In this document: positions 1 through 64,000 of the stretch, in pieces
Layout: every line of letters begins with the position of its first letter
Position numbering within the stretch: position 1 is the stretch's first letter
Translations under genes and position numbers: made by a program
Source of the DNA: Escherichia phage PHB11
Length of the DNA stretch: 64,000 bases
Sequence record: MK524176.1
Direction: 5' to 3' (one strand)
Notes under the pieces: generated by a model
Database searches by the model: none
Told to the model about the DNA's origin: nothing
Seen by the model: the letters and a program-made list of their open reading frames with translations, nothing else

Positions 1-273
1 GTAGCCAAGATGGGAGATGAGAAGGTTGGTGGTGTTTATTTACGTAACTCTTCCAGATTCAAGTCTCTGAAAGCTGTTTATGATGACCTTGTTAAAAGCT
101 CTGTTTCAGGACTGCCCTATGCAGGTGGTATTAATCAGTGCGATATTGACATGCGTCGTCAAAATCCTTGCTCTGTCAAGAAATACACAGAATATGGTGA
201 TGCTGCCAGATACGAAGGCAGAGATTACTGCAACCGTGTTAATGGCGTATTTATTATCGAGCGAGATGAATAA
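1..273 (+). CDS. C-terminal fragment of a structural-module protein; 5' end lies upstream of the window
   Basis: Frame open from base 1 to the stop at 271-273 (listed ORF 10..273 is the in-window part); first of a same-strand run of tail genes; no motif recognised. Confidence 0.35.
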   Translation, partial: VAKMGDEKVGGVYLRNSSRFKSLKAVYDDLVKSSVSGLPYAGGINQCDIDMRRQNPCSVKKYTEYGDAARYEGRDYCNRVNGVFIIERDE

Positions 274-755
274 TGGTTAAAAGGGTTATTCACCCCGCTA
301 GAGCAAAATTAGTCGGGGCTATGAAGAACTTGCAAACGGCTAATGCTCAAGTTGGGTATTTTCGAGAACAAGGTCAACATAGCTCTGGTTTTTCTTATCC
401 TGCTTTAATGTATTTACAAGAAGTTATTGGGGTTCCTTCAGCTTCTGGTAAAGTATATCGTAGGTTGTTTGAAATCACTATGATGCTAAACAGACAGACC
501 TTGTTAGAGCAGACTAAGAAGAATCTATATAAGCAACTTAGCAGTCTCAACACAGACCCTTCAAATACCTTAGAAGCATTTGCAAAGAATGCTCAGAAGG
601 CAATTAAAAGAGGTTTTGGTAATTCTGCTATCCTCCCTCCTAACGCACCTTCCACAGTCAAGAAAAAAGGCTTTAATGCACCTCTTGTTGAGACAGGTGA
701 CTTAAGGGAGAACCTTGCTTATAAAATTTCTACTAAGAAGGGTATTAAAAAATGA
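273..755 (+). CDS. Hypothetical virion protein (head-tail joining or tail completion candidate, by position only)
   Basis: 160 aa ORF, start overlaps upstream stop (ATGA), packed in the late operon upstream of the sheath gene. Confidence 0.35.
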   Translation: MVKRVIHPARAKLVGAMKNLQTANAQVGYFREQGQHSSGFSYPALMYLQEVIGVPSASGKVYRRLFEITMMLNRQTLLEQTKKNLYKQLSSLNTDPSNTLEAFAKNAQKAIKRGFGNSAILPPNAPSTVKKKGFNAPLVETGDLRENLAYKISTKKGIKK

Positions 756-1153
756 GGCTCTTAAACAGACACAGCTTTATAGTAAAGCGTAAAGTCTCTG
801 AAGACGGTTATTATAATGATGATGGTGATTGGGTAGCTTCACAAGATATTGTAGAGGTTAACTGTAAAGGTAATATCCAGCCATATATCAAAGGTTCTGT
901 AAAGAATGGTACACAGATTGCTTTACCGGAAGGTATTAGGCTTACCGATACAAGAATCTTGTATACCACATATAAACTTAGAACTTCAGATGATGTAGAG
1001 TGGAATGAGTCTGATATTGTTATGATTGATGGTCATGAGTATGAAGTATTTATGACTATGGATTGGTCACAGCAATTAGCCCATACGTCCCATTATGAAT
1101 ATATCATTATTAGAAGGGATAAAATGAATGCAGTTAGAAACAGCAGAACTTGA
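752..1153 (+). CDS. Hypothetical virion protein
   Basis: 133 aa ORF with ATGA overlap to the upstream gene; late operon. Confidence 0.35.
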   Translation: MRLLNRHSFIVKRKVSEDGYYNDDGDWVASQDIVEVNCKGNIQPYIKGSVKNGTQIALPEGIRLTDTRILYTTYKLRTSDDVEWNESDIVMIDGHEYEVFMTMDWSQQLAHTSHYEYIIIRRDKMNAVRNSRT

Positions 1154-1727
1154 AAAAGGTCTAGTTAGAACCTTAGTGGATGTTATTGGTCACAGACTAG
1201 CTCGTGATAAGAATAATAGACCAAACGTAATTAGAGCTTACCCTTCTGATAACTCAAATGACAAAGGTTTAAAACCTGACCAGCCATTTATTACCGTATA
1301 TTGTCAAGATGCTGCAACACCTTATGGTTGGGTTCTTGATAAGTTTGTTGAGGATGATGTAGTTTGCTACAGAATTGCTTTTCAGATTCCAGTATTAATT
1401 ACGGTAAATGGTAAAGGTGCTCACAGTATTATGCTTGAGCTTAAACAACGATTAGAGATGAGTTCAGTCAGAGATTTAATTCTTGAAGAGACAGGAGCTA
1501 CAGTTCTAGATACTGGAGCTATCCCAAATGACTATACTTATCTTAATACAGATTTCGAAAATTCTGCACCTCTTGTTGTAACTCTTGTAAAAAATTCAGT
1601 CCTGAAAGATGAACGTGGAGGTATTATTGAACGTGTCATCGTTGATGGTGAATTAGTTTACGAAGAAGGACAAGAGCCACCAGAATATACTATCCATCTA
1701 GATGTAGACTCCAAAGGGGTAAAATAA
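1128..1727 (+). CDS. Hypothetical virion protein (tail completion candidate)
   Basis: 199 aa ORF immediately upstream of the putative sheath gene. Confidence 0.35.
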   Translation: MQLETAELEKGLVRTLVDVIGHRLARDKNNRPNVIRAYPSDNSNDKGLKPDQPFITVYCQDAATPYGWVLDKFVEDDVVCYRIAFQIPVLITVNGKGAHSIMLELKQRLEMSSVRDLILEETGATVLDTGAIPNDYTYLNTDFENSAPLVVTLVKNSVLKDERGGIIERVIVDGELVYEEGQEPPEYTIHLDVDSKGVK

Positions 1728-3080
1728 ATGTGGAATCCAATTGTTAATGTAGATATTACATTGAACACCGCAGGAACTACAAGAGAAGGTTTTGGGCTAC
1801 CACTATTTTTAGCTTCAACAGATAACTTTGAAGAAAGAGTCCGTGGTTACACTTCCTTAACTGAAGTTGCTGAAGATTTCGATGAAAATTCTGCTGCATA
1901 TAAGGCTGCTAAACAACTTTGGAGTCAGACTCCTAAAGTAACCCAGCTTTATATTGGTAGACGTGCTATGCAGTACACTGTATCAATTCCTGACTCTGTT
2001 AATGAAAGTACCGATTATTCTTTAACTGTAGCTGTGGGCGGTGGAGTTTCTCAACCATTCCAGTACACTTCACAGTCAAAAGATACTGCTGAGAAGGTGT
2101 TACAGCAGCTTAAAACACAGATTGAAGCTGACCCAACAGTTAAAGATAAGGTCACTGTCAATGTAACTGGTGCTGGCGGTTCAGCCACAATGGTAATCAC
2201 CAAAGCTGGTGTGAACGACTTCGTGAAGGTTACTTCTACAGCACAAACAGTGTCAATTGCAAGTACAACTGCTGACACAGCATCTACTGCTTTGGCAGCT
2301 ATTGAAGCTTATTCAACTGACTGGTATTTCATTGCAGCAGAAGACAGAACTCAACAGTTTGTCTTAGCAATGGCTTCTGAGATTCAAGCTCGCAAGAAGA
2401 TTTTCTTTACAGCTAACTCTGATGTAACAGCACTGCAAGGTACAGAATTAGCCAGTGCAAATGATGTTCCAGCACAACTTGCTAAGAATAAATACACTCG
2501 TACAGTTTGCTTGTGGCATCACACAGCAGCAGAAGACTATCCAGAAATGGCATACATTGCTTATGGTGCTCCATATGATGCAGGTTCAATTGCTTGGGGT
2601 AACGCACAGTTAACTGGTGTAGCTGCTTCTCTACAACCATCTAATCATAGACCTCTGACAAGTATTCAGAAGTCAGCTTTAGATGCACGTCACTGTAACT
2701 TTATTGACCTTGATGGTGGTGTTCCAGTGGTTCGTAGAGGGATTACTTCTGGTGGGGAATGGATTGATATCATCCGTGGTGTTGACTGGTTAGAATCAGA
2801 CCTGAAAACTTCTCTGAGAGACTTGCTAATTAATCAGAAGGGTGGTAAGATTACTTATGATGATACTGGTATTACCCGTATTCGTCAAGTCATTGAAACC
2901 TCTCTACAGAGAGCAGTCAACAGAAACTTCCTGTCATCTTACACAGTTAATGTTCCTAAAGCCTCTCAAGTTGCTTTAGCAGACAAGAAAGCTCGTATCC
3001 TGAAAGATGTTACCTTCTCAGGTATCTTAGCAGGGGCTATCTTGGATGTTGACTTGAAAGGTACAGTGGCTTACGAATAA
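1728..3080 (+). CDS. Putative tail sheath protein
   Basis: 450 aa; position directly upstream of a ~150 aa tube candidate, a frameshifted chaperone pair and the tape measure gene (P2/Mu-like contractile tail order). Confidence 0.5.
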   Translation: MWNPIVNVDITLNTAGTTREGFGLPLFLASTDNFEERVRGYTSLTEVAEDFDENSAAYKAAKQLWSQTPKVTQLYIGRRAMQYTVSIPDSVNESTDYSLTVAVGGGVSQPFQYTSQSKDTAEKVLQQLKTQIEADPTVKDKVTVNVTGAGGSATMVITKAGVNDFVKVTSTAQTVSIASTTADTASTALAAIEAYSTDWYFIAAEDRTQQFVLAMASEIQARKKIFFTANSDVTALQGTELASANDVPAQLAKNKYTRTVCLWHHTAAEDYPEMAYIAYGAPYDAGSIAWGNAQLTGVAASLQPSNHRPLTSIQKSALDARHCNFIDLDGGVPVVRRGITSGGEWIDIIRGVDWLESDLKTSLRDLLINQKGGKITYDDTGITRIRQVIETSLQRAVNRNFLSSYTVNVPKASQVALADKKARILKDVTFSGILAGAILDVDLKGTVAYE

Positions 3081-3095
3081 TAGAGGTAAATTGGA

Positions 3096-3542
3096 ATGGC
3101 TATGTATCAGCAATATTCCCCTAAAGACGTTGTATGTAGCTGGAATGGCATTGCTATTGAAGGCTTTGCTCCAGATTCATTCTTGCGTCTACAGAGAACA
3201 TCACCACTTATTACACCAGTTGTAGGTGCGGGTGGTCAGGTTGCTCTGACAAGAAATGCAGACAAGACAGGTACTATTGAGATTGAGCTAATGCAGACTT
3301 CTCTCTCTAATCAGATGCTTTCTGCAATTCAAGCTAAACAAGACAATATGGAACTTGAAGAAGATATCTCTTCTAACTTCGTAATCTACGACCCATCAGG
3401 CTCTGTTCTGGCAACTGGTATTAATGCTTGGTTGCAGGAACTACCGCAGATTGAACTTGGTCGTGACCAGAACTCTAAGACTTGGATTTTTGGTTGTGAG
3501 AAGCTAGACTACACTTCTACAATTCCAGCGTCAAGTGTTTAA
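3096..3542 (+). CDS. Putative tail tube protein
   Basis: 148 aa, between sheath candidate and chaperone pair; followed by an intrinsic terminator. Confidence 0.45.
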   Translation: MAMYQQYSPKDVVCSWNGIAIEGFAPDSFLRLQRTSPLITPVVGAGGQVALTRNADKTGTIEIELMQTSLSNQMLSAIQAKQDNMELEEDISSNFVIYDPSGSVLATGINAWLQELPQIELGRDQNSKTWIFGCEKLDYTSTIPASSV

Positions 3543-3554
3543 TAAATCCTATAA

Positions 3555-3588
3555 GGGGGAGACTTTAAAAGGTCTTCCCCTTTTTTGT
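3555..3588 (+). terminator. Intrinsic terminator after the tube gene
   Basis: GGGGGAGAC-TTTAAAA-GGTCTTCCCC hairpin followed by a T-run. Confidence 0.6.
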
Positions 3589-3615
3589 TTCTTTTAAAAG
3601 TATTAAGGAATCACA

Positions 3616-4014
3616 ATGAAAACAGAAGCTAGAGTAATTAATGGTAAGAAAGTAAATATCATTCTGCTTGGGGCAAGAGATGGTATTAAGATGTCTATGA
3701 AGTTGGGTAAAATTGTTGTTCCAACTTTTGCACAGATGCTATCAAGTCTGACTGATAAAGATAAGAAAGAAGTTCCAATGGTTCCATTTAAAGAACTTGT
3801 TGAGGCTTGTTTTGACAGAATTGAAGAAATTAACCTTGAAGAAATGGCTACCCTGCTATTTCAAGGGGCAACTGTTGATGACTTCCCACTTAATATTGAT
3901 ACATACTTCCAAGCAAACTATGGCGAATTTATTGATTACTTAGCATTTGCGCTGGAGGCAAACTTCGGAAGTTTTTTCGAAGCAAGCATTTTCAAAAGCC
4001 TAACTTCTCAGTAA
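3616..4014 (+). CDS. Tail assembly chaperone (gpG-like, zero-frame product)
   Basis: 132 aa ORF immediately upstream of the tape measure gene; contains slippery heptamer TTTTTTC near its 3' end. Confidence 0.5.
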   Translation: MKTEARVINGKKVNIILLGARDGIKMSMKLGKIVVPTFAQMLSSLTDKDKKEVPMVPFKELVEACFDRIEEINLEEMATLLFQGATVDDFPLNIDTYFQANYGEFIDYLAFALEANFGSFFEASIFKSLTSQ

Positions 4015-4255
4015 ACATGGGTAACACTCTACAGACACCACTAACTGATGCTGCTGTAGAGGCAACCTATGAAGAAGCAGACGAGATGAAATTTGTGCTT
4101 GCTATTTATGGTATGGAAGGGTGTAAAGAAACACTTGACCAACTCTTTGCTATGACATTCTCTGATTTATTATCATTGAGACAATTTCTTGAAATTCAGA
4201 GGTCGTATAAAGAGGAAATTGCTTACAACGAACTTAGAAGAGCAGGAAAAATGTA

Positions 4256-4256
<1 letters not shown>
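3616..4256 (+). CDS. Predicted G-T-like chaperone fusion made by -1 frameshifting at 3972-3978
   Basis: ORF 4017..4256 is in the -1 frame relative to 3616..4014 and that frame has no stop between the slip site and 4256. Confidence 0.45.
3972..3978 (+). other. Candidate -1 programmed ribosomal frameshift site (slippery heptamer T_TTT_TTC)
   Basis: In-frame X_XXY_YYZ heptamer; the -1 frame is open from 3978 through ORF 4017..4256. Confidence 0.5.
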
Positions 4257-9619
<5,363 letters not shown>

Positions 9620-9620
<1 letters not shown>

Positions 9621-11089
9621 TGGCAGGACTAACTACAACAGGATTACAAACTCTAAGATATCAGGAGATTTTTGATAATATCAAATCAAGACTTCTTAGA
9701 GATATTTCACCAAACCTTGACGTTTCTGAAGATAGTCAATTAGGACTCTTCCTAGCTTCAATTGCAAGGTCTTTAGCAGATACCCATGAGATTCTATCAG
9801 AAGTCTATGACGGTGGAACAATTGACAAGGCCGAAGGCTTTAACCTTGATGATATTACAGCTTTAAATGCTGTATATAGATATGTTGCTCAGGCAACAAG
9901 AGGTCAGGTAGAGTTTACTGGAACGACTGGTGCTACCATTCCTTCAACAACAAGACTAAGAAGTACTGCCGGAAATATCTTTTATCCAGTTAACAACATT
10001 ACCCTAACCCCATCATATTGTGTTGAAGCTGTCCTTGAAGTTAACTCTTTACGAACTGATGCAGATTATGTTATTATTATTGATAACGTCATTTTCTCAT
10101 ATAAACCAACCTCATCAGACACAATCACCACACTTCTAACAAAATTAGCAGAAGCTATTAATGGTGGTATTGTAGCAAAGGCAGAAGTCATTAATGATGG
10201 AGCATCATTAAGAGTCTATAAAGATGAGGGTGATATCATTGCCAGAACAAACCCTATGGTTGTCACTGCGACAACGTTTCTGACCTTTACAAAAATTACA
10301 ACTATTTCAGATGTAGTAGCTGAAGAGGTGGGTGCTACTCCTGCTTTGGCTGGTACACTTATTGAGATTGAGACAACTGTTGATGGCCTTGACAGTATTT
10401 ATAACAGGTATGACTTAACAACTGGTAGAAACGAAGAAACTGACACAGAACTTAGACAGAGATATTTAGAGTCCTTAGCAGTTACTGGTGTAGGAACTTT
10501 GGATGCAATTGTAGCTGCTGTTAAAAGAGTTCAAGGTGTCTCAGATGCTTCAGGTGTTGAAAATGATACTGAAGAGACAAACTCAGAAGGTCTTCCACCA
10601 AAATCTTTTAAGATTGTTGTAGTTGGTGGTCAAAATGATAATGTAGCTCAGGCAATCTGGGATACAAAGCCTGCTGGTATTAGGGCTTATGGCTCAATTT
10701 TTGGTACAGCCCACGATTTAGGTGGTTTGGCACATAATATTTATTTCAGCAGACCAACACCAAAATACGCATTTGTTAAGGTGTCTTACTCACTATATGA
10801 TGAAGAAAGCTTGACAATCCCTGAAGAGGATATCAGAGACAGTATTGTGCAAGGTATTAATGCCTACGGAAGAACTCTTAAGGTTGGTAATGATGTTATC
10901 CCTAACAGAATCTATGGACATATCTATGACGTAATTAAAGGTATTGAGATTAATGAAGTCAAGGTAGCATTATCAAACAGCCAATCAGTTCCACCTAGTG
11001 ACGGACAATATACTACAGGAAGAATTACTGTTGACGGTGACCAATATACTGTTTGGGAAAGTAGCCAGTATACCATCACTAAGGAGTAA
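9620..11089 (+). CDS. Putative baseplate J-like protein
   Basis: 489 aa ORF in canonical W-J-I order upstream of tail fibres. Confidence 0.45.
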
Positions 11090-11091
11090 TA

Positions 11092-11946
11092 ATGTTTGAA
11101 AAGATTGATAGTGTTTATTACAAAACACTTGATGAACGAACTGTAACACAGTTTAAAGATAAGTTTATCTACACAAGTATCTTGAAAGCAATCACTGATG
11201 AGTTACAAACATTAGAGGATGTTTGCTGGCAGATGCACACAGAGAGAAATATTAGGACGTCAGTAGGCCAACAACTTGATAATATTGGCTCACTGATTAA
11301 AGTTCCTAGACCTCTAGGTGCTGATGATGAAACATATAGAGCTATGCTTTATATCCAAATCTTCCTAAGACGCTCTGACACTACTCCAACATTCTTGCAA
11401 AAAGCAATTATGACACTATATGGTGCAACTTTCTCTCAGATTTTTGAGCATATTACTCCTAAGACTGGTGGTATCGTTATCCGTATTAACACCAGAAAAA
11501 ACGTTCTTGATGCTGCATACACGCTATCAAAGATTTCTGCAACAACAACTGGTTCTGCTGTTATCTTAAGAGATGTTACTTTAAAGGGGACTGCTTGGAC
11601 ACCTGTAGAGGTTGCTGATTCAGCACTTGCTATTGTTGATGATAAAGAGAACTGGTTCGTAACTGATGCTAACAGGGGTCTTGTTACAAATAACACTGGT
11701 GGCTCTCTGGAGTCCAACCTAGTAGGGAGTCTTGCAGATGCTGGTGTTATTGATGGTTACTTTAAGGTTGACAGAACAGCAAACTCACAGAGTGATGATT
11801 ACATGACTGTAGATAGGTCTAATAATAGTGGATATTTCATCGTTGGTAAAGAAGCTGTTGCAGGTGGTGCATACGGAATCATGGCTGAGGTTGCACAAAT
11901 TGTCAAAGGCAGAAAAGATAAATCACAACAAGAAGGAAATTCTTAA
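11092..11946 (+). CDS. Putative baseplate gpI-like protein
   Basis: 284 aa ORF between J-like gene and fibre genes. Confidence 0.4.
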
Positions 11947-12248
11947 TGGCAGTTTTAAATTGGTCTACAAATGAAGTGGATACTGATGGTAATCAGTTAA
12001 AAGTTTTACCACCACCGGAAATTCAAGAGACAGGTCTTTTAAAGGGTGAGCCTATGGGTAGACAGTGGTTCAACTATATTATCAACTACCTGCTGAATAA
12101 AGTAAACGGCACTGTTGGTGAAGTTCGCTCATATGCAACTGAGCAACCAGATTTAGTGGCTAATGGCTGGAATCTAATTAAGTCTGAGACAGGGACTGCA
12201 TCAACAAGCACAAGAAACCTTTACACATATGAATATGTAGGAGCTTAA
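11946..12248 (+). CDS. Hypothetical baseplate/fibre-associated protein
   Basis: 100 aa ORF, translationally coupled to neighbours. Confidence 0.35.
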
Positions 12249-12250
12249 TA

Positions 12251-13426
12251 ATGGCAGTAGGTGAAATTCAAATTAGTGCCTTGCCACAAGCGGCCTTACC
12301 AATTGATTTGAGTGATATCTTCCATCTTAAGCAAGGTGTTGAGGATAAAAGATGTACGCTTGAACAGTTGTTAGCACCTCACACATCTTTGAGGAATAAC
12401 CCTCATGGTGTAACTAAATCGCAAGTTGGTCTTGATAATGTTATTAACTCACTCCAATTGGTCGCAGCTAATAACTTGTCAGACATTGTAGATGTTGCTG
12501 AGGCAAGAGCAAATCTACAGATTATGTCGTCAGATGAAGTGAACAGTTTAATTCAGAGACATATCGACGACAAAAGTAACCCACACAATACAACGAAAGC
12601 ACAGGTAGGGTTAAGTAATGTTCAGAACTGGACAACATCCAACTTATACAATGAAGATGCTGATAAATATGCTACCGCGAGAGCAGTGAATAATCTATAC
12701 AAAGCTATCCAAGCATCATATCCAGTGGGGACTATTCATCTGTCTGTTAACTCTGCTAACCCATCCACTTACTTGCTTTGTGGAGGTACTTGGGAGTTGG
12801 TTTCTAAAGGTAGGGCGCTTGTTGGTTATGATACAGAAGCTAGACCTGTTGGTTCAACGTTCGGTTCTCAGACTGTAGCATTAACAAATAATAATTTACC
12901 AGCACACACCCACTCTATCTATTTAACAGGTGGTGGTCACACACACTCTGCAAGCGTATCTATCTCTAGTTTTGATTATGGTTCAAAAAGTACATCAACT
13001 TTTGATTACGGTACAAAAACGACTAATAGTGCTGGTGCTCACACTCACACGTTTAGCGGCACGACAAGTAATGATGGTAACCATAACCATAGAGTACCAC
13101 TGAGAGGTAATGATAGAAGTGGGGGGGATGCTATTACTGCATCTGCTTATGCTGGGGTTAATAATAATACGTATACTGATTTAGCAGGTGCTCACACCCA
13201 TAGCTTCTCAGGCACAACTGCATCATCTGGTGCTCATAACCATACTGTTGCAATTGGTGCTCATAGCCACACTGTTAATATTGGTTCACACAGTCATACG
13301 GGTGCTGTTACTGTCTCTAGCTCTGAACATACACACTCAGGAACATCTGGTTCTGTTGGTGGTGGTCAAGCTTTCAGTGTTGAGCAGCCATCTTTTGTCG
13401 TATATGTATGGCAGAGAACAGCTTAA
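12251..13426 (+). CDS. Tail fibre protein with His-rich (HxH) C-terminal tip
   Basis: C-terminal repeats AHTHTFSG, AHNHTV, AHSHTVNIGSHSHTG; C-terminus ...VWQRTA; N-terminus related to the next gene. Confidence 0.6.
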   Translation: MAVGEIQISALPQAALPIDLSDIFHLKQGVEDKRCTLEQLLAPHTSLRNNPHGVTKSQVGLDNVINSLQLVAANNLSDIVDVAEARANLQIMSSDEVNSLIQRHIDDKSNPHNTTKAQVGLSNVQNWTTSNLYNEDADKYATARAVNNLYKAIQASYPVGTIHLSVNSANPSTYLLCGGTWELVSKGRALVGYDTEARPVGSTFGSQTVALTNNNLPAHTHSIYLTGGGHTHSASVSISSFDYGSKSTSTFDYGTKTTNSAGAHTHTFSGTTSNDGNHNHRVPLRGNDRSGGDAITASAYAGVNNNTYTDLAGAHTHSFSGTTASSGAHNHTVAIGAHSHTVNIGSHSHTGAVTVSSSEHTHSGTSGSVGGGQAFSVEQPSFVVYVWQRTA

Positions 13427-13430
13427 TTTC

Positions 13431-13459
13431 TTTACAGGGGCTTTGTAGCCCCTTTTAAG
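13431..13459 (+). terminator. Hairpin with T-run between the two fibre genes
   Basis: CTTTACA-GGGGCTTTGTAGCCCC-TTTTAAG; same TTTACA + GGGGCTT...AAGCCCC unit as the early-region cassettes. Confidence 0.4.
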
Positions 13460-13472
13460 AGGAAAATTTATA

Positions 13473-15842
13473 ATGGCAGATTACAAATTGAGTCAATTAA
13501 ACTCAATCGACACAATTCGTTCAGAAGACCTATTGCACATCAGAGTTAAGAAAAGACCTGAAATGTTGGGTGACGAAGACCGTAGAATGACCTATCAAGA
13601 CTTCTTAGCTTCCTTCAAACTAGAAAGGTTTGTTCAGATTGCTGGGAGTACTATGGTTGGGGATTTAGGTATTGTCAAGTTACTTTACGGTGGCAAGGCT
13701 GTATTTGACCCAACAGATTCTTCTGAGATTACTATTGGGGATGTTTTAAAGACTTTTAAAATTAACGCAAATGGTCTTAAACTAACTATTGCAGATGCTT
13801 CAAGGTCGGCAACTGTTTATCATACTTTGAATAAGCCAAGCCCTAATGAGCTTGGGATGAGAACTAATGAAGAGAATGATGCAAGATATGCAAGGCTTGC
13901 TGTCACAAATAACTTCAGCATTAGGCAAGCAATCATAACTGATGGTGAGCAGTTAACTCTTAAGAAGGCAACCAATGCAGGTGCTTCATATATTCAAGGT
14001 AGAGATACTAATAACCAGCAAACTTGGTATGTTGGACAGGGAAATGCAAACAGCACTAATGTTTATTTGTACAATCATGCTACTGGTGCAATGTTAACCC
14101 TTGATGCAACAGCAGCATTTAATAAGTCACTTAGAATCACTGGACAAGTTCAACCTTCGGATTTCTCTAACTTAGATGCTAGATACTTCACTCAGACAGT
14201 TGCTAATCAGAGATTTGCACAGTTAGCTGGTAATAACACTTTTACAGGTGCTAATACATTTAATAACTATATCAGTGTGAACTCTAATGCTGCTGCTATC
14301 GTGCTAAAAAATAAGTCTGCTAATGAGTCTTTGTACATCCTAGCAAAAGATGTTGAAAACAATAATCTGTGGTTTATTGGTAAAGGTAGTGCAAATGACA
14401 ATATCACATTTTATGATTACAAGGGCAATACTTCTATTGTATTAAACTCGTCTGGTGCTGCATTCAGCAAGACTGTAAAAATCACTGGTCAAGTCCAACC
14501 TTCAGATTGGGCTAACATTGACTCTAGATATATTCCGGCAGATATTTTAAGCAATCTTGCTAAAATTAATGTAACTAACACATTTACCTCCCAGCAAATT
14601 ATCCAAGCAAATGGTGAAGCTATTAGGCTAAAAAACTCTTCTGAGAACTCACCATTGTATATCAGAGCACAGGACAACACTGGTGCTTATAGGTGGTATG
14701 TAGGTAATGGCTCGGGGAGTGATGATGTCACCATCCGCAATCACAAGACAGATTGTGAGGTTATCCTATCTAGTGTCGTTGCTATTAATAAAACATTAAG
14801 CATCACTGGTCAAGTTAAACCCTCAGATTTCTCTAACTTAGATGCTAGATATTACACGCAATCTACCGCAAACTCTAGGTATATGCTTGCTTACTCTTCT
14901 GGCAGTGGTACAGAGGTGGGTGAGAGTGATGGTATTGTTTGGAATGCTAAAACTGGTCTGTATAATGTGTATAATAAATCTGGTGGCTCAACACAGCTAG
15001 TCTACCATATGTATCAGGGTACAAGTTCTACACCATCTGCACAGTTTAAGTTTATCTACAGGAATGGTGGTATTTTTTACAGGACAGCACGAGATGGGTA
15101 TGGTTTTGAGCAGGCATGGGCTAAAATCTATACAGACCAAGATAAACCAACCCCTTCAGAGATTGGTGCGTACACTAAAGCTGAAACTGACCAGAAGATT
15201 GCAGAAGCGATTAGTGACTCTACAGACCTGAATAAAATCTATCCAGTAGGTATTGTGACGTGGTTTAACAGTAATGTTAACCCTAATACAGCACTTCCTG
15301 GGTTAACTTGGACGTACCTGAACAATGGTGTTGGTAGAACTATTAGAATTGCAGCAGCAAACGGTTCAGATGTTGCTACAACTGGTGGTTCAGATTCTGT
15401 AACACTATCTGTTGGTAACTTACCTTCACACACGCATAGTTTCTCTGCTACCACTTCATCATTTGATTATGGTACTAAGACGACAAATACGACTGGCAAC
15501 CATGCTCATGATAGAGGTAACATGGAAATTTCTGGTGTGTTTGGTTGGTTCAGAAGTGATAACGGTGCATTCTACACTGCTAGTGGTGCATTTGTGATGG
15601 GTGGTAGTCAGGCTTCGCATGGCTTCACAGGCTCTAACTTCACTTATGGTGCGCCTGTTGATTTCCACGCGTCAAGAACTTGGACAGGTGTAACCAACAC
15701 GACTGGTAACCACGCCCACAGTGTAGGTATTGGCGCTCACAGCCACACAGTTAGTGGTAACACAGGTGGTACTGGTTCTGGTTCAGCATTTAGTGTTACT
15801 AACCAGTTCTATAAGCTAATGGCTTGGGTAAGGACTGCTTAA
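13473..15842 (+). CDS. Tail fibre protein (long), paralogous to 12251..13426
   Basis: 789 aa; three internal repeats (...ITGQVQPSDFSNLDARY.../...ITGQVQPSDWANIDSRY.../...ITGQVKPSDFSNLDARY...); HxH motifs near C-terminus; ends ...AWVRTA. Confidence 0.6.
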   Translation: MADYKLSQLNSIDTIRSEDLLHIRVKKRPEMLGDEDRRMTYQDFLASFKLERFVQIAGSTMVGDLGIVKLLYGGKAVFDPTDSSEITIGDVLKTFKINANGLKLTIADASRSATVYHTLNKPSPNELGMRTNEENDARYARLAVTNNFSIRQAIITDGEQLTLKKATNAGASYIQGRDTNNQQTWYVGQGNANSTNVYLYNHATGAMLTLDATAAFNKSLRITGQVQPSDFSNLDARYFTQTVANQRFAQLAGNNTFTGANTFNNYISVNSNAAAIVLKNKSANESLYILAKDVENNNLWFIGKGSANDNITFYDYKGNTSIVLNSSGAAFSKTVKITGQVQPSDWANIDSRYIPADILSNLAKINVTNTFTSQQIIQANGEAIRLKNSSENSPLYIRAQDNTGAYRWYVGNGSGSDDVTIRNHKTDCEVILSSVVAINKTLSITGQVKPSDFSNLDARYYTQSTANSRYMLAYSSGSGTEVGESDGIVWNAKTGLYNVYNKSGGSTQLVYHMYQGTSSTPSAQFKFIYRNGGIFYRTARDGYGFEQAWAKIYTDQDKPTPSEIGAYTKAETDQKIAEAISDSTDLNKIYPVGIVTWFNSNVNPNTALPGLTWTYLNNGVGRTIRIAAANGSDVATTGGSDSVTLSVGNLPSHTHSFSATTSSFDYGTKTTNTTGNHAHDRGNMEISGVFGWFRSDNGAFYTASGAFVMGGSQASHGFTGSNFTYGAPVDFHASRTWTGVTNTTGNHAHSVGIGAHSHTVSGNTGGTGSGSAFSVTNQFYKLMAWVRTA

Positions 15843-15921
15843 TCCCTTGTTGACTGATTGTTAAGATGGTGTTAATATTCTTTATGGGTATTCTCACCAT
15901 CTTGGCTGATGAGGTGATTAA

Positions 15922-16119
15922 ATGCCTACAATCCTAGCAATTCTTCTAAAAAATCTAGGTAGCTTCTTCTGGAAACTCATTTTATCCCTTCTAAGTGAAT
16001 ACATGATTGAGAAAGTGTTCTTTAGGCTTGCAAGATACCTTGCGAGTAAAACAGACACACCTATTGATGATGAGTTCGTAGATAACTTAGAAAAAGCTTT
16101 TAAGGGGGAGAATAAATGA
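15922..16119 (+). CDS. Small membrane protein (unknown; holin-like topology not established)
   Basis: 65 aa with hydrophobic N-terminal segment ILAILLKNLGSFFWKLILSLL. Confidence 0.35.
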   Translation: MPTILAILLKNLGSFFWKLILSLLSEYMIEKVFFRLARYLASKTDTPIDDEFVDNLEKAFKGENK

Positions 16120-16487
16120 AGTGGCTAGAGGAAGCTTTTAAAAATAATATTGGTGCAATTGTAGTTGGTATTTTTAGTGTTATTGGGATGTACACCACCA
16201 TGCAAGTTTCGGATGGTAAACAAGAAGTGTCTATCACAACAAAGTTACAGCAGTTAGATAATTATTCCAAAAGTAATTATTCAGCTATTCGTGATTTACA
16301 GTCTGATATGAGGCTGCTTCAGCTAGGGATGGAGAACCAGAAAGTCCAGTTAGAGAATGTTAAGGGTGAGAACGCAAAACTTACTAAGACTCTTGATAAA
16401 TTCTCTGATAGTGTAAACAATCTGGCTCAATCAGTATCAGCCCTCCAAGCTATTACTGAAAAGAACACAAAGAATACTGAAAAGTAA
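16116..16487 (+). CDS. Membrane-anchored coiled-coil protein (unknown)
   Basis: N-terminal hydrophobic helix IGAIVVGIFSVIGMY followed by heptad-rich region. Confidence 0.35.
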   Translation: MKWLEEAFKNNIGAIVVGIFSVIGMYTTMQVSDGKQEVSITTKLQQLDNYSKSNYSAIRDLQSDMRLLQLGMENQKVQLENVKGENAKLTKTLDKFSDSVNNLAQSVSALQAITEKNTKNTEK

Positions 16488-16493
16488 AGTTTA

Positions 16494-16521
16494 AGGCTCC
16501 TTTTTACGGGAGCCTTTTTTG
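16494..16521. terminator. Intrinsic terminator at the convergent junction of the + late operon and the - strand block
   Basis: AGGCTCC-N8-GGAGCCT hairpin followed by TTTTTT on the + strand. Confidence 0.6.
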
Positions 16522-16523
16522 TT

Positions 16524-17423
16524 TTATTTACCTACTGACAAAGGTGCTTCAATCTTTCCTGCATGTTGATAGTTGCTAATACCACCAATAAAGTCACTTG
16601 CAGTGAGATGTTTTAAGTCACTTAAAGTGTTAAGTGGGATACCAATCTCAAAAGTTGGTGCATGGAACTCTTCATTGTTCATTAGTTCATAAACCTGCTT
16701 CATGTGGTTCTGATAAATCTGAGTATCTCCAAAGACACCTATCAAATATCGTGGAGTGTATCCAGTCATCTTACAAAGAACTTCCAGAATAAAACCATAA
16801 GATGCAATGTTAAACGGAAGTCCTAAAAAGGTGTCTACAGAACGCTGATACCATTGTAAGTCAACTTCACCCTCGTTAGTGATATAAATCTGAAACAGAA
16901 CATGACAAGGTGCTAGAGCCATTGAGTTTGCTGCAATATCTGCTGCATTCCAAGCATTAACAAGCATGTAACGGTCTGTGATATCACCCTTCATCTTCGT
17001 TACTAAGGTCTCTAACTGGTCTACAACACAACCATTATGACCTTCAAAGTTTCTCCACTGAACTCCATAGATTCTTCCACCTGCATCTTCTAACCAATCT
17101 TGTTCAGAAGAATAATTAGAGCTTAACCAACGTTTAAAATCATCTGACCAGATAGTCCAACGTTCTCCGTCATTTTCACCCCAAGTGCGGTAACGGAGTT
17201 CACCAAGCTTATTCTCACCATTCAGGAACCATAAAGCTTCTCCGATAACTTGCCGTGTAAACACCTGTTTAGATGTTAAGAGTGGGAAACCAGTTCGCAT
17301 ATCAAAACGAAACTGAGGTGGAGCAAATGCAGAGATAACATCTCCAGTTCGTGTGGTACGCAGTTCACCAACTGATAAAACATGGTTCAGGATATTTTTG
17401 TAACTCAAATCTGCTTGTGACAT
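16524..17423 (-). CDS. thyA: Thymidylate synthase
   Basis: ThyA-type active site MALAPCHVLFQIY and LGLPFNIAS (Asn retained, as in dUMP-specific enzymes); DHFR gene adjacent. Confidence 0.85.
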   Translation of the reverse strand: MSQADLSYKNILNHVLSVGELRTTRTGDVISAFAPPQFRFDMRTGFPLLTSKQVFTRQVIGEALWFLNGENKLGELRYRTWGENDGERWTIWSDDFKRWLSSNYSSEQDWLEDAGGRIYGVQWRNFEGHNGCVVDQLETLVTKMKGDITDRYMLVNAWNAADIAANSMALAPCHVLFQIYITNEGEVDLQWYQRSVDTFLGLPFNIASYGFILEVLCKMTGYTPRYLIGVFGDTQIYQNHMKQVYELMNNEEFHAPTFEIGIPLNTLSDLKHLTASDFIGGISNYQHAGKIEAPLSVGK

Positions 17424-17424
17424 A

Positions 17425-17970
17425 TCAAAAGTGCCCTTTTACTTGTGGAACATAAATTTCAAAAGTTGCTTTACCATCCTCTGATGGTTTTGACTGTACC
17501 TTTGTAAATACACGGTTATCATACAACTTTTCAAAGAAGTTTTCAAAAGGTAAATGAACAGTGGCCTCTTCAGTAACTTTATGGAAAACTGTATGGAACA
17601 CTACATCAGCATACGGTAAAGCATTGACAAGGACACCTGCACCACCAATTACAAAGACATCTTCATCAATAGAGCTATCAAGATACTTCAAAAATGCTCC
17701 AAATGACTCTTTACTGGCTTTAGCATACATTACCTCATCTTTGCCAAAGTCTATGCCTAAGTATGGTACAGAGTTTGTTAAGATGAGGTTTGCACGTTCT
17801 GGTAAGGGTTTACTACCCAGAGTCTTAAAAGTCTCATTCCCCATCACTACTAAGTTATTTTTAGTGAGTCTCTTAAACTCTTGCATATCCTGTTTATGTC
17901 GAGGCCACGGCATACCAGTTGGAGTACCAAACTCACCATTTTCACCACTTGCAAAGATTAGTTTAATCAT
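17425..17970 (-). CDS. frd: Dihydrofolate reductase
   Basis: 181 aa; MIKLIFA... N-terminus, GMPWP and VIGGAGVLVNALPYADVV blocks typical of phage/bacterial DHFR; coupled to thyA. Confidence 0.75.
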   Translation of the reverse strand: MIKLIFASGENGEFGTPTGMPWPRHKQDMQEFKRLTKNNLVVMGNETFKTLGSKPLPERANLILTNSVPYLGIDFGKDEVMYAKASKESFGAFLKYLDSSIDEDVFVIGGAGVLVNALPYADVVFHTVFHKVTEEATVHLPFENFFEKLYDNRVFTKVQSKPSEDGKATFEIYVPQVKGHF

Positions 17971-18227
17971 TTTATAAATCCTTTCTTAATAAACCAGTTG
18001 ATAACATTCTTCACAGCTTTATTGCTATGGTAGATTAAGTGTGGTGTAGGTTGGTATGAGCCATAGGCCCAGAATGATAGATGCTCACCACAACCAACAC
18101 ATGTAGTACTTTCTTCAGCTATATGACCATTAACAATCACATGAACTTCACCTTGCAAATCTGTACACCCACAATGTGGACAACGTATAGGTGTTCCATC
18201 AGACTCATAGCAGTGTTCAATTTTCAT
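17967..18227 (-). CDS. Small zinc-ribbon protein (unknown)
   Basis: CPHCGC ... CVGCGEH cysteine pairs. Confidence 0.4.
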   Translation of the reverse strand: MKIEHCYESDGTPIRCPHCGCTDLQGEVHVIVNGHIAEESTTCVGCGEHLSFWAYGSYQPTPHLIYHSNKAVKNVINWFIKKGFIK

Positions 18228-18743
18228 TTATTTAACCTCAAAAACTGGCTCAAGAGCCAATATAAAGTCTACACAGTCATCTTCTTCATCCAGAATACCA
18301 TCAAAGTTCTTAGGAACGAAGTCGAAGAGGCTCATAACAAAACAGTCAGAAGTAACCCTAATAGTGCCTCCCATATTCTCTACAGTCAACACTGTACGAC
18401 TTTCTTTTACCTCTCGCAGAAGATTGCTCACAAAGTCATCTAAGAAGTACTTCATCAGTGACTTAAAGCCTTTAGGGTAATCTGTACCAGAGTATGTTTC
18501 AATCTGAGGTACAAGCTTAACATTTATACTAGTCTTTGTTAAGAACGTGCTAGAGAACATGCTATCAGGTAATTTACAAACAATCTTTCCAGTGCCTTCA
18601 TGCTCAATCTCAACAAAACCAGCTTCATCACCACATGTAACTATTTTAAAAGATGCTTCATTCTCATACTGTGAAGCCATAAACTTTTTAAGCATCACTT
18701 TAAGGAAGTCTGCATGAGCATCTTGTAAGTAGATATCAATCAT
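18228..18743 (-). CDS. Hypothetical protein
   Basis: 171 aa ORF, translationally coupled in the - strand operon. Confidence 0.4.
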   Translation of the reverse strand: MIDIYLQDAHADFLKVMLKKFMASQYENEASFKIVTCGDEAGFVEIEHEGTGKIVCKLPDSMFSSTFLTKTSINVKLVPQIETYSGTDYPKGFKSLMKYFLDDFVSNLLREVKESRTVLTVENMGGTIRVTSDCFVMSLFDFVPKNFDGILDEEDDCVDFILALEPVFEVK

Positions 18744-18756
18744 AACTAATCACCTA

Positions 18757-19116
18757 TTATGGGAACAGACACTTAATGTCATCGTTTTTGAAAACGAAAC
18801 TTGTGTAGTTGTGACCATCAACATCCAGCCAAACAGCCTGAACATCTACACCATCAAGATTCTGGTAAAGCTCTTTGATGAAGTGGTCTTTTACAATCTG
18901 ACTGCTAGTTGTTTCCAGCTTAATGTTAGAGATTGCTGAACCTACAGCCATATAACCCATGACACGTTTCTTCTCAGTATGCTTAATCTTACCATCTTTG
19001 TAAGCCATAATGAGATTGGAAAGAATCTTCACACCATAATACTTTTCAAGGTGAGTCGGTACACCATAAAAACCTAATGCGAAGTTTTCAGAGTGGATAA
19101 TGTTTTCACGTTTCAT
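18757..19116 (-). CDS. Hypothetical protein
   Basis: 119 aa ORF directly downstream of the HTH gene. Confidence 0.4.
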   Translation of the reverse strand: MKRENIIHSENFALGFYGVPTHLEKYYGVKILSNLIMAYKDGKIKHTEKKRVMGYMAVGSAISNIKLETTSSQIVKDHFIKELYQNLDGVDVQAVWLDVDGHNYTSFVFKNDDIKCLFP

Positions 19117-19117
19117 A

Positions 19118-19417
19118 TTAATCTGCCAGCCTTAAATTAAAATTAACACCAAATTTTTCACATACTTCCAACATAAACTCAAGAGAGACATTACCAGTGA
19201 GATTAATTATGTTGGATACACGAGCCTGAGAGATACCACAAATTTTAGCAACTTGCTCTTGAGAAAGACCTCTGGATTTAATCTCTCTCTTAAAACGATG
19301 TGCAACGAAATCTCTCATTTCGTCTACATCCATTGGACAAATATAACTCTCCATTTCAGCCTCTCTGTCAGCCTCCCAACCATCTTGTGGAGCATAAGGG
19401 TCAAAAACCTCATTCAT
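19118..19417 (-). CDS. XRE-family helix-turn-helix DNA-binding protein
   Basis: HTH motif GLSQEQVAKICGISQARVSNIIN; start placed at internal Met (19417) that has an upstream GGAAGAAGAAAG SD-like sequence; the ORF track begins at 19447. Confidence 0.5.
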   Translation of the reverse strand: MNEVFDPYAPQDGWEADREAEMESYICPMDVDEMRDFVAHRFKREIKSRGLSQEQVAKICGISQARVSNIINLTGNVSLEFMLEVCEKFGVNFNLRLAD

Positions 19418-19622
19418 CTTTCTTCTTCCGTTTACGTGAAGTGTCAATCAATGAATCTATGTTTGTAGCCCTAACCTTTTCACGTTCATCGTTAAGATAA
19501 TCATCAAGAGCCTTCTCAATCTGTGAATCATCTTGACAGATAACTGTAAAGACTGTAAAGCCATCTGTATCATCAATTATCTTACCATAACCGCTTCTGG
19601 GATGTAACTTTTTAAGAGCCAT
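19410..19622 (-). CDS. Hypothetical small protein
   Basis: 70 aa ORF overlapping the HTH gene start. Confidence 0.3.
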   Translation of the reverse strand: MALKKLHPRSGYGKIIDDTDGFTVFTVICQDDSQIEKALDDYLNDEREKVRATNIDSLIDTSRKRKKKDE

Positions 19623-19623
19623 A

Positions 19624-20007
19624 TCAAATACCTGTGCAGCTTCTGTTTTCTAAGAAATACTCAACACCATACATAGCTTTTTGCATCAAATCTTCTTTAA
19701 ACTGAATACGATGATTAAGCATAGTCTGTACATCAATATCATCATGGTGCTTTTCTTTAATATTTGCAGATTGCAGGAAATACTCTCCAAGAACACGATA
19801 CTGATAGTCAGTTACCTTGTCAGTCATCTCTGTTAAAGACTCTTCAGAGATTGGTTTAAGTAACTCACCATTAGCCAAAGCAACACCTTTAACAATCTGA
19901 CAAGTGTCTTCTGGAACACCTGATAAGTCTACATTTGGAAGTTCTGTTGCATTGACTGGTAAATTCATTGCCATAACCATTGCAGCGGCTAATAAAACCT
20001 TTTTCAT
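19624..20007 (-). CDS. Secreted/periplasmic protein of unknown function
   Basis: N-terminal signal-peptide-like sequence MKKVLLAAAMVMAMNLPVNA. Confidence 0.45.
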   Translation of the reverse strand: MKKVLLAAAMVMAMNLPVNATELPNVDLSGVPEDTCQIVKGVALANGELLKPISEESLTEMTDKVTDYQYRVLGEYFLQSANIKEKHHDDIDVQTMLNHRIQFKEDLMQKAMYGVEYFLENRSCTGI

Positions 20008-20051
20008 AATAACCTCAAAGCTATATTAAATTTTGTATTACATTGAGTATA

Positions 20052-20080
20052 AAAATAGGCTATAACACCTGACTTGTCAA
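20052..20080 (-). promoter_or_regulatory. Sigma70-like promoter for the gene starting at 20007
   Basis: On the - strand: TTGACA, 17 bp spacer, TATTTT, about 45 nt upstream of the ATG. Confidence 0.4.
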
Positions 20081-20115
20081 CAGATTTTATAGCTTATTTG
20101 GCAGATTTTTTATAA

Positions 20116-20390
20116 GGCTACTGCCATCCTTCCATACATTACCTTACCTTACCTCACCTGACCTGACCTGACCCTACCTAACATTACCGTGCCACACCTC
20201 ACTTAAAAACCCTCTTAAAAGACTCTTAAGTGATGTAAGTCTCATTTTAATGTAGCTGAGACTAACTACCCATACCTGACCGAACATTACTAGGCCTTAC
20301 CAGACACTACAGAACAGGACAGCACCGCACCTTATTAAAAGACCCTGTTTAAAGACCTTTTAAAAAGGAGCCTCCGAAGAGGCTACCTAG
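20116..20390. repeat. Non-coding pentamer-periodic element E1 (copy 1 of 2)
   Basis: Starts GGCTACTGCCATCC; runs of NNACC pentamers (TTACC TTACC TTACC TCACC TGACC TGACC TGACC ...); conserved blocks C, B, A shared with 21519-21793; ends in GAGCCTC-CGAA-GAGGCTC hairpin. Confidence 0.7.
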
Positions 20391-20395
20391 TCAAC

Positions 20396-20836
20396 TTAGA
20401 AAGGTTTTCTACGTTGCTTGTTAATGTTAGCTTTCATAGCAGCTAAGTGGTTTTGCTGTTCAATCAGTCGTGAGCGTTCTTGATGGCTAAGTTCCATAGT
20501 GTTCACATTCTCAATAGCTTGAGTGGCTTGCTTTAAAGCTCGACCAATCTTACCAGACATTTTACGTTTTGCAATAGTTGCTTGATGTTTAGGTTCAACC
20601 ACACGATAACCAACACCCATTGAAGCAACCAGATAAATCTTCTCTTCTTTAAGAAGCTTCTCAATAAACTTCTCAAGTCGGTTTAGACGTGTAAGTGCAT
20701 AAGCCTTCATTTCATCTTCGTACTTAACAATGTCGCCTTGATAAGTTGGCTTCACAATACCTAAGAAGGTGTCCATCTCAGAATGTGATACAGTGTCACC
20801 GTAACTAAACTTTGCTGCTAATGCTTTTGTATTCAT
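20396..20836 (-). CDS. Hypothetical protein (cassette gene 2)
   Basis: 146 aa ORF, basic C-terminus; flanked by the E1/E2 repeat elements. Confidence 0.4.
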   Translation of the reverse strand: MNTKALAAKFSYGDTVSHSEMDTFLGIVKPTYQGDIVKYEDEMKAYALTRLNRLEKFIEKLLKEEKIYLVASMGVGYRVVEPKHQATIAKRKMSGKIGRALKQATQAIENVNTMELSHQERSRLIEQQNHLAAMKANINKQRRKPF

Positions 20837-20838
20837 AA

Positions 20839-21444
<606 letters not shown>

Positions 21445-21518
21445 TTAGTTGATTGTTAAGTTGTTTGTAAAGAACCCTCAACAGAAGACTCTTTAGAAAC
21501 TTGGTAGATTTTTAACGT

Positions 21519-21793
21519 GGCTACTACCATCCACCCATACCGTGCCACACCACACCGGACTATACCATGCCCAACCCTACTACACCAGACCTTATTAAAA
21601 GACCCTCTTAAAAGACCTTTTAAAAAGGTAAGTCTCATTTTAATGTAGTTGAGACTAACTACCCATACCTTACCGCACCGGACATTACCGGACCGCACAT
21701 CACCGCACCAAACCAAACATCACATTACCTGACCTCACCGCGCCTTACCATACCTCACTTAAAAACCCCTCTTAAAGATTCTTAAGTGATGCT
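21519..21793. repeat. Non-coding pentamer-periodic element E2 (copy 2 of 2)
   Basis: Starts GGCTACTACCATCC; NNACC pentamer runs (TTACC GCACC GGACA TTACC GGACC GCACA TCACC GCACC AAACC ...); same blocks as E1 but order A-B-...-C. Confidence 0.7.
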
Positions 21794-21821
21794 GGTGAGT
21801 ACCCGTTGGTTTATGCTGCTC

Positions 21822-21849
21822 AGTATACTCACCAAATTTTCTATGTCAA
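21822..21849 (-). promoter_or_regulatory. Sigma70-like promoter just downstream of the ligase stop, reading into E2 and the cassette
   Basis: On the - strand: TTGACA, 16 bp spacer, TATACT. Confidence 0.45.
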
Positions 21850-21855
21850 CAACTT

Positions 21856-22959
21856 TTATTCATAATCTCGTATAACGAGGCCAACAGGGAACTGTAAAGA
21901 ACCTTTACGAGTCATCTTCTGGAACTGAACCGTCAAAGGTTTCCCGATAAACTCTTCAGGATGTTCAGCAAGATACTGTTTCTTCTCATGAGTAGTCTTC
22001 CATGAGACATCTACAAAGACGTTAGGAAGAGTCTCTACAACGAACTTGCCATGACCACGCTTATCAGTCTTTACACCAGTCACTTTAAACTCTTCAGTGT
22101 GCATCTTCTTGTGCTTAATCAAGAAGTATGAACGGTGACAACACTCATAGAAGGAGTCTTCAGAGATTGAACGGTACATTGCACCTTCAAACTTGGCTTC
22201 AACCCACTTATCATGAGCTTCATCAAACTCTTCCCAAGAATTTACACGACGAGACTTAACAGGAACAACTTTACAGCCGTCTCTAAAGTCATTCAATGGT
22301 GAAGTCTCAATAATATCTCTACGCTCAGGCCACGTCTTAGTACTGTCACAGATATCATACCAGTAAAACTTGAGCAAGTGTCTGTCAGGATTGTCTTCAT
22401 TTTTAATCATGGAGACGATATCTTCTAAGTCCCACCCATGAGCATAAATCTCTCCATCAAATTCATCAACATCTTTGTGGAGCCTTAACATTGCCATAAT
22501 GTCAGGTATTAGTTCAGTAGGGATTTTATAAACAGTATTCTCACGAGAATATGCTGTAAACACACTACCAATACTCAAGTGTCTTGAAATCCTACAACGT
22601 ACACCATCAAGCTTCGGTTGAGCATCAGCAGGGAACTTCAGATACTTTGCATGACTAACCTTTGCAGCATCATGAGCAAGCTGTACACCTACCTTCTCAG
22701 TATTCTGTGCAGACTCTTTTGTGTAAGCATAGCCTTTGCGGTCAACTTGCTTTTTATACTTAGCAGCAACTTCAAAGAGAGCTTGCTGTTCAGCATTACG
22801 CTCATTCTTTTTACCGATGTTTTTAGGTTCTGCTGTATACTCTTCAAACATCATCTTGCCATTTTCTTTACCGTAGGTTGTAATAACTTTGTCACCTACA
22901 GCAACGCATGACCAGACGTTAAAAGAGCCGTCTTTATTTTGTTTGTACAGAATTGTCAT
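21856..22959 (-). CDS. ATP-dependent DNA ligase
   Basis: KxDG adenylation motif in ...AQPKLDGVRCRIS...; size (367 aa) typical of T7-type ligases. Confidence 0.75.
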   Translation of the reverse strand: MTILYKQNKDGSFNVWSCVAVGDKVITTYGKENGKMMFEEYTAEPKNIGKKNERNAEQQALFEVAAKYKKQVDRKGYAYTKESAQNTEKVGVQLAHDAAKVSHAKYLKFPADAQPKLDGVRCRISRHLSIGSVFTAYSRENTVYKIPTELIPDIMAMLRLHKDVDEFDGEIYAHGWDLEDIVSMIKNEDNPDRHLLKFYWYDICDSTKTWPERRDIIETSPLNDFRDGCKVVPVKSRRVNSWEEFDEAHDKWVEAKFEGAMYRSISEDSFYECCHRSYFLIKHKKMHTEEFKVTGVKTDKRGHGKFVVETLPNVFVDVSWKTTHEKKQYLAEHPEEFIGKPLTVQFQKMTRKGSLQFPVGLVIRDYE

Positions 22960-23162
22960 TTTCTCTTACCACCAATTTCTACGTCAATAACTTGAACATC
23001 ACCAGCAACATCAAACTTATGAATGATGCTTTCCACAGTGTAAGTCCAACCTTCGATGCGAACCAACTCACCTTCTCGTGGGACGATTGGGTTACGTTGA
23101 GCTACCGTTGTAGTGGAGTGAACAACATCATAACGGTAGATATAGTTTACTAAGACTTGCAT
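22956..23162 (-). CDS. Hypothetical small protein
   Basis: 68 aa ORF coupled to the ligase gene. Confidence 0.35.
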   Translation of the reverse strand: MQVLVNYIYRYDVVHSTTTVAQRNPIVPREGELVRIEGWTYTVESIIHKFDVAGDVQVIDVEIGGKRK

Positions 23163-23171
23163 ATCTTCACC

Positions 23172-23378
23172 TTAAAAGAATAAGTCAGATGCTTTTGGGT
23201 TTGTCTGTTCACGATAATCTAACTCTCTGTATGTTTTCAGATAGTGGGTAATTTGTGCAGGCAATTCATGGCTTTTAACATCTGAACGTAGTAGTTGCCA
23301 ATCAAAACCTTTACCGACTCTCCCATATAAACTAAATAATTTTACTTTGCTTTTCATTTTGGTATCCCCAATACTCAA
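23172..23378 (-). CDS. Hypothetical small protein
   Basis: 68 aa ORF. Confidence 0.3.
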   Translation of the reverse strand: MSIGDTKMKSKVKLFSLYGRVGKGFDWQLLRSDVKSHELPAQITHYLKTYRELDYREQTNPKASDLFF

Positions 23379-23587
23379 AAGTCAATACTGATACGTTCAC
23401 CCTTAAGAACACCTGTACGGTCTCTTGCAATCTTACCGTCAACGATAAGGATATGCGCGACCTTTAAAGCCTCACGATTAAAACCTTTTACGAACTTACT
23501 AGGCATCACCACAATAAGCATCTCTTGAATCAACTCTGGAGTGTAGCAATTATCGTGAAGTTGCTGAATAACGTCTGAAAGTGTCAT
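23375..23587 (-). CDS. Hypothetical small protein
   Basis: 70 aa ORF. Confidence 0.35.
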   Translation of the reverse strand: MTLSDVIQQLHDNCYTPELIQEMLIVVMPSKFVKGFNREALKVAHILIVDGKIARDRTGVLKGERISIDF

Positions 23588-23638
23588 ATAGCCTCCTATA
23601 TAAGATATTGTATAAGGTACTCTTCCATGAGCACCTTG

Positions 23639-24154
23639 TCAACTTAGTTTTGCAAACTCTCCGTGGAGTTTTATCGCAGCTTCACAGTAAGCTTTATGGG
23701 CCTCTTCTTCTGTTGTGTACGTCCCGATATGTATAGTCTTACCATTATGGCTAATCTGGGCTTTCCACTTACCAGACTTACTTCTACTTGTACCTTTTAA
23801 GTTTTTTGATGTTCTAGGTTGCCTCCTATTAGACATGTTCTGTTCTTTTGTGGCCTCTCTAAGATTGTCCCAAGCATTATTCAAACCGTTCCCGTCTTTG
23901 TGGTCAATATGATTGTCAGGCCACTTACCTGTCATCCAGAACCAAGCAATTCGGTGATTGCCTGTCCTGTATCCTAAAATCTGGGTTTGCATATACACAC
24001 CAGACCTTGTGCGCTTGATTGTACCAGCCTGTCTTCCAATCACCACCCTACTGCTATGTGGAGGTCTGCCAATCCAAGTCAAGACCCCTGTTTCGGGGTC
24101 GTAGTCTAACCAAGATTTTAACTGTTCATGTGTGAATCCACAATCTCTCATCAA
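23639..24154 (-). CDS. HNH homing endonuclease with AP2 DNA-binding domain
   Basis: HNH_3-type motif HIDHKDGNGLNNAWDNLREAT and AP2-like block GKWKAQISHNGKTIHIGTYTTEEEAHKAY; 4 nt overlap with the DNA polymerase gene. Confidence 0.7.
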   Translation of the reverse strand: MMRDCGFTHEQLKSWLDYDPETGVLTWIGRPPHSSRVVIGRQAGTIKRTRSGVYMQTQILGYRTGNHRIAWFWMTGKWPDNHIDHKDGNGLNNAWDNLREATKEQNMSNRRQPRTSKNLKGTSRSKSGKWKAQISHNGKTIHIGTYTTEEEAHKAYCEAAIKLHGEFAKLS

Positions 24155-26850
24155 TGTACCTCATACCACGATTTACCAACCTTACCAGTACCTGTAACAA
24201 GTGTTTCTTTCTTTAGTCCTAAGTTTTTAGAAGCTTGTCCATAATACCAATCAGTGACAGCTTTCACCTCTGCCGTCATACTTTCTGGGCATTCCCAACT
24301 CGTCTCATCGTGATAGGAGCACAATAAACGAGCACCTATAGCTGGTTTGCGACCGTTTAACTTCATCAAACCTTCGTCAATCATACGACGACAAGCGAGG
24401 TTAATTGCTTCATTCTGAATCTGGCTTTCCGAACCCATGAGCAAATAATTCAATAACTTATGTGGAGATTTACACCACAACCAAGCTCCAGCAACCTTTA
24501 CAAAACCCCCTTTAGAGATTGCAGCAGTCTTACCAAACACCTCTTCAAGTGCCTTTTTAGTCGCTTTGTAGTCAGCTTCCAAGTCATCTAGTAGCTTCTT
24601 AATCTTAGGCAAACGGATAAAGTAAGTCTGTTTAGTCAGTGCACCTTCCTGAGTAGTTGCAGCTTTAATTGTCTTAGCAAACTTCTCATCACCTGCACCA
24701 AACAGTAGTGCATAGATACCATTCTTAGCTTTCTTACGACCCTTGCTAATCTCATGAAGAAGGTTCTCATCCTGAGTAGCTCGACAAGTCAAGATATCCT
24801 GCTCATCATTCAAGCTAAAGTAAATACTATTCAGTGTGTGTGCATCAGTCCCTGAATAGACAACGTAAAGGTCATTCTCAGAGTCATAACGCAGATACTT
24901 GTCAACTTCTGGGTTAAGGTACTCATCAAAATGTTTGCAGTAATAGCGTCCATCTTCTTGACGAATAAACTCAATCTCTTCTTTACCTTGCGTTACCGCT
25001 TTGGTGAAGTCTTTGTCACCCATAAAGTTACAAAGGAGAACTAGCTGGGCTGAGTTCATGTCTACAGAGACAACGTTAGTACCTTCTTCACAAATCCACA
25101 CTGCCCTCATTGGCTCACCGTAAACAGCAGCACCAGAAGGTACGTTTACAATACCATACTGAGTCATACGTCCAGTAGAAGTACCAAACACCATTGCACC
25201 AGCACTAAGGCGACCATCAGGACGAATCTGGTTCAACCAACCTTTTTCATCATCTTTTGAGTTCTCAATAGTTCTGCGTCGGTGCATCAAAGTATAGTAT
25301 TTAGCAATCTTCTGTCCAAGCTCACCTTCAATCGTATCATAAGATGATTCAGTAAGTTTTGGTGAAGTACGGATTAAGCAAGGCTCAAGCAAATCTGTGT
25401 ACTTCTTCACAGACCAGTTATGCTCAATGTACTGGACACCTTCGTGTTCAACATAACTCAAGCCACATCGTTCAACCATCTCCTGCCACTTAGGATGCTT
25501 TGTAATCATCTTTTTGTTGTCTTTGAAACGACAAACTTTGACAGGACGACCGTCAGAGTCTTTCTTGTAGTTCCAGTCATCTGGAATCCAACCAACTGAT
25601 TTCAAGTAATCTTTAACAACTGCTACCTGAGTCATACGAGAAACTTCGAACTCAATTGGTGTATATGGTGCATCAATCAAACCTGTGTAGCGACTTGACT
25701 CAAGCTCAAAGTGGTTAACGACATGGCTGTTATAGTACTTCACAGTTTTAACTGTTTTTACTGGCTTCCAGTCTTTGCACTTCTTACCAATCTTTGCATT
25801 CAACTCATTGCAAATTGCACGAGCATCCTTCATTGCTACAAAACCTTCCTTGTACTCTTCACCAGTTACAGAGTTGGTTGGTGTATAGCAATTCCGCTTT
25901 TCAATGTTAAAAATCTTTGTAGTTGGCTTACCAAATGGCTTGATTTCGTATGTCTGCATCTCACCGTTACGTACCTGTTGACGATACTTTGTCTTAGGGT
26001 ACTTGGTAATTCTCTTCAGTCCATCTGCATGACCGAATGCTTCAACATACTCATTCCAAGCTTTTGCAAACTCTTCTCCAGTGACTTTACCTTTGGTCTT
26101 AATAGTTGGAGGAAGATGTGGTTCAACCTCTGAAGCAAGCTCATTAGTCAACTTGTCAAGTTCCTTTACATGGAACTCCATAAGCTCTTTATCAGCTTTC
26201 CAACCATTGATAGCTTGTTGACTCATCCAGAAAGATGTTTCTTTAGCTCGCATATAGGTTTCATAGGTATCTATGCCACACTTCTTTAGCTTGAGATATT
26301 CATTATCCAGTGCACGTTTAGTTTTGGCGTTAATACGGATATCTTCTACAACACGAGTGAAGATTTCTGCATTCCACACACCCCAATGTTCAATCTCTGG
26401 TTTACGTACACCAACACGAGCACCCCATGCTGCCAAGCCATGAGCACCTTTATAGCCCTTTGGAGTTGGTCTATCCATCCACTGAACACGAGACTGGATA
26501 AGAGAATCCTGAAAGAAATTACTCCACGGCTTACACTTTGGATTATCAAAGTTCCACAAATCAGGTGCAATGTGATTGAAAACCCACCAGTCATATCCCA
26601 GACCATTATGGATGCAAAGTCGTTTTGCCTTTAACGCAAACTCAACACCTTCACGCAAGCCACCCTTAATGTACTTGGTATACTTGTGACCGAGGATAGG
26701 CTCATCTGTAAAGACCCATACAGGTGGCTCTTCATCGTCAGATTTATAGTCTGCGAAAGCCATTACGTGCACTTTAGTGAACTCAAGGAGTAAACCATCA
26801 GTTTCTGTATCACCAACTAAATGTAAGTTTTTAAAATCTACGTTTTCCAT
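24151..26850 (-). CDS. DNA polymerase, family A (T7 gp5-like) with 3'-5' exonuclease domain
   Basis: Exo I VGDTETDG; motif A DMNSAQLVLL; motif B RKKAKNGIYALLFGAG; motif C SYHDE; start set at the Met preceded by GAGGGAG SD (ORF track begins at 26880). Confidence 0.85.
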   Translation of the reverse strand: MENVDFKNLHLVGDTETDGLLLEFTKVHVMAFADYKSDDEEPPVWVFTDEPILGHKYTKYIKGGLREGVEFALKAKRLCIHNGLGYDWWVFNHIAPDLWNFDNPKCKPWSNFFQDSLIQSRVQWMDRPTPKGYKGAHGLAAWGARVGVRKPEIEHWGVWNAEIFTRVVEDIRINAKTKRALDNEYLKLKKCGIDTYETYMRAKETSFWMSQQAINGWKADKELMEFHVKELDKLTNELASEVEPHLPPTIKTKGKVTGEEFAKAWNEYVEAFGHADGLKRITKYPKTKYRQQVRNGEMQTYEIKPFGKPTTKIFNIEKRNCYTPTNSVTGEEYKEGFVAMKDARAICNELNAKIGKKCKDWKPVKTVKTVKYYNSHVVNHFELESSRYTGLIDAPYTPIEFEVSRMTQVAVVKDYLKSVGWIPDDWNYKKDSDGRPVKVCRFKDNKKMITKHPKWQEMVERCGLSYVEHEGVQYIEHNWSVKKYTDLLEPCLIRTSPKLTESSYDTIEGELGQKIAKYYTLMHRRRTIENSKDDEKGWLNQIRPDGRLSAGAMVFGTSTGRMTQYGIVNVPSGAAVYGEPMRAVWICEEGTNVVSVDMNSAQLVLLCNFMGDKDFTKAVTQGKEEIEFIRQEDGRYYCKHFDEYLNPEVDKYLRYDSENDLYVVYSGTDAHTLNSIYFSLNDEQDILTCRATQDENLLHEISKGRKKAKNGIYALLFGAGDEKFAKTIKAATTQEGALTKQTYFIRLPKIKKLLDDLEADYKATKKALEEVFGKTAAISKGGFVKVAGAWLWCKSPHKLLNYLLMGSESQIQNEAINLACRRMIDEGLMKLNGRKPAIGARLLCSYHDETSWECPESMTAEVKAVTDWYYGQASKNLGLKKETLVTGTGKVGKSWYEVH

Positions 26851-26910
26851 TTTTACTCCCTCTAAAATCATTAACCCCATACATTACTGCAAAAAATTAT
26901 AAAAAGCAAG

Positions 26911-26940
26911 TTGACAATGTACTTGACAAGGTGTTAATCT
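26911..26940 (+). promoter_or_regulatory. Candidate rightward promoter(s) in the divergent pol / 27108 intergenic region
   Basis: Two TTGACA hexamers (26911-26916, 26923-26928) with only weak -10 candidates (TTAATC/TAATCT); a perfect TATAAT on the - strand at 26896-26901. Confidence 0.3.
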
Positions 26941-27107
26941 TTGCGAAGTGGGTTTTTACTTAAAAGGTTACTTAACAGTTTAACTATACAGATACTTTAA
27001 AACTCTTAAAAGATTATTTAATAGCTTTTAAAAAGCTTTAAAGTATAACGTATAGAATACGTTAAGATAAAAGATTAAAACTTAATAGTTACTTAAAAGA
27101 GGCTTAC

Positions 27108-27530
27108 ATGCAGAAAATGTTTGTTCACCCAGACATAGCTGACTTTGTTAGAGCTTTGCAGAAGTTGGAAGAACTTGACATTGCTGCTCAACGGGAATAT
27201 GCTCACCATCACAGGAGAATGGTTGATATACAACATGAAATAGAGTTGTCTGAAAACTATGAAGATGACTTAAAATGCTCTGTGTTTGAGCATATGAAAG
27301 ATGTTGCTACAGCGAGACGTAAAGCTAAAGACACAGTTGCTTTACTAGATTCTCTTAAAAAGAGGTTGCAAAGTGGTACAGACCTGTGTAATCTAGCGTC
27401 ACTGATTAACGATGTTGAAACTTCTTGGGATAGGCATTACTATCCACGTTCTGAAAAGACACTTGACTTTTCTTCATCTGAAAACTTAAAATGTTCTAGA
27501 AAGAAACTTAACCAACTGAGAGAGAAATAA
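27108..27530 (+). CDS. Hypothetical protein
   Basis: 140 aa ORF, first gene of the rightward operon. Confidence 0.4.
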   Translation: MQKMFVHPDIADFVRALQKLEELDIAAQREYAHHHRRMVDIQHEIELSENYEDDLKCSVFEHMKDVATARRKAKDTVALLDSLKKRLQSGTDLCNLASLINDVETSWDRHYYPRSEKTLDFSSSENLKCSRKKLNQLREK

Positions 27531-27531
27531 T

Positions 27532-28344
27532 ATGAATACTACTGTAGACCAGATGCTTGAAGAAAAAGGTATTGACGAAGCATTCTTAATCAATGCCGTA
27601 GAAAGCATGGCTATGATTCTTCGTGGAAACAACTACACAGAACAGTTTATGCCTGCAAGCTATAACTTGCCTAAAGACAAGTCTGATAACGGTGCTTTTG
27701 CAGAACAGGTTAATATGATGCTGTGTGATAAAACACTTGCTTTAGCATCTATCGTTGTAGGTGTTGATGCTCTTGCAGAGTTCATTTTCTATGAGATGCA
27801 GAAAAATGACTATATTGCCATGACCTTTGAAGAAAAAGACTCGCTACTGCTCTTAGGTTATGATGAGCTAGTTGACCTGTTAATCTCGTCAACGAGTGCT
27901 GTTATGGCTGCTCTTGAGAAGCGAATGGAAGAGAAGCTGTCACGGTATGAAAAACTTGATTGGGGTGTAGAAGAGTTAAACCCACGAATCAAAGAGATTA
28001 TCCAGCAAACTAAAGACTCTTTAGCAGAAGCCGTGAAAGATGATTCTGTAGCTGATGTAGAACCACTACAGGTTAAGGTTGCTCTGATGATTCCTGCTAT
28101 CTCTACAATGATGAATATCGTTGCACTAATCCAACTTTCTCAGATGTTGGGTGTAACCATTGAGTTCGTTGAGGAGATGACTGGTGGTGTCAGTATGCAA
28201 GCAATTAATGATGTTTTGGTAAACATTGGCGCTTCAATCATTGAAGAGAAGCTTCGCATTAACTTTGGTGACGATTTTGTGAAGCAAGTCTCAGATATGG
28301 CTGAAAAAGAGCAATCACAGATTACTAGTGACCAACTGCACTAA
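27532..28344 (+). CDS. Hypothetical acidic protein
   Basis: 270 aa ORF starting 2 nt after the upstream stop. Confidence 0.4.
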   Translation: MNTTVDQMLEEKGIDEAFLINAVESMAMILRGNNYTEQFMPASYNLPKDKSDNGAFAEQVNMMLCDKTLALASIVVGVDALAEFIFYEMQKNDYIAMTFEEKDSLLLLGYDELVDLLISSTSAVMAALEKRMEEKLSRYEKLDWGVEELNPRIKEIIQQTKDSLAEAVKDDSVADVEPLQVKVALMIPAISTMMNIVALIQLSQMLGVTIEFVEEMTGGVSMQAINDVLVNIGASIIEEKLRINFGDDFVKQVSDMAEKEQSQITSDQLH

Positions 28345-28361
28345 GTCTTTATAAATCTTAC

Positions 28362-28387
28362 AAGCCTCCTTAGTTGGGGGCTTTTTA
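28362..28387 (+). terminator. Intrinsic terminator
   Basis: AAGCCTCC-N6-GGGGGCTT hairpin followed by TTTTT. Confidence 0.5.
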
Positions 28388-28405
28388 GTAATTAAGGGAG
28401 ATAAA

Positions 28406-29149
28406 ATGAGTAATATTATTGCATTTACTGGAAAGGCACGTTCTGGAAAAGACACCTCATGTTCTATTGTTAAGAATATCTTAGAAGATGAGTATGGCTA
28501 CAATGTTGCAGTAATGGCCTATGCAGACAATCTTAAGCTATCTGCATCAAAGATATTTGACTTGACATGGAATGACCTGTACGGTGAAACTAAAGAGACT
28601 CCACAGGTCTTTGATTTATCATACTCTGAACTTATGACTAAAGTTACGGAAGCTATGGAGTTCACCTTCAGAGATGAACGTTACCATATGGACTTTAAGC
28701 TTATGTCAGAGTTAACCGGACGATTAATCATGGAACTTAAGAAGGTTGCTAAACCGACTCTATTGACACGTCTGGGATTTAGCAAAAAGTATAAATTCTC
28801 ATCAAGACAAATTCAACAGATTTGGGGCACTGAAGTAATCCGTAAAGTTATGGGTGACAAGTTCTGGTCTAAAGACCTTGAAAAAAGAATGGTAAACTTC
28901 TTTGACGTTTGCTCACTTAGGAATCAAGAAGGTGTTGTTTTAATCAGTGACTTAAGGTTTGACTCTGAAGCTGAGTGGCTGAGCAGATTTGCACACCAAA
29001 CTATTGAAGTAAAAAGAGACAATGTGGACAAGGTTTCATCACATGTTTCAGAAAATGGAATTTCTACCAAATATGCGCGTGACATTATCCATAATAATGG
29101 TACTCTTGAAGACCTTGAAAGCAAGCTAAGAGCTATCCTGAAAATTTAA
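28406..29149 (+). CDS. Deoxynucleoside monophosphate kinase (T4 gp1-like)
   Basis: P-loop FTGKARSGKDT and C-terminal HNNGTLEDLESKL resembling T4 dNMP kinase. Confidence 0.6.
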   Translation: MSNIIAFTGKARSGKDTSCSIVKNILEDEYGYNVAVMAYADNLKLSASKIFDLTWNDLYGETKETPQVFDLSYSELMTKVTEAMEFTFRDERYHMDFKLMSELTGRLIMELKKVAKPTLLTRLGFSKKYKFSSRQIQQIWGTEVIRKVMGDKFWSKDLEKRMVNFFDVCSLRNQEGVVLISDLRFDSEAEWLSRFAHQTIEVKRDNVDKVSSHVSENGISTKYARDIIHNNGTLEDLESKLRAILKI

Positions 29150-29157
29150 AAGAGAGA

Positions 29158-29358
29158 ATGAAGATGAGAGTAAAAGATAATTTTAAAGTTATTGACCATC
29201 GTTTAGTGGAACTCTCATCTCTTTCCAATGAGGTAATGATTGAACGTCTTAAGAGAGTTGAATCACGAAGGAAAGAGATTGCAGATGAAATTCATGAACT
29301 GGACAAGATTGAAAACGGATTGAAGGCAGAACTACAACGAAGAGGTGCTAATGTCTAA
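29158..29358 (+). CDS. Hypothetical coiled-coil protein
   Basis: 66 aa ORF. Confidence 0.35.
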   Translation: MKMRVKDNFKVIDHRLVELSSLSNEVMIERLKRVESRRKEIADEIHELDKIENGLKAELQRRGANV

Positions 29359-31336
29359 AGGTCGTAAATTGAAAGAGGCTGGTCAGTTTATTGGTCATTG
29401 TGCATGTCCACGTTGTGGTTCATCAGATGCTGGTTCAATCTACCATCATGACGATGATTCTTATTCGATGACTTGCTTTAGCTGTAACAAAGGTTTCCCA
29501 GAGTGGGATTTTGATAAAGGACAAATCGTGAGCACTTATTCTACTGGTTCAGATAATAAAAACCGTACTTTCCGTGGAATGGATTTAGACGATGTAAAAG
29601 AAAACCTAGAAGCAATGGACTTGAAAGACAGGAAGATTCCTGCAAAAGTTCTTGAACGCTTAGGTATCAAGGTTGACATTGACAGTGACGGCGAAATTGA
29701 CGCACATTTCTATCCAACTTACAAACGTAATGAAGATGGTAAGCTAGAGCACGTCGGTTATCGTGTACGTCACCGTTACCCAGAAGACCACCCAAAAGAA
29801 CATCTACGCGGTAAGTTAAAAGACTTTTCAGGTGGTGTTGGGGACATTAAAGGTGAACTGGCAATGTTCGGTTCATGGATTGCTCCAGAAGGCGGTAACC
29901 GTCTATTCATTTGGGAAGGTGAGATGGAATGTGCCACAGCAATCTACATGACTTCTCTGGCGATTAAAGATAAGTCTCGTCGTAAGAATTACTGTCACGT
30001 ATCTGTTCCATCAGGTGCAAACATTAAGTCTATCAAAGACAACTATCAGTACATTACATCATTTGATGAGATTTACTTGTGCTTTGATAACGATGAAGCA
30101 GGTGCTAAAGCTACCAAAGAAGCTGCTGGTATCCTACCTATTGAAAAGGTTCGTTTATTCCAGTATCCAGAAGGTGTAAAAGACCTTAACGAATGGTGGA
30201 CAAAGTTCTATAAAGAGAAAGACACAGTTCTGGAAGGATTTAAACAGCGTATCTACAACGCACCTCGTTACTGCCCTGCTGGTATCAAGAACTTCGCAGA
30301 TGGTTTTGAGGCAATGAAGAATCGTGGTCAGATTCCATTGATTCCTTTCCCAGAATCTTTCGGGGATTTGAACAGGTTGACTTATGGTGGTTACGGTTTA
30401 GGTGAGATTACAACTCTGGCAGCACCATCTTCAGTAGGTAAATCAGCATATACCCGTGAAATGATTTACACTGCTTGGAAGGAAACCGATTATAATATTG
30501 GTGTAATTCCTGTAGAAGATACCTATGAAGAGTTGATGGAGATGCTCTGTGCAATTCATCTAAGCAAGCAGATTTCTGAGATTCCTTATGATGAACGTGA
30601 TTGGGATGAATTGAAGGAAGCACACGCAGAACTATCTAAAGGTCGTCGTATCCATATCGTTGACCATCAAGGGGCAATTGACCAAGATAACCTACTGGAA
30701 TTTGTTGACTATCTTGTTAACAGTTTAGACTGTAAGATTATTATTCTTGACCCTATCACGTTAGCTCTGTCACGTTCAGATACGGATGAAGAGGAAGTTT
30801 TGTCTGAGCTATTGCGTCGTTGCAAACGCTACCAGTATGCACAGGTAAACGTATGTCACGTTCGTAAGAGTGCAGGTGGTCAGAAAGCTAACTCTGAAGG
30901 TGGAGATATCTCTGAAGAGGATATTAAGGGTTCTGGTGCATACTTCCAGATTTCCATGAACAACATTCTGTTAATGCGTAACAAGGTTGACCCAGACCCT
31001 GTTAAGAAAAACTTGACAAAAATCAAGTTAACTAAGTGTCGTCGTCATGGTAAGTCAACAGGTATTGCTGGTCATACTTGGTACAATCCAGATACAGGAC
31101 GTCTTATCAAAGCTTCTGGATGTGGTGTTGACATTGATGGTGCAGCAGAAAATATTCGTCAACAGTTTGGCATTGGTGAAGCTGAAGACCATTATGATGA
31201 CTCTTTACCTCATTATGAGGATGAAGTGTTTGACCGTGAGACTGGTGAAGTCTATACTGAAGAACAGCGTCAAAGCTCAACGATTCCGCCTGTATTAAGT
31301 GAGGATGCAGATGACTGCCCGTTTGAAACTGAGTGA
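29345..31336 (+). CDS. Bifunctional DNA primase-helicase (T7 gp4-like)
   Basis: N-terminal zinc ribbon CPRCGSS...CFSCNKG; Walker A APSSVGKS in a DnaB-like C-terminal domain. Confidence 0.8.
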   Translation: MLMSKGRKLKEAGQFIGHCACPRCGSSDAGSIYHHDDDSYSMTCFSCNKGFPEWDFDKGQIVSTYSTGSDNKNRTFRGMDLDDVKENLEAMDLKDRKIPAKVLERLGIKVDIDSDGEIDAHFYPTYKRNEDGKLEHVGYRVRHRYPEDHPKEHLRGKLKDFSGGVGDIKGELAMFGSWIAPEGGNRLFIWEGEMECATAIYMTSLAIKDKSRRKNYCHVSVPSGANIKSIKDNYQYITSFDEIYLCFDNDEAGAKATKEAAGILPIEKVRLFQYPEGVKDLNEWWTKFYKEKDTVLEGFKQRIYNAPRYCPAGIKNFADGFEAMKNRGQIPLIPFPESFGDLNRLTYGGYGLGEITTLAAPSSVGKSAYTREMIYTAWKETDYNIGVIPVEDTYEELMEMLCAIHLSKQISEIPYDERDWDELKEAHAELSKGRRIHIVDHQGAIDQDNLLEFVDYLVNSLDCKIIILDPITLALSRSDTDEEEVLSELLRRCKRYQYAQVNVCHVRKSAGGQKANSEGGDISEEDIKGSGAYFQISMNNILLMRNKVDPDPVKKNLTKIKLTKCRRHGKSTGIAGHTWYNPDTGRLIKASGCGVDIDGAAENIRQQFGIGEAEDHYDDSLPHYEDEVFDRETGEVYTEEQRQSSTIPPVLSEDADDCPFETE

Positions 31337-31592
31337 TAGTTATAAAAGAGAGGGGTTCATACCCTTCTTTGAAGAAAAAAGTTTAAATAAATTTCAGGAA
31401 GAGTGTTTGACAAAGATTGATAGGTTCTATAGAATGCTCCTCATGAAATGCGATGGTGAGGTTGCTATAAAAGAAGACTCCTACCAAAGCACGATTACAG
31501 TCATCATTACACTGCCTCAGCATAATATTAGTTGGCTGTTTATAATTAAAGAAAATGTGTTTGAATATCAAGTATATCGGAGAATATCATGA
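31299..31592 (+). CDS. Hypothetical protein
   Basis: 97 aa ORF overlapping the primase-helicase 3' end. Confidence 0.3.
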   Translation: MRMQMTARLKLSDSYKREGFIPFFEEKSLNKFQEECLTKIDRFYRMLLMKCDGEVAIKEDSYQSTITVIITLPQHNISWLFIIKENVFEYQVYRRIS

Positions 31593-31738
31593 AACACTCT
31601 AAAGCATTTGAAAAAGTTTTTGGGGATTCCTTAAAAGCCACTGCTGGCAAACCAGCAAAATACTATGAAGAGAAGCGTGTAAGAACTGGAAAAACTGCAC
31701 GCAAAGCAGCTTCTAAAGATAAGCACAACTTCCAGTAA
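31589..31738 (+). CDS. Small basic protein (not in ORF track, 49 aa)
   Basis: ATG at 31589 preceded by GGAGAA; translation MKHSKAFEKVFGDSLKATAGKPAKYYEEKRVRTGKTARKAASKDKHNFQ. Confidence 0.3.
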   Translation: MKHSKAFEKVFGDSLKATAGKPAKYYEEKRVRTGKTARKAASKDKHNFQ

Positions 31739-31745
31739 TTAATGT

Positions 31746-31774
31746 TTGACAATAGAGTATCAACAAATTAGAAT
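31746..31774 (+). promoter_or_regulatory. Near-consensus sigma70-type promoter upstream of the SSB-like gene
   Basis: TTGACA, 17 bp spacer, TAGAAT. Confidence 0.55.
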
Positions 31775-31810
31775 TGGTACTCTTCATAAATTGAGATAGA
31801 GGTTTAAATA

Positions 31811-32668
31811 ATGTCTAAAGTTGTTAAAATGAAAGCTCCGGTAGAGAAGTACAATGGTACTGAACGTCAAACTCTGCGTTACCTGCTGAAAGATGTTTGG
31901 TTTTATTACCTGAACACTTCACCACGTCCGGGAAAAGGTAAGTCCATTGATAAGAAATTCCCAGGAAAAGACTGCAACTACAGTGTTTCAATTCTGGCAG
32001 AAGACGGTAACAAGCTGTTTAAAGAATTTACTAAGTCTAAGAAAAACCCAGAAGGTTGGGATAAAGTTACTACTGAAGCGGTTGATGCAGACGACTTCGA
32101 AGAGAAGTTTGGTTGCAAACCACCATTTGAAGCAGACACTTACTACATCTTGAAAGTAAGTCGTGCAGCAGCTTATAAAGATGGTGCTGTGTGGACAGCT
32201 AAACAGTCATTCCCTGTAATGCTGATTGAAGAAGTAAATGGTAAGCGTGTAGCTGTTAAACAGCCGATGAAGAAAATCAAAGCTCAAGCATCTGATAAGC
32301 ATGAAGATGACAAGAACTATGATGTAATTCATCCAGATATTGCAGTTGGTAACGGTTCTTTTGGTAGTGTGATTCTTTCTACTCACTTCTACACCTTTGA
32401 GAACAATGTTCTGACAAAACCTATTCAGGAACAGTTTATCATTGATACTCTTGTACCTTACACTGGTGGTAACGGTGCTAATGGCGAACCTGAACTGGAT
32501 GAAGACGAACTGGCTATGCTTGGTCTTGATGGTGTTGAAGATAACGGTGAAATCACTGAAGAAGATGCAAAAGACCACAAACCTTCGAATGATTCTGATG
32601 ATGGTGACGATGAAGACTTGCCAGACCCAGATGACGAAGAAGATGAAGACTTCGATACAGAAGACTAA
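31811..32668 (+). CDS. Single-stranded DNA-binding protein (T7 gp2.5-like) candidate
   Basis: Highly acidic C-terminal tail ...DDEDLPDPDDEEDEDFDTED with aromatic residue; location in the replication module. Confidence 0.5.
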   Translation: MSKVVKMKAPVEKYNGTERQTLRYLLKDVWFYYLNTSPRPGKGKSIDKKFPGKDCNYSVSILAEDGNKLFKEFTKSKKNPEGWDKVTTEAVDADDFEEKFGCKPPFEADTYYILKVSRAAAYKDGAVWTAKQSFPVMLIEEVNGKRVAVKQPMKKIKAQASDKHEDDKNYDVIHPDIAVGNGSFGSVILSTHFYTFENNVLTKPIQEQFIIDTLVPYTGGNGANGEPELDEDELAMLGLDGVEDNGEITEEDAKDHKPSNDSDDGDDEDLPDPDDEEDEDFDTED

Positions 32669-32686
32669 TCTCTAAAAGTTACTTTA

Positions 32687-32715
32687 AAGCCCTGTACTTA
32701 GTATGGGGCTTTTTC
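32687..32715 (+). terminator. Intrinsic terminator
   Basis: AAGCCC-N13-GGGCTT hairpin followed by TTTTT. Confidence 0.5.
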
Positions 32716-32730
32716 ATATGGAGAGTCACA

Positions 32731-33771
32731 ATGGAGAAGTATACGCTAACAAAACTTCCCGATTCAGTTACACATGTCTTTATTGACTCTGACAGTATTG
32801 CCTATAAAGGTGCTTGTGTAGTTGAGAAAGCAAAATATAAATATGTCAATAAACTCACAGCAGAAGAATCTGAACCATTTGATAATGCAAAAGATGCCGC
32901 AAGATGGTTAGCAGACCAGAGAATCCTTGTAGAAGAGCTTGGCCTAGCATTTGATGAAGATGAATGGGAAAGACAGACTTGGAAAGAAGCTAAGAGTGAA
33001 AAAGAAGCTATCATGGCTACTCAGCAGGTTCTTCAGGAATGGCTTAAGGTTGTTGGTAAAGAAAGAACTTGGGTAGGTTACTTAACAGAGAAAGGTGTGC
33101 ATAAGCATAAAGACGTTAAAGGTCTTGAGCACCAATATCAAGGTAACCGTAAAGATGCTGTCACACCAACACACTTAGTTGCTTGTCGTGAATATCTCCT
33201 GTCAAGACCAGAGTTCAAACTCTTAAAGGGTGGCTTCGAAGCCGACTCAATCGTTATTGCTAAAGCTGAAAAGATGGGTAAGAAAGCTGCTCTTATGAGT
33301 ATTGACAAAGACCTTCGACAAGCTGAAGGTACTTATTGTATTGATATGACTTATGAAAAGTCACCACTAATTTTTATTGCTGATAATAATGTTGGTGATA
33401 TCTGGGATTGCCCTATCAAATCAAAACCAAAAGCTGCAAAAACAGTTGGTGTAGGTTTTAAATTCTTGTGTTATCAGGCTGTTGCTGGAGATAATGCAGA
33501 CAACTACTTCGGACTTAAAGGTGCTGGAAAAGTAGCTGTGATGAATGCTTTAGATGGTAAAGAGACTTATAAAGAGTGTCTTGATGCTATCTATGAACTC
33601 TATGCTAAAAAAGAGTCTTATACCTATGTATCATGGGATGGACAGACTGTTACCAAAACACCATTAGAGTTAATGGAACAGCATTTCTGGATAGCATATC
33701 AAGAGAGAAATCCAAAAGATAATTTCTCTTTTAAGAAATATAATTGGGAGCCGTGTATGAATGAAGATTAA
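32731..33771 (+). CDS. 5'-3' exonuclease (T7 gp6-like)
   Basis: Blocks VFIDSDSIAYKGA, MSIDKDLRQ and GDNADNYFGLKGAGKV matching the T7 gene 6 exonuclease pattern. Confidence 0.6.
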   Translation: MEKYTLTKLPDSVTHVFIDSDSIAYKGACVVEKAKYKYVNKLTAEESEPFDNAKDAARWLADQRILVEELGLAFDEDEWERQTWKEAKSEKEAIMATQQVLQEWLKVVGKERTWVGYLTEKGVHKHKDVKGLEHQYQGNRKDAVTPTHLVACREYLLSRPEFKLLKGGFEADSIVIAKAEKMGKKAALMSIDKDLRQAEGTYCIDMTYEKSPLIFIADNNVGDIWDCPIKSKPKAAKTVGVGFKFLCYQAVAGDNADNYFGLKGAGKVAVMNALDGKETYKECLDAIYELYAKKESYTYVSWDGQTVTKTPLELMEQHFWIAYQERNPKDNFSFKKYNWEPCMNED

Positions 33772-34258
33772 AGGATTTGGCAATTGCCCTACCTATGGTC
33801 ATTGGGTATCTTTATGTGGGGAAGTTGACCCCACTAAACATTTTGGTTTTGTCTATTTAGTACACTGTAAGAAGACCGGACAATATTATATCGGAAAGAA
33901 ACAGCTTAATAGTGTGACCAAAAGAAAAGTTGCTGGCAAGACTCGGAAGAAGGTAGTCACTAAGGAGAGTGATTGGGTGACTTATGAGACTTCTTCTGAG
34001 TATATTAAAAAAGATATTGAGAGCTTTGGAAAAGAATTTTTTGACTTTTACATTATCCAAACCTACTACACGAAAGGTGGTCTAGTTTATGGTGAAGCAA
34101 ACCTCCAACATAAATTCGATGTAATGACAAAAAGGATTGACTCTAAGCTCAGACTCTTCTACAATGCCAATATTGCAGCAATTAAGTTTATCACTAAAGA
34201 AACTTATGAAGATGCTGAAAAAAGAATCCATAAGGTAATGAAAGCAAATTGTGCTTGA
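33761..34258 (+). CDS. GIY-YIG-like (T5orf172-type) domain protein, possible nuclease
   Basis: N-terminal FGFVYLVHCKKTGQYYIGKK resembles the GIY...YIG motif pair; remainder unassigned. Confidence 0.35.
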   Translation: MKIKGFGNCPTYGHWVSLCGEVDPTKHFGFVYLVHCKKTGQYYIGKKQLNSVTKRKVAGKTRKKVVTKESDWVTYETSSEYIKKDIESFGKEFFDFYIIQTYYTKGGLVYGEANLQHKFDVMTKRIDSKLRLFYNANIAAIKFITKETYEDAEKRIHKVMKANCA

Positions 34259-34264
34259 TAACTA

Positions 34265-34510
34265 TTGAGAGAGAATAAAATGTTTAACAAAAGTAAAGCT
34301 GTGAGTCATGTAGCAAAGGTTGACAGCAAGATTGAAGAACTTGAGCGCATTCTTGCAAATGCCAGAGAGTCAATAATTAAAGAAGTTGAAGCTGTTGAAT
34401 CTCAAATGCAGCACCTAATGCTTAAACGTCAAGAGTTACGTGAGCATCTGGAATATATTGAAACACGAGAGCTAAAAGTTAACAGATTTTTAAGGAGTCC
34501 AAATGTTTAA
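34265..34510 (+). CDS. Hypothetical coiled-coil protein
   Basis: 81 aa ORF. Confidence 0.35.
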   Translation: MRENKMFNKSKAVSHVAKVDSKIEELERILANARESIIKEVEAVESQMQHLMLKRQELREHLEYIETRELKVNRFLRSPNV

Positions 34511-35258
34511 CTCAAGAGAATCAGTAAAAAACTGGAATCTTCGTTGCGGAAACACCCAAAAGCAACCTTACAGTGATGAGTATTGGGAATCTTTGAAATC
34601 CCAGTCTCTGTGTATGCTTGAAGAAGCGAAAGAGCTTGTAAAAGCAATTGAAGAGAAAGACCCCATTGAGACATTGGATGCTCAGGCAGATTTGCAATAT
34701 GTTCTTGACGGTCTAATTTATCTGTCACAACATGACCACAATGGCGCTATGGAAGCTGTTTGCCATAATAATGACCTGAAGTACACAGATGACTATGAAG
34801 AAGCTTTAAAACGTCTTGCAGATATTGAGAAGCGTACTGGTCAAGAGTGTATTATCAGAATGTCAGTAGTTGATGGTAAAGAGTGGTATGCGATTGTCCG
34901 TGCAGCAGATGGGAAGATTATGAAGCAATCAAATCTCCCTAAAGTACAGCTTGGTGAATACATTGTAGAGCTTGAAAGCCAAGAACTTTTTGTGGTAGTA
35001 TCTGAGACATGCGTTATCTGCAAAGGTATTGTAGGTAGCTTAAAGGATTTGGGTGTAGATGGTTTTGTAGAAGTTAATCCAATTACCTCTAAAGCAGATA
35101 AAGATTTCTGTAAAGAGAATGGACTATGGATTGCAGATATTGTCTACTACGATGGTGAGCAGTTCCATGTAACCTCATACCCGAAACTGAATTATGATGC
35201 TAATAACCTGAAGTGCTGGTTAAAAGGGGTTGGTTATGATGGATTCACAGAACATTAA
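34503..35258 (+). CDS. MazG-like nucleotide pyrophosphohydrolase domain protein (N-terminal third)
   Basis: EEAKELVKAIEE ... DAQADLQYVLDGLIYL resembles the MazG EExxE/ExxD helix pair; C-terminal 140 aa unassigned. Confidence 0.35.
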   Translation: MFNSRESVKNWNLRCGNTQKQPYSDEYWESLKSQSLCMLEEAKELVKAIEEKDPIETLDAQADLQYVLDGLIYLSQHDHNGAMEAVCHNNDLKYTDDYEEALKRLADIEKRTGQECIIRMSVVDGKEWYAIVRAADGKIMKQSNLPKVQLGEYIVELESQELFVVVSETCVICKGIVGSLKDLGVDGFVEVNPITSKADKDFCKENGLWIADIVYYDGEQFHVTSYPKLNYDANNLKCWLKGVGYDGFTEH

Positions 35259-35562
35259 TAAAGAAGGTGTGGCTCAGAAGAGCCACTTCTCAAACTACAA
35301 TATTTCTATGACGGTGTTTATGTATGACCCGTTACTTGAGAAGTATGGTGAGACTCCAGATACACTTCTGGATAATGAACAAGTTTTAAAAGCAGTCCTG
35401 TACAAATATGGGATTGATATTGAGAAAGAGTATTCCTTTGAAATCTGCCAACACAGAAATACTTTTGGTAAAGTTGTGATGGCTCCACTCTTCATGGGTG
35501 TAGAAAGAACTGACTATGGTTGGTTATATCTAAAAAGAAACTTGGAGAAATACCGTGTCTAA
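35230..35562 (+). CDS. Hypothetical protein
   Basis: 110 aa ORF. Confidence 0.3.
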   Translation: MVMMDSQNINKEGVAQKSHFSNYNISMTVFMYDPLLEKYGETPDTLLDNEQVLKAVLYKYGIDIEKEYSFEICQHRNTFGKVVMAPLFMGVERTDYGWLYLKRNLEKYRV

Positions 35563-35896
35563 AGCAAAAAAGTTATCTTATGATGACATTATCTCAGGTG
35601 CTAAGTTAGGTGTTGACAGTATCGGACAAGACGTTAAGCACGGAGACACAGTTATGTACTGTGATGACCGAAGAGGGAGAAGTGCAATCTTGTTTGGAAG
35701 AATTGTTTGCAAGATGCGAGGTAATTACGTTGTTGCAGACATGGATGTGAACGTTACACAAAAACTTGAAACACTTATGGATGATAATACATCATCATCA
35801 TGGTTCTTCCTGAATTGTATGCACACTTCTTCAGTCACAAAAGTAAGTGATAAGTTTTACGATATGTGGCAGAATGAGCAAATTTTCAAGATTTAA
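35555..35896 (+). CDS. Hypothetical protein
   Basis: 113 aa ORF followed by a terminator. Confidence 0.35.
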   Translation: MSKAKKLSYDDIISGAKLGVDSIGQDVKHGDTVMYCDDRRGRSAILFGRIVCKMRGNYVVADMDVNVTQKLETLMDDNTSSSWFFLNCMHTSSVTKVSDKFYDMWQNEQIFKI

Positions 35897-35902
35897 ACTA
35901 GT

Positions 35903-35925
35903 GAGCCTCTTCGGAGGCTCTTTTC
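35903..35925 (+). terminator. Intrinsic terminator upstream of nrdA
   Basis: GAGCCTC-TTCG-GAGGCTC hairpin followed by TTTT. Confidence 0.6.
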
Positions 35926-35942
35926 ATCTGTAGGATTCAAAA

Positions 35943-38177
35943 ATGATTAAGACAATTAAAAAATCAAACGGTACAGTAGTAAGCTTTGACCCAGAAAGAC
36001 TGAATAAGTGGGCATCATGGGCAGATAAGCGTGGAATTATCTGGTCAGAAGTCACTATGGAAGCCATGAAACGTGTCTATGAGGGTTGCACTACAAAAGA
36101 GATGCACCAAGCCATGATTGATGTTTGTGTTGATAAGCAAACTCAAGAGTACTCAGACATGGCTGGACGGCTACTTCTGGGAATTATCTACAAAGAAGCC
36201 TTTGGAGGCTTTACTAAGGTTCCTACGCTGGTTACCTTCGTTAAAAATATGGAGAGAGCAGGACTTTGGGAGAAGATGGACTATTCTCAGGAAGAGCTTG
36301 AATATCTGCAAGGGTACATTGTGCACTCAAAAGATATCTCTTATGGTTATGCAGTCCTGAAACAGTTCAGAGACAAGTATGGTATTCGTGATATCAAAAC
36401 GGGAAGACTTTTTGAGTCACCACAATTTATGTTTATGGGTATGGCTATGAAAGCCTTTGAGAAGCAACCAAAGCACCGTAGACTGCAAGATGTTATCAAG
36501 CTGTACACTTACCTATCTGACCTGAAGATTAATGCTCCTACACCTTATCTGAATGGTTTAAGAGCTACTAAATCGGGTTATGCGTCATGCTGTTTGATTA
36601 AGGCGAATGATACCGCTGAATCACTCGGTATTGCTGCAAAGGTTGCTTATGATATGACTACAAAGCAAGCTGGTATCGGGATGCTGATGGAGACTCGTAC
36701 TATTGGTGATGGTATCCGTCAAAATACTATTGAGCACATGGGTAAACTACCTTATTACAAGCTTGTACGTTCATCTGTAGAGGCAAACAAACAGAAGAGT
36801 CGTGGTGGTTCAGCTAACAACTTCTACACTGCTCTAGACCCACAGATTGAAGATTTACTGCGTTTGAAGCACCCTACAACGGTTCCTTCGAAACGTATTA
36901 ACGAGATGGACTACTCATTCGGCACAAATGATTATTTCTGGCAGTGTGTTCAATATGATACAGACTGGTTGCTTTTCTCTTACAAGGATGCACCAAAGCT
37001 CTATGACATGTTCTACACAGCATCTGCTGATGAGTTTGCTATGGCAGTTGGTCACGCAGTACATTCAGGTGTTAAGCACAGACGGGTGAAGGCTCGTGAA
37101 ATTGCTAAACTGTTTATCCAGCAGCGTTATGCAACAGGCCGTGTGTACCCATTCTTCACGAATAATGCAAACACACATACACCATTTAAAGAGCCTTTGA
37201 AGATGTCAAACCTTTGTATGGAAATTGTGTTGCCAGTGTACGGCTTTGAGAAAGAGACAGACCTTTACAGAGATGATGCTGTGAAAGAGGATGGTGAGGT
37301 AGCTCTTTGCTTCCTAGCTAGTTTGGTTGCAGGGAGAATTTCGGAAGATGAATACGCTGACGTTGCTTATTATGCTCTTGCAATGGTTGACTCCGTTATT
37401 GACCTTATGGATTATCCGTATCCGTCGATGCGCAACCATGTTCAGAAGCGTCGTTCTGTTGGTATTGGCCTTACAAATGTGGCTCATTACCTTGCAAAAA
37501 ATTACGTGAACTACTCTTCAAGAGCAGGTAAGACAAAGCTTCATGAGCTTGCTGAAATGCACTCTTACTACTTACACGAAGCTTCTTTAAGACTTGCTAA
37601 AGAACGTGGTGTACCTGAGTATATGCAGTTCACTAAGTATCCTGAAGGTTGGGTTCCTCCGAAGACAGCTAACAGGAAGATTGATGAGAAGCATGATGCA
37701 AAACTTCGTTATGATTGGGATGACTTAGCACAACGTATTAAAGAAAATGGTGGAATCCGTAACTCTGTATTAGAAGCTTACATGCCTAATGAGAGTTCTT
37801 CACTGGCAACTAATACGACAAATGGCTTGTATCCAATTCGTGACTTTATTTTAACTAAAAAGTCTGCAACTGGTAACGTACTGTTTATTGTTCCAGATTA
37901 CGAAGAGTTGAAGTATGTCTATGAAATTGCTTGGGATATTGACACCTTTGACCTGATTGATTGTTATGCAATTGTTCAAAAGTTCACTGGTCAAGCTATT
38001 TCTTCAGATTTCTATGTTGACTACGCAAAAGCTAAGAAGGTATCATTGGCTCAAGCTTTGAAGTACATGATTTATGCCAACTCAGTAGGTATGAAAACCA
38101 TGTACTACCTTAACAGTCGCATCGGTGTAGGTAAATCTGCACTACAAGATGCTTATTGCGAGGGTTGTGGTGTTTAG
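35943..38177 (+). CDS. nrdA: Ribonucleotide reductase class I large subunit
   Basis: N-terminal ATP-cone, active-site SNLCMEIVLP, tyrosine pair ...TMYYLN..., C-terminal cysteine pair CEGCGV. Confidence 0.85.
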   Translation: MIKTIKKSNGTVVSFDPERLNKWASWADKRGIIWSEVTMEAMKRVYEGCTTKEMHQAMIDVCVDKQTQEYSDMAGRLLLGIIYKEAFGGFTKVPTLVTFVKNMERAGLWEKMDYSQEELEYLQGYIVHSKDISYGYAVLKQFRDKYGIRDIKTGRLFESPQFMFMGMAMKAFEKQPKHRRLQDVIKLYTYLSDLKINAPTPYLNGLRATKSGYASCCLIKANDTAESLGIAAKVAYDMTTKQAGIGMLMETRTIGDGIRQNTIEHMGKLPYYKLVRSSVEANKQKSRGGSANNFYTALDPQIEDLLRLKHPTTVPSKRINEMDYSFGTNDYFWQCVQYDTDWLLFSYKDAPKLYDMFYTASADEFAMAVGHAVHSGVKHRRVKAREIAKLFIQQRYATGRVYPFFTNNANTHTPFKEPLKMSNLCMEIVLPVYGFEKETDLYRDDAVKEDGEVALCFLASLVAGRISEDEYADVAYYALAMVDSVIDLMDYPYPSMRNHVQKRRSVGIGLTNVAHYLAKNYVNYSSRAGKTKLHELAEMHSYYLHEASLRLAKERGVPEYMQFTKYPEGWVPPKTANRKIDEKHDAKLRYDWDDLAQRIKENGGIRNSVLEAYMPNESSSLATNTTNGLYPIRDFILTKKSATGNVLFIVPDYEELKYVYEIAWDIDTFDLIDCYAIVQKFTGQAISSDFYVDYAKAKKVSLAQALKYMIYANSVGMKTMYYLNSRIGVGKSALQDAYCEGCGV

Positions 38178-38232
38178 TTTTAATAACTATGAGGGTCGTA
38201 AAAGACCCTCTAAAATTAACTTTGGAGAAACT

Positions 38233-38490
38233 ATGAAAGACCTAATAGAAAAACATGAGAGACCAATATACTTGTTCTACAAACCCCGCAAAACATTATA
38301 CTACGTGAGCAGCACAGGCATCATGATAAAGCAGAATGATGACTTATGGGTAACTGGAGCCTCTTACATCTCTACAGCAGATGGTAAAATCTACGCAAGA
38401 CCTTACGAGATGTTCAATGAAGAAAATTGGGAAGTTTTAGACAGAAAACAAGCCTTAGAGATGATAAAGAAAGGAGAAATCACACTATGA
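38233..38490 (+). CDS. Hypothetical protein between nrdA and nrdB
   Basis: ATG at 38233 preceded by GGAGAA; the ORF track start at 38149 overlaps nrdA. Confidence 0.35.
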   Translation: MKDLIEKHERPIYLFYKPRKTLYYVSSTGIMIKQNDDLWVTGASYISTADGKIYARPYEMFNEENWEVLDRKQALEMIKKGEITL

Positions 38491-39560
38491 TTAACCAACA
38501 CCCAATCTTTTTAGGTGGTGAAAGAAAAACATTTGACTCCCTTAATAAACACTACCCAAAAATCTTTGAGCTATACAAACAACAAAAAGCGCAAGACTGG
38601 TCAGAAGATGAGTTCCCTTTTGAACAATCACGTCTTGATTTTGAGAGTGTGCCAGCATCAATGTCAGGTGTAATGCTTGAGATTCTTAAGTGGCAGTGGG
38701 AAGCAGATACCCAAGTTGCTAAGAGTTTAGCGTTTGCCTTTGCACCATTTATCTCTGATGACATTTATGCAACTGCAATTATGAAGCAGTCTGAGATTGA
38801 AAACCTACATGCTCTCACTTACTCGGAGATTGTAAGGCAATGTATTAAAAACCCTGAAACAATCTTAGATGAGATTAACCAGAATATTGCTGTGCAAGAC
38901 CGATTAAAAACTGTGAATCGTGTTCTTGAAGAATTGCTGGACGAAGGTATAAACTATCGGCTGAGTTATGTCCGTGACTCACTTCTGGACAAAGACCCTT
39001 TACACTTCCATAAAGTGATTTTAAAAGGTCTATTTGCAGTGACTGCACTTGAAGGTATATCTTTTATGGCATCCTTTGCGTGTACTTTTGCACTTGATGC
39101 TCAAGATAAATTTCAAGGTATTGCTCAAGCTGTCCAGAAGATTATGCTTGATGAAATCCTTCACACTAAAATTGATATTGAAGTTTTAAAAGAAACTTTA
39201 AGAGATGATGAGTGGCAAAAAGCTTTCCAACAAATTCTTCCAGAGATTAAAGTAATCTTAGATGAAGTAGTTGAAAGTGAAGAGAAATGGTCGTATTATA
39301 TCTTCTCCGAAGGACGTGCTGTAGTTGGGTTAAATACAAAGCTTCTTCATGAGTGGGTTTACTATAATGCTGCCCCACTGTATGATATGTTTGGCATTCC
39401 CAGAGATTTTGTAGCTCCTAAAGAACCACCTTTGAAGTATATGATTAAGAAGATGGAAATTGATAAAGAGCAGAATGCTAATCAGGAGCAACAGAACGGT
39501 GCGTATTTATTGAATACTGTTGTAGATGATTTGAATAGTGGATTTTTAGAGGTTCCTTAA
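38487..39560 (+). CDS. nrdB: Ribonucleotide reductase class I small subunit
   Basis: Di-iron/tyrosyl radical blocks SEIENLHALTYSE and DEILHT; start set at MINQHP (38487, AAAGGAGAAA upstream). Confidence 0.8.
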   Translation: MINQHPIFLGGERKTFDSLNKHYPKIFELYKQQKAQDWSEDEFPFEQSRLDFESVPASMSGVMLEILKWQWEADTQVAKSLAFAFAPFISDDIYATAIMKQSEIENLHALTYSEIVRQCIKNPETILDEINQNIAVQDRLKTVNRVLEELLDEGINYRLSYVRDSLLDKDPLHFHKVILKGLFAVTALEGISFMASFACTFALDAQDKFQGIAQAVQKIMLDEILHTKIDIEVLKETLRDDEWQKAFQQILPEIKVILDEVVESEEKWSYYIFSEGRAVVGLNTKLLHEWVYYNAAPLYDMFGIPRDFVAPKEPPLKYMIKKMEIDKEQNANQEQQNGAYLLNTVVDDLNSGFLEVP

Positions 39561-39802
39561 TGACTTATGTAATTTACTCCAAAACTGGATGCCCTCAGTG
39601 TGAGACTGCAAAGAATTTTGCAAAAGCTCGTGGTATTGACCATGTTGTAAGAATGTTGGGGCAGGATTATGAACTGTCAGACCTGATTGATATTGCACAG
39701 ATGCCAGTTCGTCAGATGCCATTCATCATGAAAACTGATGGTCAAAATCTAAAACCTGTTGGAACGCTACAGAATTTCATGGCAGAGGTGAATAATGCTT
39801 AA
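39560..39802 (+). CDS. Glutaredoxin/thioredoxin-like redoxin (RNR reductant candidate)
   Basis: CPQC active-site motif in an 80 aa protein directly after nrdB. Confidence 0.6.
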   Translation: MTYVIYSKTGCPQCETAKNFAKARGIDHVVRMLGQDYELSDLIDIAQMPVRQMPFIMKTDGQNLKPVGTLQNFMAEVNNA

Positions 39803-40001
39803 ACGCCTTTGGGAAGGCTTGGTTGTTGATGCACCAGCCATTGTGATTGGTATGCTTGTTGTTAACCTATTTACTGATTTTGAACAAGGTTCATTGTTTG
39901 GAGCCATGTTACTATGGGTTATCTTTGAAATATTAGAGATACAGCTAGGCATTACTGAAAAACTAAGAAAACTTGTTTCGAAGTTTTCTAAAAAGATTTA
40001 A
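39795..40001 (+). CDS. Small membrane protein
   Basis: Two hydrophobic segments (AIVIGMLVVNLF, AMLLWVIFEIL). Confidence 0.35.
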   Translation: MLKRLWEGLVVDAPAIVIGMLVVNLFTDFEQGSLFGAMLLWVIFEILEIQLGITEKLRKLVSKFSKKI

Positions 40002-40008
40002 AATGAAA

Positions 40009-40031
40009 AGGTCTCTTCGGAGACCTTTTTA
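40009..40031 (+). terminator. Intrinsic terminator upstream of nrdD
   Basis: AGGTCTC-TTCG-GAGACCT hairpin followed by TTTTT. Confidence 0.6.
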
Positions 40032-40049
40032 GCATGTAAAGGGGCAATA

Positions 40050-42194
40050 ATGAACAAAGTACAGATTATTAAAAAGAACGGCTCACTTGAAGAACCTGAT
40101 ATCAAAAAAGTTTTAGCAGCAGTAACTAAGTCAGCTAACAGAGTTGGGTATAAAGAACTCCCACCAGATGTTACCCAAGCTCTTGAGTCAGCATTTATGA
40201 GGATTCTGGTAAAGTCCACTAAGCAGAATAATTTGCTCATCTCGGTAAACGATATTCACAGTATTGTTGAAGGTGCTTTGGCAGAAGTCAATCACGAGAT
40301 TTATGAGTCTTACTCAACATACAGAAATTACCGTAAAGAGGTTGCTCAAAATTGGGATGAGCTTTACCAAAAGACTAAAGACACACTCTTCTTAGGTGAC
40401 CGTGAAAACGCTAACTTTGACAGTAGTTTAATTTCTACAAAAGGCTCAATTATTCGTGGTTACCTGACTAAAGAAATCTTTAAACAGTACCATTTAACAC
40501 CAGAGGAACTTGAAGCCATTGAAAAAGGGTTTATCTACATCCATGACTTAAGAGACCTAATTTTTGGTGGGATTAACTGTTGCCTGTTTGACATTGGTAG
40601 AGTACTGAAAGGTGGCTTTGAAATGTCTGGCATCGAATACTGTGAACCGAAGTCTGTACTGTCAGCCTTACAGGTTATCGGTGATGTAGTTCTTTCAGCA
40701 ACTGCACAGCAATTTGGTGGCTTTACTTTAGCAGAGATTGACAAGGTGCTTGTACCGTATGCTAAGAAGTCTCTACGCTATCATGCTGAGAAAGCAGCAT
40801 CTTACGGTATTCCTAAAGAACATTACCATAATTATGTCATGGAGCAGCTACAGATTGAATTAACTCAAGGTTTCCAGTCACTAGAGATGAAGCTAAATAC
40901 TGTACCTTGTAGCCGTGGTGATTTCGCATTCACAACTTTAACATTTGGTTTACTTGACTCAGACATGTCTAATGAAGACAACCGACTACAATACATGATT
41001 GCAAACACCATTCTTGATGTTCGCATGAATGGACAAGGTAAGAGCAAGAAGCCTGTTGTATTCCCTAAACTGGTTTATATTCATGACCAGAAGAGACACG
41101 ATGAGAATATCTGTCAAGGTCAACTGTACAGTAAAGCTATTGAGTGTTGCTCTAAAGCTATGTATCCAGATTTCTTAAGTGTATCTGGTCATGGTGCTGC
41201 AGCAGAGGCTTTTGAGCGTTCTGGCAAGGTAATTTCACCGATGGGTTGCAGAGCTTTCTTATCCCCATATTTTAACGAGAATGGAGAAGAGTTCTACGTT
41301 GGACGTGCTAACATTGGTGCTGTATCTTTGAACTTGCCAATGATTTACCAGTATTCTAAAGAGAATGGTTTAGATTTCTGGAAAGAGCTTGATAAGTACC
41401 TAGAGATGATTCGCAGCTTCCACAAGAAACGCTACGAAATGATTGCTAATATGCCAGCAAGCTCTAACCCTCTTGCATTCACACAAGGTGGTCTGTACAA
41501 AGGGACTAAGAAACCTACTGACAAGGTTGGTTGGGATATCGTGAAGTCTTTCACAGCTTCTTTTGGGGTTACTGCACTTGATGAGTTATCTGTTCTTGCT
41601 GAGGGTAAACGACTTCATGAAGTTGGAAGCTGTAGTTTTGCATACGATGTTCTGGCATACATTAACATGAAAACTGAAGAGTTTAAGAACGAAGATGGCT
41701 TCTTGTATGCGGTATATGGCACTCCAGCAGAGTCATTGTGTGGAACTCAGCTAAAACAGTTCAGAGATATGTTTGGCGTTATCAAAGGTGTTTCTGATAA
41801 GGAATATTTTACAAACAGTTTCCATATGAATGTTGCAGCAGATATCTCACCATTTGAGAAGCAGGACTTAGAAGAACCATTCTTCCATATCTGTAGAGGT
41901 GGTAGAATCCAGTATGTAAGGGTAGCTAACCCAGAAAACTTACCAGCACTTAAAAGTTGTATTACAAGAGGGATGTTGAAAGGTTTTTATCAGGGACTTA
42001 ACTTTGACTTAGCAATCTGTGAACATTGTGGTAACAGACCAAAGGCTGATGTTGAAGAATGTGAGGTTTGCCATTCACATGACATCTCTGTGATTAACAG
42101 GGTGTGTGGGTATCTTGGGTGGACTAAGATTAAAGGCGAATCCCGAATGAACGATGCAAAAATTGCTGAGATTCGTGATAGAGTCTCTATGTAA
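40050..42194 (+). CDS. nrdD: Anaerobic ribonucleotide reductase (class III)
   Basis: N-terminal ATP-cone, C-terminal zinc ribbon CEHCGN...CEVCH and glycyl-radical motif RVCGYLGW. Confidence 0.85.
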   Translation: MNKVQIIKKNGSLEEPDIKKVLAAVTKSANRVGYKELPPDVTQALESAFMRILVKSTKQNNLLISVNDIHSIVEGALAEVNHEIYESYSTYRNYRKEVAQNWDELYQKTKDTLFLGDRENANFDSSLISTKGSIIRGYLTKEIFKQYHLTPEELEAIEKGFIYIHDLRDLIFGGINCCLFDIGRVLKGGFEMSGIEYCEPKSVLSALQVIGDVVLSATAQQFGGFTLAEIDKVLVPYAKKSLRYHAEKAASYGIPKEHYHNYVMEQLQIELTQGFQSLEMKLNTVPCSRGDFAFTTLTFGLLDSDMSNEDNRLQYMIANTILDVRMNGQGKSKKPVVFPKLVYIHDQKRHDENICQGQLYSKAIECCSKAMYPDFLSVSGHGAAAEAFERSGKVISPMGCRAFLSPYFNENGEEFYVGRANIGAVSLNLPMIYQYSKENGLDFWKELDKYLEMIRSFHKKRYEMIANMPASSNPLAFTQGGLYKGTKKPTDKVGWDIVKSFTASFGVTALDELSVLAEGKRLHEVGSCSFAYDVLAYINMKTEEFKNEDGFLYAVYGTPAESLCGTQLKQFRDMFGVIKGVSDKEYFTNSFHMNVAADISPFEKQDLEEPFFHICRGGRIQYVRVANPENLPALKSCITRGMLKGFYQGLNFDLAICEHCGNRPKADVEECEVCHSHDISVINRVCGYLGWTKIKGESRMNDAKIAEIRDRVSM

Positions 42195-42349
42195 AACTTG
42201 ACAAGGTGGTGTGGGTCTTGATAGGCTTACATCACCTTTTTTTATTGGATGTTAGATATGGCAGAGAGTATTATTGGGTTGTTCATAGGTTCTGTCTTAC
42301 TAGGGTTCTTTTTAGGACTTTCTTATTGTGAATTGAGAGATAAGTTAAA

Positions 42350-42550
42350 ATGTTTAAAATATCAAAAACGTTGATATACATACTCCACATTCTAATCTTC
42401 TTCTTTGGGGTTAGTGTTATGGTATGGGGTTTTTCAGACCCACAATGGAGTTTATCATATCATGGACAAATGGATTTATGGTCATGCTTCAAACCATTTT
42501 TAGGGTTAGTTATAGCATTCAGTGCATTACCAACTAGGGTGAAATTATGA
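42350..42550 (+). CDS. Small membrane protein
   Basis: 66 aa with two hydrophobic segments. Confidence 0.3.
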   Translation: MFKISKTLIYILHILIFFFGVSVMVWGFSDPQWSLSYHGQMDLWSCFKPFLGLVIAFSALPTRVKL

Positions 42551-42942
42551 TTAAGTTGAACCAAAAACAGTTAGAGTGGATTAAAGACTACGCCTCAGAG
42601 TGTGGCTCTTGCGAAAAGAATCACGTAAAATACTCAACATTCCATACAATCTTCACATTGTACATCAGCGACAATGTTCTAAGTGATTCCGTGGAAGACG
42701 GTGTAGCGTTACCTAATGAGTTACTTGATAAACTAGCTGTAGTCACTGGAACTTGGTCTGAAGAAGACGGTCATGAATTATCTGATGATGTTGTCTTCTA
42801 CACTCTTGAAAACATCATGAATCCAGAGTACATTATGCTAATGACTTGTGCACAAGACTGTGTGCCATTACAAAACTTCATTAAAGAACACTGTGAAGAG
42901 TTTATTACTAAACAGGTTCCTTGTCAGGTAGTGTTTGAATAA
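42547..42942 (+). CDS. Hypothetical Cys-rich protein
   Basis: 131 aa ORF between nrdD and nrdG. Confidence 0.35.
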   Translation: MIKLNQKQLEWIKDYASECGSCEKNHVKYSTFHTIFTLYISDNVLSDSVEDGVALPNELLDKLAVVTGTWSEEDGHELSDDVVFYTLENIMNPEYIMLMTCAQDCVPLQNFIKEHCEEFITKQVPCQVVFE

Positions 42943-42977
42943 GTAAAACAATTAAATAATATTGGTGAGGTAACTAG

Positions 42978-43463
42978 ATGAATTACATGGAGATTCGACC
43001 ATTTGACACAGCTAATGGTGAAGGGGTTCGTGTAAGCCTCTTCGTAGCTGGCTGTAAACATCACTGTGAAGGCTGCTTTAACAGGGAGTCTTGGAAGTTT
43101 AATGCTGGTAAAGAGTTTACTTATGCAAACCTCTACGGCATCATCAAGTTAATGGATGATAATGCTATCAGTGGGCTGTCAATACTGGGTGGGGAGCCTC
43201 TGGATGACAGAAACATTCAAGAGGTCACCAACATATGCAAGCGTATTAAAACTGTTTATCCAGAAAAGTCTATATGGCTTTGGACAGGTTTTCAACTACA
43301 CGAAAAAATCCACTTAGATGTGATGAAATATGTTGACGTGGTAATTGATGGTAAGTATGATTCTTCTAAACCAACAGTTAAACCATACCGTGGCTCTGAT
43401 AACCAAAACCTCTGGAGAAAAGAATATGGGTGGCAAGGCGATTGTCAATGGCGAGCAGAATGA
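42978..43463 (+). CDS. nrdG: Anaerobic RNR activating enzyme (radical SAM)
   Basis: CxxxCxxC cluster CKHHCEGC near the N-terminus; position after nrdD. Confidence 0.75.
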   Translation: MNYMEIRPFDTANGEGVRVSLFVAGCKHHCEGCFNRESWKFNAGKEFTYANLYGIIKLMDDNAISGLSILGGEPLDDRNIQEVTNICKRIKTVYPEKSIWLWTGFQLHEKIHLDVMKYVDVVIDGKYDSSKPTVKPYRGSDNQNLWRKEYGWQGDCQWRAE

Positions 43464-43701
43464 TTATTCTGGCAAGTGGACTTATGACATCAACAAGTTA
43501 GATGCCTGGATTATTTATACAAGAGAAAAATTTGGTGCACATTCATTATGTGCTCTTGCAACGATTGTAAAGAATGTAACCTTTGTCATACACGAGTCAG
43601 ATAAATTTGGAGACTTCTACAGGATTCAAAACATGAGAGAGGGTATCACTCCAATAGGAATCACTGAAGAAGAACTTCATAAGTTCTGCATTAAACTTTA
43701 A
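43426..43701 (+). CDS. Hypothetical protein
   Basis: Internal Met with GGAGAA upstream; ORF track start at 43345 overlaps nrdG. Confidence 0.3.
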   Translation: MGGKAIVNGEQNDYSGKWTYDINKLDAWIIYTREKFGAHSLCALATIVKNVTFVIHESDKFGDFYRIQNMREGITPIGITEEELHKFCIKL

Positions 43702-43716
43702 TGAGAGAGACTAAAA

Positions 43717-43983
43717 ATGGGAATTTTAGGTAATATGAAGGCTGGCTTCTTGAAGGCACTGGCAAAAGCAGCAGCAATCATTTCTATGACTGGAAAGCAG
43801 GTTGGTGTAGATGCTTCAGCAGTTGCACAAGTTCTTGCAAGCCAAATTGAACAGCAGCCTTACATCCACGTAGGACGTGGGAAAGGTGGTAAAAAACAAT
43901 CACATCGACCAACTGGTGCAGCAGCAATTAAACGTGCAGCTAAAAAAGCTCGTAACCGTAAACGTAACAAGAAGGCTAAATAA
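43717..43983 (+). CDS. Small basic protein (possible nucleic-acid-binding)
   Basis: Lys/Arg-rich C-terminus ...RAAKKARNRKRNKKAK. Confidence 0.35.
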   Translation: MGILGNMKAGFLKALAKAAAIISMTGKQVGVDASAVAQVLASQIEQQPYIHVGRGKGGKKQSHRPTGAAAIKRAAKKARNRKRNKKAK

Positions 43984-43985
43984 TC

Positions 43986-44306
43986 ATGAGCAAAATTTAT
44001 AACACTCGTAAATTACAGATTTTCGTACTGTGCCAGTTTATGGCTAAAGAGTATAACTGCTACTATTGTGGTACAGGGTTCATTAGTGATAATGACGGCT
44101 CATATCTACCATTCAAAGAGGCTGTAAAACTCTTCAATGAAGAGAAAAGCTCTAAGAAAGATATTGAAAAGGTTAAGCTAACCTACAGCAAGAAAGATAA
44201 GAAGATTATCTGCCTAGATAACTTTGTAAAAGTTACTGGAGAAGCAAAAGAGTTTATGGATGAGAGTGAAATCTCATTCACAAGCATCTTGAAAGTAGCT
44301 CAGTAA
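43986..44306 (+). CDS. Hypothetical protein
   Basis: 106 aa ORF followed by a hairpin/T-run. Confidence 0.35.
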   Translation: MSKIYNTRKLQIFVLCQFMAKEYNCYYCGTGFISDNDGSYLPFKEAVKLFNEEKSSKKDIEKVKLTYSKKDKKIICLDNFVKVTGEAKEFMDESEISFTSILKVAQ

Positions 44307-44360
44307 ACAGATACTATAAGGGGACTGTAAAGGTTCCCTTTTTATTTTTATGGAGATACT

Positions 44361-44876
44361 ATGTACCTGTCAAACCTGAAACGTTCGGCTGCAATGTCAG
44401 TTCTAAGACTCAGCTTTGAGGAACGTCAAGAGTTCATTGACTCCCACCAATACGACCCTTCTAACTCAAACCACATGATTCTCTGGAATCGTGATAACTT
44501 CCGTGAAAGAGCACTTGTCCGTTATTACCCACACTACACAATAGATAACCTGTATGAATGGTGTGTCGTGAAGAACACTATTACAACACTGAACAATCTT
44601 TGCAGGTATACAGGTAAGCAAACATTCACACTAGGCCACCATAAACCTATTACAAAAGGTGGTGAGCATCACTGTGCGAACTGGTTTATCCAAACTAAAG
44701 CTGATAACCAGAAGCAAGGAGATAGACTTCTAAGCACCCCTAAGATGACCTATGAAGAACAAGAGAAATATATCAAAAATAATATGCCAGATGTGCTTGA
44801 CAACAACTATACAGATTTGGCAATATCTCTCCTGTTGAAGTACGAGACAGTTTATAGGGCAACTTACAATGGCTAA
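44361..44876 (+). CDS. HNH-like nuclease motif protein
   Basis: GHHKPITKGGEHHCANW resembles the HH-P-GG-N core of HNH nucleases; the downstream Cys/His part is not evident. Confidence 0.4.
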   Translation: MYLSNLKRSAAMSVLRLSFEERQEFIDSHQYDPSNSNHMILWNRDNFRERALVRYYPHYTIDNLYEWCVVKNTITTLNNLCRYTGKQTFTLGHHKPITKGGEHHCANWFIQTKADNQKQGDRLLSTPKMTYEEQEKYIKNNMPDVLDNNYTDLAISLLLKYETVYRATYNG

Positions 44877-45147
44877 AGAGAAGTGGGAGATTTTACCATT
44901 AGTGAGTGAAGGTGGTAACGGTTGTGAGATGTACATGATACGTGGTCATGTCCCAGAACCAATTGCACTTGAGATGGTAAACAATTTTACAGATGGTTCT
45001 TACAAAGATTTAGGAGAGCCAACTATAAAGCATCAATGGGTCAAACCTGTACCAGACAGCACAGGTAACTGTAGTGTACTTTATCACGTTGTAGACCCTG
45101 CAAAATGCAAATCTGCAATGGCAGTAACAAACGTAACTTTTGATTGA
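44869..45147 (+). CDS. Hypothetical protein
   Basis: 92 aa ORF coupled to the Prs-like gene. Confidence 0.35.
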   Translation: MAKEKWEILPLVSEGGNGCEMYMIRGHVPEPIALEMVNNFTDGSYKDLGEPTIKHQWVKPVPDSTGNCSVLYHVVDPAKCKSAMAVTNVTFD

Positions 45148-45158
45148 GAGAGAAAACT

Positions 45159-46040
45159 ATGAAAACATCTATCCGTGTTACAGTTCATTCACCAACTAAA
45201 GGGACTCATGAAGAAGAGTTTAACATCATCCAATTCCCTTCTGGTGAGATTGGTGGACACTTTTCACCAGAGTTTGTTGACTTCACTGCTTATGCAGCAT
45301 CATCTATCAACAATGTGATTATGATTGTAAAAGGTTATGATAAAGATACATTGTTTGCTGTGGCACTTGCTAAAGAGGCAGTGGACAACTTAGTACCTCA
45401 TAAGTTTGCTATGAAGACTGTCATCTTTTACTATTTACCAAATGCACGTTACGACCGTCACATGTTTAAAGGTGATGCAGCAGCTTTGAAAGTGTTTGCA
45501 CAACAGGTTAATGCAATGGGTTTTGATGCAGTTTGTGCAGTTGACCCTCACAGCTATGTACCAGATAACCTGTTTAACTGTTTCCAGAGTATTCCTCAAA
45601 AGGAAATTGCAGTCCACTATGCAAATGACCCACTGGTTGATTACTTAGTAGCCCCAGATGCAGGTGCTGCTAAGAAGATTGCAGAAACTGCTAAAGAGGT
45701 GGATAAACCATATATCACAATGTCTAAAGTACGTGACCTTAAGACTGGTGAAATTACTGGTATGCGAATCCTTGATGATGTTGATTTGACAGATAAAACC
45801 GTTATGATTCTTGATGATATCTGTGATGGAGGACGAACCTTCATAGAAGCAGCTAAACATCTTCGCGAAGCAGGTGCAAAACGTGTGGAACTGTACGTAA
45901 CACATGGTATCTTCTCTAAAGATGTTGAAAACCTTCTTGACAATGGTATTGACCACATCTACACTACAAACTCTTTAGGGGAAGCTAAAGACCGTGGATT
46001 AACACATTATAGTCAAGTTACTGTAGCAAACCTTGATTAA
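45159..46040 (+). CDS. Ribose-phosphate pyrophosphokinase (Prs) family protein; candidate ADP-ribose pyrophosphate synthetase (Adps-like)
   Basis: PRPP-binding loop VMILDDICDGGRT...AGAKRV...THGIFS typical of Prs; ATG 45159 with GAGAG upstream (track uses TTG at 45144). Confidence 0.65.
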   Translation: MKTSIRVTVHSPTKGTHEEEFNIIQFPSGEIGGHFSPEFVDFTAYAASSINNVIMIVKGYDKDTLFAVALAKEAVDNLVPHKFAMKTVIFYYLPNARYDRHMFKGDAAALKVFAQQVNAMGFDAVCAVDPHSYVPDNLFNCFQSIPQKEIAVHYANDPLVDYLVAPDAGAAKKIAETAKEVDKPYITMSKVRDLKTGEITGMRILDDVDLTDKTVMILDDICDGGRTFIEAAKHLREAGAKRVELYVTHGIFSKDVENLLDNGIDHIYTTNSLGEAKDRGLTHYSQVTVANLD

Positions 46041-46049
46041 AACTTTATA

Positions 46050-46070
46050 GGGGCTTTAAGCCCCATTTTG
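46050..46070 (+). terminator. Short hairpin between Prs-like and NAMPT-like genes (weak terminator/processing signal)
   Basis: GGGGCT-TTA-AGCCCC followed by ATTTTG. Confidence 0.3.
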
Positions 46071-46084
46071 AGAGAGATTAAAAG

Positions 46085-47866
46085 ATGACTAAATCACTTT
46101 ATGCAGTACCAGCAGGTTTAAACGCAGATGCTTACAAATCTGGTCACATTTACCAGTATCCTAGCGCAACAGAATACTTGATGTTCAACCTGACACCACG
46201 TAGTGATAAATGGTTTAACAGTCCTTTAGCAATTGACGGTGTGGTGGCTTTTGGTATTCAACGTTTTGTTAAAGACTACTTAATAGACCACTGGAACGCC
46301 ACCTTCTTCGAACGTGACAAAGAAGAAGCAATTGACGAAATCTTAGAAGTCATGAACGGTGTTCTGGGTAAAGATGCTATTGGCCGTGAACATTGGGAAG
46401 CACTTCACGACTTAGGTTATCTACCAGTTGAAGTATACGCTGTAGAAGAAGGCACAGTTGTTCCTATGCGTGTACCAATGATTGTCTTCCAGAACACTGT
46501 TTCAGGTTTCCATTGGGTAGCGGGGTATCTGGAAGATGCTTTCTCTGCTGAGATTTGGAAGGCTTGTACCATTGCAACTATTGCATTGCACTACAAACGT
46601 ATCTGTAAGAAGTGGTCTGACCTTACTTGTGATAACGACTTACATTTGCCTTATCAGTGCCATGACTTTGCTATGCGTGGTATGTCCGGCTTTACCGATG
46701 ACGCATTTAACGCTGTAGGCCACTTAACCAGCTTTAAAGGAACTGATAGCTTCCCTGCTGTATATACAGCTAAACGCATCTATGGACAGTCCTACCCAAT
46801 CTCTGATATTGGTAGCTCTGTACCAGCCACTGAGCACTCTGTAATGTGTGCAAACATTGCTTGGGAAGGTGGTAATGAGTTGATTGAAGAAGAAAGACGC
46901 TTTAAAGGTGAGTTACAGACCTTCCGTCGTTTCTTAACAGAAACTTACCCAACTGGTATTGCAAGTGTTGTTTCAGACACTTATAACTTTTGGAGAACTG
47001 TGTCAGAAATCTTACCAGCACTTCGTAAAGAGATTATGGAACGTGATGGCAAACTGGTCATTCGTCCTGACTCTGGCGACCCTGTACATATTGTCACAGG
47101 TTATAAAGCAATCCACTTAGAGTGTGCTAAAAAGGCTTATTACGAACACCTAAGCAAGCTGGAAGCCAGCGACACAATGCTGAATGCTGTTCTGAACATG
47201 AAGCTTGAAAACATCAACTATGGTATTGCTGGATGGCTACTGTCAGAAGGCTACGAAATGGTTGTTGACAGAGAAGACTTTGAAGTTGCTGATACAGTGC
47301 TGTTGAAAAATGCTTATATGGTTGGTTCTGCAAACGTTGTAACACGTCCTGTAGCAGAGATTGATGGGGCTATTAAGACCCTGTATAACATCTTTGGAGG
47401 GACTATCAACTCTAAAGGTTTTAAGGTACTGGATGAGCACATCGGCCTTATTTATGGTGACTCTATCACGTTGGAACGTGCAAACGAAATCCTTAAGCGT
47501 TTGTATGAAATGGGTTTTGCAAGCTCTAACGTAGTGTTTGGTGTAGGTTCTTACACTTACCAGTATATGACTCGTGACACCTTTGCATTTGCTGTCAAAG
47601 CAACTCTTGCAAGCATTGGTGGTAAAGAGATTATGCTTGCAAAAGACCCTAAAACAGATAGTGGTGTTAAGAAGTCTGCTTTTGGTGGTGTAGCACCTAT
47701 GTGGGATGGTGATAAGCTGAAAGCTGTAGATGGCTATGGATTCCAGAGCTTTGAAGATGTACTTGAGCATCCAGCTTGTGCTTTACGTTTAGTCTTTAGC
47801 GAATCTGAGCAGTTTGGCTACACAACTCTTGGTGATATTCGAAATAATATTGACAAGCAACTCTAA
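46085..47866 (+). CDS. Nicotinamide phosphoribosyltransferase (NAMPT) family protein; candidate Namat-like enzyme
   Basis: 593 aa with NAMPT signature block HLTSFKGTDSFPA and GDS-containing C-terminal region. Confidence 0.7.
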   Translation: MTKSLYAVPAGLNADAYKSGHIYQYPSATEYLMFNLTPRSDKWFNSPLAIDGVVAFGIQRFVKDYLIDHWNATFFERDKEEAIDEILEVMNGVLGKDAIGREHWEALHDLGYLPVEVYAVEEGTVVPMRVPMIVFQNTVSGFHWVAGYLEDAFSAEIWKACTIATIALHYKRICKKWSDLTCDNDLHLPYQCHDFAMRGMSGFTDDAFNAVGHLTSFKGTDSFPAVYTAKRIYGQSYPISDIGSSVPATEHSVMCANIAWEGGNELIEEERRFKGELQTFRRFLTETYPTGIASVVSDTYNFWRTVSEILPALRKEIMERDGKLVIRPDSGDPVHIVTGYKAIHLECAKKAYYEHLSKLEASDTMLNAVLNMKLENINYGIAGWLLSEGYEMVVDREDFEVADTVLLKNAYMVGSANVVTRPVAEIDGAIKTLYNIFGGTINSKGFKVLDEHIGLIYGDSITLERANEILKRLYEMGFASSNVVFGVGSYTYQYMTRDTFAFAVKATLASIGGKEIMLAKDPKTDSGVKKSAFGGVAPMWDGDKLKAVDGYGFQSFEDVLEHPACALRLVFSESEQFGYTTLGDIRNNIDKQL

Positions 47867-47880
47867 AAGTATATGATAAG

Positions 47881-47905
47881 AGGCTCCTACGGGAGCCTTT
47901 TTAAT
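47881..47905 (+). terminator. Intrinsic terminator
   Basis: AGGCTCC-TAC-GGGAGCCT hairpin followed by a T-run. Confidence 0.6.
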
Positions 47906-47919
47906 TTCTGGAGAAGATT

Positions 47920-48255
47920 ATGAAAATCAAAGAAATGAATATCAATATTGTCTTAGAAGAACGTTGGGAGAACATCAAGAAGCCTGAAAATGGTCATAAG
48001 TTCCTCAACAAAATCTTAGTAGCAGCTAAAGAAGAACTGACTGGCAAGGTTGCAGCAGCAATCACAATAAAGGTCTGTGTAAAAGGTCTTCCAGACAATC
48101 ACCAATTTGCACTTGACGAGTTTAAAGAAAGCTTCTACAATCCAAACAAACAGATGCTTGAAAGTAACTTTGCAGTATCTACAAGTATCGTCCATGACAG
48201 AAGCTTTATCCTTTACAAGAATATGAGAGGTGAGTCATGCAAGCATATTGGATAG
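47920..48255 (+). CDS. Hypothetical protein
   Basis: 111 aa ORF. Confidence 0.35.
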   Translation: MKIKEMNINIVLEERWENIKKPENGHKFLNKILVAAKEELTGKVAAAITIKVCVKGLPDNHQFALDEFKESFYNPNKQMLESNFAVSTSIVHDRSFILYKNMRGESCKHIG

Positions 48256-48414
48256 AAATTTTACTGTCACTTGGTAGTGTAGCAGTGTTTGTTTACCTTC
48301 TTTGCAAGTACTATGCAGAGCACAAAAAATGTGACTTCTGTAATGGAGAAGGTTATACAAGAGCAGGTTGTTGCCCTATGTGTGGTGGTTCTGGTAAAAT
48401 GTTTAATAAGTAAT
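48238..48414 (+). CDS. Small membrane zinc-ribbon protein (not in ORF track, 58 aa)
   Basis: MQAYWIEILLSLGSVAVFVYLLCKYYAEHKKCDFCNGEGYTRAGCCPMCGGSGKMFNK: hydrophobic helix plus CxxC...CxxC. Confidence 0.3.
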
Positions 48415-48441
48415 TTAACAGTAAACTAAGAGGAAAGTATT

Positions 48442-50808
48442 ATGCGCATGGTAAATGACCACGCAGAAGTGATTAAGAGTTCAACTTCTTTAGAGACATC
48501 TCAAGCACAGATTACAATGACACCTGAAATGTTCAGCCTTCTGAGTTCTGGTGTATATACCTTTAAAGAGCGAGCAGTAATTCGTGAACTGTCATGTAAC
48601 GCAGTAGATGCTCAGAAAGAAGCTGGAAAAGAGGACATCCCGTTCCATGTGCATTTACCTACTCGTTTTGAGCCTTACTTTGAAGTTCGTGATTTTGGAA
48701 CTGGATTGACTCATGATAAAGTTATGAGTTTGTATCTAAATTACGGGGCTTCTACGAAGAATGACTCTAATGATTACATTGGTGCAATGGGTATCGGTTC
48801 AAAATCTCCATTTGCAATCGCTCAGTCATTCACAGTATCTAGCTATGTTGATGGTGTTGTTAATAAGTACTCTGTTTACCTTGAGAATGGCATCCCTCAA
48901 GTAACTAAGCTGACCACCAACCCAACAAAAGAACCTAATGGTTTAGCTGTACGTGTAGCAGTTGCTGACCATCGTATTTCAAAGTTCTTTGAAGAAGCTG
49001 GTCACGTATACTCATACTTTGCTGTAAAACCAGAAAGTAATATCGAGTATGACGATGTATTAGCAGACATGAATGTCATTGCCCGTGAAGAAGGTGTTTA
49101 TGATGCCATGATTCACAAACAAAGCTGGCGTTCTAGTGGCAACAGGACAGAGTTTAATGTGGTGATGGGTAACATTGCCTACCCAGTTAACATGGAAGCA
49201 TTACTTGGTGATGATTTCTTCAAAGTCTTGCCAGAGTTTTTCCGTAGGAGCGTAGACCTTGTAAACATCTATATGCCTATTGGTTCAGTTGCTATTGCAG
49301 CTTCTCGTGAAGCATTGCAGATGAATGATACAACAAAAAATGTTATCATTGAGGCTACTAAAAAGATAACTGAAGCAATTACAAAGGATGTTATCAAGAA
49401 AGTTAATAGCCAACCTACACTCATGGATGCTGCACAGGCTTATGCTGAGTTACGTTTAAACTCACGAGAGATGTTTAATGCTGTGTGTCCAAAACTAGAG
49501 TGGGGAGGCGTTAAGCTTGATTCTTTGGAAGAAGAATTGCTAAACATTCGTCGTGGAATTATCTACGCAGAAGACGGCTCAGTTATCTATGAACGTGATG
49601 GTAAAGGTAATATTAAGGTTGATAGGAACGGAAACAATATCCCTAAAGTAGATTATCTTTATAATCCAGTTGCTTATGTTAAGTTCAACTCTTTAGAAAG
49701 TAAGATTCGTGCAACAGCACTTTCCTACACTCAAGAGGCAAGTATGTTCAATATCTTTGGCGCAATGCGTAAAAGTCAAATTGAACAGTTTTTGTTTGTT
49801 ATAAATGACCGTCGCAATAAAAATGGTACTGAGAAGACTGTAGGACGCAATCAGATTCTGCGTGGTGCATGTCGAGACTATGCCAGCGAGTCAAGTCTGT
49901 TTCACAGATACAATGGTATTGTCTTTGTATTCTCTAATGAGGAAGAGCTAGATGATTTAATCAATCTGCACAAACTTGATAAAAGCTTGTTAAAGATTGT
50001 GAAGATGTCTGATAAGGAACATCATTATCAGCGTAAAGAAGCTGTAAGAGGTGTTGTAAAACTTTGGAAAGCTGTTCCAGCAGAAGGTGTAGCTTCATAC
50101 AAAGAGGTGTCAGAAGACTTAGATACGATTGAGGAGCCTCAGCTTTATATTAAGGCAGTAGGCGACACAGTTGATGGCGAATGTTTTTGCTCATCTCCAG
50201 AAGATGTAGCTAAGTCAGTTGCCAATGTCATTGGAAAGACAGTATATGTTTTCCGAAAAGCAAATTGGAAAAAGATACCAGAAGACTGGATTGAAGTAGA
50301 TGAGAAGCTCTTGAACGACAGCTTAACTGATGTTCACTGGATTAATCATAACAGGTATATGACACGTATCTATATGAATGGTGTCCTAGACCTGACAAGC
50401 AGTTGGATTATTGCCAGAAACTTTACGTTCAATAACAGGAAGATTTCTCGTGGTTATTGCTATTCACGAGACACAAACAAAACTATCTTCTTAGAAGGTA
50501 ATGAAGATGCTGTTGAGGCAATGTTTGGTAAAATCCAATACGTTGCTGCACCGTTTGCATACACTTATACTGTTAGCAGGTTGCAAACTTTGAAAGAATG
50601 CCTTGACAATGATACAAAGCTGTACAAGAAAATCAAGAAAGCTGGTGACCGTATGGTCATTAAGGTGACAAACTATCTTTCAAAAAGAAAACAAGAAAAC
50701 TTCTTGCTTTCTCATTTAGATTGGAATAAAGTGTCACCCATCGAAGTGAGTAAGTTCTTAGGCTTTGATGTGAAGTGTGTTCCAGAAGGGACTACAATTT
50801 ACGATTAA
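48442..50808 (+). CDS. rIIA: rIIA-like protein with GHKL-type ATPase domain
   Basis: Bergerat-fold boxes RELSCNAVDA (N box), DFGTGL (G1), GAMGIGSKS (G2); followed by an rIIB homologue. Confidence 0.6.
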   Translation: MRMVNDHAEVIKSSTSLETSQAQITMTPEMFSLLSSGVYTFKERAVIRELSCNAVDAQKEAGKEDIPFHVHLPTRFEPYFEVRDFGTGLTHDKVMSLYLNYGASTKNDSNDYIGAMGIGSKSPFAIAQSFTVSSYVDGVVNKYSVYLENGIPQVTKLTTNPTKEPNGLAVRVAVADHRISKFFEEAGHVYSYFAVKPESNIEYDDVLADMNVIAREEGVYDAMIHKQSWRSSGNRTEFNVVMGNIAYPVNMEALLGDDFFKVLPEFFRRSVDLVNIYMPIGSVAIAASREALQMNDTTKNVIIEATKKITEAITKDVIKKVNSQPTLMDAAQAYAELRLNSREMFNAVCPKLEWGGVKLDSLEEELLNIRRGIIYAEDGSVIYERDGKGNIKVDRNGNNIPKVDYLYNPVAYVKFNSLESKIRATALSYTQEASMFNIFGAMRKSQIEQFLFVINDRRNKNGTEKTVGRNQILRGACRDYASESSLFHRYNGIVFVFSNEEELDDLINLHKLDKSLLKIVKMSDKEHHYQRKEAVRGVVKLWKAVPAEGVASYKEVSEDLDTIEEPQLYIKAVGDTVDGECFCSSPEDVAKSVANVIGKTVYVFRKANWKKIPEDWIEVDEKLLNDSLTDVHWINHNRYMTRIYMNGVLDLTSSWIIARNFTFNNRKISRGYCYSRDTNKTIFLEGNEDAVEAMFGKIQYVAAPFAYTYTVSRLQTLKECLDNDTKLYKKIKKAGDRMVIKVTNYLSKRKQENFLLSHLDWNKVSPIEVSKFLGFDVKCVPEGTTIYD

Positions 50809-50813
50809 AGTGT

Positions 50814-50843
50814 TTGACAAGGGGCTTCAAAGCCCCTTAAAAT
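50814..50843 (+). promoter_or_regulatory. Promoter-like element with a hairpin in the spacer, upstream of rIIB
   Basis: TTGACA, then AGGGGCTTCAAAGCCCC (GGGGCT/AGCCCC stem), then TAAAAT. Confidence 0.4.
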
Positions 50844-50887
50844 AGCCTCACAAAATAATTTATTAACTAACAAGAGAGAGTAATAAG

Positions 50888-51997
50888 ATGACTACTAAAA
50901 CTAAAGCACAGATTGACGCAGAAATTTACAAACTGGTTAAAGAAGGTAAGCTGACTAAAACAGCTATTGCACAGAAGTTCAATACTTCAACCCGTTCAGT
51001 TGGTCGTGCTGTAGAGCGCCATGAAGCAACCTTAAAGGGTAAGAAAAAGATAGCTTCTAAACCAGCTACGAAGACTTTGAAGCAAGTTGCTAAATCAGTT
51101 AAAAAGAAAACTGGAAAACCAGTTGAAAAGGCCGTTAAAGACACTGTACAAAAGGCTCCGGTAAATAAACTGCACGAAGCTATGCAGAAAGATAACAAGA
51201 TTGAGTACATGATTACTGGCGACTCTGTAATTATGACTTACGGTTCAGAATCTGAAATTGTTGAGTCTACTCATCCGAACTATCAAGAGATTGTAGTTCA
51301 TGTTGTGAAAGGTGAGTTCAAGAAAGCCTTTGAACTGATGAACATTCGTAAGTCTATCGAAAACTTTACTCAGGGTGCTATCACAATCAAAGGTGACAAG
51401 TTATTCTACGGTGCTGTTGAGATGCGTTCTACTCTGGTTGACCGTATCCTTCACATGATGAAGACTGGTGATAAAGGTTTTGAACGACTTGTAATGTTCT
51501 TCGAAAAACTGATGGAAAACCCATCTAAAGACTCTGTAGAACAACTTTGGGGATTTGTATCTCACCTTGATGTTGAAATTGATGAAGAAGGCTACATCAT
51601 TGGTTGGAAGAAAGCCTCTACTCGTGAAGGCAAGCTGGTTGACTCTCACACCTACAAAGTACCTAATGATTTGGGTAACATTGTAGAAATGCCACGTTGG
51701 ATGGTTGATAACAACCGTAACGTGACTTGCTCTCAGGGTCTTCATGTTGGTGCTTGGGACTATGTCCGTTGCTTCTCAGGTGATACAATTCTGAAGGTTC
51801 GTGTCCATCCACGAGATGTTGTATCTGTTCCAACTGATTACAACGATATGAAGATGCGTTCGTCCCGTTATGAAGTTGCAGCAATCGTTGATAATCAACG
51901 TAAAGTGCTGAAAGCATGGGACGGTAAGACTGAAGCTTTGCATGTCATCGTTGGCACTGCTGGTGAACTTATCTCTCAACGTAAGCGTGAAATCTAA
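50888..51997 (+). CDS. rIIB: rIIB-like protein
   Basis: Blocks KLFYGAVEMRSTLVDRIL and KVRVHPRDVVSVPTDYNDMKMRSSRYEV closely match my recollection of T4 rIIB. Confidence 0.7.
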   Translation: MTTKTKAQIDAEIYKLVKEGKLTKTAIAQKFNTSTRSVGRAVERHEATLKGKKKIASKPATKTLKQVAKSVKKKTGKPVEKAVKDTVQKAPVNKLHEAMQKDNKIEYMITGDSVIMTYGSESEIVESTHPNYQEIVVHVVKGEFKKAFELMNIRKSIENFTQGAITIKGDKLFYGAVEMRSTLVDRILHMMKTGDKGFERLVMFFEKLMENPSKDSVEQLWGFVSHLDVEIDEEGYIIGWKKASTREGKLVDSHTYKVPNDLGNIVEMPRWMVDNNRNVTCSQGLHVGAWDYVRCFSGDTILKVRVHPRDVVSVPTDYNDMKMRSSRYEVAAIVDNQRKVLKAWDGKTEALHVIVGTAGELISQRKREI

Positions 51998-52014
51998 TAA
52001 GTAATTTCTTAAAA

Positions 52015-52036
52015 GGCTGCTTCGGCGGCCTTTTTT
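52015..52036 (+). terminator. Intrinsic terminator after rIIB
   Basis: AGGCTGC-TTCG-GCGGCCT hairpin followed by TTTTTT; a TATAAT hexamer follows at 52061-52066. Confidence 0.55.
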
Positions 52037-52097
52037 ATTTGTATTTTGTGCAGAGTGCTGTATAATTGTTGTCACGATAAACTAAACAGGAGAACCA

Positions 52098-52646
52098 ATG
52101 AAGAAGTTGATTCTAGGTTTGTGCTTAATGTTTACAGCACACTTATCTTATGCAGTTGACTGCCCAGAGCTATCAATTAGCCAAAAAGTAAACATGTTAA
52201 AAGCTTACCAGTATGGTGAGAATAATATGGGTAAAGGTTGGGGTATCACTCTAGCTGCTATAGCCTTACAAGAGTCAGAGTTAGGTCTGAAGGTAGAGAA
52301 TAAAAAGACCCATGACTATGGTATCTTCCAGAATCACTTGAAGACTGTTGTAAAGCGTAACAAAATCAGTCCTAATGTGGCTAAAAAGAAACTCTTAAAA
52401 GACTTTGACTATGCTGCAAAGGAAACACACAAAGAGCTTGAGTTTTGGACTAAGGTACATGGTCAACCAAAGTCAAAGAAGACTTTACAAAAAGTTTTAG
52501 CGTCATATAATGCTGGGTATTCGTACAAAATCCCTAAAGCTAAGAAATACTCTCAAGATGTTTACAACAATATGAAAGTCATCGCTCAATGTGAATTTGC
52601 AACAAACATTTCTAAGGTAAACCATGAAAAAATTAAGAAAGTCTGA
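52098..52646 (+). CDS. Secreted lytic transglycosylase (SLT domain); endolysin candidate
   Basis: Signal peptide MKKLILGLCLMFTAHLSYA; SLT motifs ALQESELG, YGIFQ, SYNAGYSY. Confidence 0.6.
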   Translation: MKKLILGLCLMFTAHLSYAVDCPELSISQKVNMLKAYQYGENNMGKGWGITLAAIALQESELGLKVENKKTHDYGIFQNHLKTVVKRNKISPNVAKKKLLKDFDYAAKETHKELEFWTKVHGQPKSKKTLQKVLASYNAGYSYKIPKAKKYSQDVYNNMKVIAQCEFATNISKVNHEKIKKV

Positions 52647-53319
52647 TGAAGTCCTGTGCCATGCTTACGACTTGCACCCTCATGAGTTAGGTCTTGATTC
52701 CTGTGTATGGACTCCAGAACAGTGCAGAGATTTTGAAGATACTGCAAGAGAAGTTGTATGTTCACTTGAAGAGTTCCACACATCAGAACCAATTGTGAGC
52801 GTTGTGGACAAAGAGACTGGACAATCTATAGGTGTAAGACGTGACAGTTTAGTCATAGTCAATAAAGACCTTGTAGAAAAAGGTAACCTCATCTTAGCAG
52901 ACATTGATGGTGTTCTTACAAATTTTAATCACGAAGATTGCTCAACAGAATTGATTGATGGGTCATTTTCACAGTACACTAATTTGCTTGACTCTGTAAG
53001 AGCAAAACCAACGTATGTTTTCAATATTATTGATGCAATTGCTAACCATGCTGCCATTGGACTCTTGACAGCGAGGGGTGAATCTCAGAGAATACCTACT
53101 GAGATGTTTTTAAGGCATTACATAGAGCATGATTACATGCTTTTCATGCGTGGTTTTGGAACTAACTCTATAGATGCAGAAAGTTTGAAAGTGAGGATGA
53201 TTCAGTCTTGCATTCTTCCTTACTTTAATATAGTATGTTTTATAGAAGATACAGAGAAGAATGTTCAGAAGGTAAACAGAATCCTTCCGCACATTAAAAC
53301 TATGTTAGTAAAACATTGA
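52624..53319 (+). CDS. HAD-superfamily 5'(3')-deoxyribonucleotidase-like phosphatase
   Basis: Motif I LADIDGVLTNF (DxDGVLxxF) typical of NT5C/HAD nucleotidases. Confidence 0.45.
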   Translation: MKKLRKSDEVLCHAYDLHPHELGLDSCVWTPEQCRDFEDTAREVVCSLEEFHTSEPIVSVVDKETGQSIGVRRDSLVIVNKDLVEKGNLILADIDGVLTNFNHEDCSTELIDGSFSQYTNLLDSVRAKPTYVFNIIDAIANHAAIGLLTARGESQRIPTEMFLRHYIEHDYMLFMRGFGTNSIDAESLKVRMIQSCILPYFNIVCFIEDTEKNVQKVNRILPHIKTMLVKH

Positions 53320-53329
53320 GAGAAAACTT

Positions 53330-53794
53330 ATGAACAATATCATTACGGTAGCACTGGACGTTACGGCAAACAAATCTGAAGTAGTTCGTAACATTATCAA
53401 AAGCAACTTTGAGGGTAAAATCTTCCGTGCTGTCAATGTAAAAGCAGACGGTAACATCCGAGAGTATCGTGCTCTTCTGAATGTTAAGAAACACGTCAAA
53501 GGTGCTGGTTCAACGACTGCACACAAAGAAAACCTGATGACTATCTATGATATGGGTATGGCTTCAGAGTTAGGTGCTGAAGGTATCGTTAAAGAAGGTG
53601 CTCCGTATCGCTCTTTCAATCTGGAAACTGCTCTTATGCTTTCCTTTACAAGTGGTTCTAAAACAACTACTTATCTCTTTACTGATGCTGCAACGGTATC
53701 TGCTATCAAGGATAGCACCGTCAAAGCTGGGGTAGCTGCTGCTGCAAAAGCTTCTTCGATGGCTGCAAATGTCCTTGCTAAAGTCCTCGGTTAA
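53330..53794 (+). CDS. Hypothetical protein
   Basis: 154 aa ORF followed by a terminator. Confidence 0.35.
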   Translation: MNNIITVALDVTANKSEVVRNIIKSNFEGKIFRAVNVKADGNIREYRALLNVKKHVKGAGSTTAHKENLMTIYDMGMASELGAEGIVKEGAPYRSFNLETALMLSFTSGSKTTTYLFTDAATVSAIKDSTVKAGVAAAAKASSMAANVLAKVLG

Positions 53795-53805
53795 GGTTAA
53801 GATAC

Positions 53806-53829
53806 AGGCTCCTTCGGGAGCCTTTTTCA
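53806..53829 (+). terminator. Intrinsic terminator
   Basis: AGGCTCC-TTCG-GGAGCCT hairpin followed by TTTTT. Confidence 0.6.
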
Positions 53830-53846
53830 TTTCAGGAGATTGTTAA

Positions 53847-54194
53847 ATGACATTTAAAGAGTTCTGCCAAGCTACTTTCATAATTGTTTTCTTAGTTGGA
53901 GCAGGTGTCTGGGGAGGATACTCTTACAGAGACTACCAAGTTGCTGAAGCTGAGCTAAATAATGAGAAACTAATAAGTGTTGCTAAAGATGCTTATCAGG
54001 AAGGTTTAGCCACACTCAGCACCAATTACAAAAATGATTTGAAAGACGTGCTTGCTAAGAATAAGCACACAAAAGAGGTACTAACATATGAAAAGACTAA
54101 GCCAGAGTTTTATAATGTTTGTGTTACTGATAATTATGTCAGGGTGTTCAACGAACAAAGTGAACAGTACATTCAAAAACTCCCAAGTAAGTGA
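53847..54194 (+). CDS. Inner-membrane spanin (Rz-like) candidate
   Basis: N-terminal TM helix FIIVFLVGAGVWGGYSY followed by periplasmic coiled-coil; overlaps an out-of-frame lipoprotein ORF. Confidence 0.45.
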   Translation: MTFKEFCQATFIIVFLVGAGVWGGYSYRDYQVAEAELNNEKLISVAKDAYQEGLATLSTNYKNDLKDVLAKNKHTKEVLTYEKTKPEFYNVCVTDNYVRVFNEQSEQYIQKLPSK

Positions 54195-54357
54195 GGGTGA
54201 CAAGTACACTCAAGAAGAGTCAAGATTCACTGTCAAAGGTAATACTGGTAGTGATGTGGCAGCAGCCCTTGAGTTTTATCGTGATGGTTTTTACCAGTGC
54301 ACAATCAAAGCTAATAACCTTATTGACATGATTTTATTAGGGAACAAACAGCAATGA
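54088..54357 (+). CDS. Outer-membrane spanin (Rz1-like lipoprotein) candidate, overlapping the i-spanin gene
   Basis: Signal peptide with lipobox-like IIMSGC; start embedded in the 3' part of 53847..54194 in another frame. Confidence 0.45.
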   Translation: MKRLSQSFIMFVLLIIMSGCSTNKVNSTFKNSQVSEGDKYTQEESRFTVKGNTGSDVAAALEFYRDGFYQCTIKANNLIDMILLGNKQQ

Positions 54358-54623
54358 CAGAGAATGAAGACACTTTCTATGTAGAAGGGTACTTACTGCT
54401 ACCACGACCAAAAGAAACTTATATGCGGGTTGATTTCTCACCAACCATTATGGACAACGTGATGTGTCATATCTTTATGCAAGGTGTCACAGCACAGCTT
54501 AAGCATGTTGGTAAAGAGTGTAAAATAAAGGTTGACACTCATCCAGAAATCAAAGAGAATCACTACACATGGTTCTTACCAGACTCTAAAGAAATCTTAG
54601 CAGTTCTTAAAACGAGGAAGTGA
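54354..54623 (+). CDS. Hypothetical protein
   Basis: 89 aa ORF. Confidence 0.35.
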   Translation: MTENEDTFYVEGYLLLPRPKETYMRVDFSPTIMDNVMCHIFMQGVTAQLKHVGKECKIKVDTHPEIKENHYTWFLPDSKEILAVLKTRK

Positions 54624-54952
54624 CTATGCAGATTAACGGAAGAGATTTTGTAGCCGTTTACTACGAGAAAGATAAAGAAGTTGGCGTAGCACAAGTATCT
54701 TATGGCAATGGTAAGTGGTTGTATGGGACAATCGCAGTAGTTGGAACAAGAAGTGATACAAAAACTTTTAAAGATTGTGTTGACCTTCTTGAAGAATCCA
54801 TCCACAATCATTGGTGTCTGATATGGATGACTGACAACGAAGTGATAGAACGCTTCAAAAAGATTGGTATCAACATTGATAGTATTGAGCATGTTGATTT
54901 ATACGAACTAACTGAGAAGGTAAACTATGAGAGTAATACTAGCCAGAGATAA
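54620..54952 (+). CDS. Hypothetical protein
   Basis: 110 aa ORF. Confidence 0.35.
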   Translation: MTMQINGRDFVAVYYEKDKEVGVAQVSYGNGKWLYGTIAVVGTRSDTKTFKDCVDLLEESIHNHWCLIWMTDNEVIERFKKIGINIDSIEHVDLYELTEKVNYESNTSQR

Positions 54953-55160
54953 AAAGACCCGTAAGATTGTACGTTCAGCAGTATTCATAGGGAGAGATGA
55001 AGTCGTCCCGTTTGCAGGGGAAGATGTGCTAACTTATAAGAAGGGTTTAAAACGTAAATTCAGTGACCGTTTACGTGGCTTCATCTCTGAACCATTAGAA
55101 GATTTCAAAAGTCGCTGTGGCGAAGGCATCATCATTCAAGAGGCAATTATTCATGGCTGA
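54927..55160 (+). CDS. Hypothetical protein
   Basis: 77 aa ORF. Confidence 0.3.
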   Translation: MRVILARDKKTRKIVRSAVFIGRDEVVPFAGEDVLTYKKGLKRKFSDRLRGFISEPLEDFKSRCGEGIIIQEAIIHG

Positions 55161-55353
55161 TTTCTGCAAAGATTGTGCTATCGAAATGTTTGGACGTGAT
55201 ACAGGTGACTTAAAAGGTCTTATCACTGAAGATGACTTTAAAGCTGGTTATGCAATGCCAGTAATCTGTGAAGGTTGTGGATGTATCTGGGTAGACCACG
55301 AAGGACAGCGTGTAAAACCTTCAGAAGATAAAGAATCTTGGGAGAGATGTTAA
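55153..55353 (+). CDS. Small zinc-ribbon protein
   Basis: MADFCKDC...ICEGCGC; start at internal ATG with AAGAGG upstream (track start 55117). Confidence 0.3.
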   Translation: MADFCKDCAIEMFGRDTGDLKGLITEDDFKAGYAMPVICEGCGCIWVDHEGQRVKPSEDKESWERC

Positions 55354-56139
55354 ATGGGTATTGTAAAAATTATCAAAGGCAACATCTTTGACGCATTTGA
55401 TAAAGGTAAGTTTGATATCATTGGTCATGGTTGCAACTGTATGAATTTCATGGGTGCAGGTATTGCAGCAACTATTTCTAAGCGTTATCCAAAAGTATAT
55501 GATACTGATACAGAAGTTTACCTGTTTGCAGGTGGTATTCGTCACAAACCATGTGAAAATCTGCTAGGTAATTTCTCTGTAACACGTTTAAAACAAGGCC
55601 GTATAGCCAATCTTTACACCCAGCTTCATACCGGTAAAGATGCCCGATATAGTGCTTTAGAGTCATCTTTGAAACAGCTTAACAGATACTGTGAAGTTAA
55701 TCAGTTGAAGAAAGTTGGGTTACCTATGATTGGTGCAGGTATCGGTGGACTAGACCCTCAAGCCGTCACAGTTATCATTAATCAGGTGATGAAGAGTGTA
55801 GATGTTTACCTGTATGTCTATGAGACAGAGATGTACAACGAGTTACACTCAGGTTGGAAGAACTACTGTGAACCAGAATACTTTGCAGGTGTAGTAGTGT
55901 TCACTGATGATGCAGTTACCCTCTTCAGACGAAGAAAAGGCAAGATACATCAAAGTAACCCTCCGGTTGAAAAGATGTCTCTAAGTAACGCTCTAGTTAC
56001 CCACCTGTCGAAGAGCAATCACAGAATTGCAGTAACATTTGGCAGTGATGCAGATACATATATCTATGCAAGAACTGATGAGGATATCGAGACGGTCTTC
56101 TCTTCACCGGAAGTAACCTTCTTAGACGCAAAGAACTAA
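55354..56139 (+). CDS. Macro-domain protein (ADP-ribose binding/processing) with C-terminal extension
   Basis: Macro-like blocks IIKGNIFDA, DIIGHGCNCMNFMGAGIAATI and VGLPMIGAGIGGLDP. Confidence 0.55.
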   Translation: MGIVKIIKGNIFDAFDKGKFDIIGHGCNCMNFMGAGIAATISKRYPKVYDTDTEVYLFAGGIRHKPCENLLGNFSVTRLKQGRIANLYTQLHTGKDARYSALESSLKQLNRYCEVNQLKKVGLPMIGAGIGGLDPQAVTVIINQVMKSVDVYLYVYETEMYNELHSGWKNYCEPEYFAGVVVFTDDAVTLFRRRKGKIHQSNPPVEKMSLSNALVTHLSKSNHRIAVTFGSDADTYIYARTDEDIETVFSSPEVTFLDAKN

Positions 56140-56207
56140 GAAACTCTGTAGAATATTCACAATAGGTTAAGCCTTTCTTATCTGGTAAATTTTTCAGGTA
56201 AGGAGGG

Positions 56208-56406
56208 CTTTTTCATTTCAGGATTGTGCAGGTAGAGTTCTGGACAGAAATCTGTAGAGAAAATTTTGAACTCCAAAGAGAAAATTCATTTTCAAACTGT
56301 GCAGGTAATCTCCAAAGAGCTTTTTCATTTTCAAAACGTGCAGACCCCGCTCAGGTCGGGCAAGAAAAATCATTTTAGAATTGTGCAGGTAGGTGGGTGC
56401 AGGTGG
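56208..56406. repeat. Iteron-like direct repeat array in non-coding DNA
   Basis: Four to five copies of TTCATTT(T)CA-N4-5-TGTGCAGGTA (TGTGCAGGTA at 56225, 56298, 56382; degenerate CGTGCAGAC at 56337; GTGCAGGTG at 56397); adjacent 38-39 bp tandem pair starting CTCCAAAGAG at 56271 and 56310. Confidence 0.6.
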
Positions 56407-56568
56407 GGATGTCGCCATTTCTCACAAGGCTACCACATCTGAAAAGAAAAGTCAACAGAAAAATTTGTAGCGGATTGAAAAATAATTCTTGATTGTAGTT
56501 CTGTTTTGTGGTAGTCGCGTGCGCCCGTTTCATTACAGTTTTTGCAAAAAATATTTTTAAAATTCCTA

Positions 56569-56597
56569 TTGACTCTTTGAATATGGTTATCTAATAT
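56569..56597 (+). promoter_or_regulatory. Sigma70-like promoter for the first early gene
   Basis: TTGACT, 17 bp spacer, TAATAT, about 50 nt upstream of ATG 56648. Confidence 0.45.
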
Positions 56598-56647
56598 TTG
56601 CATCAGACGGGCAATCAAGCCCACTTCCTAAACTGGAGAATCAAAAA

Positions 56648-56854
56648 ATGCTTTACAGTCGTGAATTGATGGTTACAACTAACGTTAACACAAAGGTAAA
56701 ACGTTTTTATATGCAAGTGTGCGGCGCATGGCGTAGAATATCAGAAGCTGACTATTGCAACTATGTAGAAACGGCTATTAATTCTAATTGCTACCTTACA
56801 ATAAACACTAAGAAGTTTACAAGACAGACAGCAATTTACTACTACGATAAATAA
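56648..56854 (+). CDS. Small early-region protein, unknown
   Basis: 68 aa; TIR CCTAAACTGGAGAATCAAAAAATG. Confidence 0.4.
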   Translation: MLYSRELMVTTNVNTKVKRFYMQVCGAWRRISEADYCNYVETAINSNCYLTINTKKFTRQTAIYYYDK

Positions 56855-56945
56855 AAAAGTACTTTACAGGGGGCTTAAAAGCTGATATCTTAAGCCCCAG
56901 ATAAAGAGCTTTACTAAACTAACCCTTAAACTAGGAGATTCAAAA
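56855..56945 (+). promoter_or_regulatory. Early cassette, class A
   Basis: AAGTACTTTACA, hairpin GGGGCTTAA-N11-TTAAGCCCC (TTTACA-17-TATCTT overlaps it), AGATAAAGAGCTTTAC, TIR ...CTAGGAGATTCAAAAATG. Confidence 0.45.
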
Positions 56946-57326
56946 ATGGCTTATCGTGCACCTAAATTCATCAACAAAGACAACTTTCGCAACGCACTGG
57001 AGAAGTCACTTGATGAAAATTTTAAAGGTAATATTATCGTTGTTCACGCATTCAATTTTAAGTATGATGTAAACGGGAATAGAATCAACCATTACACAGC
57101 AACCATGTTAGATGGTACGCTATCAAGTGAAAAAGCTGTACTGAATGCACTTGCAGGACGTGGTAAAAACCTGATAAGATGCGATAAGAGACGTTATCAG
57201 GGTGGCGCATATGGTTATGATGATGCTGTTTATCATCTTGAAAATATGGGCTATTCAGTGGAAAAAGCTGGAGTGTCTCAAATAATCGGCAGTGACGGCT
57301 ATGTGACAATTTTCAAAATTAACTAA
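56946..57326 (+). CDS. Small early-region protein, unknown
   Basis: 126 aa ORF preceded by a class A cassette. Confidence 0.45.
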   Translation: MAYRAPKFINKDNFRNALEKSLDENFKGNIIVVHAFNFKYDVNGNRINHYTATMLDGTLSSEKAVLNALAGRGKNLIRCDKRRYQGGAYGYDDAVYHLENMGYSVEKAGVSQIIGSDGYVTIFKIN

Positions 57327-57414
57327 TAAAGTACTTTACAGGGGGCTTATAGTTCGATAAAGTAAGCCCCAGATAAAGAGCTTTACCACTAAATCCTAAA
57401 TTGGAGATTCAAAA
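57327..57414 (+). promoter_or_regulatory. Early cassette, class A
   Basis: TAAAGTACTTTA palindrome overlapping the upstream stop, GGGGCTTA...TAAGCCCC hairpin, conserved TIR. Confidence 0.45.
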
Positions 57415-57705
57415 ATGGCTATTATTAAAAACGTTGTAATTCCTGCAAAAACTCGTGATGACGCTCGCATCATGGCGAAAAAGTTAGGCGGGAAAGTGGT
57501 TGACAACGGAAAACAAACTGCTGTAAGGTGGAACGTGAAGGCGGATAAACAAATGAATTTAAAAAATTCACCAATAAACCTTTTTACATGTGTAAACACT
57601 ATCGGGAAAACGAATGTATACACTAAAAAGGCATATATCAGACGCATCGCCATGACGTCACCTATTCGCACAATGAGAAGTCATGCAAAGCTGAAAATTA
57701 AGTAA
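57415..57705 (+). CDS. Small early-region protein, unknown (basic)
   Basis: 96 aa ORF preceded by a class A cassette. Confidence 0.45.
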   Translation: MAIIKNVVIPAKTRDDARIMAKKLGGKVVDNGKQTAVRWNVKADKQMNLKNSPINLFTCVNTIGKTNVYTKKAYIRRIAMTSPIRTMRSHAKLKIK

Positions 57706-57795
57706 TAGAGTACTTTACAGGGGGCTTAAAAGCTGATATCTTAAGCCCCAGATAAAGAGCTTTACCACTCAATCCTTAAACTAGGAGATTCAAAA
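57706..57795 (+). promoter_or_regulatory. Early cassette, class A
   Basis: GAGTACTTTACA, GGGGCTTAA...TTAAGCCCC hairpin, conserved TIR. Confidence 0.45.
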
Positions 57796-58308
57796 ATGAA
57801 AACTGTAGACGCTACCTTTGAAGTTGTAAAAGAAAAATTTTCCATCATTTACGAAGCTGTCAATTGCTACGAAGCAAGCCATAATCTTGATAATTGGAAG
57901 TTTACAGATGACCATCAAGGCGGTGTGACTATTAAAAACCCCAACTGTCAGCGTAATGGATTTAAATATGCAATTCCTTTACATTACAGCCTTAAACAGC
58001 TTTCAATTGACTATGCAAAACAAGGCCGGGAAAATCCATCGAAAGAGGCTTACATCAGCTTACAGAAAGAACTAGAAAGAGATTTAGAGGCTTCAGAATA
58101 TAACATCGCCGCGAAAGTTGTAGATGCAAACGGTAGCACGGTTTTAGAGAGTTTTTATATTGGTTATGCTTTCGATTGGTGCTACAGTGACGGCGATGAT
58201 TTAGATGACAGACTAAAAGAGGAAGTGAACAACGCAGACGCAGAATCTGAAGTATTAGAACGCTTGGAAGCATTAAAAGATTCAGTGATGAATATCTTTA
58301 AGAACTAA
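57796..58308 (+). CDS. Small early-region protein, unknown (acidic C-terminus)
   Basis: 170 aa ORF preceded by a class A cassette. Confidence 0.45.
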   Translation: MKTVDATFEVVKEKFSIIYEAVNCYEASHNLDNWKFTDDHQGGVTIKNPNCQRNGFKYAIPLHYSLKQLSIDYAKQGRENPSKEAYISLQKELERDLEASEYNIAAKVVDANGSTVLESFYIGYAFDWCYSDGDDLDDRLKEEVNNADAESEVLERLEALKDSVMNIFKN

Positions 58309-58399
58309 ATAGATTTCTTTACACGGGGCTAACAAGCGGATATGATAGCCCCAGATAAAGAGATTTATCAAATTAACCCTTAAACTAGGAGATTCAAAA
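58309..58399 (+). promoter_or_regulatory. Early cassette, class A variant
   Basis: TTTACA, 17 bp spacer, TATGAT with compensating hairpin GGGGCTA...TAGCCCC; conserved TIR. Confidence 0.45.
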
Positions 58400-58696
58400 A
58401 TGAAATTATCAAATAAAGTTAGGGAAAACCTTAGCAAATTACTCAACAAAATTGATTTTATAGAGACATCAAGGAATAGTCATGATGTTATGGAATGGTT
58501 ACACGGCAAAATAAAAGGCCGTCGTGTAGTGATTTGCTTATGGAATAGTTGCAGGGAGTATAAAAAGCCTGTATTGCAAATTAATGTTTATGATGATACT
58601 TTTAAAAGTCCTGTAAAGTCTAAAAGCGATTTATTAGAATCCTATGAGATAACTGTAAATGGCAAAGTATCACGTAAAGAGGAAACACCATGTTAA
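58400..58696 (+). CDS. Small early-region protein, unknown
   Basis: 98 aa ORF preceded by a class A cassette. Confidence 0.45.
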   Translation: MKLSNKVRENLSKLLNKIDFIETSRNSHDVMEWLHGKIKGRRVVICLWNSCREYKKPVLQINVYDDTFKSPVKSKSDLLESYEITVNGKVSRKEETPC

Positions 58697-59022
58697 TGAC
58701 TGGTATCACTGCAATCATTGCCATTTTCGCGCTATATAAGGCATATAAAGCCTATAATCTAGCAAATAAGGCAATCACACAGCAAGTTAGCAATAACCTT
58801 GTAGAGAGCTTTCTAGGGCGTTTAAGTGATGAGCAAATAAAGCGGCTAGAGATGAGCTTCAGATATAAAGCGAAAACCTATCAGATAAGTGACATCTTCA
58901 AAGATGATTTCCAGTTAGTTGATGATTATAATTCTCTGATAAATGCTTTAAACATCAGTGACTTGAAAGACTATCACGCTGTAATTGTTCAAGAATTGAG
59001 CAAACGAAAACAAAGTGTTTGA
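58690..59022 (+). CDS. Small early-region protein, unknown
   Basis: 110 aa ORF overlapping the upstream stop; N-terminal hydrophobic helix. Confidence 0.4.
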   Translation: MLMTGITAIIAIFALYKAYKAYNLANKAITQQVSNNLVESFLGRLSDEQIKRLEMSFRYKAKTYQISDIFKDDFQLVDDYNSLINALNISDLKDYHAVIVQELSKRKQSV

Positions 59023-59113
59023 CACTGATTTTTAGATAGGTTAAATTACACATCAACGGGGAGGGGATGACCTTCCCCACTAAATAAAGTCCTTAAACTA
59101 GGAGATTCTAAAA
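59019..59113 (+). promoter_or_regulatory. Early cassette, class B (promoter, 5' UTR hairpin, TIR)
   Basis: TTGACA, 17 bp spacer, TAAATT, ATCAACGGGGAGGGGATGACCTTCCCC hairpin, ACTAAATAAAGTCCTTAAACTAGGAGATTCTAAAAATG. Confidence 0.5.
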
Positions 59114-59272
59114 ATGTTTTGTGCAGGTGATAAAGTTGTCTGGAATGATATAGATGACGGTTTATGTACGAAAGTTGTTGTTATCTTAGAAATTGATTAT
59201 ATCACTGGTGTTGCAACTGTAGCAGATAATGATATAATCTTTGATGTCTTAATTAGTGAACTGTCAAAATAA
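59114..59272 (+). CDS. Small early-region protein (not in ORF track, 52 aa)
   Basis: ATG right after a class B cassette; translation MFCAGDKVVWNDIDDGLCTKVVVILEIDYITGVATVADNDIIFDVLISELSK. Confidence 0.4.
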   Translation: MFCAGDKVVWNDIDDGLCTKVVVILEIDYITGVATVADNDIIFDVLISELSK

Positions 59273-59297
59273 AGTCCTTAAACTAGGAGATTCAAAA
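59273..59297 (+). promoter_or_regulatory. TIR-only module (no own promoter), operonic with 59114..59272
   Basis: AAAGTCCTTAAACTAGGAGATTCAAAAATG immediately after the upstream stop. Confidence 0.45.
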
Positions 59298-59570
59298 ATG
59301 TACACTACTAACAACGGTCGCACCTTAAATGCAACCCTACGCCACTATGTGAACGGTGTAATGCACTTCGAGGATTTACAAGCTGAACAGCACATTTTGG
59401 ATTGGCAACTTGCAGGATTCCAAAAAACTGCTACCGGATACGGGAAAAAGATTCCAACTAGCTGGAAAGTATACTACGAAGGCCGTTTGCGTAGAATTTA
59501 TCAAGATGTATGCGGCAATAGCGCATCAAGTTACATCATAGTAAAAGGCAAAAAGCTGCATTTAGCATAA
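59298..59570 (+). CDS. Small early-region protein, unknown
   Basis: Start set at MYTTNNG (59298); the track start 59256 reads through the conserved TIR. Confidence 0.45.
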   Translation: MYTTNNGRTLNATLRHYVNGVMHFEDLQAEQHILDWQLAGFQKTATGYGKKIPTSWKVYYEGRLRRIYQDVCGNSASSYIIVKGKKLHLA

Positions 59571-59655
59571 AGTACTTTACAAGGGGCTTATAAGTCTGTA
59601 CAGTAAGCCCCAGATAAAGAGCTTTACCACTAAATCCTAAATTGGAGATTCAAAA
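59571..59655 (+). promoter_or_regulatory. Early cassette, class A
   Basis: TAAAGTACTTTA palindrome, GGGGCTTA...TAAGCCCC hairpin, conserved TIR. Confidence 0.45.
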
Positions 59656-60060
59656 ATGGCTATTAATAATCGTGAGTTATCTATCTTAAAAGCACGTTTG
59701 ACCGTTAACCGGATTAATGTTATCACATCAGCAGCACCGGATGAAACACTGCAAAACATTATTGGGAAGATTCAAAGTGTTATCTTAGACGTTGAAAGCG
59801 TAAAAAACTCATTGGCTGACGTTGCAGCCGGTATCACGCTAGACGGTGCACAACATGAGATGGCCGACATGTTAGGCAAATCAAAGGTAATGAATAAAGA
59901 ATTAGACTTGAAAATGTTTCGATTTGCTGTTAAAGTGTGGCTATCCGTCGAGTATGACGCTAATTTTGCAATCGCTGATTTCTTTGCCACTTGGTTACAA
60001 CGTAACTTAACAAATCATGATTTCCGTGATGTCTGTGATGCAATCTACGCAGAACTTTAA
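59656..60060 (+). CDS. Small early-region protein, unknown
   Basis: 134 aa ORF preceded by a class A cassette. Confidence 0.45.
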   Translation: MAINNRELSILKARLTVNRINVITSAAPDETLQNIIGKIQSVILDVESVKNSLADVAAGITLDGAQHEMADMLGKSKVMNKELDLKMFRFAVKVWLSVEYDANFAIADFFATWLQRNLTNHDFRDVCDAIYAEL

Positions 60061-60160
60061 AAAGATGTTGACACTGATTTTTAGATAGATTAAATTACTC
60101 ATCAACGGGGAGGCAATAACCTCCCTACTAAATAAAGTCCTTAAACTAGGAGATTCTAAA
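60061..60160 (+). promoter_or_regulatory. Early cassette, class B
   Basis: TTGACA (60068-60073), 17 bp spacer, TAAATT, ATCAACGGGGAGG...CCTCCC hairpin, conserved TIR. Confidence 0.5.
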
Positions 60161-60358
60161 ATGGCTATTATTAACGGCTTAACCATTGAAACAACACACA
60201 TCAAAGATATCAAAGTTGGTGATGTAGTCCTTTCCCACGGCGTAGAAAAAACTGTCACTGCAAAGGATATCAAAGAGGATTCTTTCATGGGTAGAACTCT
60301 CTTCGGTGATTCTTATTGCTTAGGTTATCTTGCAGTTTTAAAAGTTGTCAAAAATTAA
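60161..60358 (+). CDS. Small early-region protein, unknown
   Basis: 65 aa ORF preceded by a class B cassette. Confidence 0.4.
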   Translation: MAIINGLTIETTHIKDIKVGDVVLSHGVEKTVTAKDIKEDSFMGRTLFGDSYCLGYLAVLKVVKN

Positions 60359-60450
60359 GTAATAAAGTACTTTACAAGGGGCTTAAAAAGTTGGTATCTT
60401 AAGCCCCAGATAAAGAGCTTTACACAGTCCTTAAACTAGGAGATTAAAAA
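60359..60450 (+). promoter_or_regulatory. Early cassette, class A
   Basis: TAAAGTACTTTACA, GGGGCTTAA...TTAAGCCCC hairpin, TIR variant CTAGGAGATTAAAAAATG. Confidence 0.45.
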
Positions 60451-60699
60451 ATGATGAATTATTTAAACATTCCCGACACTTGCAAACTGTTAACGCAACC
60501 AGAAAATTTAGGTAAGGCTTACCTATACCATATGCCAAATAATACGGCAAAAACTTATAGTTACACTGTTAACCGATTCACGGCATACGCTGCAAAAAAC
60601 GGTTACAAGGTTGTTACTCAAAAAGTAACACTGTTTACAACTGTTGAGGAACTCCCCACGGTTGCAGTTAAACTGATTTTTTCAAAGAAAACTAAATAG
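60451..60699 (+). CDS. Small early-region protein, unknown
   Basis: 82 aa ORF preceded by a class A cassette. Confidence 0.45.
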   Translation: MMNYLNIPDTCKLLTQPENLGKAYLYHMPNNTAKTYSYTVNRFTAYAAKNGYKVVTQKVTLFTTVEELPTVAVKLIFSKKTK

Positions 60700-60784
60700 A
60701 TTTCTTTACACGGGGTTATCAAGCTGATAAGATAGCCCCAGATAAAGAAATTTATCAAATAAATCCTAAACTGGAGATTCAAAA
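60700..60784 (+). promoter_or_regulatory. Early cassette, class A variant
   Basis: TTTACA, 17 bp spacer, TAAGAT with hairpin GGGGTTATC...GATAGCCCC; conserved TIR. Confidence 0.45.
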
Positions 60785-61327
60785 ATGAAATGTTTTCACG
60801 GTACTACTCAAGAAAACTTTATCAACCTGATTAATAACGGTGATAAACCATCAGGCGCATGGAATTGTTCTGATATGGATGGGAATTTTTACGTTTACCC
60901 AGAGAATAAAATCTATGGCGACGATGAGGAAGAAATAATCTTTGAAGGTATCCAGCAAGCTCTGGGCAATGCCACTATCACCGCAGCTTTTCAGATGAAA
61001 ACTCAAAACATTGTTATCTTGGAACTTGAGATTCCAGAAGATGAGCTAAACGATGATTATTCTTGTGATAATATGTCGAGCGTGGCAAGTTTTACAGAAT
61101 ATTTCGATTTAAATTGGATTAAAAAGGTTTACATCACTGAATTTAATGCTATGTATTCGCCTTTTTGTCTTCCTTCACTGGATAACCCAAATATGAATTA
61201 TCTTGATGAGACATTAGAACTACTTGCTAAAAGTGTTCAACAATCGGACAGTATTCAGGTTTTTTGTGACATCATGGACACACTAACGGAAAACATCGCA
61301 GAAGAGGATTTAAAGAGCTTTTTCTAA
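60785..61327 (+). CDS. Small early-region protein, unknown (acidic)
   Basis: 180 aa ORF preceded by a class A cassette. Confidence 0.45.
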   Translation: MKCFHGTTQENFINLINNGDKPSGAWNCSDMDGNFYVYPENKIYGDDEEEIIFEGIQQALGNATITAAFQMKTQNIVILELEIPEDELNDDYSCDNMSSVASFTEYFDLNWIKKVYITEFNAMYSPFCLPSLDNPNMNYLDETLELLAKSVQQSDSIQVFCDIMDTLTENIAEEDLKSFF

Positions 61328-61359
61328 AAACCTATGCAATCACATTATAAACACTATTC

Positions 61360-61380
61360 AGCCCCTTGTAGGGGCTTTTA
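61360..61380 (+). terminator. Intrinsic terminator inside the early array
   Basis: GCCCC-TTGTA-GGGGC hairpin followed by TTTT. Confidence 0.55.
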
Positions 61381-61393
61381 AGAGGCTTAAATC

Positions 61394-61627
61394 ATGCTTA
61401 CAACCGTTTATCTTATCCTTTCTATATGTAATGGTCATTCATGCGATTTTAAAGGGCTTGAAGAGTTTACAGGAAGTAAAGAAAATGCTATTCAAGTTTG
61501 CCAGATAGCGAGACAAGACTATCCCGCAAGTGATGATATTCAGTGTTACTTTAAGACAGAAGATGAAGACGGTATCTATTTTGACAGTGTAGATGGTCAA
61601 TATGAAATTATCATTGAAAAAGACTAG
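61394..61627 (+). CDS. Small early-region protein, unknown
   Basis: 77 aa ORF with AGAGG SD; lacks the conserved cassette. Confidence 0.4.
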   Translation: MLTTVYLILSICNGHSCDFKGLEEFTGSKENAIQVCQIARQDYPASDDIQCYFKTEDEDGIYFDSVDGQYEIIIEKD

Positions 61628-61716
61628 ACAAGCCTGATAAAAGTCTGTAAATTGTCAATCAACGGGAGGGATGACCTTCCCCACTAAATAAAGTCCTTAA
61701 ACTAGGAGATTCAAAA
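61625..61716 (+). promoter_or_regulatory. Early cassette, class B
   Basis: TAGACA, 17 bp spacer, TAAATT, ATCAACGGGAGGGATGACCTTCCCC hairpin, conserved TIR. Confidence 0.45.
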
Positions 61717-62058
61717 ATGGCTTATGTAACCGTAATTACCGATAAAGCTGGCGCATCTTGGTCAACTCAAGTAAGCGATAAGATGTCACCTATGCAGTGC
61801 CTAAAATACTTTGAGCAATGGAACAAAGGCGAGGAAACAAGCCCCTTTCAAGTAATGCAGATTATCCATACAGATAACGAAGGGAAGAAAACTGTTTTGA
61901 ATAGTGAGTACTACGCAACCAGATTTGAAACGAGAAGTAAAGCAATGAAGCTCTTACGTGAATCCGGTTATTCTCATATTGCCGCGCTAATCTGGGATGA
62001 CCTCCTAAAAAGTCAGCGTATCAGCTACGTAAAACCTGAAAAAATATTCATCAGCTAA
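61717..62058 (+). CDS. Small early-region protein, unknown
   Basis: 113 aa ORF preceded by a class B cassette. Confidence 0.45.
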   Translation: MAYVTVITDKAGASWSTQVSDKMSPMQCLKYFEQWNKGEETSPFQVMQIIHTDNEGKKTVLNSEYYATRFETRSKAMKLLRESGYSHIAALIWDDLLKSQRISYVKPEKIFIS

Positions 62059-62090
62059 TCAATAACTTACAAAAAACTTTTAAAAAAGTG

Positions 62091-62119
62091 TTGACAATAC
62101 CCCTTGACATTGGTAATGT
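62091..62119 (+). promoter_or_regulatory. Additional promoter-like element with tandem TTGACA boxes
   Basis: TTGACA at 62091 and 62104; TAATGT 17 bp after the first. Confidence 0.35.
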
Positions 62120-62187
62120 TGTTCGAGGGGGTTTATCTAAAAGGGATTCACTTAAAAGATTCTTTATAGATAAACTGAAAAAATTGC

Positions 62188-62278
62188 TTGCAATCAGATA
62201 TCAAAGCAAGTAAATTACTAATCAACGGGAGGGATGACCTCCCCACTAAGTAAAGTCCTTAAACTAGGAGATTCTAAA
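62188..62278 (+). promoter_or_regulatory. Early cassette, class B
   Basis: TTGCAA, 17 bp spacer, TAAATT, ATCAACGGGAGGGATGACCTCCCC hairpin, TIR ...CTAGGAGATTCTAAAATG. Confidence 0.45.
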
Positions 62279-62809
62279 ATGAACAAGTTCAAAGCTATCA
62301 ATTACATTCGTTCAAATAGTGTTATGTCAAAACCTGTTAAAGACACTTACGAATTCCGTTGCAATGGTGTACACTTCGCAACCATCACCAAATCAGAAAA
62401 CGGGGCTTATTACGTCCATCGCCGTAATGTTGCAACTGTTGTAGTCTCTCATTTTATGCAAGCTATCGCGGAATTATTACCGTTATTCTTAGAGATTTAT
62501 CTAGATGATTGTAAAAACGTTCACAATCACGTTAAAAACCTTTTAAATGGTTATAAAATGGCTTATGAACGTTCTATCAAGTCCTTGAACAAGTTCTATA
62601 AAGCCCCTGTAAATACCGTTTCAATGGCCTACGGTATAGGTGGCTGGACTGTTAACCTTTCTCTAGTGGAAGAAATCGAACTTTATGATTTACGTCCTAG
62701 CGGTTACTCTAAGACACTGGGAGAAGGTTTAACGTTCAATATCAAGAACTTAGAAAAAACTTTAAAAGATATTGAAAAAGATATTGACGAGACAATCAAA
62801 AATCTGTAA
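62279..62809 (+). CDS. Small early-region protein, unknown
   Basis: Start set at MNKFKAI (62279); the track start 62234 reads through the TIR. Confidence 0.45.
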   Translation: MNKFKAINYIRSNSVMSKPVKDTYEFRCNGVHFATITKSENGAYYVHRRNVATVVVSHFMQAIAELLPLFLEIYLDDCKNVHNHVKNLLNGYKMAYERSIKSLNKFYKAPVNTVSMAYGIGGWTVNLSLVEEIELYDLRPSGYSKTLGEGLTFNIKNLEKTLKDIEKDIDETIKNL

Positions 62810-62878
62810 ATTGTCAATCAACGGGGAGGGGATGACCTTCCCCACTAAGTAAAGCCCTTAAACTAGGAGATTCAAAAA
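62784..62878 (+). promoter_or_regulatory. Early cassette, class B; promoter embedded in the 3' end of the upstream gene
   Basis: TTGACG, 17 bp spacer, TAAATT (overlapping stop codon), ATCAACGGGGAGGGGATGACCTTCCCC hairpin, conserved TIR. Confidence 0.45.
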
Positions 62879-63127
62879 ATGGCAACTATCCGCGCAACTG
62901 TTAACGAATTTGGCTTCTACTCTCTGGATGTTAAATTTGACCTTGTAGGCACTAACAACGCCTTTGAAATGGTGAAAGGCCTTATCAGTCAGATAATCAA
63001 AGATTATAATCCTTCGGATGAGTTCTGGGAAGAAACAAAACAGGAAGTTTTTACGCATGGTCACACTTATTACTATTGGGGAGAAAAAATCGTCTCCTTG
63101 TACTACGATAAACAAGGTTGCAACTAA
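62879..63127 (+). CDS. Small early-region protein, unknown
   Basis: 82 aa ORF preceded by a class B cassette. Confidence 0.45.
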   Translation: MATIRATVNEFGFYSLDVKFDLVGTNNAFEMVKGLISQIIKDYNPSDEFWEETKQEVFTHGHTYYYWGEKIVSLYYDKQGCN

Positions 63128-63165
63128 TCAACGCAACGGGGCTAAATAGCCCCAGATACCTGAAC

Positions 63166-63191
63166 AGCCCCTATTTAAAGGGGCTTTTTTA
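63166..63191 (+). terminator. Intrinsic terminator closing the early array
   Basis: AGCCCCT-ATTTA-AAGGGGCT hairpin followed by TTTTTT. Confidence 0.6.
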
Positions 63192-63529
63192 CGTCTAGCG
63201 AATCCTTATACAATCCCTTTCCACCTCCTTTCTAGAATCTTATCAGACCTTAAAAAGCAATAACTCTATAGCTTACTCTATAGCCCCTTATCAAATCAAC
63301 TTAAATATAAGCCCATAACCCGAAAGGGAAGGGCAACCATTAATTGGTATTGTTACCAATCCCTAAAACGCTCTATAAAGCTCTATAACAGCCTTATCAA
63401 TCTAACTTAAGGGATTGCATTACCTCACCCTTAAAAGCCCTTTATAGAGCTTCCCAGAGCCTTAAAAGAATCTTATAAGGGTGTGAGCTTTATCATCTCG
63501 TTAGCTATCTTGTGAATAACTAAAAAGGG

Positions 63530-63994
63530 CTTGTTAGTGTCTTAAAAGTATGTTATAGGGGCTTAAAAGTTACTTTGAAGTAGCTTAAAAGTTACTTTGA
63601 AGTAGCTTAAAAGTTACGTAAATGCTAGCCCCCTTAACATTTTCTTAACAATTTCTTAACAAACCCTACATAGTTATGCTTTTAAGGCACTTGTTAGCAA
63701 CTTGTTAGCCCCTTGTTAAATCTCTGTTAATACCTCGTAAAAGCCTTGTAAGAGCCTTTGGCATAGCCTTTAAAGCCCCTGTAAAGCCCTATAAAGAGCT
63801 TTCTATATAGTTGGGGTGTAATTACTAGAAAGAGACTAAAAAGAGCTTATAAGGAGCTATAAAGGGCTTTTAAGAGGGCTATTTAAAAGGTCACTAAGAG
63901 GGAAAGGGAACGATAAGAAAAGAGATAGTGACCATGTTAACAGCTTGTTAAAAAGATTAAACACTTGTTAGGAACTTGTTAATTATCTTAACAA
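63530..63994. repeat. Cluster of CTTGTTA(R) motifs in both orientations in non-coding DNA
   Basis: CTTGTTAG/CTTGTTAA at 63530, 63690, 63701, 63712, 63944, 63964, 63975; inverted CTTAACAA at 63644, 63655, 63987. Confidence 0.6.
63561..63617. repeat. Tandem direct repeat, 22 bp unit, about 2.6 copies
   Basis: GCTTAAAAGTTACTTTGAAGTA at 63561 and 63583, partial copy at 63605. Confidence 0.7.
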
Positions 63995-64000
63995 AATAAC

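Follow-up and report, generated by a model that had tools for sequence, protein, structure and literature searches.

The 64,000-nucleotide stretch of Escherichia phage PHB11 DNA analyzed here (MK524176.1, hereafter the window) derives from a Felixounavirus, a Felix O1-like myophage of the Ounavirinae; over 190 Felixounavirus records match it at 95-99% nucleotide identity. Three short open reading frames lie on its plus strand below the 60-aa display cutoff of the ORF track: ORF1 (31589..31738, 49 aa), ORF2 (48237..48413, 58 aa) and ORF3 (59114..59272, 52 aa). The initial annotation had proposed three plausible small genes hidden by this cutoff, and conserved frames, GenBank CDSs and gene-like codon usage now support that proposal: all three are very probably genuine genes of a Felix O1-like phage that encode conserved proteins. 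The features ascribed to ORF1 (a basic protein behind a GGAGAA Shine-Dalgarno sequence) and to ORF3 (a preceding copy of a repeated translation-initiation region, or TIR) are all present at the positions announced; the pI of ORF1 is 10.2, and AGGAG lies at 59100-59104 before ORF3. ORF2 does encode 58 aa with a transmembrane helix and a CxxC...CxxC pair, but its coordinates had been given as 48238..48414, shifted by +1 into a frame that holds stop codons. The finding is correct but ordinary: related genomes already carry all three ORFs as annotated hypothetical proteins (Felix O1 ORF103 for ORF1, Felix O1 ORF131 for ORF2 and vB_EcoM-LTH02 WWT49444.1 for ORF3), and they are "missing" from the first-stage ORF track only, not from public annotation.

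The codon-usage log-likelihoods of ORF1, ORF2 and ORF3 (0.43, 0.27 and 0.33 bits/codon, respectively) fall among the values of long genes in the window (mean score 0.33-0.36 bits/codon), and the highest score among 65 spurious ORFs of 40-70 aa nested in long genes is only 0.18. Since the three ORFs match long genes and top every spurious ORF, they stand beyond chance. Purifying selection, as measured by dN/dS, is seen in relatives for all three frames, and the check on frame conservation that had been suggested gave a clear answer: ORF1 is intact in 34/34 loci examined across the Ounavirinae, including a homologue in Pectobacterium phage Wc4-1, ORF2 in 28/28 sequences (the window plus 27 IMG/VR loci), and ORF3 occurs as two in-frame alleles. 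A word-indexed search of 5.8 billion proteins returned close Ounavirinae relatives only, for all three ORFs, and none of them has a paralogue within the window. In an RT-PCR survey of Felix O1, ORFs 102, 103 and 131 are absent from the listed ORFs, and the neighbouring ORFs 130, 1 (rIIA) and 104 are transcribed (PMC3185647).

ORF3 is the first gene behind a predicted early promoter, a stem-loop and a TIR, all on the plus strand. The sigma-70-like promoter (59019..59047, TTGACA-17-TAAATT) matches the 39-bp repeat of Felix O1 bar a few bases (PMC3185647). It is followed by an 8-bp G+C-rich stem-loop (GGGGAGGG/CCUUCCCC, 59058..59078) and by the TIR copy that serves ORF3 (AAATAAAGTCCTTAAACTAGGAGATTCTAAAA, 59082..59113). 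A second TIR copy downstream (59267..59297) serves a 90-aa gene and makes up with ORF3 a 185-bp unit that most relatives lack. The window contains ten copies of the TIR, all of them ahead of an ORF start, with none expected by chance; these ten copies, and five of the promoter/stem-loop class found before ORF3, lie within 56.9-62.9 kb. The product of this accessory early gene is acidic (pI 4.05) and predicted to be all-beta. Its AlphaFold2 model is of low confidence (pLDDT 55), a Foldseek search against the PDB gave no match below E=2, and no fold was assigned; with such a model and no Foldseek match, an SH3-like barrel guessed from sequence is unsupported.

The distribution of ORF3 is narrow. 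It is found in 25 phage records only and is absent from about 90% of Felixounavirus records. Of 25 informative IMG/VR loci, 5 carry it, as does the window, and the genes on either side are the same two in every case. Since ORF3 has no PHROG or Pfam family, forms only three clusters in the 5.8-billion-protein database and yields a poor structure model, one might regard it as a non-coding spacer arising from TIR duplication or cassette recombination, in which the open frame is accidental. We consider this unlikely in view of the complete TIR that precedes ORF3, the Shine-Dalgarno-to-ATG spacing, which is within one nucleotide of that of the nine other copies, a gene-like codon usage above that of all spurious ORFs, and the calling of ORF3 by the annotators of several genomes. 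Moreover, its two alleles differ at 27 of 159 nt (17%) and at only 10 residues, with a dN/dS of 0.17 and neither indels nor stops, and random placement of the same substitutions matched this pattern in 0.04% of 20,000 trials (p ~4e-4, for two alleles only). ORF3 is thus better read as a gene. Between genomes that are 5-8% apart in the genes flanking it, ORF3 shows 0-1 nt of difference. As the 185-bp unit is bounded by two TIR copies and the indel junctions relative to other phages fall inside the TIR repeat, it may be gained and lost by homologous recombination between TIR repeats.

ORF2 encodes a predicted membrane protein initiated behind AGAGG, 6 nt upstream of its start. Its 5' end overlaps the 3' end of an upstream 111-aa gene by 19 nt, and 28 nt separate its end from the start of rIIA. 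A single transmembrane helix is predicted at residues 5-23 (WIEILLSLGSVAVFVYLLC, 48249..48305; Kyte-Doolittle 19-mer score of 2.11), and the KYYAEHKK that follows it suggests, by the positive-inside rule, an N-out/C-in topology. Residues 32-53 (48330..48395) hold two CxxCxGxG motifs, CDFCNGEG and CPMCGGSG, equivalent to one DnaJ-type zinc centre. ORF2 belongs to phrog_3931 (E=2.4e-33, residues 1-58 on profile positions 1-59 of 59), has homologues in 261 records and shows a dN/dS of 0.03-0.41. The four cysteines are invariant in the 28 sequences and in the corresponding ORFs of Wc4-1 and Erwinia phage phiEa21-4, and the motif glycines are nearly so, with one G-to-D change at one locus among the 28. 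An exhaustive HMMER search returned 21 matches, namely orthologues, proteins with several CxxCxGxG repeats and a handful of unrelated small proteins combining a transmembrane helix with a zinc finger, and pointed to no annotated family. ORF2 also appears in frameshifted form as three singleton database proteins, which may reflect sequencing errors or real losses. Annotation of the homologues is uneven: some records lack them, one labels them "heat shock protein", and others use "baseplate distal hub protein". The product of ORF2 is best pictured as a putative bitopic inner-membrane protein, in which one N-terminal helix would tether to the membrane a presumably cytoplasmic half DnaJ-type zinc finger acting as a zinc-dependent protein-protein interaction module.

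In five Ounavirinae lineages (Felixounavirus, Mooglevirus and Suspvirus types, Erwinia phiEa21-4 and Pectobacterium Wc4-1), rIIA is immediately preceded by an ORF that combines a transmembrane helix with two CxxCxGxG motifs, and tblastn detects no similarity of ORF2 to the Wc4-1 and phiEa21-4 ORFs of the same architecture and position. A promoter-like site with a terminator-like hairpin (47850..47901, plus strand, TTGACA-16-TATGAT; a consensus match only) is found after nadV and ahead of ORF130-ORF131-rIIA-rIIB, and ORF2 may be transcribed with rIIA/rIIB. This recurrent position and the apparent common operon speak for a joint action of ORF2 with RIIA/B, initially favoured here, which in its strongest form would make ORF2 a third and obligate member of the RIIA/RIIB membrane-protection system. 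The knockout screen of phage Bas63, whose g54 and g83 are identical to ORF1 and ORF2 at 48/49 and 57/58 residues, speaks against it. In the part of that preprint consulted (bioRxiv 10.1101/2024.10.10.617714), g83 is not needed for rIIA/B-dependent escape from QatABCD: on QatABCD cells, knockouts of g84 (rIIA) score -1.26/-1.30/-1.61 and those of g85 (rIIB) -1.05/-2.46/-2.45, against +0.77/+0.66/+0.81 for g83. An obligate role is thus contradicted for QatABCD, and, at least for this defence and within those data, adjacency to rII need not mean shared function. Besides, the closest relative of ORF2 outside the subfamily (Krischvirus, RB49p046-like) is not adjacent to rIIA, and T4 rIIA.1, considered as a positional analogue, is unrelated to ORF2. 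We accordingly hold an obligate partnership to be doubtful; ORF2 is kept next to rII, yet is genetically separable from it.

That ORF2 is the holin or otherwise times lysis, as has been proposed for Felix O1, appears improbable. Among the small membrane proteins of Felix O1, gp131 is one of five that Whichard et al. named as holin candidates (PMC3185647), and ORF2 has the corresponding structure, with one transmembrane helix (the same hydropathy peak as above) and a charged lysine-rich tail, besides adjoining the rII "lysis inhibitor" genes. However, it sits between nadV/ORF130 and rIIA and not next to an endolysin, the lysin of Felix O1 being gp35, elsewhere in the genome; its C-terminal cysteine zinc finger implies a cytoplasmic location; and expression of ORF130 and rIIA, on either side of ORF2, is highest at 25 min, a middle rather than a late time point (PMC3185647). 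As far as the consulted part of the Bas63 study goes, holin labels were given by BLASTp to g29 and g153 and not to g83, and the g83 knockout is fit in pooled screens on S17-1, MG1655 and QatABCD cells, an argument weakened by the mostly non-essential scores of lysis and membrane genes in those screens. In the same portion of the study, the holin-labelled genes also score as non-essential.

ORF1 follows a 93-aa gene (31311..31592, plus strand; Felix O1 ORF102 homologue, phrog_4982) whose TGA stop overlaps its ATG (ATGA), and its translation is therefore probably coupled to that of the upstream gene. Its Shine-Dalgarno sequence (31579..31584), kept as GGAG in relatives, lies 4 nt (TATC) from the ATG. 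The neighbourhood is a block of replication genes comprising a primase/helicase, ORF102, ORF103, an essential 285-aa protein and an exonuclease. The 285-aa protein (ORF104 homologue) gave no Pfam or PDB match; its acidic tail may resemble that of the T7 gp2.5 SSB. The predicted helical product of ORF1 matches phrog_4424 over its whole length (E=7.4e-36, residues 1-49 on profile positions 1-49 of 49), and tblastn finds it in 262 phage records. Pfam and PDB sequence searches gave no match for ORF1 or for ORF3, and the AlphaFold2 model of ORF1, one of three helices (pLDDT ~80 at the N-terminus, mean 69) offers no fold worth searching. That the region is conserved for overlapping regulatory DNA or RNA, such as promoters of the downstream essential gene, and not for a protein is very hard to believe, since the two 11/12 sigma-70-like sites that flank ORF1 (31407-31435 and 31746-31774) fall outside it and, although the homologue g54 is dispensable in the Bas63 data consulted, substitutions are protein-like (variable columns by codon position 19/17/40, third positions varying twice as often; dN/dS of 0.08-0.22 at saturated dS of 0.75-2.2 against Moogle-/Suspvirus-type and Pectobacterium homologues) and length changes within the family involve whole codons at the C-terminus only.

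The biochemical functions proposed for the three proteins are ones that we infer. In the consulted part of the Bas63 preprint (bioRxiv 10.1101/2024.10.10.617714), knockouts of g54 and g83 have mostly positive fitness, which is non-essential by the scoring of that paper, and no clear phenotype on S17-1 and MG1655, two of the four laboratory hosts; on the evidence of that part, the homologues of ORF1 and ORF2 are dispensable on these hosts. ORF1 may act as a dispensable accessory protein by binding nucleic acid or an acidic partner, and the ORF3 protein could be a host- or defence-specific takeover factor. A wider reading, which we offer tentatively and as a whole, is that ORF3 is a laterally spreading early "plug-in" gene that counters a strain-specific host defence or factor, and that ORF2 maybe acts against a membrane-acting defence other than QatABCD. 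ORF3 would then be a small acidic beta protein with a target restricted to certain E. coli/Salmonella strains, would pass from one Felixounavirus genome to another via recombination at shared TIR/PeSL-like repeats, and would owe its near-identical DNA in diverged backgrounds to this lateral spread. More generally, genuine phage genes are lost from view at a 60-aa cutoff, and the homologues of ORF1-3 are unevenly annotated in public records. Two modest leads emerge, neither of which alters current understanding: a membrane-anchored half-DnaJ zinc finger next to rIIA subfamily-wide that is dispensable, in the Bas63 data consulted, for the one rII phenotype tested, and, in the early regions of Felix O1-like phages, PeSL-like repeated cassettes by which a 52-aa gene apparently passes from genome to genome.

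Set beside known systems, ORF1 is an ordinary member of the family of Felix O1 ORF103 (YP_001504375.1), phrog_4424 and Bas63 g54, with the same 49 aa, the same slot between ORF102 and ORF104 and 98-100% identity within the genus; nothing material differs, and the family has no assigned function. ORF2 likewise shares 58 aa, 98% identity and the slot between ORF130 and rIIA with the "hypothetical membrane protein" ORF131/gp131 of Felix O1 (NP_945023.1; phrog_3931, Bas63 g83), again without material difference. Its best PDB sequence matches are the DnaJ cysteine-rich domain 1exk (E=0.013) and anti-TRAP 3lcz (E=0.47), and two CxxCxGxG motifs at similar spacing are common to ORF2, the DnaJ domain and Bacillus anti-TRAP, a ~53-aa protein built on one CxxCxGxG-type zinc site. 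However, the DnaJ domain has four repeats and two zinc centres, whereas ORF2 has two (C32-G39 and C46-G53), enough for one. It scores below the gathering thresholds of both PF00684 (14.9 bits, E=0.032, threshold 32.7, only the last 25 profile positions matched) and the anti-TRAP family PF15777 (9.2 bits, E=1.6, threshold 32 bits). Because it has half the cysteine-rich domain, sub-threshold Pfam scores, no J domain and a fused N-terminal transmembrane helix, ORF2 as judged from its sequence shares the motif but is not a member of the DnaJ or anti-TRAP family.

Finally, the ORF3 cassette recalls the PeSLs, the promoter-early stem-loop mobile regulatory cassettes of T4-type phages (Arbiol et al. 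2010, PMC2839356; Comeau et al. 2014, PMC4122927); neither paper mentions Felix O1-like phages. PeSLs are marked by promoter and terminator activity and by excised mini-circles, followed with reporter assays and PCR on phage DNA (PMC2839356). The genome here is a Felixounavirus and not a T4-type myovirus. Unlike in PeSLs, it is in the TIR part of the repeat that the ORF3 junction falls, and neither a promoter nor a stem-loop accompanies the downstream copy. In both systems, the intergenic repeat nevertheless brings together a promoter of sigma-70-like sequence, a G+C-rich stem-loop and the Shine-Dalgarno/start region of the small gene that follows, and the cassettes cluster among small non-essential ORFs whose presence or absence is bounded by the repeats, as found for ORF3.

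Megablast with three regions of the window matched 213-275 phage records, mostly 90-99% identical and assigned to Felixounavirus (Ounavirinae), the group of Felix O1-like myophages infecting Escherichia, Salmonella and Shigella. The three small ORFs occupy three separate genome locations. ORF1 (31589..31738, + strand, 49 aa) follows primase/helicase in the replication-gene block, ORF2 (48237..48413, + strand, 58 aa) belongs to the block nadV-ORF130-ORF131-rIIA-rIIB, and ORF3 (59114..59272, + strand, 52 aa) lies in the early region, where many small genes are separated by repeated intergenic cassettes. The initial annotation had given ORF1 and ORF3 their exact coordinates; its 58-aa ORF2 does exist, but the interval 48238..48414 proposed for it is one base off and contains stop codons. 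All three frames have the initiation signals claimed for them: GGAGAA, four nucleotides (TATC) and ATG for ORF1, AGAGG 6 nt 5' of the ATG for ORF2, and AGGAG 9 nt upstream of ORF3, within the repeated translation-initiation region (TIR). Conservation in relatives, suggested at the time as a check, was also found, with ORF1 open at 34 of 34 loci, ORF2 at 27 of 27 and ORF3 alleles diverging at a dN/dS of 0.17. In a codon-usage log-likelihood score trained on the long ORFs of the window, ORF1, ORF2 and ORF3 reached 0.43, 0.27 and 0.33 bits per codon, compared with a mean of 0.36 (5th percentile, 0.14) for fifty-codon windows of long genes and at most 0.18 for every one of 65 spurious ORFs of 40-70 aa nested in long genes. 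Since these scores are gene-like and above those of all the spurious ORFs, the three frames are not chance frames, and their proposed status as genes is supported. The finding is correct but already known: ORF1 and ORF2 are ordinary, already annotated members of existing phage protein families, and genomes carrying ORF3 have it annotated.

ORF1 is a CDS of equal length in the annotation of relatives, including Felix O1 (ORF103, YP_001504375.1), and gives a full-length match to phrog_4424 (E=7e-36). By tblastn it was found in 262 phage records, among them those of Mooglevirus and Suspvirus, where the first 34 residues are 82-88% identical, and of Pectobacterium phage Wc4-1 (62% identity); the surrounding gene order is the same in Wc4-1 and Moogle. 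Loci were retrieved through the neighbouring 285-aa gene, which makes the sampling independent of ORF1 being intact, and the open frames comprise 28 of 28 IMG/VR loci and every GenBank relative examined. Differences inside the genus are mostly synonymous, variable columns number 19/17/40 at codon positions 1/2/3, and divergent homologues give a dS of 0.75-2.2, a dN of 0.14-0.46 and a dN/dS of 0.08-0.22. The ORF1 start codon and the TGA stop of the 93-aa gene upstream of it overlap in ATGA, a classic layout for translational coupling. The protein is basic, as had been noted (pI 10.2; 14 K+R in 49 residues), and its AlphaFold2 model consists of three helices (pLDDT ~80 at the conserved N-terminus, 69 overall). 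It has no match in Pfam or the PDB, and a search of 5.8 billion proteins returned only Ounavirinae relatives. Two near-consensus sigma-70-like sites (TTGACA-17-TAGAAT, 11/12) bracket ORF1, one inside the 93-aa gene (31407-31435) and one in the 72-nt gap before the 285-aa gene (31746-31774). The latter gene (31811-32668) has no match in Pfam, the PDB or a functional PHROG, and its very acidic C-terminal tail (DDGDDEDLPDPDDEEDEDFDTED) recalls phage SSB tails. In the PhageMaP preprint, its Bas63 homologue g55 is strongly essential and is labelled 'DNA helicase/primase' by the authors on the basis of BLASTp (10.1101/2024.10.10.617714).

ORF2 corresponds to Felix O1 ORF131, a 'hypothetical membrane protein' (NP_945023.1), matches phrog_3931 (E=2e-33) and was found in 261 records by tblastn. 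It shares 19 nt with the upstream 111-aa gene, and 28 nt separate its end from rIIA. Among loci retrieved via rIIA, the frame is open in all those covering the region, with dN/dS values of 0.03-0.41. The TM helix and cysteine motifs originally described were recovered: residues 5-23 form a hydrophobic 19-mer (Kyte-Doolittle 2.11), followed by KYYAEHKK and two exact CxxCxGxG motifs, CDFCNGEG and CPMCGGSG. In homologues 45-100% identical, the motif cysteines are invariant, as are the glycines bar one G-to-D change. Judged by its sequence, CxxCxGxG is a DnaJ-type zinc-finger motif, and in the PDB, ORF2 comes closest in sequence to 1exk, the cysteine-rich domain of DnaJ (E=0.013), followed by 3lcz, anti-TRAP (E=0.47). 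ORF2 shares the motif with these families but fails their thresholds; its Pfam scores are far too low because just one zinc centre, half a DnaJ domain, is present. The predicted finger should face the cytoplasm, given the positive-inside rule and the need of a cysteine zinc site for a reducing compartment. A 52-aa ORF adjoining rIIA on its upstream side in Pectobacterium phage Wc4-1 reads MVLKTLGFIALVLVGLYIYF...CSRCQGTG...CPDCQGTG, and gp117 of Erwinia phage phiEa21-4 (54 aa), the last gene ahead of rIIA, reads ...LNILLVLVIVGGLLAA...CKHCDGTG...CPFCQGTG. The ORF2-rIIA arrangement is thus older than sequence similarity reveals. When 1.84 billion representatives were searched exhaustively with HMMER, just 21 sequences matched: besides orthologues, they were long proteins in which the CxxCxGxG unit recurs 4-7 times and a few small proteins that share the design without being related. 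A weak relative in RB49-like Krischvirus does not adjoin rIIA; T4 rIIA.1, considered as a counterpart, is unrelated. Three singleton 63-aa database proteins (P0003, P0005 and P0006) are ORF2 frameshifted at three different points and continue in the +1 frame (window 48289..48429); sequencing errors or real, independent losses of the zinc finger may explain them. Annotation is uneven in GenBank records matching window 47900-48460: several omit the homologue and show just one hypothetical protein beside rIIA, and others label it 'membrane protein' (many), 'heat shock protein' (Mushroom) or 'baseplate distal hub protein' (GEC_vB_B1/NS7).

In Felix O1, transcripts were detected for 102 of 102 ORFs tested, including ORFs 130, 1 (rIIA) and 104 at 25 min and ORF 105 at 5 min; the ORFs listed in this survey do not include 102, 103 or 131 (Whichard et al., PMC3185647). 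Knockout phenotypes come from the PhageMaP preprint, which reports barcoded Bas63 (MZ501086) mutants on a scale where negative fitness means essential, and from which scores were taken for S17-1 and MG1655 of four laboratory hosts (10.1101/2024.10.10.617714). We mapped ORF1 to g54 (48/49 identical) and ORF2 to g83 (57/58 identical); ORF3 is not present in Bas63. For g54, fitness was +0.51/+0.79/+1.32 in S17-1 and +0.72/+0.67/+0.37 in MG1655, and for g83 it was +0.25/+0.11/+0.48 and +1.27/-0.07/-0.17, while the flanking g52 and g55 scored ~-0.8 to -1.2 in S17-1 and ~-2.1 to -2.4 in MG1655. On QatABCD cells, g83 remained at +0.77/+0.66/+0.81, and rIIA (g84) and rIIB (g85) fell to -1.26/-1.30/-1.61 and -1.05/-2.46/-2.45 (10.1101/2024.10.10.617714). 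Within these data, the homologues of ORF1 and ORF2 are therefore conserved yet dispensable in S17-1 and MG1655, and that of ORF2 also in QatABCD cells. ORF1 would be a non-essential accessory protein of the replication module, basic, helical and translationally coupled, its target probably being nucleic acid or an acidic partner. For ORF2, the data above weaken a holin function, for which gp131 is one of five candidates in Felix O1 (PMC3185647). An obligate partnership with rII is likewise weakened, as g83 stays positive on QatABCD cells where g84 and g85 are negative, so that the ORF2 homologue is, on these scores, not required for rII-dependent QatABCD escape. We rather picture ORF2 as a membrane-tethered cytoplasmic zinc finger that would serve as a protein-interaction module, probably co-expressed with rII and functionally separable from it.

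ORF3 has no PHROG or Pfam family and forms three clusters only in the 5.8-billion-protein database. It was detected by tblastn in 25 phage records, against 213 Felixounavirus-type records matching the surrounding region. Among loci retrieved via the downstream 90-aa gene, 5 of 25 informative ones carry it, in each case with the same neighbours, the 110-aa and the 90-aa gene, whose spacer measures ~275 nt with ORF3 and ~90 nt without. The alleles of SME50 and HMD-P10 differ from that of the window by 27-28 of 159 nt but, at the protein level, by only 10-11 residues, V/I/L exchanges for the most part; indels are absent. When transitions and transversions were kept at their observed numbers and placed at random (20,000 trials), only 0.04-0.1% of trials matched so few amino-acid changes without a stop. 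In the 5' two-thirds, this second allele is 17% divergent; in the 3' third, differences are far sparser. The common allele (59114-59272) shows 0-1 nt differences among six genomes, whose flanks have mean identities of 94.6% upstream (58690-59022) and 91.7% downstream (59298-59570); near-identical copies in diverged backgrounds suggest recent lateral spread of a 185-bp unit. The protein is acidic (pI 4.05), and its AlphaFold2 model of four beta-strands (pLDDT 55) retrieved nothing significant by Foldseek. A role as a host- or defence-specific takeover factor would fit its early promoter-proximal position, acidity and patchy distribution. The upstream 110-aa gene (58690-59022) has a hydrophobic N-terminal segment, and its label 'tail tube protein' in some records looks doubtful; in the PhageMaP scores used here, its Bas63 homologue g103 is essential or near-essential (-0.9 to -1.8, MG1655) amid dispensable early genes.

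As initially described, ORF3 directly follows a cassette with the TIR: a promoter-like site (TTGACA-17-TAAATT), a G+C-rich 8-bp hairpin and the TIR lie upstream. The early region (56840-62900) contains two classes of such repeated intergenic cassettes, one with TTTACA and then a hairpin GGGGCTTAA...TTAAGCCCC that overlaps the promoter, and the other with TTGACA...TAAATT and then a hairpin GGGGAGGGG...CCTTCCCC. The two classes share their terminal TIR CCTTAAACTAGGAGATTCAAAAATG, of which 10 copies were observed (0 expected by chance), each just ahead of an ORF start. Within it, UCCU is able to pair with the SD AGGA across a 6-nt loop (59090-59103 and nine other copies); this predicted conserved mini-hairpin could sequester the RBS in all early cassette genes, or it could be an operator that they share. 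Further direct repeats occur at 56204-56388 (34-nt units at 39-45 nt spacing), 63544-63617 (22-nt period) and 63688-63981 (CACTTGTTAGCAACTTGTTA-type). In alignments, genomes without ORF3 run from promoter, stem-loop and TIR directly to the ATG of the 90-aa gene, whereas those with it have an extra 185 bp, consisting of ORF3 and a second TIR copy, with junctions inside the repeat AAATAAAGTCCTTAAACTAGGAGATTC. We infer that a repeat-bounded unit carries ORF3 as an accessory early gene and that TIR-TIR homologous recombination may insert or delete this unit. Very similar intergenic repeats have been described in Felix O1 (Whichard et al., PMC3185647). Felix O1-like phages are not mentioned in two papers on promoter-early stem-loop (PeSL) cassettes of T4-type phages (PMC2839356, PMC4122927). 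Like PeSL cassettes, which they resemble in composition, the repeats of the window bound gene indels, but they belong to another phage subfamily, and it is in their SD/TIR portion that the ORF3 junction falls.

Follow-up and report, generated by a model that had tools for sequence, protein, structure and literature searches.

The window analysed here, 64,000 nt of Escherichia phage PHB11 (MK524176.1), belongs to a Felixounavirus, a Felix O1-like myovirus of the Ounavirinae, and the block at 35943-43463 is its nucleotide-metabolism module. Judged by sequence the cluster is one already known, its arrangement having been described in 2010 for the Felix O1 nrd module, genes 112-121 (Whichard et al. 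2010, PMC3185647). At least 80% of the 7.6-kb block is covered, at 80-99% nucleotide identity, in 251 full-length phage records, mostly Felixounavirus, and the closest of these is 98.8% identical; matches over the whole length are typically at 96-99%. The block and its flanking signals contain the following features.

35903-35920, + strand: hairpin with a UUCG loop and a T-run after it, 5' of nrdA; fold -13.2 kcal/mol; equals Felix O1 t111
35943-38177, + strand: nrdA, class Ia ribonucleotide reductase (RNR) large subunit, 744 aa; Pfam Ribonuc_red_lgC (PF02867), E 5e-91
38191-38210, + strand: 7-bp GC hairpin in the nrdA/ORF 38233 gap; -13.8 kcal/mol, z -2.7
38233-38490, + strand: ORF 38233, 85-aa soluble beta-rich protein, phrog_2652, in the Felix O1 gp113 slot; PHROG profile
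38487-39560, + strand: nrdB, class Ia RNR small subunit, 357 aa; Pfam, E 4e-34
39560-39802, + strand: grx, 80-aa glutaredoxin/NrdH-like redoxin, phrog_22; PF00462, 29.9 bits (cutoff 22.9)
39795-40001, + strand: ORF 39795, 68-aa hairpin protein with two transmembrane (TM) segments and a basic C-tail, phrog_4532, Felix O1 gp116; PHROG, hydropathy
40004-40031, + strand: 12-bp UUCG hairpin with T-run in the ORF 39795/nrdD gap; -16.2 kcal/mol, z -4.0, 0 of 200 shuffles
40050-42194, + strand: nrdD, class III (anaerobic) RNR, 714 aa, intron-less allele; Pfam NRDD (PF13597), E 1e-113
42198-42245, + strand: predicted intrinsic terminator 3' of nrdD (TTGACA hexamer, 16-bp hairpin, T7 tract); scan, fold
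42249-42374, + strand: 41-aa single-TM micro-protein with a basic C-tail, phrog_20082, Felix O1 gp118; PHROG, hydropathy
42350-42550, + strand: ORF 42350, 66-aa membrane protein with one strong hydrophobic segment, phrog_11929, Felix O1 gp119; PHROG, hydropathy
42547-42942, + strand: ORF 42547, 131-aa soluble alpha/beta protein, phrog_4382, Felix O1 gp120; PHROG, AF2
42978-43463, + strand: nrdG, radical-SAM activase of NrdD, 161 aa; Pfam Fer4_12 (PF13353), E 2e-43, 148 bits

Aerobic and anaerobic reductases

The initial annotation had recognised nrdA, nrdB, a CPQC redoxin, nrdD and nrdG with intact catalytic motifs; Pfam places all five genes where it had put them, and motif alignment finds the motifs intact in every one of the enzymes. 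NrdA aligns with E. coli R1 (E 3e-126) and has the all-alpha (PF00317, E 3e-14) and 10-stranded barrel domains together with a weak ATP-cone (20.5 bits, under the 25.8 cutoff). Aligned to R1, it retains the active-site Cys pair, the thiyl-radical Cys with its Asn and Glu, the YY radical-transfer pair and the C-terminal CxxC (C216, N423/C425/E427, C456, Y721-Y722 and C739xxC742). NrdB likewise aligns at its di-iron ligands (D74, E105xxH108, E189 and E223xxH226), radical Tyr (Y112) and C-terminal Tyr (Y340). The redoxin has a thioredoxin-fold domain with an N-terminal CxxC (C11PQC14), and scores far under the cutoffs of the NCBIfam subfamilies GrxA, Grx3 and NrdH (best 25.6 bits vs 99.3). NrdD, aligned to PDB 9d3x and T4 NrdD, contains the NRDD domain, active-site cysteines (C177-C178 and C400), a four-Cys Zn site (C657xxC660...C671xxC674) and the C-terminal glycyl-radical motif RVxGY, with G687 in RVCGYLG. 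NrdG has the cluster motif CxxxCxxC as C26xxxC30xxC33 (CKHHCEGC). Purifying selection is strong on nrdA, nrdB and nrdG (dN/dS 0.011, 0.010 and 0.031, respectively).

The class Ia enzyme, with its own CPQC glutaredoxin-like reductant, would supply dNTPs in the presence of oxygen, and the glycyl-radical class III enzyme with its activase would do so in its absence. Because both sets are present, the phage would be able to replicate in both states of its enteric host. No group I intron or homing endonuclease interrupts nrdD, the 714-aa reading frame being contiguous and the window having no Rfam match, and there is no homing endonuclease anywhere inside the block. Felix O1 nrdD is also intron-less, unlike that of Bas63, Tf, SUT_S720 and REP11, the last having an RF00028 intron at the position of the NrdD C400 codon.

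Hairpins and terminators

RNA hairpins before nrdA, after nrdA, after ORF 39795 and after nrdD would divide the block into sub-units, within which overlapping stop and start codons would couple translation of the genes. The hairpins at 35903-35920 and 40004-40031 have the sequences of terminators t111 and t116 in Table 2 of the Felix O1 paper (PMC3185647), while the role of the hairpin at 38191-38210 is uncertain because it lacks a U-tract. The signal after nrdD has the form of a Rho-independent terminator on the transcribed strand (42203-42245), with a GC-containing stem-loop and U-tract; its hairpin (42203-42238) has a 16-bp stem and a loop of 4 (-22.9 kcal/mol, z -5.2). It is near-identical in 13 loci from at least five lineages, with a T-tract that varies from T5 to T7. 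Across these, 99.5% of cells are paired with one double compensatory change, in an alignment of little variation in which 36 of 500 shuffles reach the score; four pairs show wobble-compatible changes (G.U to or from A-U or G-C) among the few varying positions. Two reading frames that run through this hairpin are rejected as coding: the listed ORF 42206-42331, and the stretch by which ORF289 of Felix O1 is extended at its N-terminus, a misreading of the terminator hairpin.

The small genes

Four small ORFs (38233, 39795, 42350 and 42547) had been noticed among the reductase genes. All four exist, but a fifth, the 41-aa gene at 42249-42374, was overlooked, as is its orthologue in several relatives, where it is left unannotated. 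The domain search that had been proposed places all five in PHROG families. The concern that these inserts might prove unconserved is removed, because relatives keep them, at 33-69% amino acid identity across genera, and selection on all five is purifying (dN/dS of 0.03-0.29 for the annotated frame vs about 1 or more for other frames). Together with good ribosome-binding sites in three, these sequence data indicate that the small genes are real.

ORF 38233 is preceded by a GGAG Shine-Dalgarno sequence, overlaps the nrdB start by 4 nt, and has a dN/dS of 0.07 in frame vs more than 1 in the other frames. Its true start is the Met at 38233, where the PHROG profile and the Moogle and Susp homologues begin; the 113-aa version starting at 38149 is spurious, and is produced by gene callers that read through the hairpin at 38191-38210. 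The AF2 model is of low confidence. Against Pfam DUF1653 (PF07866) ORF 38233 scores 14.1 bits, under the 23.5-bit gathering threshold, as do its Vibrio and Pectobacterium phage homologues (18.1 and 17.5 bits, both sub-threshold); all three weakly match the same part of the profile and have in common a beta-rich ...Y.R P..MF... motif pattern.

The three small membrane proteins have Kyte-Doolittle peaks of 2.1-2.4 and C-tails that include KLRKLVSKFSKKI and KLKCLKYQKR. ORF 39795 has two strong hydrophobic segments, a GAGGTG Shine-Dalgarno sequence and a dN/dS of 0.09; it overlaps grx by 8 nt and adjoins it in every one of the 257 records in which it is found. The 41-aa protein has orthologues of 32-42 aa in Moogle, SUSP1, EcSzw_1, L017 and L018, and its gene has a dN/dS of 0.03 in frame vs more than 3 out of frame. 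ORF 42350, which shares 25 nt with the 41-aa ORF and 4 nt with ORF 42547, is confined to Felixounavirus (187 records, all at least 80% identical) and absent from Moogle and Suspvirus; it has a weak Shine-Dalgarno sequence and the weakest constraint of the five small genes (dN/dS 0.25-0.29). Small membrane ORFs are clustered in the block beyond background: of the 36 small ORFs (100 aa or less) in the 64-kb window only four have a strong TM segment, and three of these ORFs, two of them neighbours, lie inside the block, by a post hoc test. That gp116, gp118 and gp119 are small transmembrane proteins was already noted in the Felix O1 genome paper; in its RT-PCR data genes 112, 114, 115 and 120 peak at 25 min, and the table does not include gp116, gp118 or gp119 (PMC3185647).

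ORF 42547 has a confident predicted fold (AF2 pLDDT 92.8), for which there is no analogue in the PDB (best E 0.25) and only uncharacterised phage proteins as BFVD matches; its dN/dS is 0.09. It had been described as Cys-rich, and does contain six cysteines, but these are not conserved: no Cys position is shared by all 25 family members and no Cys/His ligand set of three or more is conserved, only C116 is nearly invariant, and the CxxC at 19-22 is lost in many. The metal or redox role that the label implies is thus unsupported by sequence conservation.

Discussion

The best overall explanation of the locus, to which we give a probability of about 0.8, is that it is a Felix O1-like nrd module in which the small genes are accessory cargo not tied to the reductases. 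We infer that these are lineage-specific accessory or host-interaction genes, rather than reductase subunits or maturation factors, and that they would occupy junction slots repeatedly used by mobile elements in phage nrd clusters. The slot between nrdD and the 130-aa gene has cargo that differs by lineage, consisting of homing endonucleases, 87-117-aa membrane proteins, or ORF 42350. Homologues of ORF 38233 follow grx in Erwinia phages, lie upstream of nrdD in Arno162, and adjoin DNA polymerase and homing endonuclease genes in Vibrio phages. On one contig a member of the ORF 42547 family follows DNA pol A, and hhalign matches the family to ORFs of the T7-like phages Przondovirus P509 (probability 98.7%) and Kayfunavirus YZ1 (98.1%). 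These class II ORFs are of similar size (127-149 aa) and also lie in a DNA-metabolism module, after DNA polymerase and between H-NS-binding gp5.5-like genes and exonuclease gene 6, but in phages that, unlike that of the window, have no RNR; in T7-like phages the 131-aa family would be carried among the class II genes of host modulation and DNA metabolism. Our rough division of likelihood for the small membrane proteins is about 55% for modulation of the host or its envelope (exclusion, takeover), about 15% for lysis timing, about 10% for an RNR-linked role and 20% for others.

It is rather unlikely that any of ORF 39795, the 41-aa protein and ORF 42350 is a holin, antiholin or other lysis-timing protein. 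All three have the one or two TM segments and charged C-terminus of small holin-like proteins, a weakly diagnostic combination, and Felix O1-type phages have no lysis cassette, gp79, gp116, gp118, gp119 and gp131 being the candidates (PMC3185647). However, the three genes are located in a nucleotide-metabolism unit, ORF 42350 is missing from two of the related groups, and the annotators of Moogle report a putative holin for that genome but call the ORF 39795 orthologue only 'hypothetical'. In CRISPRi-ART knock-down of SUSP1, moreover, that orthologue (agp065) is 'Not Fit', as are those of ORFs 38233 and 42547, and nrdA is 'Fit' (PMC11879866 supplementary file 16).

A dedicated role for the small proteins as RNR accessory factors, such as a membrane tether, electron delivery to Grx or NrdG, or a switch between the aerobic and anaerobic enzymes, is improbable. 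Three of the small genes keep a very stable synteny with nrd in at least six Ounavirinae lineages, nrdG is always preceded by a 32-42-aa TM ORF and the 130-aa gene, and there is translational coupling to nrdB, to grx and, in the case of Moogle and SUSP1, also to nrdG; synteny and coupling of this kind would likewise result from a functional tie to RNR. Also in favour of a link are the excess of small TM ORFs in the block and the non-homologous small TM proteins that adjoin grx or RNR genes in T4, in an Erwinia phage and on contig L013. Against it stand the lack of conserved Cys/His clusters in the 131-aa family, its homologues in RNR-less phages, a premature stop in the 131-aa gene of Shigella phage Tf, and the homologues of ORF 38233 that are unlinked from nrdA/nrdB. 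The SUSP1 small-gene knock-downs were without effect, in contrast to that of nrdA, and PhageMaP places the ribonucleotide reductase and pyrophosphokinase segment of Bas63 (about 46-66 kb) among its non-essential regions. We note that these knock-down and knock-out data are from aerobic laboratory growth in K-12-type hosts, in which nrdB, nrdD and nrdG were likewise dispensable, and as such the screens are blind to an anaerobic or host-specific RNR-linked role. A more specific form of this idea, in which the TM micro-protein, the 130-aa protein and NrdG, with the two-TM protein at the grx end, make up a membrane-associated layer of a dNTP factory, is very improbable; such a layer might anchor the reductases or regulate the aerobic-to-anaerobic hand-over, a role that aerobic screens would miss. 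Almost no credence can be given to the small ORFs being gene-calling artefacts or decaying intergenic remnants, which is true of ORF 42206, the ORF289 extension and the 38149 start and finds some favour in the weak constraint and Shine-Dalgarno sequence of ORF 42350, but is contradicted by frame-specific purifying selection in all five, cross-genus conservation, PHROG membership and the confident fold of ORF 42547.

The locus has little weight as a discovery. GenBank has contained this cluster, small ORFs included, from the sequencing of Felix O1 onwards, and hundreds of genomes share it. Annotation does gain: the sequence called as ORF 42206, and as a 5' extension of ORF289 in Felix O1, is re-read as a conserved terminator, and a membrane micro-gene of 32-42 aa is present in every Ounavirinae lineage examined, though unannotated in Moogle, SUSP1 and EcSzw_1. 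The 131-aa family has a confident yet structurally unmatched fold, and is therefore a reasonable small target for studies of phage proteins of unknown function. Some records carry the labels 'tail tube protein' and 'NAD synthetase', which seem to be mistaken.

Comparison with known systems

The order of the genes is of the Felix O1 type, nrdA-x-nrdB-grx-x-nrdD-(x)-x-nrdG, and the nucleotide identity is high. Felix O1 itself has nrdA, gp113, nrdB, the 80-aa glutaredoxin, gp116, nrdD, gp118, gp119, gp120 and nrdG in this order, with genes 87-96% identical to those of the window and identical t111 and t116 terminators; between the window and Felix O1 copies in more than 250 Felixounavirus genomes the differences are at the allele level only, such as the tract after nrdD, which is T7 in the window and T5-T6 in Felix O1 module copies. 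The gene order of the block is also found in Moogle, Suspvirus and two metagenomic lineages, while Bas63 has an extra ORF between gp120 and nrdG that the window lacks.

The interleaving of small ORFs was initially considered unusual for an RNR operon, but among phages it is not, and the layouts of T4 and T5 are comparable. T4 also has aerobic and anaerobic RNR sets with a phage redoxin, arranged as td-nrdA.2-nrdA.1-nrdA-mobE-nrdB.1-nrdB and nrdD-mobC-nrdG-55.8-nrdH, with interleaved small hypothetical ORFs, a small predicted membrane protein (55.8) and a small ORF that shares 4 nt with the start of nrdB. The targets of homing elements in T4 are nrdD itself and the junctions nrdA/nrdB and nrdD/nrdG. 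Unlike in the window, where the two RNR sets are contiguous, those of T4 are about 95 kb apart, and its small ORFs are not homologous to those described here. In T5, a gene is similarly inserted at the nrdA/nrdB junction (nrdA-hegH-nrdB) and small ORFs follow nrdD; here the insert is an HNH endonuclease, and no homologue of the window's small ORFs is seen in the T5 nrd region.

The ribonucleotide reductase block and its lineage

The block at 35943-43463 is the known aerobic plus anaerobic dNTP-supply module of Felix O1-type phages. Window 35900-43500 matched 261 records in a megablast search of 50,697 phage records, almost all of them Felixounavirus phages of Escherichia, Salmonella, Shigella or Citrobacter, and 251 of these covered 80% or more of the query, with identities of 80-99%, the top match being phage ZX4221 (98.8% identity). 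Gene order is the same in the annotation tables of the relatives, Felix O1 included, and as in Felix O1 the upstream neighbour is a MazG-like pyrophosphatase and the downstream neighbours are PRPP synthetase, nicotinamide phosphoribosyltransferase and rIIA. These matches and the common gene order therefore place the block in a published, well-sampled phage lineage; the Felix O1 genome paper itself reports an nrdABDG cluster and an 80-aa glutaredoxin (PMC3185647).

Enzyme and redoxin genes of the block, each assigned by Pfam with a strong score
35943-38177, nrdA
38487-39560, nrdB
39560-39802, grx, glutaredoxin-fold protein
40050-42194, nrdD
42978-43463, nrdG

The initial annotation had described five enzyme or redoxin genes with intact catalytic motifs, and this is borne out by the Pfam assignments and by alignment of the enzymes to solved structures, in which every catalytic element is in place. 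These elements are C216, C456, the N423/C425/E427 triad, Y721-Y722 and the C-terminal CxxC in NrdA; D74, E105xxH108, the radical Tyr112, E189, E223xxH226 and the C-terminal Tyr in NrdB; C177/C178, C400, the four-Cys zinc site and the glycyl-radical motif RVCGYLG in NrdD; and the radical-SAM motif CKHHCEGC in NrdG. The redoxin active site is CPQC.

The nrdD allele of the window and of Felix O1 is intron-less. In phage REP11, nrdD carries a group I intron (Rfam RF00028, 55.4 bits; L011 5479-5853) at the equivalent of window position ~41247, and such introns also occur in some other Felixounavirus relatives (loci L009, L012 and L021), with or without an HNH_3/NUMOD1 endonuclease ORF, the insertion point in these relatives being the codon of the catalytic Cys400 (PMGCR). 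In the window, the 165-aa SegE-like GIY-YIG homing endonuclease at 33761-34258 (PF19835, E 1.4e-27) bears an 'NAD synthetase' annotation in record PP886228.

Small genes between the enzymes

The small ORFs named in the initial annotation (38233, 39795, 42350 and 42547) were each found at their given coordinates, but a fifth small gene, 42249-42374, encoding a 41-aa single-TM protein with a basic tail, had been missed. There are two strong hydrophobic segments in ORF 39795 and one in ORF 42350, and the product of ORF 42547 contains six Cys. All five belong to PHROG families.

Pooled Nei-Gojobori dN/dS estimates, window against seven or eight other Felixounavirus loci; the figures are indicative rather than exact, because the pairwise comparisons share phylogeny
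ORF 38233 (85 aa, phrog_2652), 0.07
ORF 39795 (68 aa, phrog_4532), 0.09
ORF 42249 (41 aa, phrog_20082), 0.03 in frame, above 3 in other frames
ORF 42350 (66 aa, phrog_11929), 0.25-0.29
ORF 42547 (131 aa, phrog_4382), 0.09
nrdA, nrdB, grx, nrdD and nrdG, 0.01-0.04

In the two alternative frames of each small ORF, dN/dS was about 0.7 to 3.7, every time far above that of the annotated frame, and purifying selection on ORF 42249 is very strong and frame-specific. Orthologues in Mooglevirus, Suspvirus and two metagenomic lineages share 33-69% amino-acid identity and always keep the same slots, with the exception of ORF 42350, which occurs only in Felixounavirus (187 records, none below 80% identity). 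A TM micro-gene of the ORF 42249 type, of 32-42 aa, lies directly upstream of the 130-aa gene in every lineage examined, and is without annotation in Moogle, SUSP1 and EcSzw_1. In Shigella phage Tf (L009 7201-7416) an in-frame stop interrupts the orthologue of the 131-aa gene, whose annotation covers a fragment of only 71 aa, reflecting either dispensability of the gene in this isolate or a sequencing error.

Junction slots, overlaps and hairpins

The small genes are lodged in junction slots, separated by hairpins and coupled by overlaps. ORF 38233 overlaps nrdB by 4 nt, nrdB overlaps grx by 1 nt, grx overlaps ORF 39795 by 8 nt, ORF 42249 overlaps ORF 42350 by 25 nt, and ORF 42350 overlaps ORF 42547 by 4 nt; good Shine-Dalgarno sequences precede ORFs 38233, 39795 and 42547. 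Of the five longer intergenic gaps, four contain a hairpin; the fold scan detected none in the fifth, the 35-nt gap between ORF 42547 and nrdG.

Hairpins of the block
35903-35920, Felix O1 terminator t111 (PMC3185647 Table 2)
38191-38210, between nrdA and ORF 38233
40004-40031, Felix O1 terminator t116 (PMC3185647 Table 2)
42203-42238, 16 bp, followed by a T7 tract, after nrdD; predicted terminator

The post-nrdD hairpin (-22.9 kcal/mol, z = -5.2) was equalled by none of 200 shuffles. Its sequence hardly changes across 13 loci of five or more lineages, between strongly divergent flanking coding DNA, and in SUSP1, where a homing endonuclease is inserted after nrdD, it remains beside the downstream genes. 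Across the 13 loci 99.5% of base-pair cells are paired, with one double compensatory change (G-C to A-U, in locus L018) and four pairs alternating between G.U and A-U or G-C; sequence variation is low, and the covariation score was reached by 36 of 500 shuffles. This pairing pattern is consistent with an RNA structure on the + strand. A TTGACA hexamer at 42198 abuts the stem, and the combined element is present as a single copy in the 64-kb window.

Two gene calls run through these hairpins. ORF 42206-42331, an entry of a mechanical ORF list, does not represent a gene: the two arms of the hairpin, 5' and 3', make up its first 13 codons, and the N-terminus of Felix O1 ORF289 is likewise a translation of the post-nrdD element. 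A 113-aa version of ORF 38233, starting at 38149 inside nrdA, reads through the 38191-38210 hairpin; the true start is the Met at 38233, which has a GGAG Shine-Dalgarno and where the PHROG profile begins, as do the orthologues of Moogle and Suspvirus. We also rejected a frameshifted gene at 42206/42249, as T-runs of T5 to T7 are found in relatives and the supposedly 'coding' stretch upstream is hairpin; the T7 tract of the window is natural variation, not a frameshift.

Repeated elements occur elsewhere in the window. At 20141-21791 a 95-nt unit, composed of ACCTN pentamer runs and closed by 'TTAAAAGACCCTCTTAAAAGACC', is present four times; the TAAAAGACCCTCT core is found again at 38199-38223, in the nrdA/38233 hairpin, and at 52383. 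At 56840-62900, successive small + strand ORFs are preceded by about ten copies of an intergenic cassette of roughly 100 nt, each combining a TTTACA -35-like hexamer with a GC-rich hairpin (GGGGGCTTAA...TTAAGCCCC) and with a ribosome-binding site and start, 'CCTTAAACTAGGAGATTCAAAAATG', that is nearly identical between copies, resembling the promoter-stem-loop cassettes of T4-type hyperplastic early regions.

Function of the small genes

The small genes are real and conserved accessory genes, most of them restricted by lineage, and the most likely reading, to which we assign a probability of about 0.8, is that they form no part of the reductases. The domain searches proposed in the initial annotation, against Pfam, NCBIfam and PADLOC, gave no significant match for any of them.

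An exhaustive HMMER search with ORF 42547 of 1.84 billion representative proteins returned only its own family, one distant 134-aa member (P0018) and a 1636-aa protein (P0017) treated as spurious because its 9-fold tandem repeat sums weak matches; a profile search gave 27 clusters. P0018 lies downstream of a family-A DNA polymerase; grx-nrdA-nrdB follow it after about 1.4 kb, and neither nrdD nor nrdG is present in the 6-kb flanks examined. With P0018 as a bridge, tblastn reached T7-like podoviruses, and profile comparison confirmed homologues in Przondovirus P509 (a 127-aa ORF; 98.7% probability, E 3e-16) and in Kayfunavirus YZ1 (a 149-aa ORF; 98.1%), both between DNA polymerase / H-NS-binding genes and exonuclease gene 6. 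The 'Cys-rich' description of ORF 42547 does not extend to its family: no Cys is invariant in the alignment of these clusters and many members lack the CxxC of positions 19-22, so that Cys richness is a lineage feature and not a metal site. The AlphaFold2 model is confident (pLDDT 92.8), with no significant neighbour in the PDB (Foldseek, best E 0.25) and only uncharacterised phage proteins as viral neighbours in BFVD. A 'tail tube protein' label in the records of HMD-P10, HMD-P8, JLBYU32 and Citrobacter phage HP1 looks like a propagated error, because the gene is in the nrd block, the virion proteome table of Felix O1 does not list the protein (PMC3185647) and the model matches no tail protein.

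In Erwinia Kolesnikvirus, which has nrdA and nrdB side by side, the homologues of ORF 38233 are found about 2 kb downstream of grx; Pectobacterium phage Arno162 has a homologue upstream of nrdD, and in Vibrio phages of roughly 136 kb homologues stand beside homing endonuclease and DNA polymerase genes. ORF 38233 and two distant homologues have a common match to DUF1653, at 14-18 bits against a 23.5-bit cutoff, and this sub-threshold relation is a lead, not membership. The family profile had no match in the PDB, and the AF2 model, from a shallow alignment (pLDDT 57), retrieved only sequence homologues in a fold search. Synonymous divergence at 38233-38490 is about twice that of flanking nrdA/nrdB (pS 0.34 vs 0.15-0.18) and identities within Felixounavirus are bimodal (95-99% vs 80-90%), which suggests allele exchange at the nrdA/nrdB junction. 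Directly downstream of nrdG, at 43426-43983, phrog_5082 and phrog_4425 genes (the latter product with a Lys/Arg-rich tail) have sharply different alleles among Felixounavirus, with 32-50% amino-acid identity to Felix O1, and this points to another replacement hotspot.

The orthologues of ORFs 39795, 42249 and 42350 (gp116, gp118 and gp119) are among five possible holins of Felix O1 (PMC3185647). A role of the membrane ORFs in lysis timing would be compatible with their being accessory genes; we consider it rather unlikely. That the small proteins are accessory factors of the reductases is improbable. Only one oddity, noticed post hoc, keeps such a functional link alive: three of the four strong small TM ORFs of the 64-kb window are inside the block, and two-TM proteins without similarity to ORF 39795 follow grx or nrdB in an Erwinia phage and contig L013. 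(The fourth such ORF, 48237-48413, 58 aa, is just upstream of rIIA and equivalent to Felix O1 gp131.) Against this, the T7-like P509 and YZ1 carry ORF 42547 homologues and, unlike the window, are without ribonucleotide reductase, the ORF 42547 family has no invariant Cys, ORF 38233 homologues are placed elsewhere in other phages, and the cargo of the slot between nrdD and the 130-aa gene differs by lineage. SUSP1, SUT_S720 and L017 have MobE/MobC-like or HNH endonucleases there, EcSzw_1, L017 and L018 have a membrane protein of 87-117 aa, and Felixounavirus has ORF 42350; in Bas63 another ORF lies between the 131-aa gene and nrdG. Finally, leaving aside ORF 42206 and the 38149 start, it is barely credible that the small ORFs are gene-calling artefacts, the lack of conservation entertained in the initial annotation being contradicted by orthologues across genera, PHROG families and frame-specific purifying selection.

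Published experiments on relatives

In Felix O1, RT-PCR put the peak of genes 112, 114, 115 and 120 at 25 min and that of genes 117 and 121 at 60 min (PMC3185647); we deduced the gene numbers from where t111, t116, P117 and t124 lie, and the TM-protein list of that paper agrees. Our literature search found no transcriptome or Ribo-seq paper for Felixounavirus. CRISPRi-ART in SUSP1 scored nrdA knock-down as 'Fit' (1.69, p 0.0085), and the phrog_2652, phrog_4532 and phrog_4382 orthologues as 'Not Fit', likewise nrdB, grx, nrdD and nrdG (PMC11879866 supplementary file 16). PhageMaP in the Felixounavirus Bas63, with four E. coli hosts, reports as non-essential a segment at about 46-66 kb that carries the ribonucleotide reductases and pyrophosphokinase, and by record coordinates this segment holds grx through nrdG and all small genes but the first. 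These screens show dispensability only for aerobic growth on laboratory strains, and the small genes may have conditional roles.

Comparison with T4 and T5

The initial annotation regarded the embedding of small ORFs as unusual for an RNR operon, a view that the nrd regions of T4 and T5 contradict. The T4 record and the supplementary tables of the CRISPRi-ART study give td-nrdA.2-nrdA.1-nrdA-mobE-nrdB.1-nrdB, with I-TevIII, and nrdD (with I-TevII)-mobC-nrdG-55.8 (a predicted membrane protein)-nrdH, and T5 has nrdA-hegH-nrdB. Large virulent coliphages thus normally have small ORFs interleaved with the reductase genes, a small membrane protein next to the redoxin, and mobile elements at the nrdA/nrdB and nrdD/nrdG junctions. 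T4 nrdB.1 and 55.8 have no similarity to ORFs 38233 and 39795, respectively, and the resemblance is thus one of architecture, not of ancestry. The nrdA/nrdB slot is filled by mobE in T4, by hegH in T5 and by ORF 38233 here.

Follow-up and report, generated by a model that had tools for sequence, protein, structure and literature searches.

A very probable NARP1 (adps-namat) operon in the Felix O1-like Escherichia phage PHB11

The NARP1 pathway, which consists of Adps and Namat, was discovered in genes 79-80 of phage Bas63, and their deletion made Bas63 more sensitive to SIR2-HerA (Osterman et al., bioRxiv 10.1101/2024.02.11.579819). The same study found that ADPR-PP is produced in vivo during wild-type Bas63 infection and that NARP1 activity in this phage is independent of the host genes pncC and nadR. 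For enzymes of SPbetaL1, DyoEdafos and P. foliorum, the formation of ADPR-PP from ADPR and ATP and its conversion with nicotinamide to NAD+ have been shown. SIR2, TIR or SEFIR effectors of NAD+-depleting defence systems split NAD+ to ADP-ribose and nicotinamide. In the proposed mechanism, Adps, a diverged diphosphokinase of the Prs family, would transfer pyrophosphate from ATP onto ADP-ribose to yield ADPR-PP. Namat, with an adenine-binding clamp at the entrance of its active site, would then combine ADPR-PP with nicotinamide to give NAD+, and the restored NAD+ pool would make phage replication possible.

We analyzed a 64,000-nucleotide stretch of DNA from Escherichia phage PHB11 (MK524176.1), hereafter the window. 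An initial annotation, made from the sequence alone, had identified a Prs-like gene followed by a NAMPT-like gene and had placed an HNH-like ORF and a 92 aa ORF immediately upstream. All four ORFs were confirmed on the plus strand with the coordinates that it had given (Table 1), and the two proteins contain the motifs that it had quoted (Prs-like, ILDDICDGGRTFIEAAKHLREAGAKRVELYVTHGIFS; NAMPT-like, GHLTSFKGTDSFPAVY). The Prs-like protein matches the Pfam families Pribosyltran (1e-11) and Pribosyl_synth (4.8e-10) and, in PHROGs, 'ribose-phosphate pyrophosphokinase' (5.5e-99), while the NAMPT-like protein matches NAPRTase (7.7e-35), NAMPT_N (2.9e-5) and 'nicotinamide phosphoribosyl transferase' (2.8e-201). 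These family assignments lie far beyond chance and bear out the initial reading. The third ORF has an alternative start, TTG at 45144, that would yield a 298 aa form; the ATG at 45159 is the start annotated in Bas63.

Table 1. Coordinates of the features discussed, numbered from the first nucleotide of the window.
Feature	Coordinates	Strand	Description
Terminator-like hairpin and T-run	44318..44340	+	5' of HNH-like ORF; found by consensus scan
HNH-like ORF	44361..44876	+	171 aa; phrog_3500; orthologue of bas63_0077
92 aa ORF	44869..45147	+	phrog_4726; orthologue of bas63_0078
adps	45159..46040	+	293 aa; Prs-family; predicted ADP-ribose diphosphokinase
Small GC hairpin, GGGGC-TTTAA-GCCCC	46050..46064	+	inside adps-namat spacer
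namat	46085..47866	+	593 aa; NAMPT-family; predicted nicotinamide ADP-ribose transferase
Terminator-like hairpin and T-run	47878..47901	+	12 nt past namat stop; found by consensus scan
Macro-domain protein	55354..56139	+	261 aa; orthologue of bas63_0095; outside the main finding

The source phage is Felix O1-like (Felixounavirus), and the DNA of the locus shows 93-97% identity to hundreds of Felixounavirus genomes. Its four ORFs follow the order of bas63_0077 to 0080 in phage Bas63 (JohannRWettstein; reference record MZ501086) and have the same lengths as these genes. Protein identity to Bas63 is 91% for the HNH-like ORF, 99% for the 92 aa ORF, 80% for Adps (233/293 residues against Bas63_0079, with no gaps) and 98% for Namat (581/593 residues against Bas63_0080). 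The gene pair is an already known system, the counterpart of the founding NARP1 genes, and we conclude that it is very probably the NARP1 operon of a Felix O1-like phage. Support in PHB11 comes from this orthology together with conserved catalytic and selectivity residues, as described below.

The arrangement of the locus suggests that the four ORFs are transcribed together. The 92 aa ORF overlaps the stop of the HNH-like ORF by 8 nt and is followed by an 11-nt gap to adps, and a spacer of 44 nt separates adps from namat, its adjacent neighbor on the same strand. The hairpin upstream of the block has a predicted RNA fold of -11.9 kcal/mol (z = -2.46), and at the corresponding position phage ASO1A has an annotated rho-independent terminator. 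The downstream hairpin folds at -16.6 kcal/mol (z = -3.91; equalled by 0/200 shuffles), and phage Barry carries an annotated terminator at the same site. These two elements are the probable 5' and 3' boundaries of the transcription unit. A terminator scan found nothing between adps and namat, where the small GC hairpin folds at -11 kcal/mol (z = -2.35). The HNH-like and 92 aa ORFs are probably part of the same transcription unit as adps-namat.

Such tight packing between two terminator-like hairpins could also reflect an extended operon of four genes, with the HNH-like protein, the 92 aa protein or both acting as functional accessories of NARP1. The order HNH-like, small ORF, adps, namat holds across the Ounavirinae, and other NARP1 operons, with Adpp or RyDEP, provide a precedent for accessory genes. 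We nonetheless regard this possibility as improbable, given that no ADPR- or NAD+-handling domain was found in either protein, that Erwinia phages have a non-homologous small ORF at this place, that the HNH-like gene is found apart from NARP1 in Stephanstirmvirinae and that the Bas63 phenotype is lost on deletion of genes 79-80 alone. The two upstream ORFs are lineage-specific neighbors of the NARP1 pair.

HMM placement, a check that the initial annotation had suggested, separates PHB11 Adps from the cellular enzymes. The broad TIGR01251 subfamily model is the only one whose cut-off the protein exceeds (127.7 versus 113 bits); it fails all of the cellular Prs equivalog models, with scores of 45-107 bits versus cut-offs of 296-536 bits. 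It is 29% identical to SPbetaL1 Adps, which has been validated in vitro, and retains the catalytic lysine, with K190 aligning to the essential K162 of the SPbetaL1 enzyme. By identity, HMM cut-offs and K190, it falls in the phage Adps clade, apart from cellular Prs, and by orthology it is predicted to convert ADPR and ATP to ADPR-pyrophosphate. The 20% difference from the tested Bas63 allele is concentrated in the N-terminal half, where the corresponding DNA (~45150-45650) shows 65-78% nucleotide identity to Bas63. This half of adps has the structure of a mosaic, fast-diverging allele.

The best PDB matches for PHB11 Namat are the structures of SPbetaL1 Namat (9W5W/9W5X; E = 7e-128). An adenine clamp of the GSYTYQYMTRD type has been reported to confer ADPR-PP selectivity and to be absent from Nampt (PMC12774641). 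PHB11 Namat carries this SCH motif as GSYTYQYMTRD at G488-D498, which fits the Namat-specific consensus GSX-phi-X-phi-X-phi-TRD, and its SCL is K42/W43, the arrangement of a lysine followed by an aromatic residue described for Bas63. Also conserved are D15, Y17, F195, R198, D221, A248, H251, R327, D329, G458 and D459, and 17 of the 19 NAD+-contact residues mapped from SPbetaL1 are identical, the exceptions being S190 to A and A362 to S. PHB11 Namat hence has both the selectivity clamp (SCH plus the SCL stacking residue) and the intact catalytic core of a NARP1 enzyme, and it is predicted, again by orthology, to form NAD+ from ADPR-PP and nicotinamide. Its insertion of ~80 aa has no Pfam match and occupies a variable site, at which many Namat/Nampt lineages hold unrelated insertions in the multiple alignment; a reading of this segment as a known domain was rejected on these grounds.

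These same proteins might be taken for enzymes of classical salvage, in which the Prs-like protein would make PRPP from ribose-5-phosphate, the NAMPT-like protein would make NMN, and host NadR or PncC would finish NAD+. Nearly every database record annotates both genes in this way, Pfam and NCBIfam place the proteins in the Prs and NAPRTase/NAMPT families, and Namat homologues still turn PRPP and nicotinamide into NMN in vitro (PMC12774641). Because of this retained activity, some classical salvage flux is possible. As an account of the pair, however, classical salvage is very unlikely, since the SPbetaL1 Prs-like protein gave no product in the ordinary Prs assay yet phosphorylated ADPR, the adenine clamp for ADPR-PP selectivity is intact in PHB11 Namat, and PHB11 Adps scores below all Prs equivalog cut-offs. 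We therefore favor NARP1, with its chemistry in PHB11 inferred from the SPbetaL1 homologues and its anti-defence phenotype from the Bas63 deletion.

Other NAD+ pathways and extended versions of NARP1 were also considered. No nucleotidyltransferase Pfam match, as would be expected for an NMN adenylyltransferase, was seen among the flanking ORFs scanned (42547-57326), and none of the six reading frames of the 64 kb window contains the G-x-F-x-P-x-H-x-G-H signature, with ~23 kb of the phage genome lying outside. NARP2 is excluded within this scope, in which no NMN adenylyltransferase was found, in agreement with the initial annotation, which had reported none nearby. Neither the 92 aa ORF nor its neighbors contain a RyR/R12 domain (PF02026), even at E <= 10, and the locus does not have the composition of a RyDEP-extended NARP1. 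Likewise, a scan of the ORFs between 43345 and 50808 detected no Macro domain, and NARP1-AP, which calls for such a domain within two genes of the operon, is not seen here.

A Macro-domain protein is encoded farther along, 7.5 kb and ~14 ORFs downstream of adps-namat. It comprises an N-terminal Poa1p-like Macro domain, which exceeds the Pfam gathering score (Macro, E = 3.3e-7), and a C-terminal extension of ~100 aa, and its PDB matches are OARD1 and Poa1p. In a BLASTP comparison, it is 27% identical to the Adpp of Vibrio phage Gary (E = 2e-14; 156/158 residues), and it is the sole match in the window to a Macro HMM built from 10 NARP1-operon Macro proteins of Table S1 of the aRES paper (108 bits, E = 5e-33, full length). 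Based on these similarities, we propose it, as a hypothesis, as a candidate phosphatase of the Adpp type, which would act on ADPR-1''-phosphate and could feed NARP1 in trans. Felix O1-like phages may, in this tentative and rather doubtful scenario, have a dispersed form of NARP1-AP, in which the distal Macro protein would turn ADPR-1''-phosphate, which aRES-type NAD+ phosphorolysis yields, into ADPR by removing the phosphate, from which the operon would make NAD+. A survey of NARP1-AP, which searched within two genes of the operon, found Adpp in 15% of NARP1 phages. If dispersed NARP1-AP is real, this figure is an underestimate because the survey covered only two genes around the operon, and Felix O1-like phages are predicted to resist aRES. 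An Adpp-like phosphatase encoded away from the operon may extend NARP1 to defences that produce ADPR-1''-phosphate, in a genus that is large and therapeutically used.

The HNH-like ORF matches phrog_3500 (E = 1.3e-92) and the PHROG HNH endonuclease family phrog_2214 (E = 2.2e-6), and hhalign against a bona fide PF01844 HNH protein gave a probability of 82.5% (E = 9.7e-6). H93, N107 and N116 align to the H-N-N catalytic positions of this protein and are invariant in 16 homologues. The AlphaFold model places them in a beta-beta-alpha element at 89-119 (beta 89-94, beta 108-112, alpha 113-119). The protein falls below Pfam thresholds, and a Foldseek search of the model against the PDB gave nothing significant (best E-value 0.38), so that the HNH-like call rests on sequence profiles. 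With an H-N-H/N motif on a beta-beta-alpha element, the 171 aa protein has the hallmarks of the HNH (beta-beta-alpha-Me) superfamily, and the profiles support the HNH core noted in the initial annotation. Searches by tblastn found the gene once in each of 429 phage records, and it is syntenic across the Ounavirinae down to 44% identity (Erwinia phage Panisse). In phi92 and in Phapecoctavirus (anhysbys), the homologue has helicase and nrdA-like genes as its surroundings, and no NARP1 gene occurs within 5 kb. Its divergence is about equal to that of Adps and Namat. A gene that occurs once per genome, at a fixed place and with vertical-like divergence does not show the pattern of a free-standing homing endonuclease or mobile element; judging from sequence and synteny, the ORF belongs to the conserved genes of the Ounavirinae and does not encode a homing endonuclease.

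The initial annotation had suggested that the pair may travel as a mobile unit. In such a cassette, the HNH-like gene would encode a nuclease for homing or mobilisation and carry adps-namat from one phage genome to another. The real HNH core, the position immediately upstream in the same terminator-bounded block and the label 'putative HNH homing endonuclease' in some records give this idea some appeal, but it is very unlikely. Besides being single-copy in all 429 records and located away from NARP1 in phi92 and Phapecoctavirus, the gene accompanies the pair in practically all Ounavirinae genomes with NARP1 and shows no presence/absence polymorphism (~246 records with the gene, counted from 60% identity upwards, versus 255 with the adps-namat pair). 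Its divergence follows that of its neighbors, with 44% identity to the Panisse homologue, compared with 38% for Adps and roughly 46-54% for long-form Namat relatives of similar depth. It does not neighbor the NARP1 of SPbetaL1, FADO or Vibrio phage Gary, and the Adps-bearing Pseudomonas, Mycobacterium and Bacillus phage groups are missing from the leading host groups of its matches. Nor is it related to the HNH_3/AP2 homing endonuclease, a variable element that relatives carry between adps and namat. The mobile unit was rejected on the basis of the tblastn search with the 171 aa ORF and the context in phi92, anhysbys, Panisse, SPbetaL1, FADO and Gary.

In relatives, the NARP1 locus is a hot spot of real homing endonucleases, which sit at sites other than that of the HNH-like ORF and are absent from the PHB11 locus. 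Many relatives, including Felix O1, carry a gene for an HNH homing endonuclease in the adps-namat spacer, with insertions seen in GEC_vB_NS7, ST11 and ASO1A; in PHB11, the spacer is empty.

On the whole, the initial assignment of the pair to NARP1 instead of a NadV/NMNAT route is strongly supported by orthology to Bas63 79-80, the clamp motif and the catalytic residues, while its suggestion of mobility is not supported. As the orthologue of the Bas63 operon in which NARP1 was discovered, the pair contributes little to the biology already described. Nearly all database records still label this recently described pathway as ordinary Prs plus NadV/NAPRTase. The initial annotation recognized a recent anti-defence pathway from raw sequence, and in this respect the locus serves as a positive control.

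Among known systems, NARP1 of Bas63 belongs to the same genus as the PHB11 locus and has the same gene order, the two upstream ORFs included. The two differ in the 5' half of adps, a divergent allele flanked by DNA of 93-97% identity, and in bas63_0081, which lies ~350 bp past namat in Bas63 and is missing from PHB11. In SPbetaL1 (PMC12774641), Adps is likewise followed by Namat, and the proteins share with those of PHB11 the catalytic lysine, catalytic core, SCH motif and most NAD+-contact residues. Beyond the low identity of Adps, Namat is roughly 50% identical (estimated from the alignment) and longer in PHB11 (593 versus ~491 aa), with extra segments of ~15-20 aa near 258-276 and ~80 aa at 340-426, and the SCL stacking residue is K42/W43 in place of R40. 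The NARP1-AP operon of Vibrio phage Gary (bioRxiv 10.64898/2026.01.28.702374) is ordered Adps-Adpp-Namat. Both genomes encode Adps, Namat and a full-length Adpp-type Macro homologue, although in PHB11 the Macro gene is outside the operon and its product, unlike Gary Adpp, has the additional C-terminal ~100 aa. In NARP2 of KVP40 (NadV/Nampt plus the NMNAT-Nudix protein NatV), as in NARP1, a NAMPT-family enzyme rebuilds NAD+ during infection; in PHB11, an NMNAT/Nudix partner was not found, and there is instead a Prs-family partner and a Namat with the adenine clamp. Cellular Prs and NadV/NAMPT belong to the same two superfamilies and use the same phosphoribosyl-transfer chemistry as the PHB11 pair, from which they are set apart by the position of Adps far under the Prs equivalog cut-offs and by the GSYTYQYMTRD clamp of Namat. 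Published NARP1 chemistry proceeds through ADPR and ADPR-PP, whereas cellular salvage uses ribose-5-phosphate and PRPP.

The Prs-like and NAMPT-like motifs quoted in the initial annotation were both found in the window, within two of four same-strand ORFs that appear in the ORF listing at the positions it had proposed. Pfam searches place the third ORF, adps, in Pribosyltran (1e-11) and Pribosyl_synth (4.8e-10), and the fourth, namat, in NAPRTase (7.7e-35) and NAMPT_N (2.9e-5); their products match the PHROGs families 'ribose-phosphate pyrophosphokinase' (E = 5.5e-99) and 'nicotinamide phosphoribosyl transferase' (E = 2.8e-201), respectively. The pairing of a Prs-like with a NAMPT-like gene is a real observation, far above chance. 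In phage Bas63 (JohannRWettstein), for which gene order and lengths were taken from the annotation of reference record MZ501086, bas63_0077 to 0080 (516, 279, 882 and 1782 nt) have exactly the order and ORF lengths seen in the window. Given this correspondence and the high protein identities (see the table), the pair is an orthologue of the founding operon of the NAD+ reconstitution pathway NARP1. The adps-namat locus is a NARP1 operon, as had been proposed from the sequence alone.

Coordinates of features at the NARP1 locus, elsewhere in the window and in relatives
Feature	Coordinates	Strand	Bas63 counterpart (protein identity)	Remarks
NrdD gene	40050-42194	+		714 aa
Terminator-like hairpin + T-run	44318-44340			fold -11.9 kcal/mol, z = -2.46
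HNH-like ORF	44361-44876	+	bas63_0077 (91%)	171 aa
92 aa ORF	44869-45147	+	bas63_0078 (99%)	8-nt overlap with preceding stop
adps	45159-46040	+	bas63_0079 (80%, gap-free)	293 aa
Mosaic patch versus Bas63	~45150-45650			5' half of adps
adps-namat spacer	46041-46084			44 nt
Small GC hairpin	46050-46064			in the spacer
namat	46085-47866	+	bas63_0080 (98%, 581/593)	593 aa
Shorter Namat segment	~46856-46912			residues ~258-276, from comparison with SPbetaL1 Namat
Larger Namat segment	~47102-47362			residues ~340-426, ~80 aa, from comparison with SPbetaL1 Namat
Sigma-70-like promoter match	47850-47877	+		TTGACA-16-TATGAT, 11/12
Terminator-like hairpin + T-run	47878-47901			fold -16.6 kcal/mol, z = -3.91
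Indel versus Bas63	47917			~350 bp
Macro protein gene	55354-56139	+	bas63_0095 (orthologue)	261 aa
bas63_0081 (Bas63 stretch L004)	L004:18408-18752			345 nt, directly 3' of namat
Spacer homing endonuclease (sequences of relatives)	L008:2391-2882; L010:2063-2554; L017:2091-2582			163 aa

The function of the operon has been worked out in its relatives. Bas63 lacking both genes is ~20-fold more sensitive to SIR2-HerA, ADPR-pyrophosphate is seen in Bas63 infection only with wild-type phage in defence-carrying cells, and the anti-SIR2-HerA effect is independent of host pncC and nadR; the SPbetaL1 homologues convert ADPR and ATP to ADPR-PP, and ADPR-PP and nicotinamide to NAD+ (bioRxiv 10.1101/2024.02.11.579819). 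Megablast of 44300-47900 matched 256 phage records, 224 of them with at least 80% query coverage and ~90-96% identity. The matches are nearly all Felixounavirus (Felix O1-like) phages, with Escherichia, Salmonella, Shigella and Citrobacter as hosts. NrdD and NrdG lie upstream of the locus and rIIA and rIIB downstream, a gene content consistent with Felixounavirus. The NrdD (anaerobic ribonucleotide reductase) gene is a single unbroken ORF in the window; in Bas63 its annotation joins two parts that flank a homing endonuclease (bas63_0067/0068).

In an alignment of the window, Bas63, Erwinia phage Panisse, SPbetaL1 and FADO, Adps K190 aligns with SPbetaL1 K162, the residue mutated to inactivate that enzyme (bioRxiv 10.1101/2024.02.11.579819). 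Only the broad NCBIfam subfamily TIGR01251 passed for Adps (127.7 bits versus a cut-off of 113), and scores against every cellular Prs equivalog model in NCBIfam fell far below the cut-offs (e.g. 106.9/296 and 69.4/438 bits). The best solved-structure matches were cellular and archaeal Prs, at E = 6e-19 or weaker. Nucleotide identity to Bas63 is 93-97% over the locus and 65-78% in the mosaic patch. By tblastn, Felix O1-like phages carry two Adps allele classes, one of >150 records with 90-99% identity to the window and the other Bas63-like or Mooglevirus-like with 76-80% identity. Judging from these class sizes, the window carries the common adps allele rather than the experimentally tested one of Bas63, which is in the minority. 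The indel just beyond namat corresponds to bas63_0081, which is missing from the window.

Namat discriminates by a selectivity clamp of two elements: an SCH motif (GSX-phi-X-phi-X-phi-TRD), described as absent from Nampt, and an SCL loop, which is the source of the stacking residue; where the third SCL position is Lys or Tyr, as in Bas63, the next residue stacks (PMC12774641). We put the window Namat on SPbetaL1 numbering via a PDB alignment (9W5W/9W5X, E = 7e-128). Its SCH motif reads G488-S-Y-T-Y-Q-Y-M-T-R-D498 and its SCL loop S40-D41-K42-W43. Seventeen of the 19 mapped NAD+-contact residues of SPbetaL1 are kept: D15, Y17, F195, R198, D221, A248, R327, D329, G458, D459, G488, S489, Y494, T496, R497 and D498 are identical, and F392 is conservatively changed to Y490. 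Not conserved are S190, replaced by A196, and A362, replaced by S460. In an alignment of 40 sequences, the ATEH histidine (H251) never varies. Two inserted segments make Ounavirinae Namat ~100 aa longer than the crystallised SPbetaL1 protein. Pfam recognises nothing in the larger one, which lies, in the alignment, at the site of unrelated insertions in many other Namat/Nampt lineages; the structural paper does not discuss it, and the word 'insertion' is not used there (PMC12774641).

Terminators at sites equivalent to those of the two terminator-like hairpins are annotated independently in phages ASO1A and Barry. The close packing of the four ORFs in the interval that these hairpins bound makes a single shared transcript likely, as far as the sequence indicates. 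The top sigma-70-like promoter match in the region overlaps the final namat codons and immediately precedes the second hairpin, and a promoter is annotated at the corresponding place in ASO1A. All 230 records with the 92 aa ORF are of Felixounavirus, Mooglevirus or Suspvirus-like phages, its relatives falling into 13 clusters with identities down to 55%. Pfam and NCBIfam searches assigned it no family, and its structure model is of low confidence with generic fold matches only. The published Bas63 deletion left its counterpart intact (bioRxiv 10.1101/2024.02.11.579819).

PHROGs puts the 171 aa ORF in phrog_3500, a family of unknown function, and gives it a weak hit to an HNH endonuclease family (E = 2.2e-6). 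A profile of 16 homologues matched a PF01844 HNH protein, cyanophage McrA (Pfam E = 5.7e-17), with an hhalign probability of 82.5% (E = 9.7e-6), pairing FTLGHHKP..GG....NW......DNQKQGD with the D-H...N...N core. Its AlphaFold model (pLDDT 68.5) contains the expected beta-beta-alpha element; a Foldseek search with the model returned no significant match. The profile match and the model together bear out the label 'HNH-like'.

The initial annotation went further, suggesting from this gene and the 92 aa ORF upstream that the pair may travel as a mobile unit. By tblastn, the ORF occurs in 429 phage records, and the ~246 with at least 60% identity are essentially the same genomes as the 255 with the pair. 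Each record holds one copy, and the Erwinia Kolesnikvirus Panisse retains the gene order HNH-like, small ORF, adps, namat; there the HNH-like protein (44% identical) has diverged to an extent comparable to Adps (38%) and to long-form Namat relatives of similar depth (roughly 46-54%). The phi92 homologue (gp200, annotated 'HNH endonuclease-like fold') and that of the Phapecoctavirus anhysbys sit beside nrdA-like and UvrD-helicase genes, with no Prs or Nampt gene within 5 kb, and none of the NARP1 operons of SPbetaL1, FADO or Vibrio phage Gary has this HNH-like neighbour. These data argue against a mobile unit, and we reject that suggestion. Truly mobile genes are present at this locus in relatives. 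An HNH_3/AP2 homing endonuclease, unrelated to the 171 aa ORF, occupies the adps-namat spacer in many of them, among these GEC_vB_NS7, ST11, ASO1A and, according to the note in the ASO1A record, Felix O1 itself; in some others (Pr103Blw), two additional ORFs separate the 92 aa ORF from adps. The insertion sites of these relatives are empty in the window, the adps-namat spacer holding only the small GC hairpin. In ST11, namat is additionally annotated as two overlapping pieces.

Other NAD+ routes were also considered. The absence of a nearby NMNAT, which would mark NARP2, had been remarked on from the sequence alone and holds: Pfam gave no hit to one in any flanking ORF that was scanned from 42547 to 57326, and the nucleotidyltransferase signature G-x-F-x-P-x-H-x-G-H is absent from all six frames of the whole window. 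No RyR/R12 domain of the RyDEP type was detected at the NARP1 locus, and the adps-namat operon contains no Macro domain. In the variant NARP1-AP, the ADPR-1''-phosphate phosphatase Adpp, a Macro protein, is added to NARP1 and defeats aRES defence (bioRxiv 10.64898/2026.01.28.702374).

Because the NARP1 locus is orthologous to the published founding example, it is already known; what remains is of modest value, namely the mosaic adps allele, two uncharacterised ORFs in a likely shared transcript, and a distal Adpp-like gene. The last lies 7.5 kb from namat and came to light in a check of the Bas63 gene annotated 'putative phosphatase'. The N-terminal part of its product is a Poa1p-like Macro domain, with a Pfam match that exceeds the gathering score (E = 3.3e-7), and the C-terminal extension of ~100 aa is unassigned. 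The published NARP1-AP survey covered two genes on each side of NARP1 operons, and its Table S1 contains no Felix O1-like phage; a dispersed NARP1-AP in Felixounavirus was therefore not considered there (bioRxiv 10.64898/2026.01.28.702374). Co-occurrence of Adps and a Macro protein proves nothing by itself, since this Macro family occurs very widely (in 3008 phage records, many of them T4-like phages, versus only 1418 for Adps). That Felix O1-like phages possess a dispersed NARP1-AP, composed of adps-namat and the distal Macro protein, is a possible, if rather doubtful, reading of the homology. An HMM built from ten NARP1-operon Macro proteins of Table S1 matched this gene alone in the window (108 bits, E = 5e-33, full profile), and the alignment of its product with the Vibrio phage Gary Adpp spans 156 of 158 residues with 27% identity (E = 2e-14), which makes it a full-length Adpp homologue.

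Follow-up and report, generated by a model that had tools for sequence, protein, structure and literature searches.

Organization of the rII locus

The rII locus described here lies in a 64,000-nt window, the whole stretch of DNA that was analyzed, which comes from a Felixounavirus (Felix O1-like) genome, that of phage PHB11. The locus consists of rIIA and, directly downstream, rIIB, which are separated by an intergenic gap of 79 nt (50809-50887); the coordinates of the features are given in Table 1. The comparison of rIIA with PHROG 612 ("RIIA lysis inhibitor") revealed a match over the full length with an E-value of 8e-190, and rIIB matched PHROG 609 with an E-value of 2e-88. Alignment to the T4 proteins, the check proposed in the original prediction, was significant in both cases: BLASTP showed 32% identity between rIIA and T4 rIIA over 306 residues (E 2e-37), and the resemblance of rIIB to T4 rIIB that had been noticed earlier was borne out by 36% identity over 331 residues (E 2e-60). 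rIIA is labelled as such in phages that are 96-97% identical, annotations of both genes are found in dozens of near-identical phages, and the gene content flanking the gap was the same in all relatives retrieved.

rIIA had been recognized by its GHKL ATPase boxes, and the PHROG 612 match, a motif alignment and a profile comparison all led to the same identification. In particular, the motifs ELSCNAVDA, DFGTGL and GAMGIGSKS align with T4 and RB49, and an N-terminal profile of four rIIA sequences matched the ATPase domains of Hsp90, TRAP1 and HtpG (E ~9e-8). It was only through this profile that the GHKL structures were reached, since a single-sequence search of the PDB with rIIA gave no match; in Pfam, HATPase_c stayed below threshold in the single-sequence search (E 0.058), and no family was assigned to the full-length protein. 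HTH families were sub-threshold for PHB11 rIIB, whereas residues 1-60 of T4 rIIB scored above the Pfam cut-off.

Table 1. Features of the rII locus, with positions counted from the first nucleotide of the window.
Feature	Position	Strand	Description
rIIA	48442-50808	+	ORF of 788 aa; N-terminal ~300 aa correspond to a GHKL/Hsp90-like ATPase domain
-35 hexamer TTGACA	50814-50819	+	follows GTGT, a context shared with other strong promoters of the window
Hairpin AAGGGGCT-tcaa-AGCCCCTT	50819-50838	+	perfect 8-bp stem; fills the promoter spacer
-10 hexamer TAAAAT	50838-50843	+	TAGAAT in most relatives
Predicted transcription start (A)	50850	+	7 nt past the -10 hexamer; placed by sigma-70 geometry
Shine-Dalgarno-like purine-rich segment AGAGAGAG	50873-50880	+	7 nt upstream of the rIIB ATG
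rIIB	50888-51997	+	ORF of 369 aa; HTH-like N-terminal segment (residues 10-45)
Intrinsic terminator	52011-52034	+	10-bp stem followed by a T-run, downstream of rIIB

Predicted promoter upstream of rIIB

The two hexamers in the gap are separated by a spacer of 18 nt, AGGGGCTTCAAAGCCCCT, and agree with the consensus at 11 of 12 positions. The site is intergenic and lies 44 nt upstream of the rIIB ATG, with a Shine-Dalgarno segment and the ATG downstream; the Shine-Dalgarno-like segment varies little among Felixounavirus loci (alignment A2). We found seven sites with a match of at least 11/12 on both strands of the window, compared with 2.4 +/- 1.7 in random sequence from a Markov-1 model, an enrichment of about three-fold, and the sites are located upstream of genes. 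From the random-sequence rate, the chance of one landing on the sense strand within the rIIA-rIIB gap was estimated at about 1e-3. The GTGT-TTGACA context is common to the rIIB promoter, the early-array promoter at 59019 and a site at 31407. The original prediction had placed TTGACA, the hairpin and TAAAAT at 50814-50843 with every coordinate correct, and had described a hairpin within a spacer of 17-18 bp; the hairpin is indeed found there, in a spacer that measures exactly 18 nt in PHB11. The optimum for sigma-70 promoters is 17 nt, whereas the Felixounavirus rIIB promoter has 18, and its G/C-rich spacer is expected to weaken it. We infer the activity of this promoter and its start site from the sequence.

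The same promoter had already been predicted, independently, by BPROM in phage UAB_Phi87 (TTGACA/CCTTAGAAT at 27,984; PMC4837284 Table S1). At the other end of rIIB, the terminator is identical to the Felix O1 terminator t2 (PMC3185647 Table 2), and together with the predicted promoter it would bracket a monocistronic rIIB unit. In Felix O1, RT-PCR placed the peak of ORF2 (rIIB) at 10 min and that of ORF1 (rIIA) at 25 min (PMC3185647 Table 3); these coarse data are consistent with separate control of the two genes.

The hairpin within the spacer

The hairpin stem reaches one base into each hexamer (the last A of the -35 and the initial T of the -10) and leaves TCAA as the loop. The folding energy was -11.6 kcal/mol for the spacer alone and -15.4 kcal/mol for the whole gap (z = -2.4). 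The frequency of perfect hairpins of at least 7 bp in 20-nt segments was 0.08% for random and 0.13% for real sequence, and chance is unlikely to explain either the promoter (about 1e-3) or the hairpin (about 1e-3). The form in which a whole hairpin is enclosed in the spacer occurs once in the window and is absent from the rest (25.6 kb) of a genome that is 97% identical.

A classical intrinsic (Rho-independent) terminator was rejected, as the G/C-rich stem is present but a U-tract is not. The tail, TTAAAATA in PHB11 and TTAGAATA in relatives, yields UUAAAAU or UUAGAAU; with so poor a U-tract, the hairpin is unlikely to be an efficient intrinsic terminator. The terminator scan called sites at 47878 and 52011 and did not call the hairpin, and an Rfam search of 47800-52200 (E <= 1) gave no match at it. 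We also rejected a role on the minus strand, where there are no credible genes and the tail is not T-rich. The terminators annotated in phage Barry lie on the opposite strand inside rIIA and not at the hairpin.

Conservation and covariation in related phages

The column entropy of the gap, calculated from 27 distinct sequences, some of them from lineages whose rIIB identity is 76-84%, was lowest in the arms and the -10 hexamer (0.03-0.10), compared with 0.84 in the loop and 0.36-0.58 in the flanks. Across the Felixounavirus loci and these lineages, conservation within the gap is highest in the hexamers and the stem, and the predicted anatomy of a promoter with a hairpin is also conserved in relatives. 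TTGACA was kept in 26 of 27 intergenic sequences outside Kolesnikvirus and a divergent lineage, L030; the remaining sequence (L026) has TTGACT. A 1-nt change of the spacer from 18 to 17 nt in relatives leaves both hexamers intact, and the orientation of the loop flips freely among close relatives. A genome-contig scan for rIIB relatives confirmed no locus, and a second pattern scan of viral contigs for loop variants gave no additional contigs.

In alignment A2, 98.6% of the cells are paired and five of the seven pairs have changed on both sides, and none of 500 shuffles scored as high; the independent covariation events are few, because only two divergent lineages (four sequences) carry them. 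The stem covaries in register (GGGGCT/AGCCCC, GGGCTG/CAGCCC and AAGTGGTC/GGCCACTT), and a single stem mismatch was present in only 2 of the 31 distinct sequences. In the Erwinia Kolesnikvirus lineage, the hairpin is kept without flanking promoter hexamers, and in L030 the promoter is shifted and the hairpin straddles the -10 hexamer. The hairpin thus stays paired through double changes where the promoter is displaced or absent, which argues that it is probably selected independently of the promoter. Judged from these patterns, it is probably an independent RNA-level element at which the rIIA unit ends and on which the promoter is superimposed, and the earlier view of the hairpin as a part of the promoter is probably not right, since the hairpin persists, with compensatory changes, where the hexamers do not hold their place.

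Comparison with the class A early cassettes

The original prediction equated this design with that of the class A early cassettes, an element of ~55 nt that is repeated in seven copies (56863-60705) and associated with small ORFs. We found the two to be related but not the same. In both, TT(T/G)ACA abuts a GGGGCT 5' arm that is paired with an AGCCCC 3' arm, and both are intergenic and followed by a Shine-Dalgarno segment and an ATG. In contrast, the class A arms flank the -10, enclosing a -10-like TAnnnT sequence in a loop of 11-13 nt, and an additional outer helix (CTTTA/TAAAG and its flanks) takes in the class A -35 sequence, TTTACA. A spacer that contains the entire hairpin is found only in the rIIB element, which in this respect has no counterpart in the genome.

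Comparison with PeSL cassettes and other rII loci

PeSL (promoter-early stem-loop) cassettes have been described in RB49/phi1, PST and nt-1 (Arbiol et al. 2010, PMC2839356; Comeau et al. 2014, PMC4122927). The interval between -35 and -10 is among the two commonest positions of their stem-loop, and promoter as well as terminator/attenuator activity was shown for PeSLs in lacZ reporters (PMC2839356). We inspected an intergenic PeSL of RB49, TTGACG-CGGGGAGAAATCCCCGT-TATACT at 25338, and two others of this form at 33335 and 43031, and found their geometry to be identical to that of the rIIB element. Both kinds of element are intergenic and begin right after a stop codon, carry consensus sigma-70 hexamers with a 17-18-nt spacer filled by a G-tract/C-tract stem-loop (in the rIIB element an 8-bp GGGG...CCCC stem), and have a Shine-Dalgarno segment and an ATG at the 3' end. 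In PeSLs the -35 is preceded by an AT-rich tract; at rIIB, the 17 nt before the -35 hexamer (ATTTACGATTAAAGTGT) have an A+T content of 71%, the genome as a whole is also A+T-rich, and these nucleotides overlap the rIIA stop codon.

Some differences were present. The PeSL hosts belong to the Straboviridae, while the host of the rIIB element belongs to the Ounavirinae; PeSLs are repeated and flank ORFans in hyperplastic regions, whereas the rIIB element, which lies before a conserved gene, was found as a single copy in the window plus the other 25.6 kb covered in a relative. Nothing at rIIB pointed to the cassette-mediated recombination or the mini-circles of PeSLs. The elements that are repeated in PHB11 (class A and class B) have their stem-loops in other positions. 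The finding at rIIB is correct but ordinary, because T4-like phages carry the same arrangement in their PeSLs.

The homologous genes of T4 are in the same order as in PHB11, but their gap is 11 nt by the record coordinates, and in the Vequintavirinae phage KB57 rIIA and rIIB overlap. A promoter/hairpin module as a general rII feature was ruled out for this reason: the T4 and KB57 loci are without it, and a gap of 79 nt is characteristic of the Ounavirinae. Transcription of T4 rIIB proceeds both by read-through and from promoters of its own, which lie toward the end of rIIA. An engineered promoter of Horwitz and Loeb from 1988, with a palindrome between -35 and -10, reportedly responds to supercoiling; that construct is artificial and has a longer palindrome, and the rIIB element resembles it only in palindrome position, with no indication of cruciform extrusion.

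A probable composite element and alternative explanations

We consider it probable that the gap is a composite element of PeSL architecture, in which a host sigma-70 promoter is superimposed on a G/C-rich stem-loop. Transcripts arriving from upstream, likely from a promoter at 47850 and reading through two small genes and rIIA, would fold the 8-bp hairpin just past the rIIA stop codon. There the hairpin would be at most a leaky terminator or attenuator, because no U-tract follows, and a barrier that stops 3'-exonucleases and thereby sets the end of the rIIA mRNA; we infer this effect on RNA from the sequence. As duplex DNA, the same 20 bp would be a mere spacer of TTGACA-N18-TAAAAT, from which the host RNA polymerase would start at about 50850. 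The rIIB mRNA would lack the hairpin and end at the strong terminator downstream, and with its own start and terminator the expression of rIIB would be uncoupled from that of rIIA.

It is unlikely that the hairpin works alone, as a terminator, an attenuator or a stabilizer of the rIIA message, with hexamers that are no promoter and rIIB transcribed by read-through. The hexamer-less Kolesnikvirus hairpin and the suboptimal G/C-rich spacer would suit this explanation, as would the literature searched on Felix O1-like phages, in which we found no mapped transcript 5' or 3' ends. However, the hexamers are kept in at least four diverged lineages in which the intergenic bases around them, and indels, vary, they remain intact when the spacer shortens, and their 11/12 match would rarely arise by chance in the gap; the different peak times of rIIA and rIIB in Felix O1 also argue against it.

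We regard it as very unlikely that the promoter is functional and the hairpin a neutral passenger, left by recombination of a GGGGCT/AGCCCC cassette in a spacer whose sequence hardly matters. The junction TT(G/T)ACA-(A)GGGGCTT is common to the rIIB element, the class A cassettes and the terminator at 13436, and the free flipping of the loop agrees with such an origin, but no positions of the gap vary less than the stems, double changes preserve the pairing in L030 as well as in Kolesnikvirus, and stem mismatches are rare.

It is highly improbable that the palindrome acts as duplex DNA, either as an operator bound by a phage regulator or as a supercoil-driven cruciform, to turn off the rIIB promoter and the GGGGCT early cassettes later. 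A perfect palindrome does sit exactly between -35 and -10, GGGGCT occurs 21 times (6.1 expected) and AGCCCC 20 times (3.7 expected), these motifs adjoin the -35 in seven early cassettes, the rIIB N-terminus is HTH-like, and the recurrent loop flips suggest that the palindrome can fold as DNA; no temporal-control device is known in Felix O1 (PMC3185647). Against this, the half-site spacing ranges from 3 to 18 nt among the copies and fits a hairpin, not a protein dimer; ordinary T-run terminators at 13436, 61360 and 63166 are built from the same arms, and pairing but not sequence is conserved across lineages. Additionally, binding of rIIB to its own promoter palindrome was down-weighted because the putative recognition-helix residues (T33, S34, R36, S37, G39, R40, A41, E43, R44 and H45) are invariant across lineages in which the palindromes differ. 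Stems of 8 bp with loops of 4 nt are also poor cruciform formers. That all promoter-embedded GGGGCT/AGCCCC palindromes, in the rIIB spacer and the seven early cassettes, are DNA-level switches, whether operators or cruciforms, is a long shot; if true, they would supply the temporal control of host-polymerase promoters in Felix O1-like phages, a mechanism for which has so far been lacking.

Implications for rII transcription

The proposed composite element tells nothing about the function of the rII proteins, and its practical value is modest. It provides a concrete transcription map of the rII region for Felix O1-like phages, which are widely used in typing and biocontrol: the proposed map has a three-gene unit that extends to the hairpin, followed by monocistronic rIIB with its own promoter and terminator. 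It would also extend to the Ounavirinae a promoter/stem-loop composite so far described for T4-like phages. The hairpin that stands without hexamers in one lineage suggests how composites can arise, and the sequences are compatible either with the addition of hexamers to a 3'-end hairpin that was already there or with their loss from the hexamer-less lineage.

Identity of the gene pair

Many Felixounavirus phages (Felix O1-like, Ounavirinae) of Escherichia and Salmonella shared 96-97% identity with the 3.6-kb rII region, and their records already name both ORFs as rIIA and rIIB. The gene neighbourhood of the pair, which includes nadV, a PseT-like kinase and conserved hypothetical genes, agreed with the Felixounavirus map. 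The predicted rII pair was borne out by alignment to T4: T4 rIIA matched over the first ~300 residues (32% identity, E 2e-37), and T4 rIIB over 331 aa (36% identity, E 2e-60). The original prediction had also recognized rIIA by GHKL ATPase boxes. Consistent with this, the ELSCNAVDA, DFGTGL and GAMGIGSKS motifs aligned with rIIA of T4, RB49 and an Erwinia phage, and a profile of these four N-termini matched the ATPase domains of TRAP1, Hsp90, HtpG and Grp94 (E ~1e-7); with rIIA alone as the query, the Pfam and PDB searches were below threshold or without match. The 2010 annotation of Felix O1 took rIIA as the point at which to open the genome (PMC3185647); the gene identification is already known and nothing new.

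The rIIB N-terminus (aa 10-45) appears to resemble a helix-turn-helix (HTH) domain. In T4 rIIB, where the HTH-like segment spans aa 7-50, residues 1-60 scored above the Pfam thresholds for HTH_7 (27.9 bits, cut-off 23.8) and HTH_28 (26.7, cut-off 25). The window rIIB and its Ounavirinae relatives matched several HTH families, all below threshold, and the segment was almost invariant throughout the Ounavirinae.

Coordinates of the features discussed, in the window
Feature	Position	Details
Minus-strand block gaps	20008-20395, 21639-21855	non-coding
nadV	46085-47866	neighbour gene
Second promoter/terminator overlap	47850-47901	hairpin 47878-47901
rIIA	48442-50808	788 aa; PHROG 612 "RIIA lysis inhibitor", full length, E 8e-190
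Spacer hairpin	50819-50838	perfect 8 bp, 4-nt loop (50827-50830); spacer plus one base from each hexamer
rIIB	50888-51997	369 aa; PHROG 609, E 2e-88
HTH-like segment of rIIB	50915-51022	aa 10-45
Canonical terminator	52011-52034	3' of rIIB
PseT-like kinase	52624-53319	neighbour gene
Class A cassettes (n=7)	56863, 57335, 57714, 58318, 59576, 60371, 60705	early array, 56855-60784
Second cassette type	59019, 60068, 61626, 62188, 62784	early array
GGGGCT/AGCCCC examples	13436-13453, 46050-46064, 61360-61376, 63138-63153, 63166-63185	
22-nt tandem repeat	~63557-63618	~2.6 copies
Terminal-repeat match	~63636-64000	

Predicted promoter and hairpin in the rIIA-rIIB gap

The 79-nt gap reads, 3' of the rIIA stop, AGTGT-TTGACA-AGGGGCTTCAAAGCCCCT-TAAAAT-AGCCTCA... 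As predicted, a hairpin occupies the spacer between TTGACA and TAAAAT; the hexamers depart from the consensus at a single position (11/12) and the spacer is 18 nt. Promoter matches of at least 11/12 numbered seven in the window versus 2.4 +/- 1.7 in Markov-1 random sequence, and perfect hairpins of at least 7 bp made up ~0.1% of 20-nt windows. Because both are rare and they coincide in the sense orientation ahead of a gene, their combination is not due to chance. Exactly this promoter was called by BPROM in phage UAB_Phi87 (TTGACA / CCTTAGAAT at 27,984; PMC4837284 Table S1). The terminator 3' of rIIB is Felix O1 terminator t2 (PMC3185647); together with the predicted promoter it therefore brackets a monocistronic unit.

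Conservation and covariation

Gap sequences were gathered from 30 IMG/VR contigs, phage Barry and three Erwinia-phage (Kolesnikvirus-type) sequences (GenBank phage Ep030 and two IMG/VR contigs), and alignment A2 comprised 31 distinct gap sequences. Felixounavirus gaps read TTGACA-AGGGGCTT(CA or TG)AAGCCCCT-TA(G/A)AAT, and lineages with 76-84% rIIB identity, among them a contig matching Citrobacter phage Michonne, read TTGACA-GGGGCTG(A/C)AAAGCCCCT-TAGAAT, where the spacer is 17 nt. Column entropy over these 27 sequences was 0.03-0.10 in the arms and the -10, 0.84 in the loop, 0.36 in the leader and 0.58 in the upstream flank; the apparent variability of the -35 columns is a 1-nt register shift only. 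The distant lineage L030 (59% identity) contained TTGACA, 17 nt and TCTAAT, and its hairpin, of other sequence (AAGTGGTC...GGCCACTT), straddled the -10. In Kolesnikvirus (L033 2880-2998, L063, L066), the gap was only ~50 nt, with a GGGCTG-GAAA-CAGCCC hairpin (GNRA-type loop) 7 nt past the rIIA stop, around which flanking promoter hexamers were not recognisable. A candidate Kolesnikvirus promoter, TTGACA-17-TATGTT, was seen inside rIIA ~60 nt upstream, so that the hairpin would fall in the rIIB 5' leader.

On A2, 98.6% of cells were paired in register and five of the seven pairs had changes on both sides, the double changes deriving from two lineages only; none of the shuffled or slid controls came near the observed pairing. 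The simplest reading of these alignments is that the hairpin is probably under selection for itself where the rIIA cistron ends, with the promoter built around it, or shifted relative to it, in different lineages.

Close relatives among loci L001-L031 carried either GGGGCTTCAAAGCCCC or GGGGCTTTGAAGCCCC (window 50827-50830). Each is the exact reverse complement of the other, which means a flip of the entire palindrome, and neither intermediate (CG or TA) was seen among these loci. At least three haplotypes of the flanking sequence included both states (L009/L010, L015/L017, L003 vs L016/L028). The flips suggest that hairpin-mediated inversion, or very local recombination, may be recurrent.

Proposed function and alternatives

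As RNA, the spacer hairpin probably acts as a leaky terminator or attenuator for transcripts covering rIIA, and as their 3'-end protector, because its tail (UUAAAAU or UUAGAAU) is no U-tract and it was not among the sites called by the terminator scan. As duplex DNA, the same region would be the promoter spacer, so that polymerase could re-initiate at ~50850, and a rIIB message from this start would not carry the hairpin. We infer the rIIB promoter activity, the start site and the RNA effect of the hairpin; 5'-/3'-end mapping for Felix O1-like phages was not found in the searchable literature. Independent hints come from the BPROM call in UAB_Phi87 and from Felix O1 RT-PCR (PMC3185647 Table 3), where the peak came at 10 min for ORF2 (rIIB) and at 25 min for ORF1 (rIIA).

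A functional hairpin flanked by hexamers that do not work as a promoter is made less probable by the conservation of those hexamers. The palindrome might instead be a DNA-level operator or cruciform; however, half-site spacing varies from 3 to 18 nt, ordinary terminators use identical arms, pairing rather than sequence is conserved, and the HTH residues of rIIB do not vary between lineages whose palindromes differ, all of which weaken this explanation. Low stem variability and compensatory stem changes argue against a neutral passenger.

Comparison with PeSL and other rII loci

The nearest described system to our dual RNA-hairpin and promoter reading is PeSL (promoter-early stem-loop) of T4-like phages, in which a sigma-70 promoter is combined with a GGGG...CCCC stem-loop, the position of which defines five subclasses (PMC2839356; PMC4122927). 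The two most frequent subclasses include "between -35 and -10", and lacZ reporters demonstrated both promoter and terminator/attenuator activities (PMC2839356). The first 50 kb of RB49 contained three intergenic sites of the same geometry, in which the 17-nt spacer is wholly a 6-7-bp G/C hairpin (TTGACG-CGGGGAGAAATCCCCGT-TATACT, TTGACA-GGGGATCGGTGATCCCC-TATACT and TTGACG-GGGATCGCGAGATCCCC-TATACT). Whereas PeSL is a repeated, ORFan-flanking, recombinogenic cassette, the rIIB element is single-copy and precedes a conserved gene, and thus falls outside this narrower membership. The 11-nt rIIA-rIIB gap of T4 and the overlapping genes of the Vequintavirinae phage KB57 are too tight for a promoter/hairpin module. 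Among the rII loci compared, only those of Ounavirinae therefore have the intergenic design. The observation is confirmed and its interpretation largely right; the element itself is ordinary, since the gene pair is known, the promoter was predicted in a relative and the architecture was described and tested in T4-like phages. What is new is the promoter/stem-loop design in Ounavirinae, together with evidence for hairpin maintenance independent of the promoter.

Early-array cassettes and related repeats

The claim that the rIIB element has the same design as the class A early cassettes did not hold. In both, the -35-like hexamer adjoins the GGGGCT arm (TTTACA in class A). In class A, however, the AGCCCC arm lies past an 11-13-nt loop in which a TAnnnT hexamer stands 17-18 nt from TTTACA, and a second, outer helix (…CTTTA / TAAAG…) surrounds the whole cassette. 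Class A is thus a related style only, of the PeSL subclass "overlapping the -10".

Class A was predicted to fold into a ~55-nt two-part hairpin, with TTTACA within the outer helix, an inner helix of GGGGCTTA/TAAGCCCC and the -10-like TAnnnT in the apical loop. Pairing was predicted for both versions of the outer helix, …AAAGTACTTTA/TAAAGAGCTTT… and …AGATTTCTTTA/TAAAGA(G/A)ATTT…. The cassettes could be attenuators or RNA-processing sites besides promoters. A second cassette type has a TTGACA-like -35, 17 nt, TAAATT and, ~10 nt on, a GGGGAGG...CCTCCCC hairpin, followed by a conserved leader, ACTAAATAAAGTCCTTAAACTAGGAGATTC, ahead of each small ORF; this hairpin would lie at the transcript 5' end.

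Window-wide, GGGGCT occurred 21 times (6.1 expected) and AGCCCC 20 times (3.7 expected), mostly paired in hairpins. Terminator 13436 has TTTACA ahead, as the early cassettes do; hairpin 61360 is its arm-swapped form, and both share a TTTTAAGAGG tail.

Other features of the window

At the nadV end, a second promoter/terminator overlap was observed, in which the -10 of TTGACA-16-TATGAT (11/12) adjoins a canonical terminator hairpin with a T-run. Transcripts from this promoter would be without the 5' arm and would escape termination. The promoter is also BPROM-listed in UAB_Phi87, at 30,949 (PMC4837284). Two long gaps in a minus-strand gene block were full of short, degenerate ACCTNACC-type repeats (…CCTTACCTTACCTCACCTGACCTGACCTGACCC…), each gap with a promoter-like TTGACA site at one end. 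The window end (AACATTTTCTTAACAAT...) closely matched the start of the UAB_Phi87 direct terminal repeat (PMC4837284 supplement), so the window crosses the physical genome end; just before this match lie tandem copies of the 22-nt unit GCTTAAAAGTTACTTTGAAGTA.
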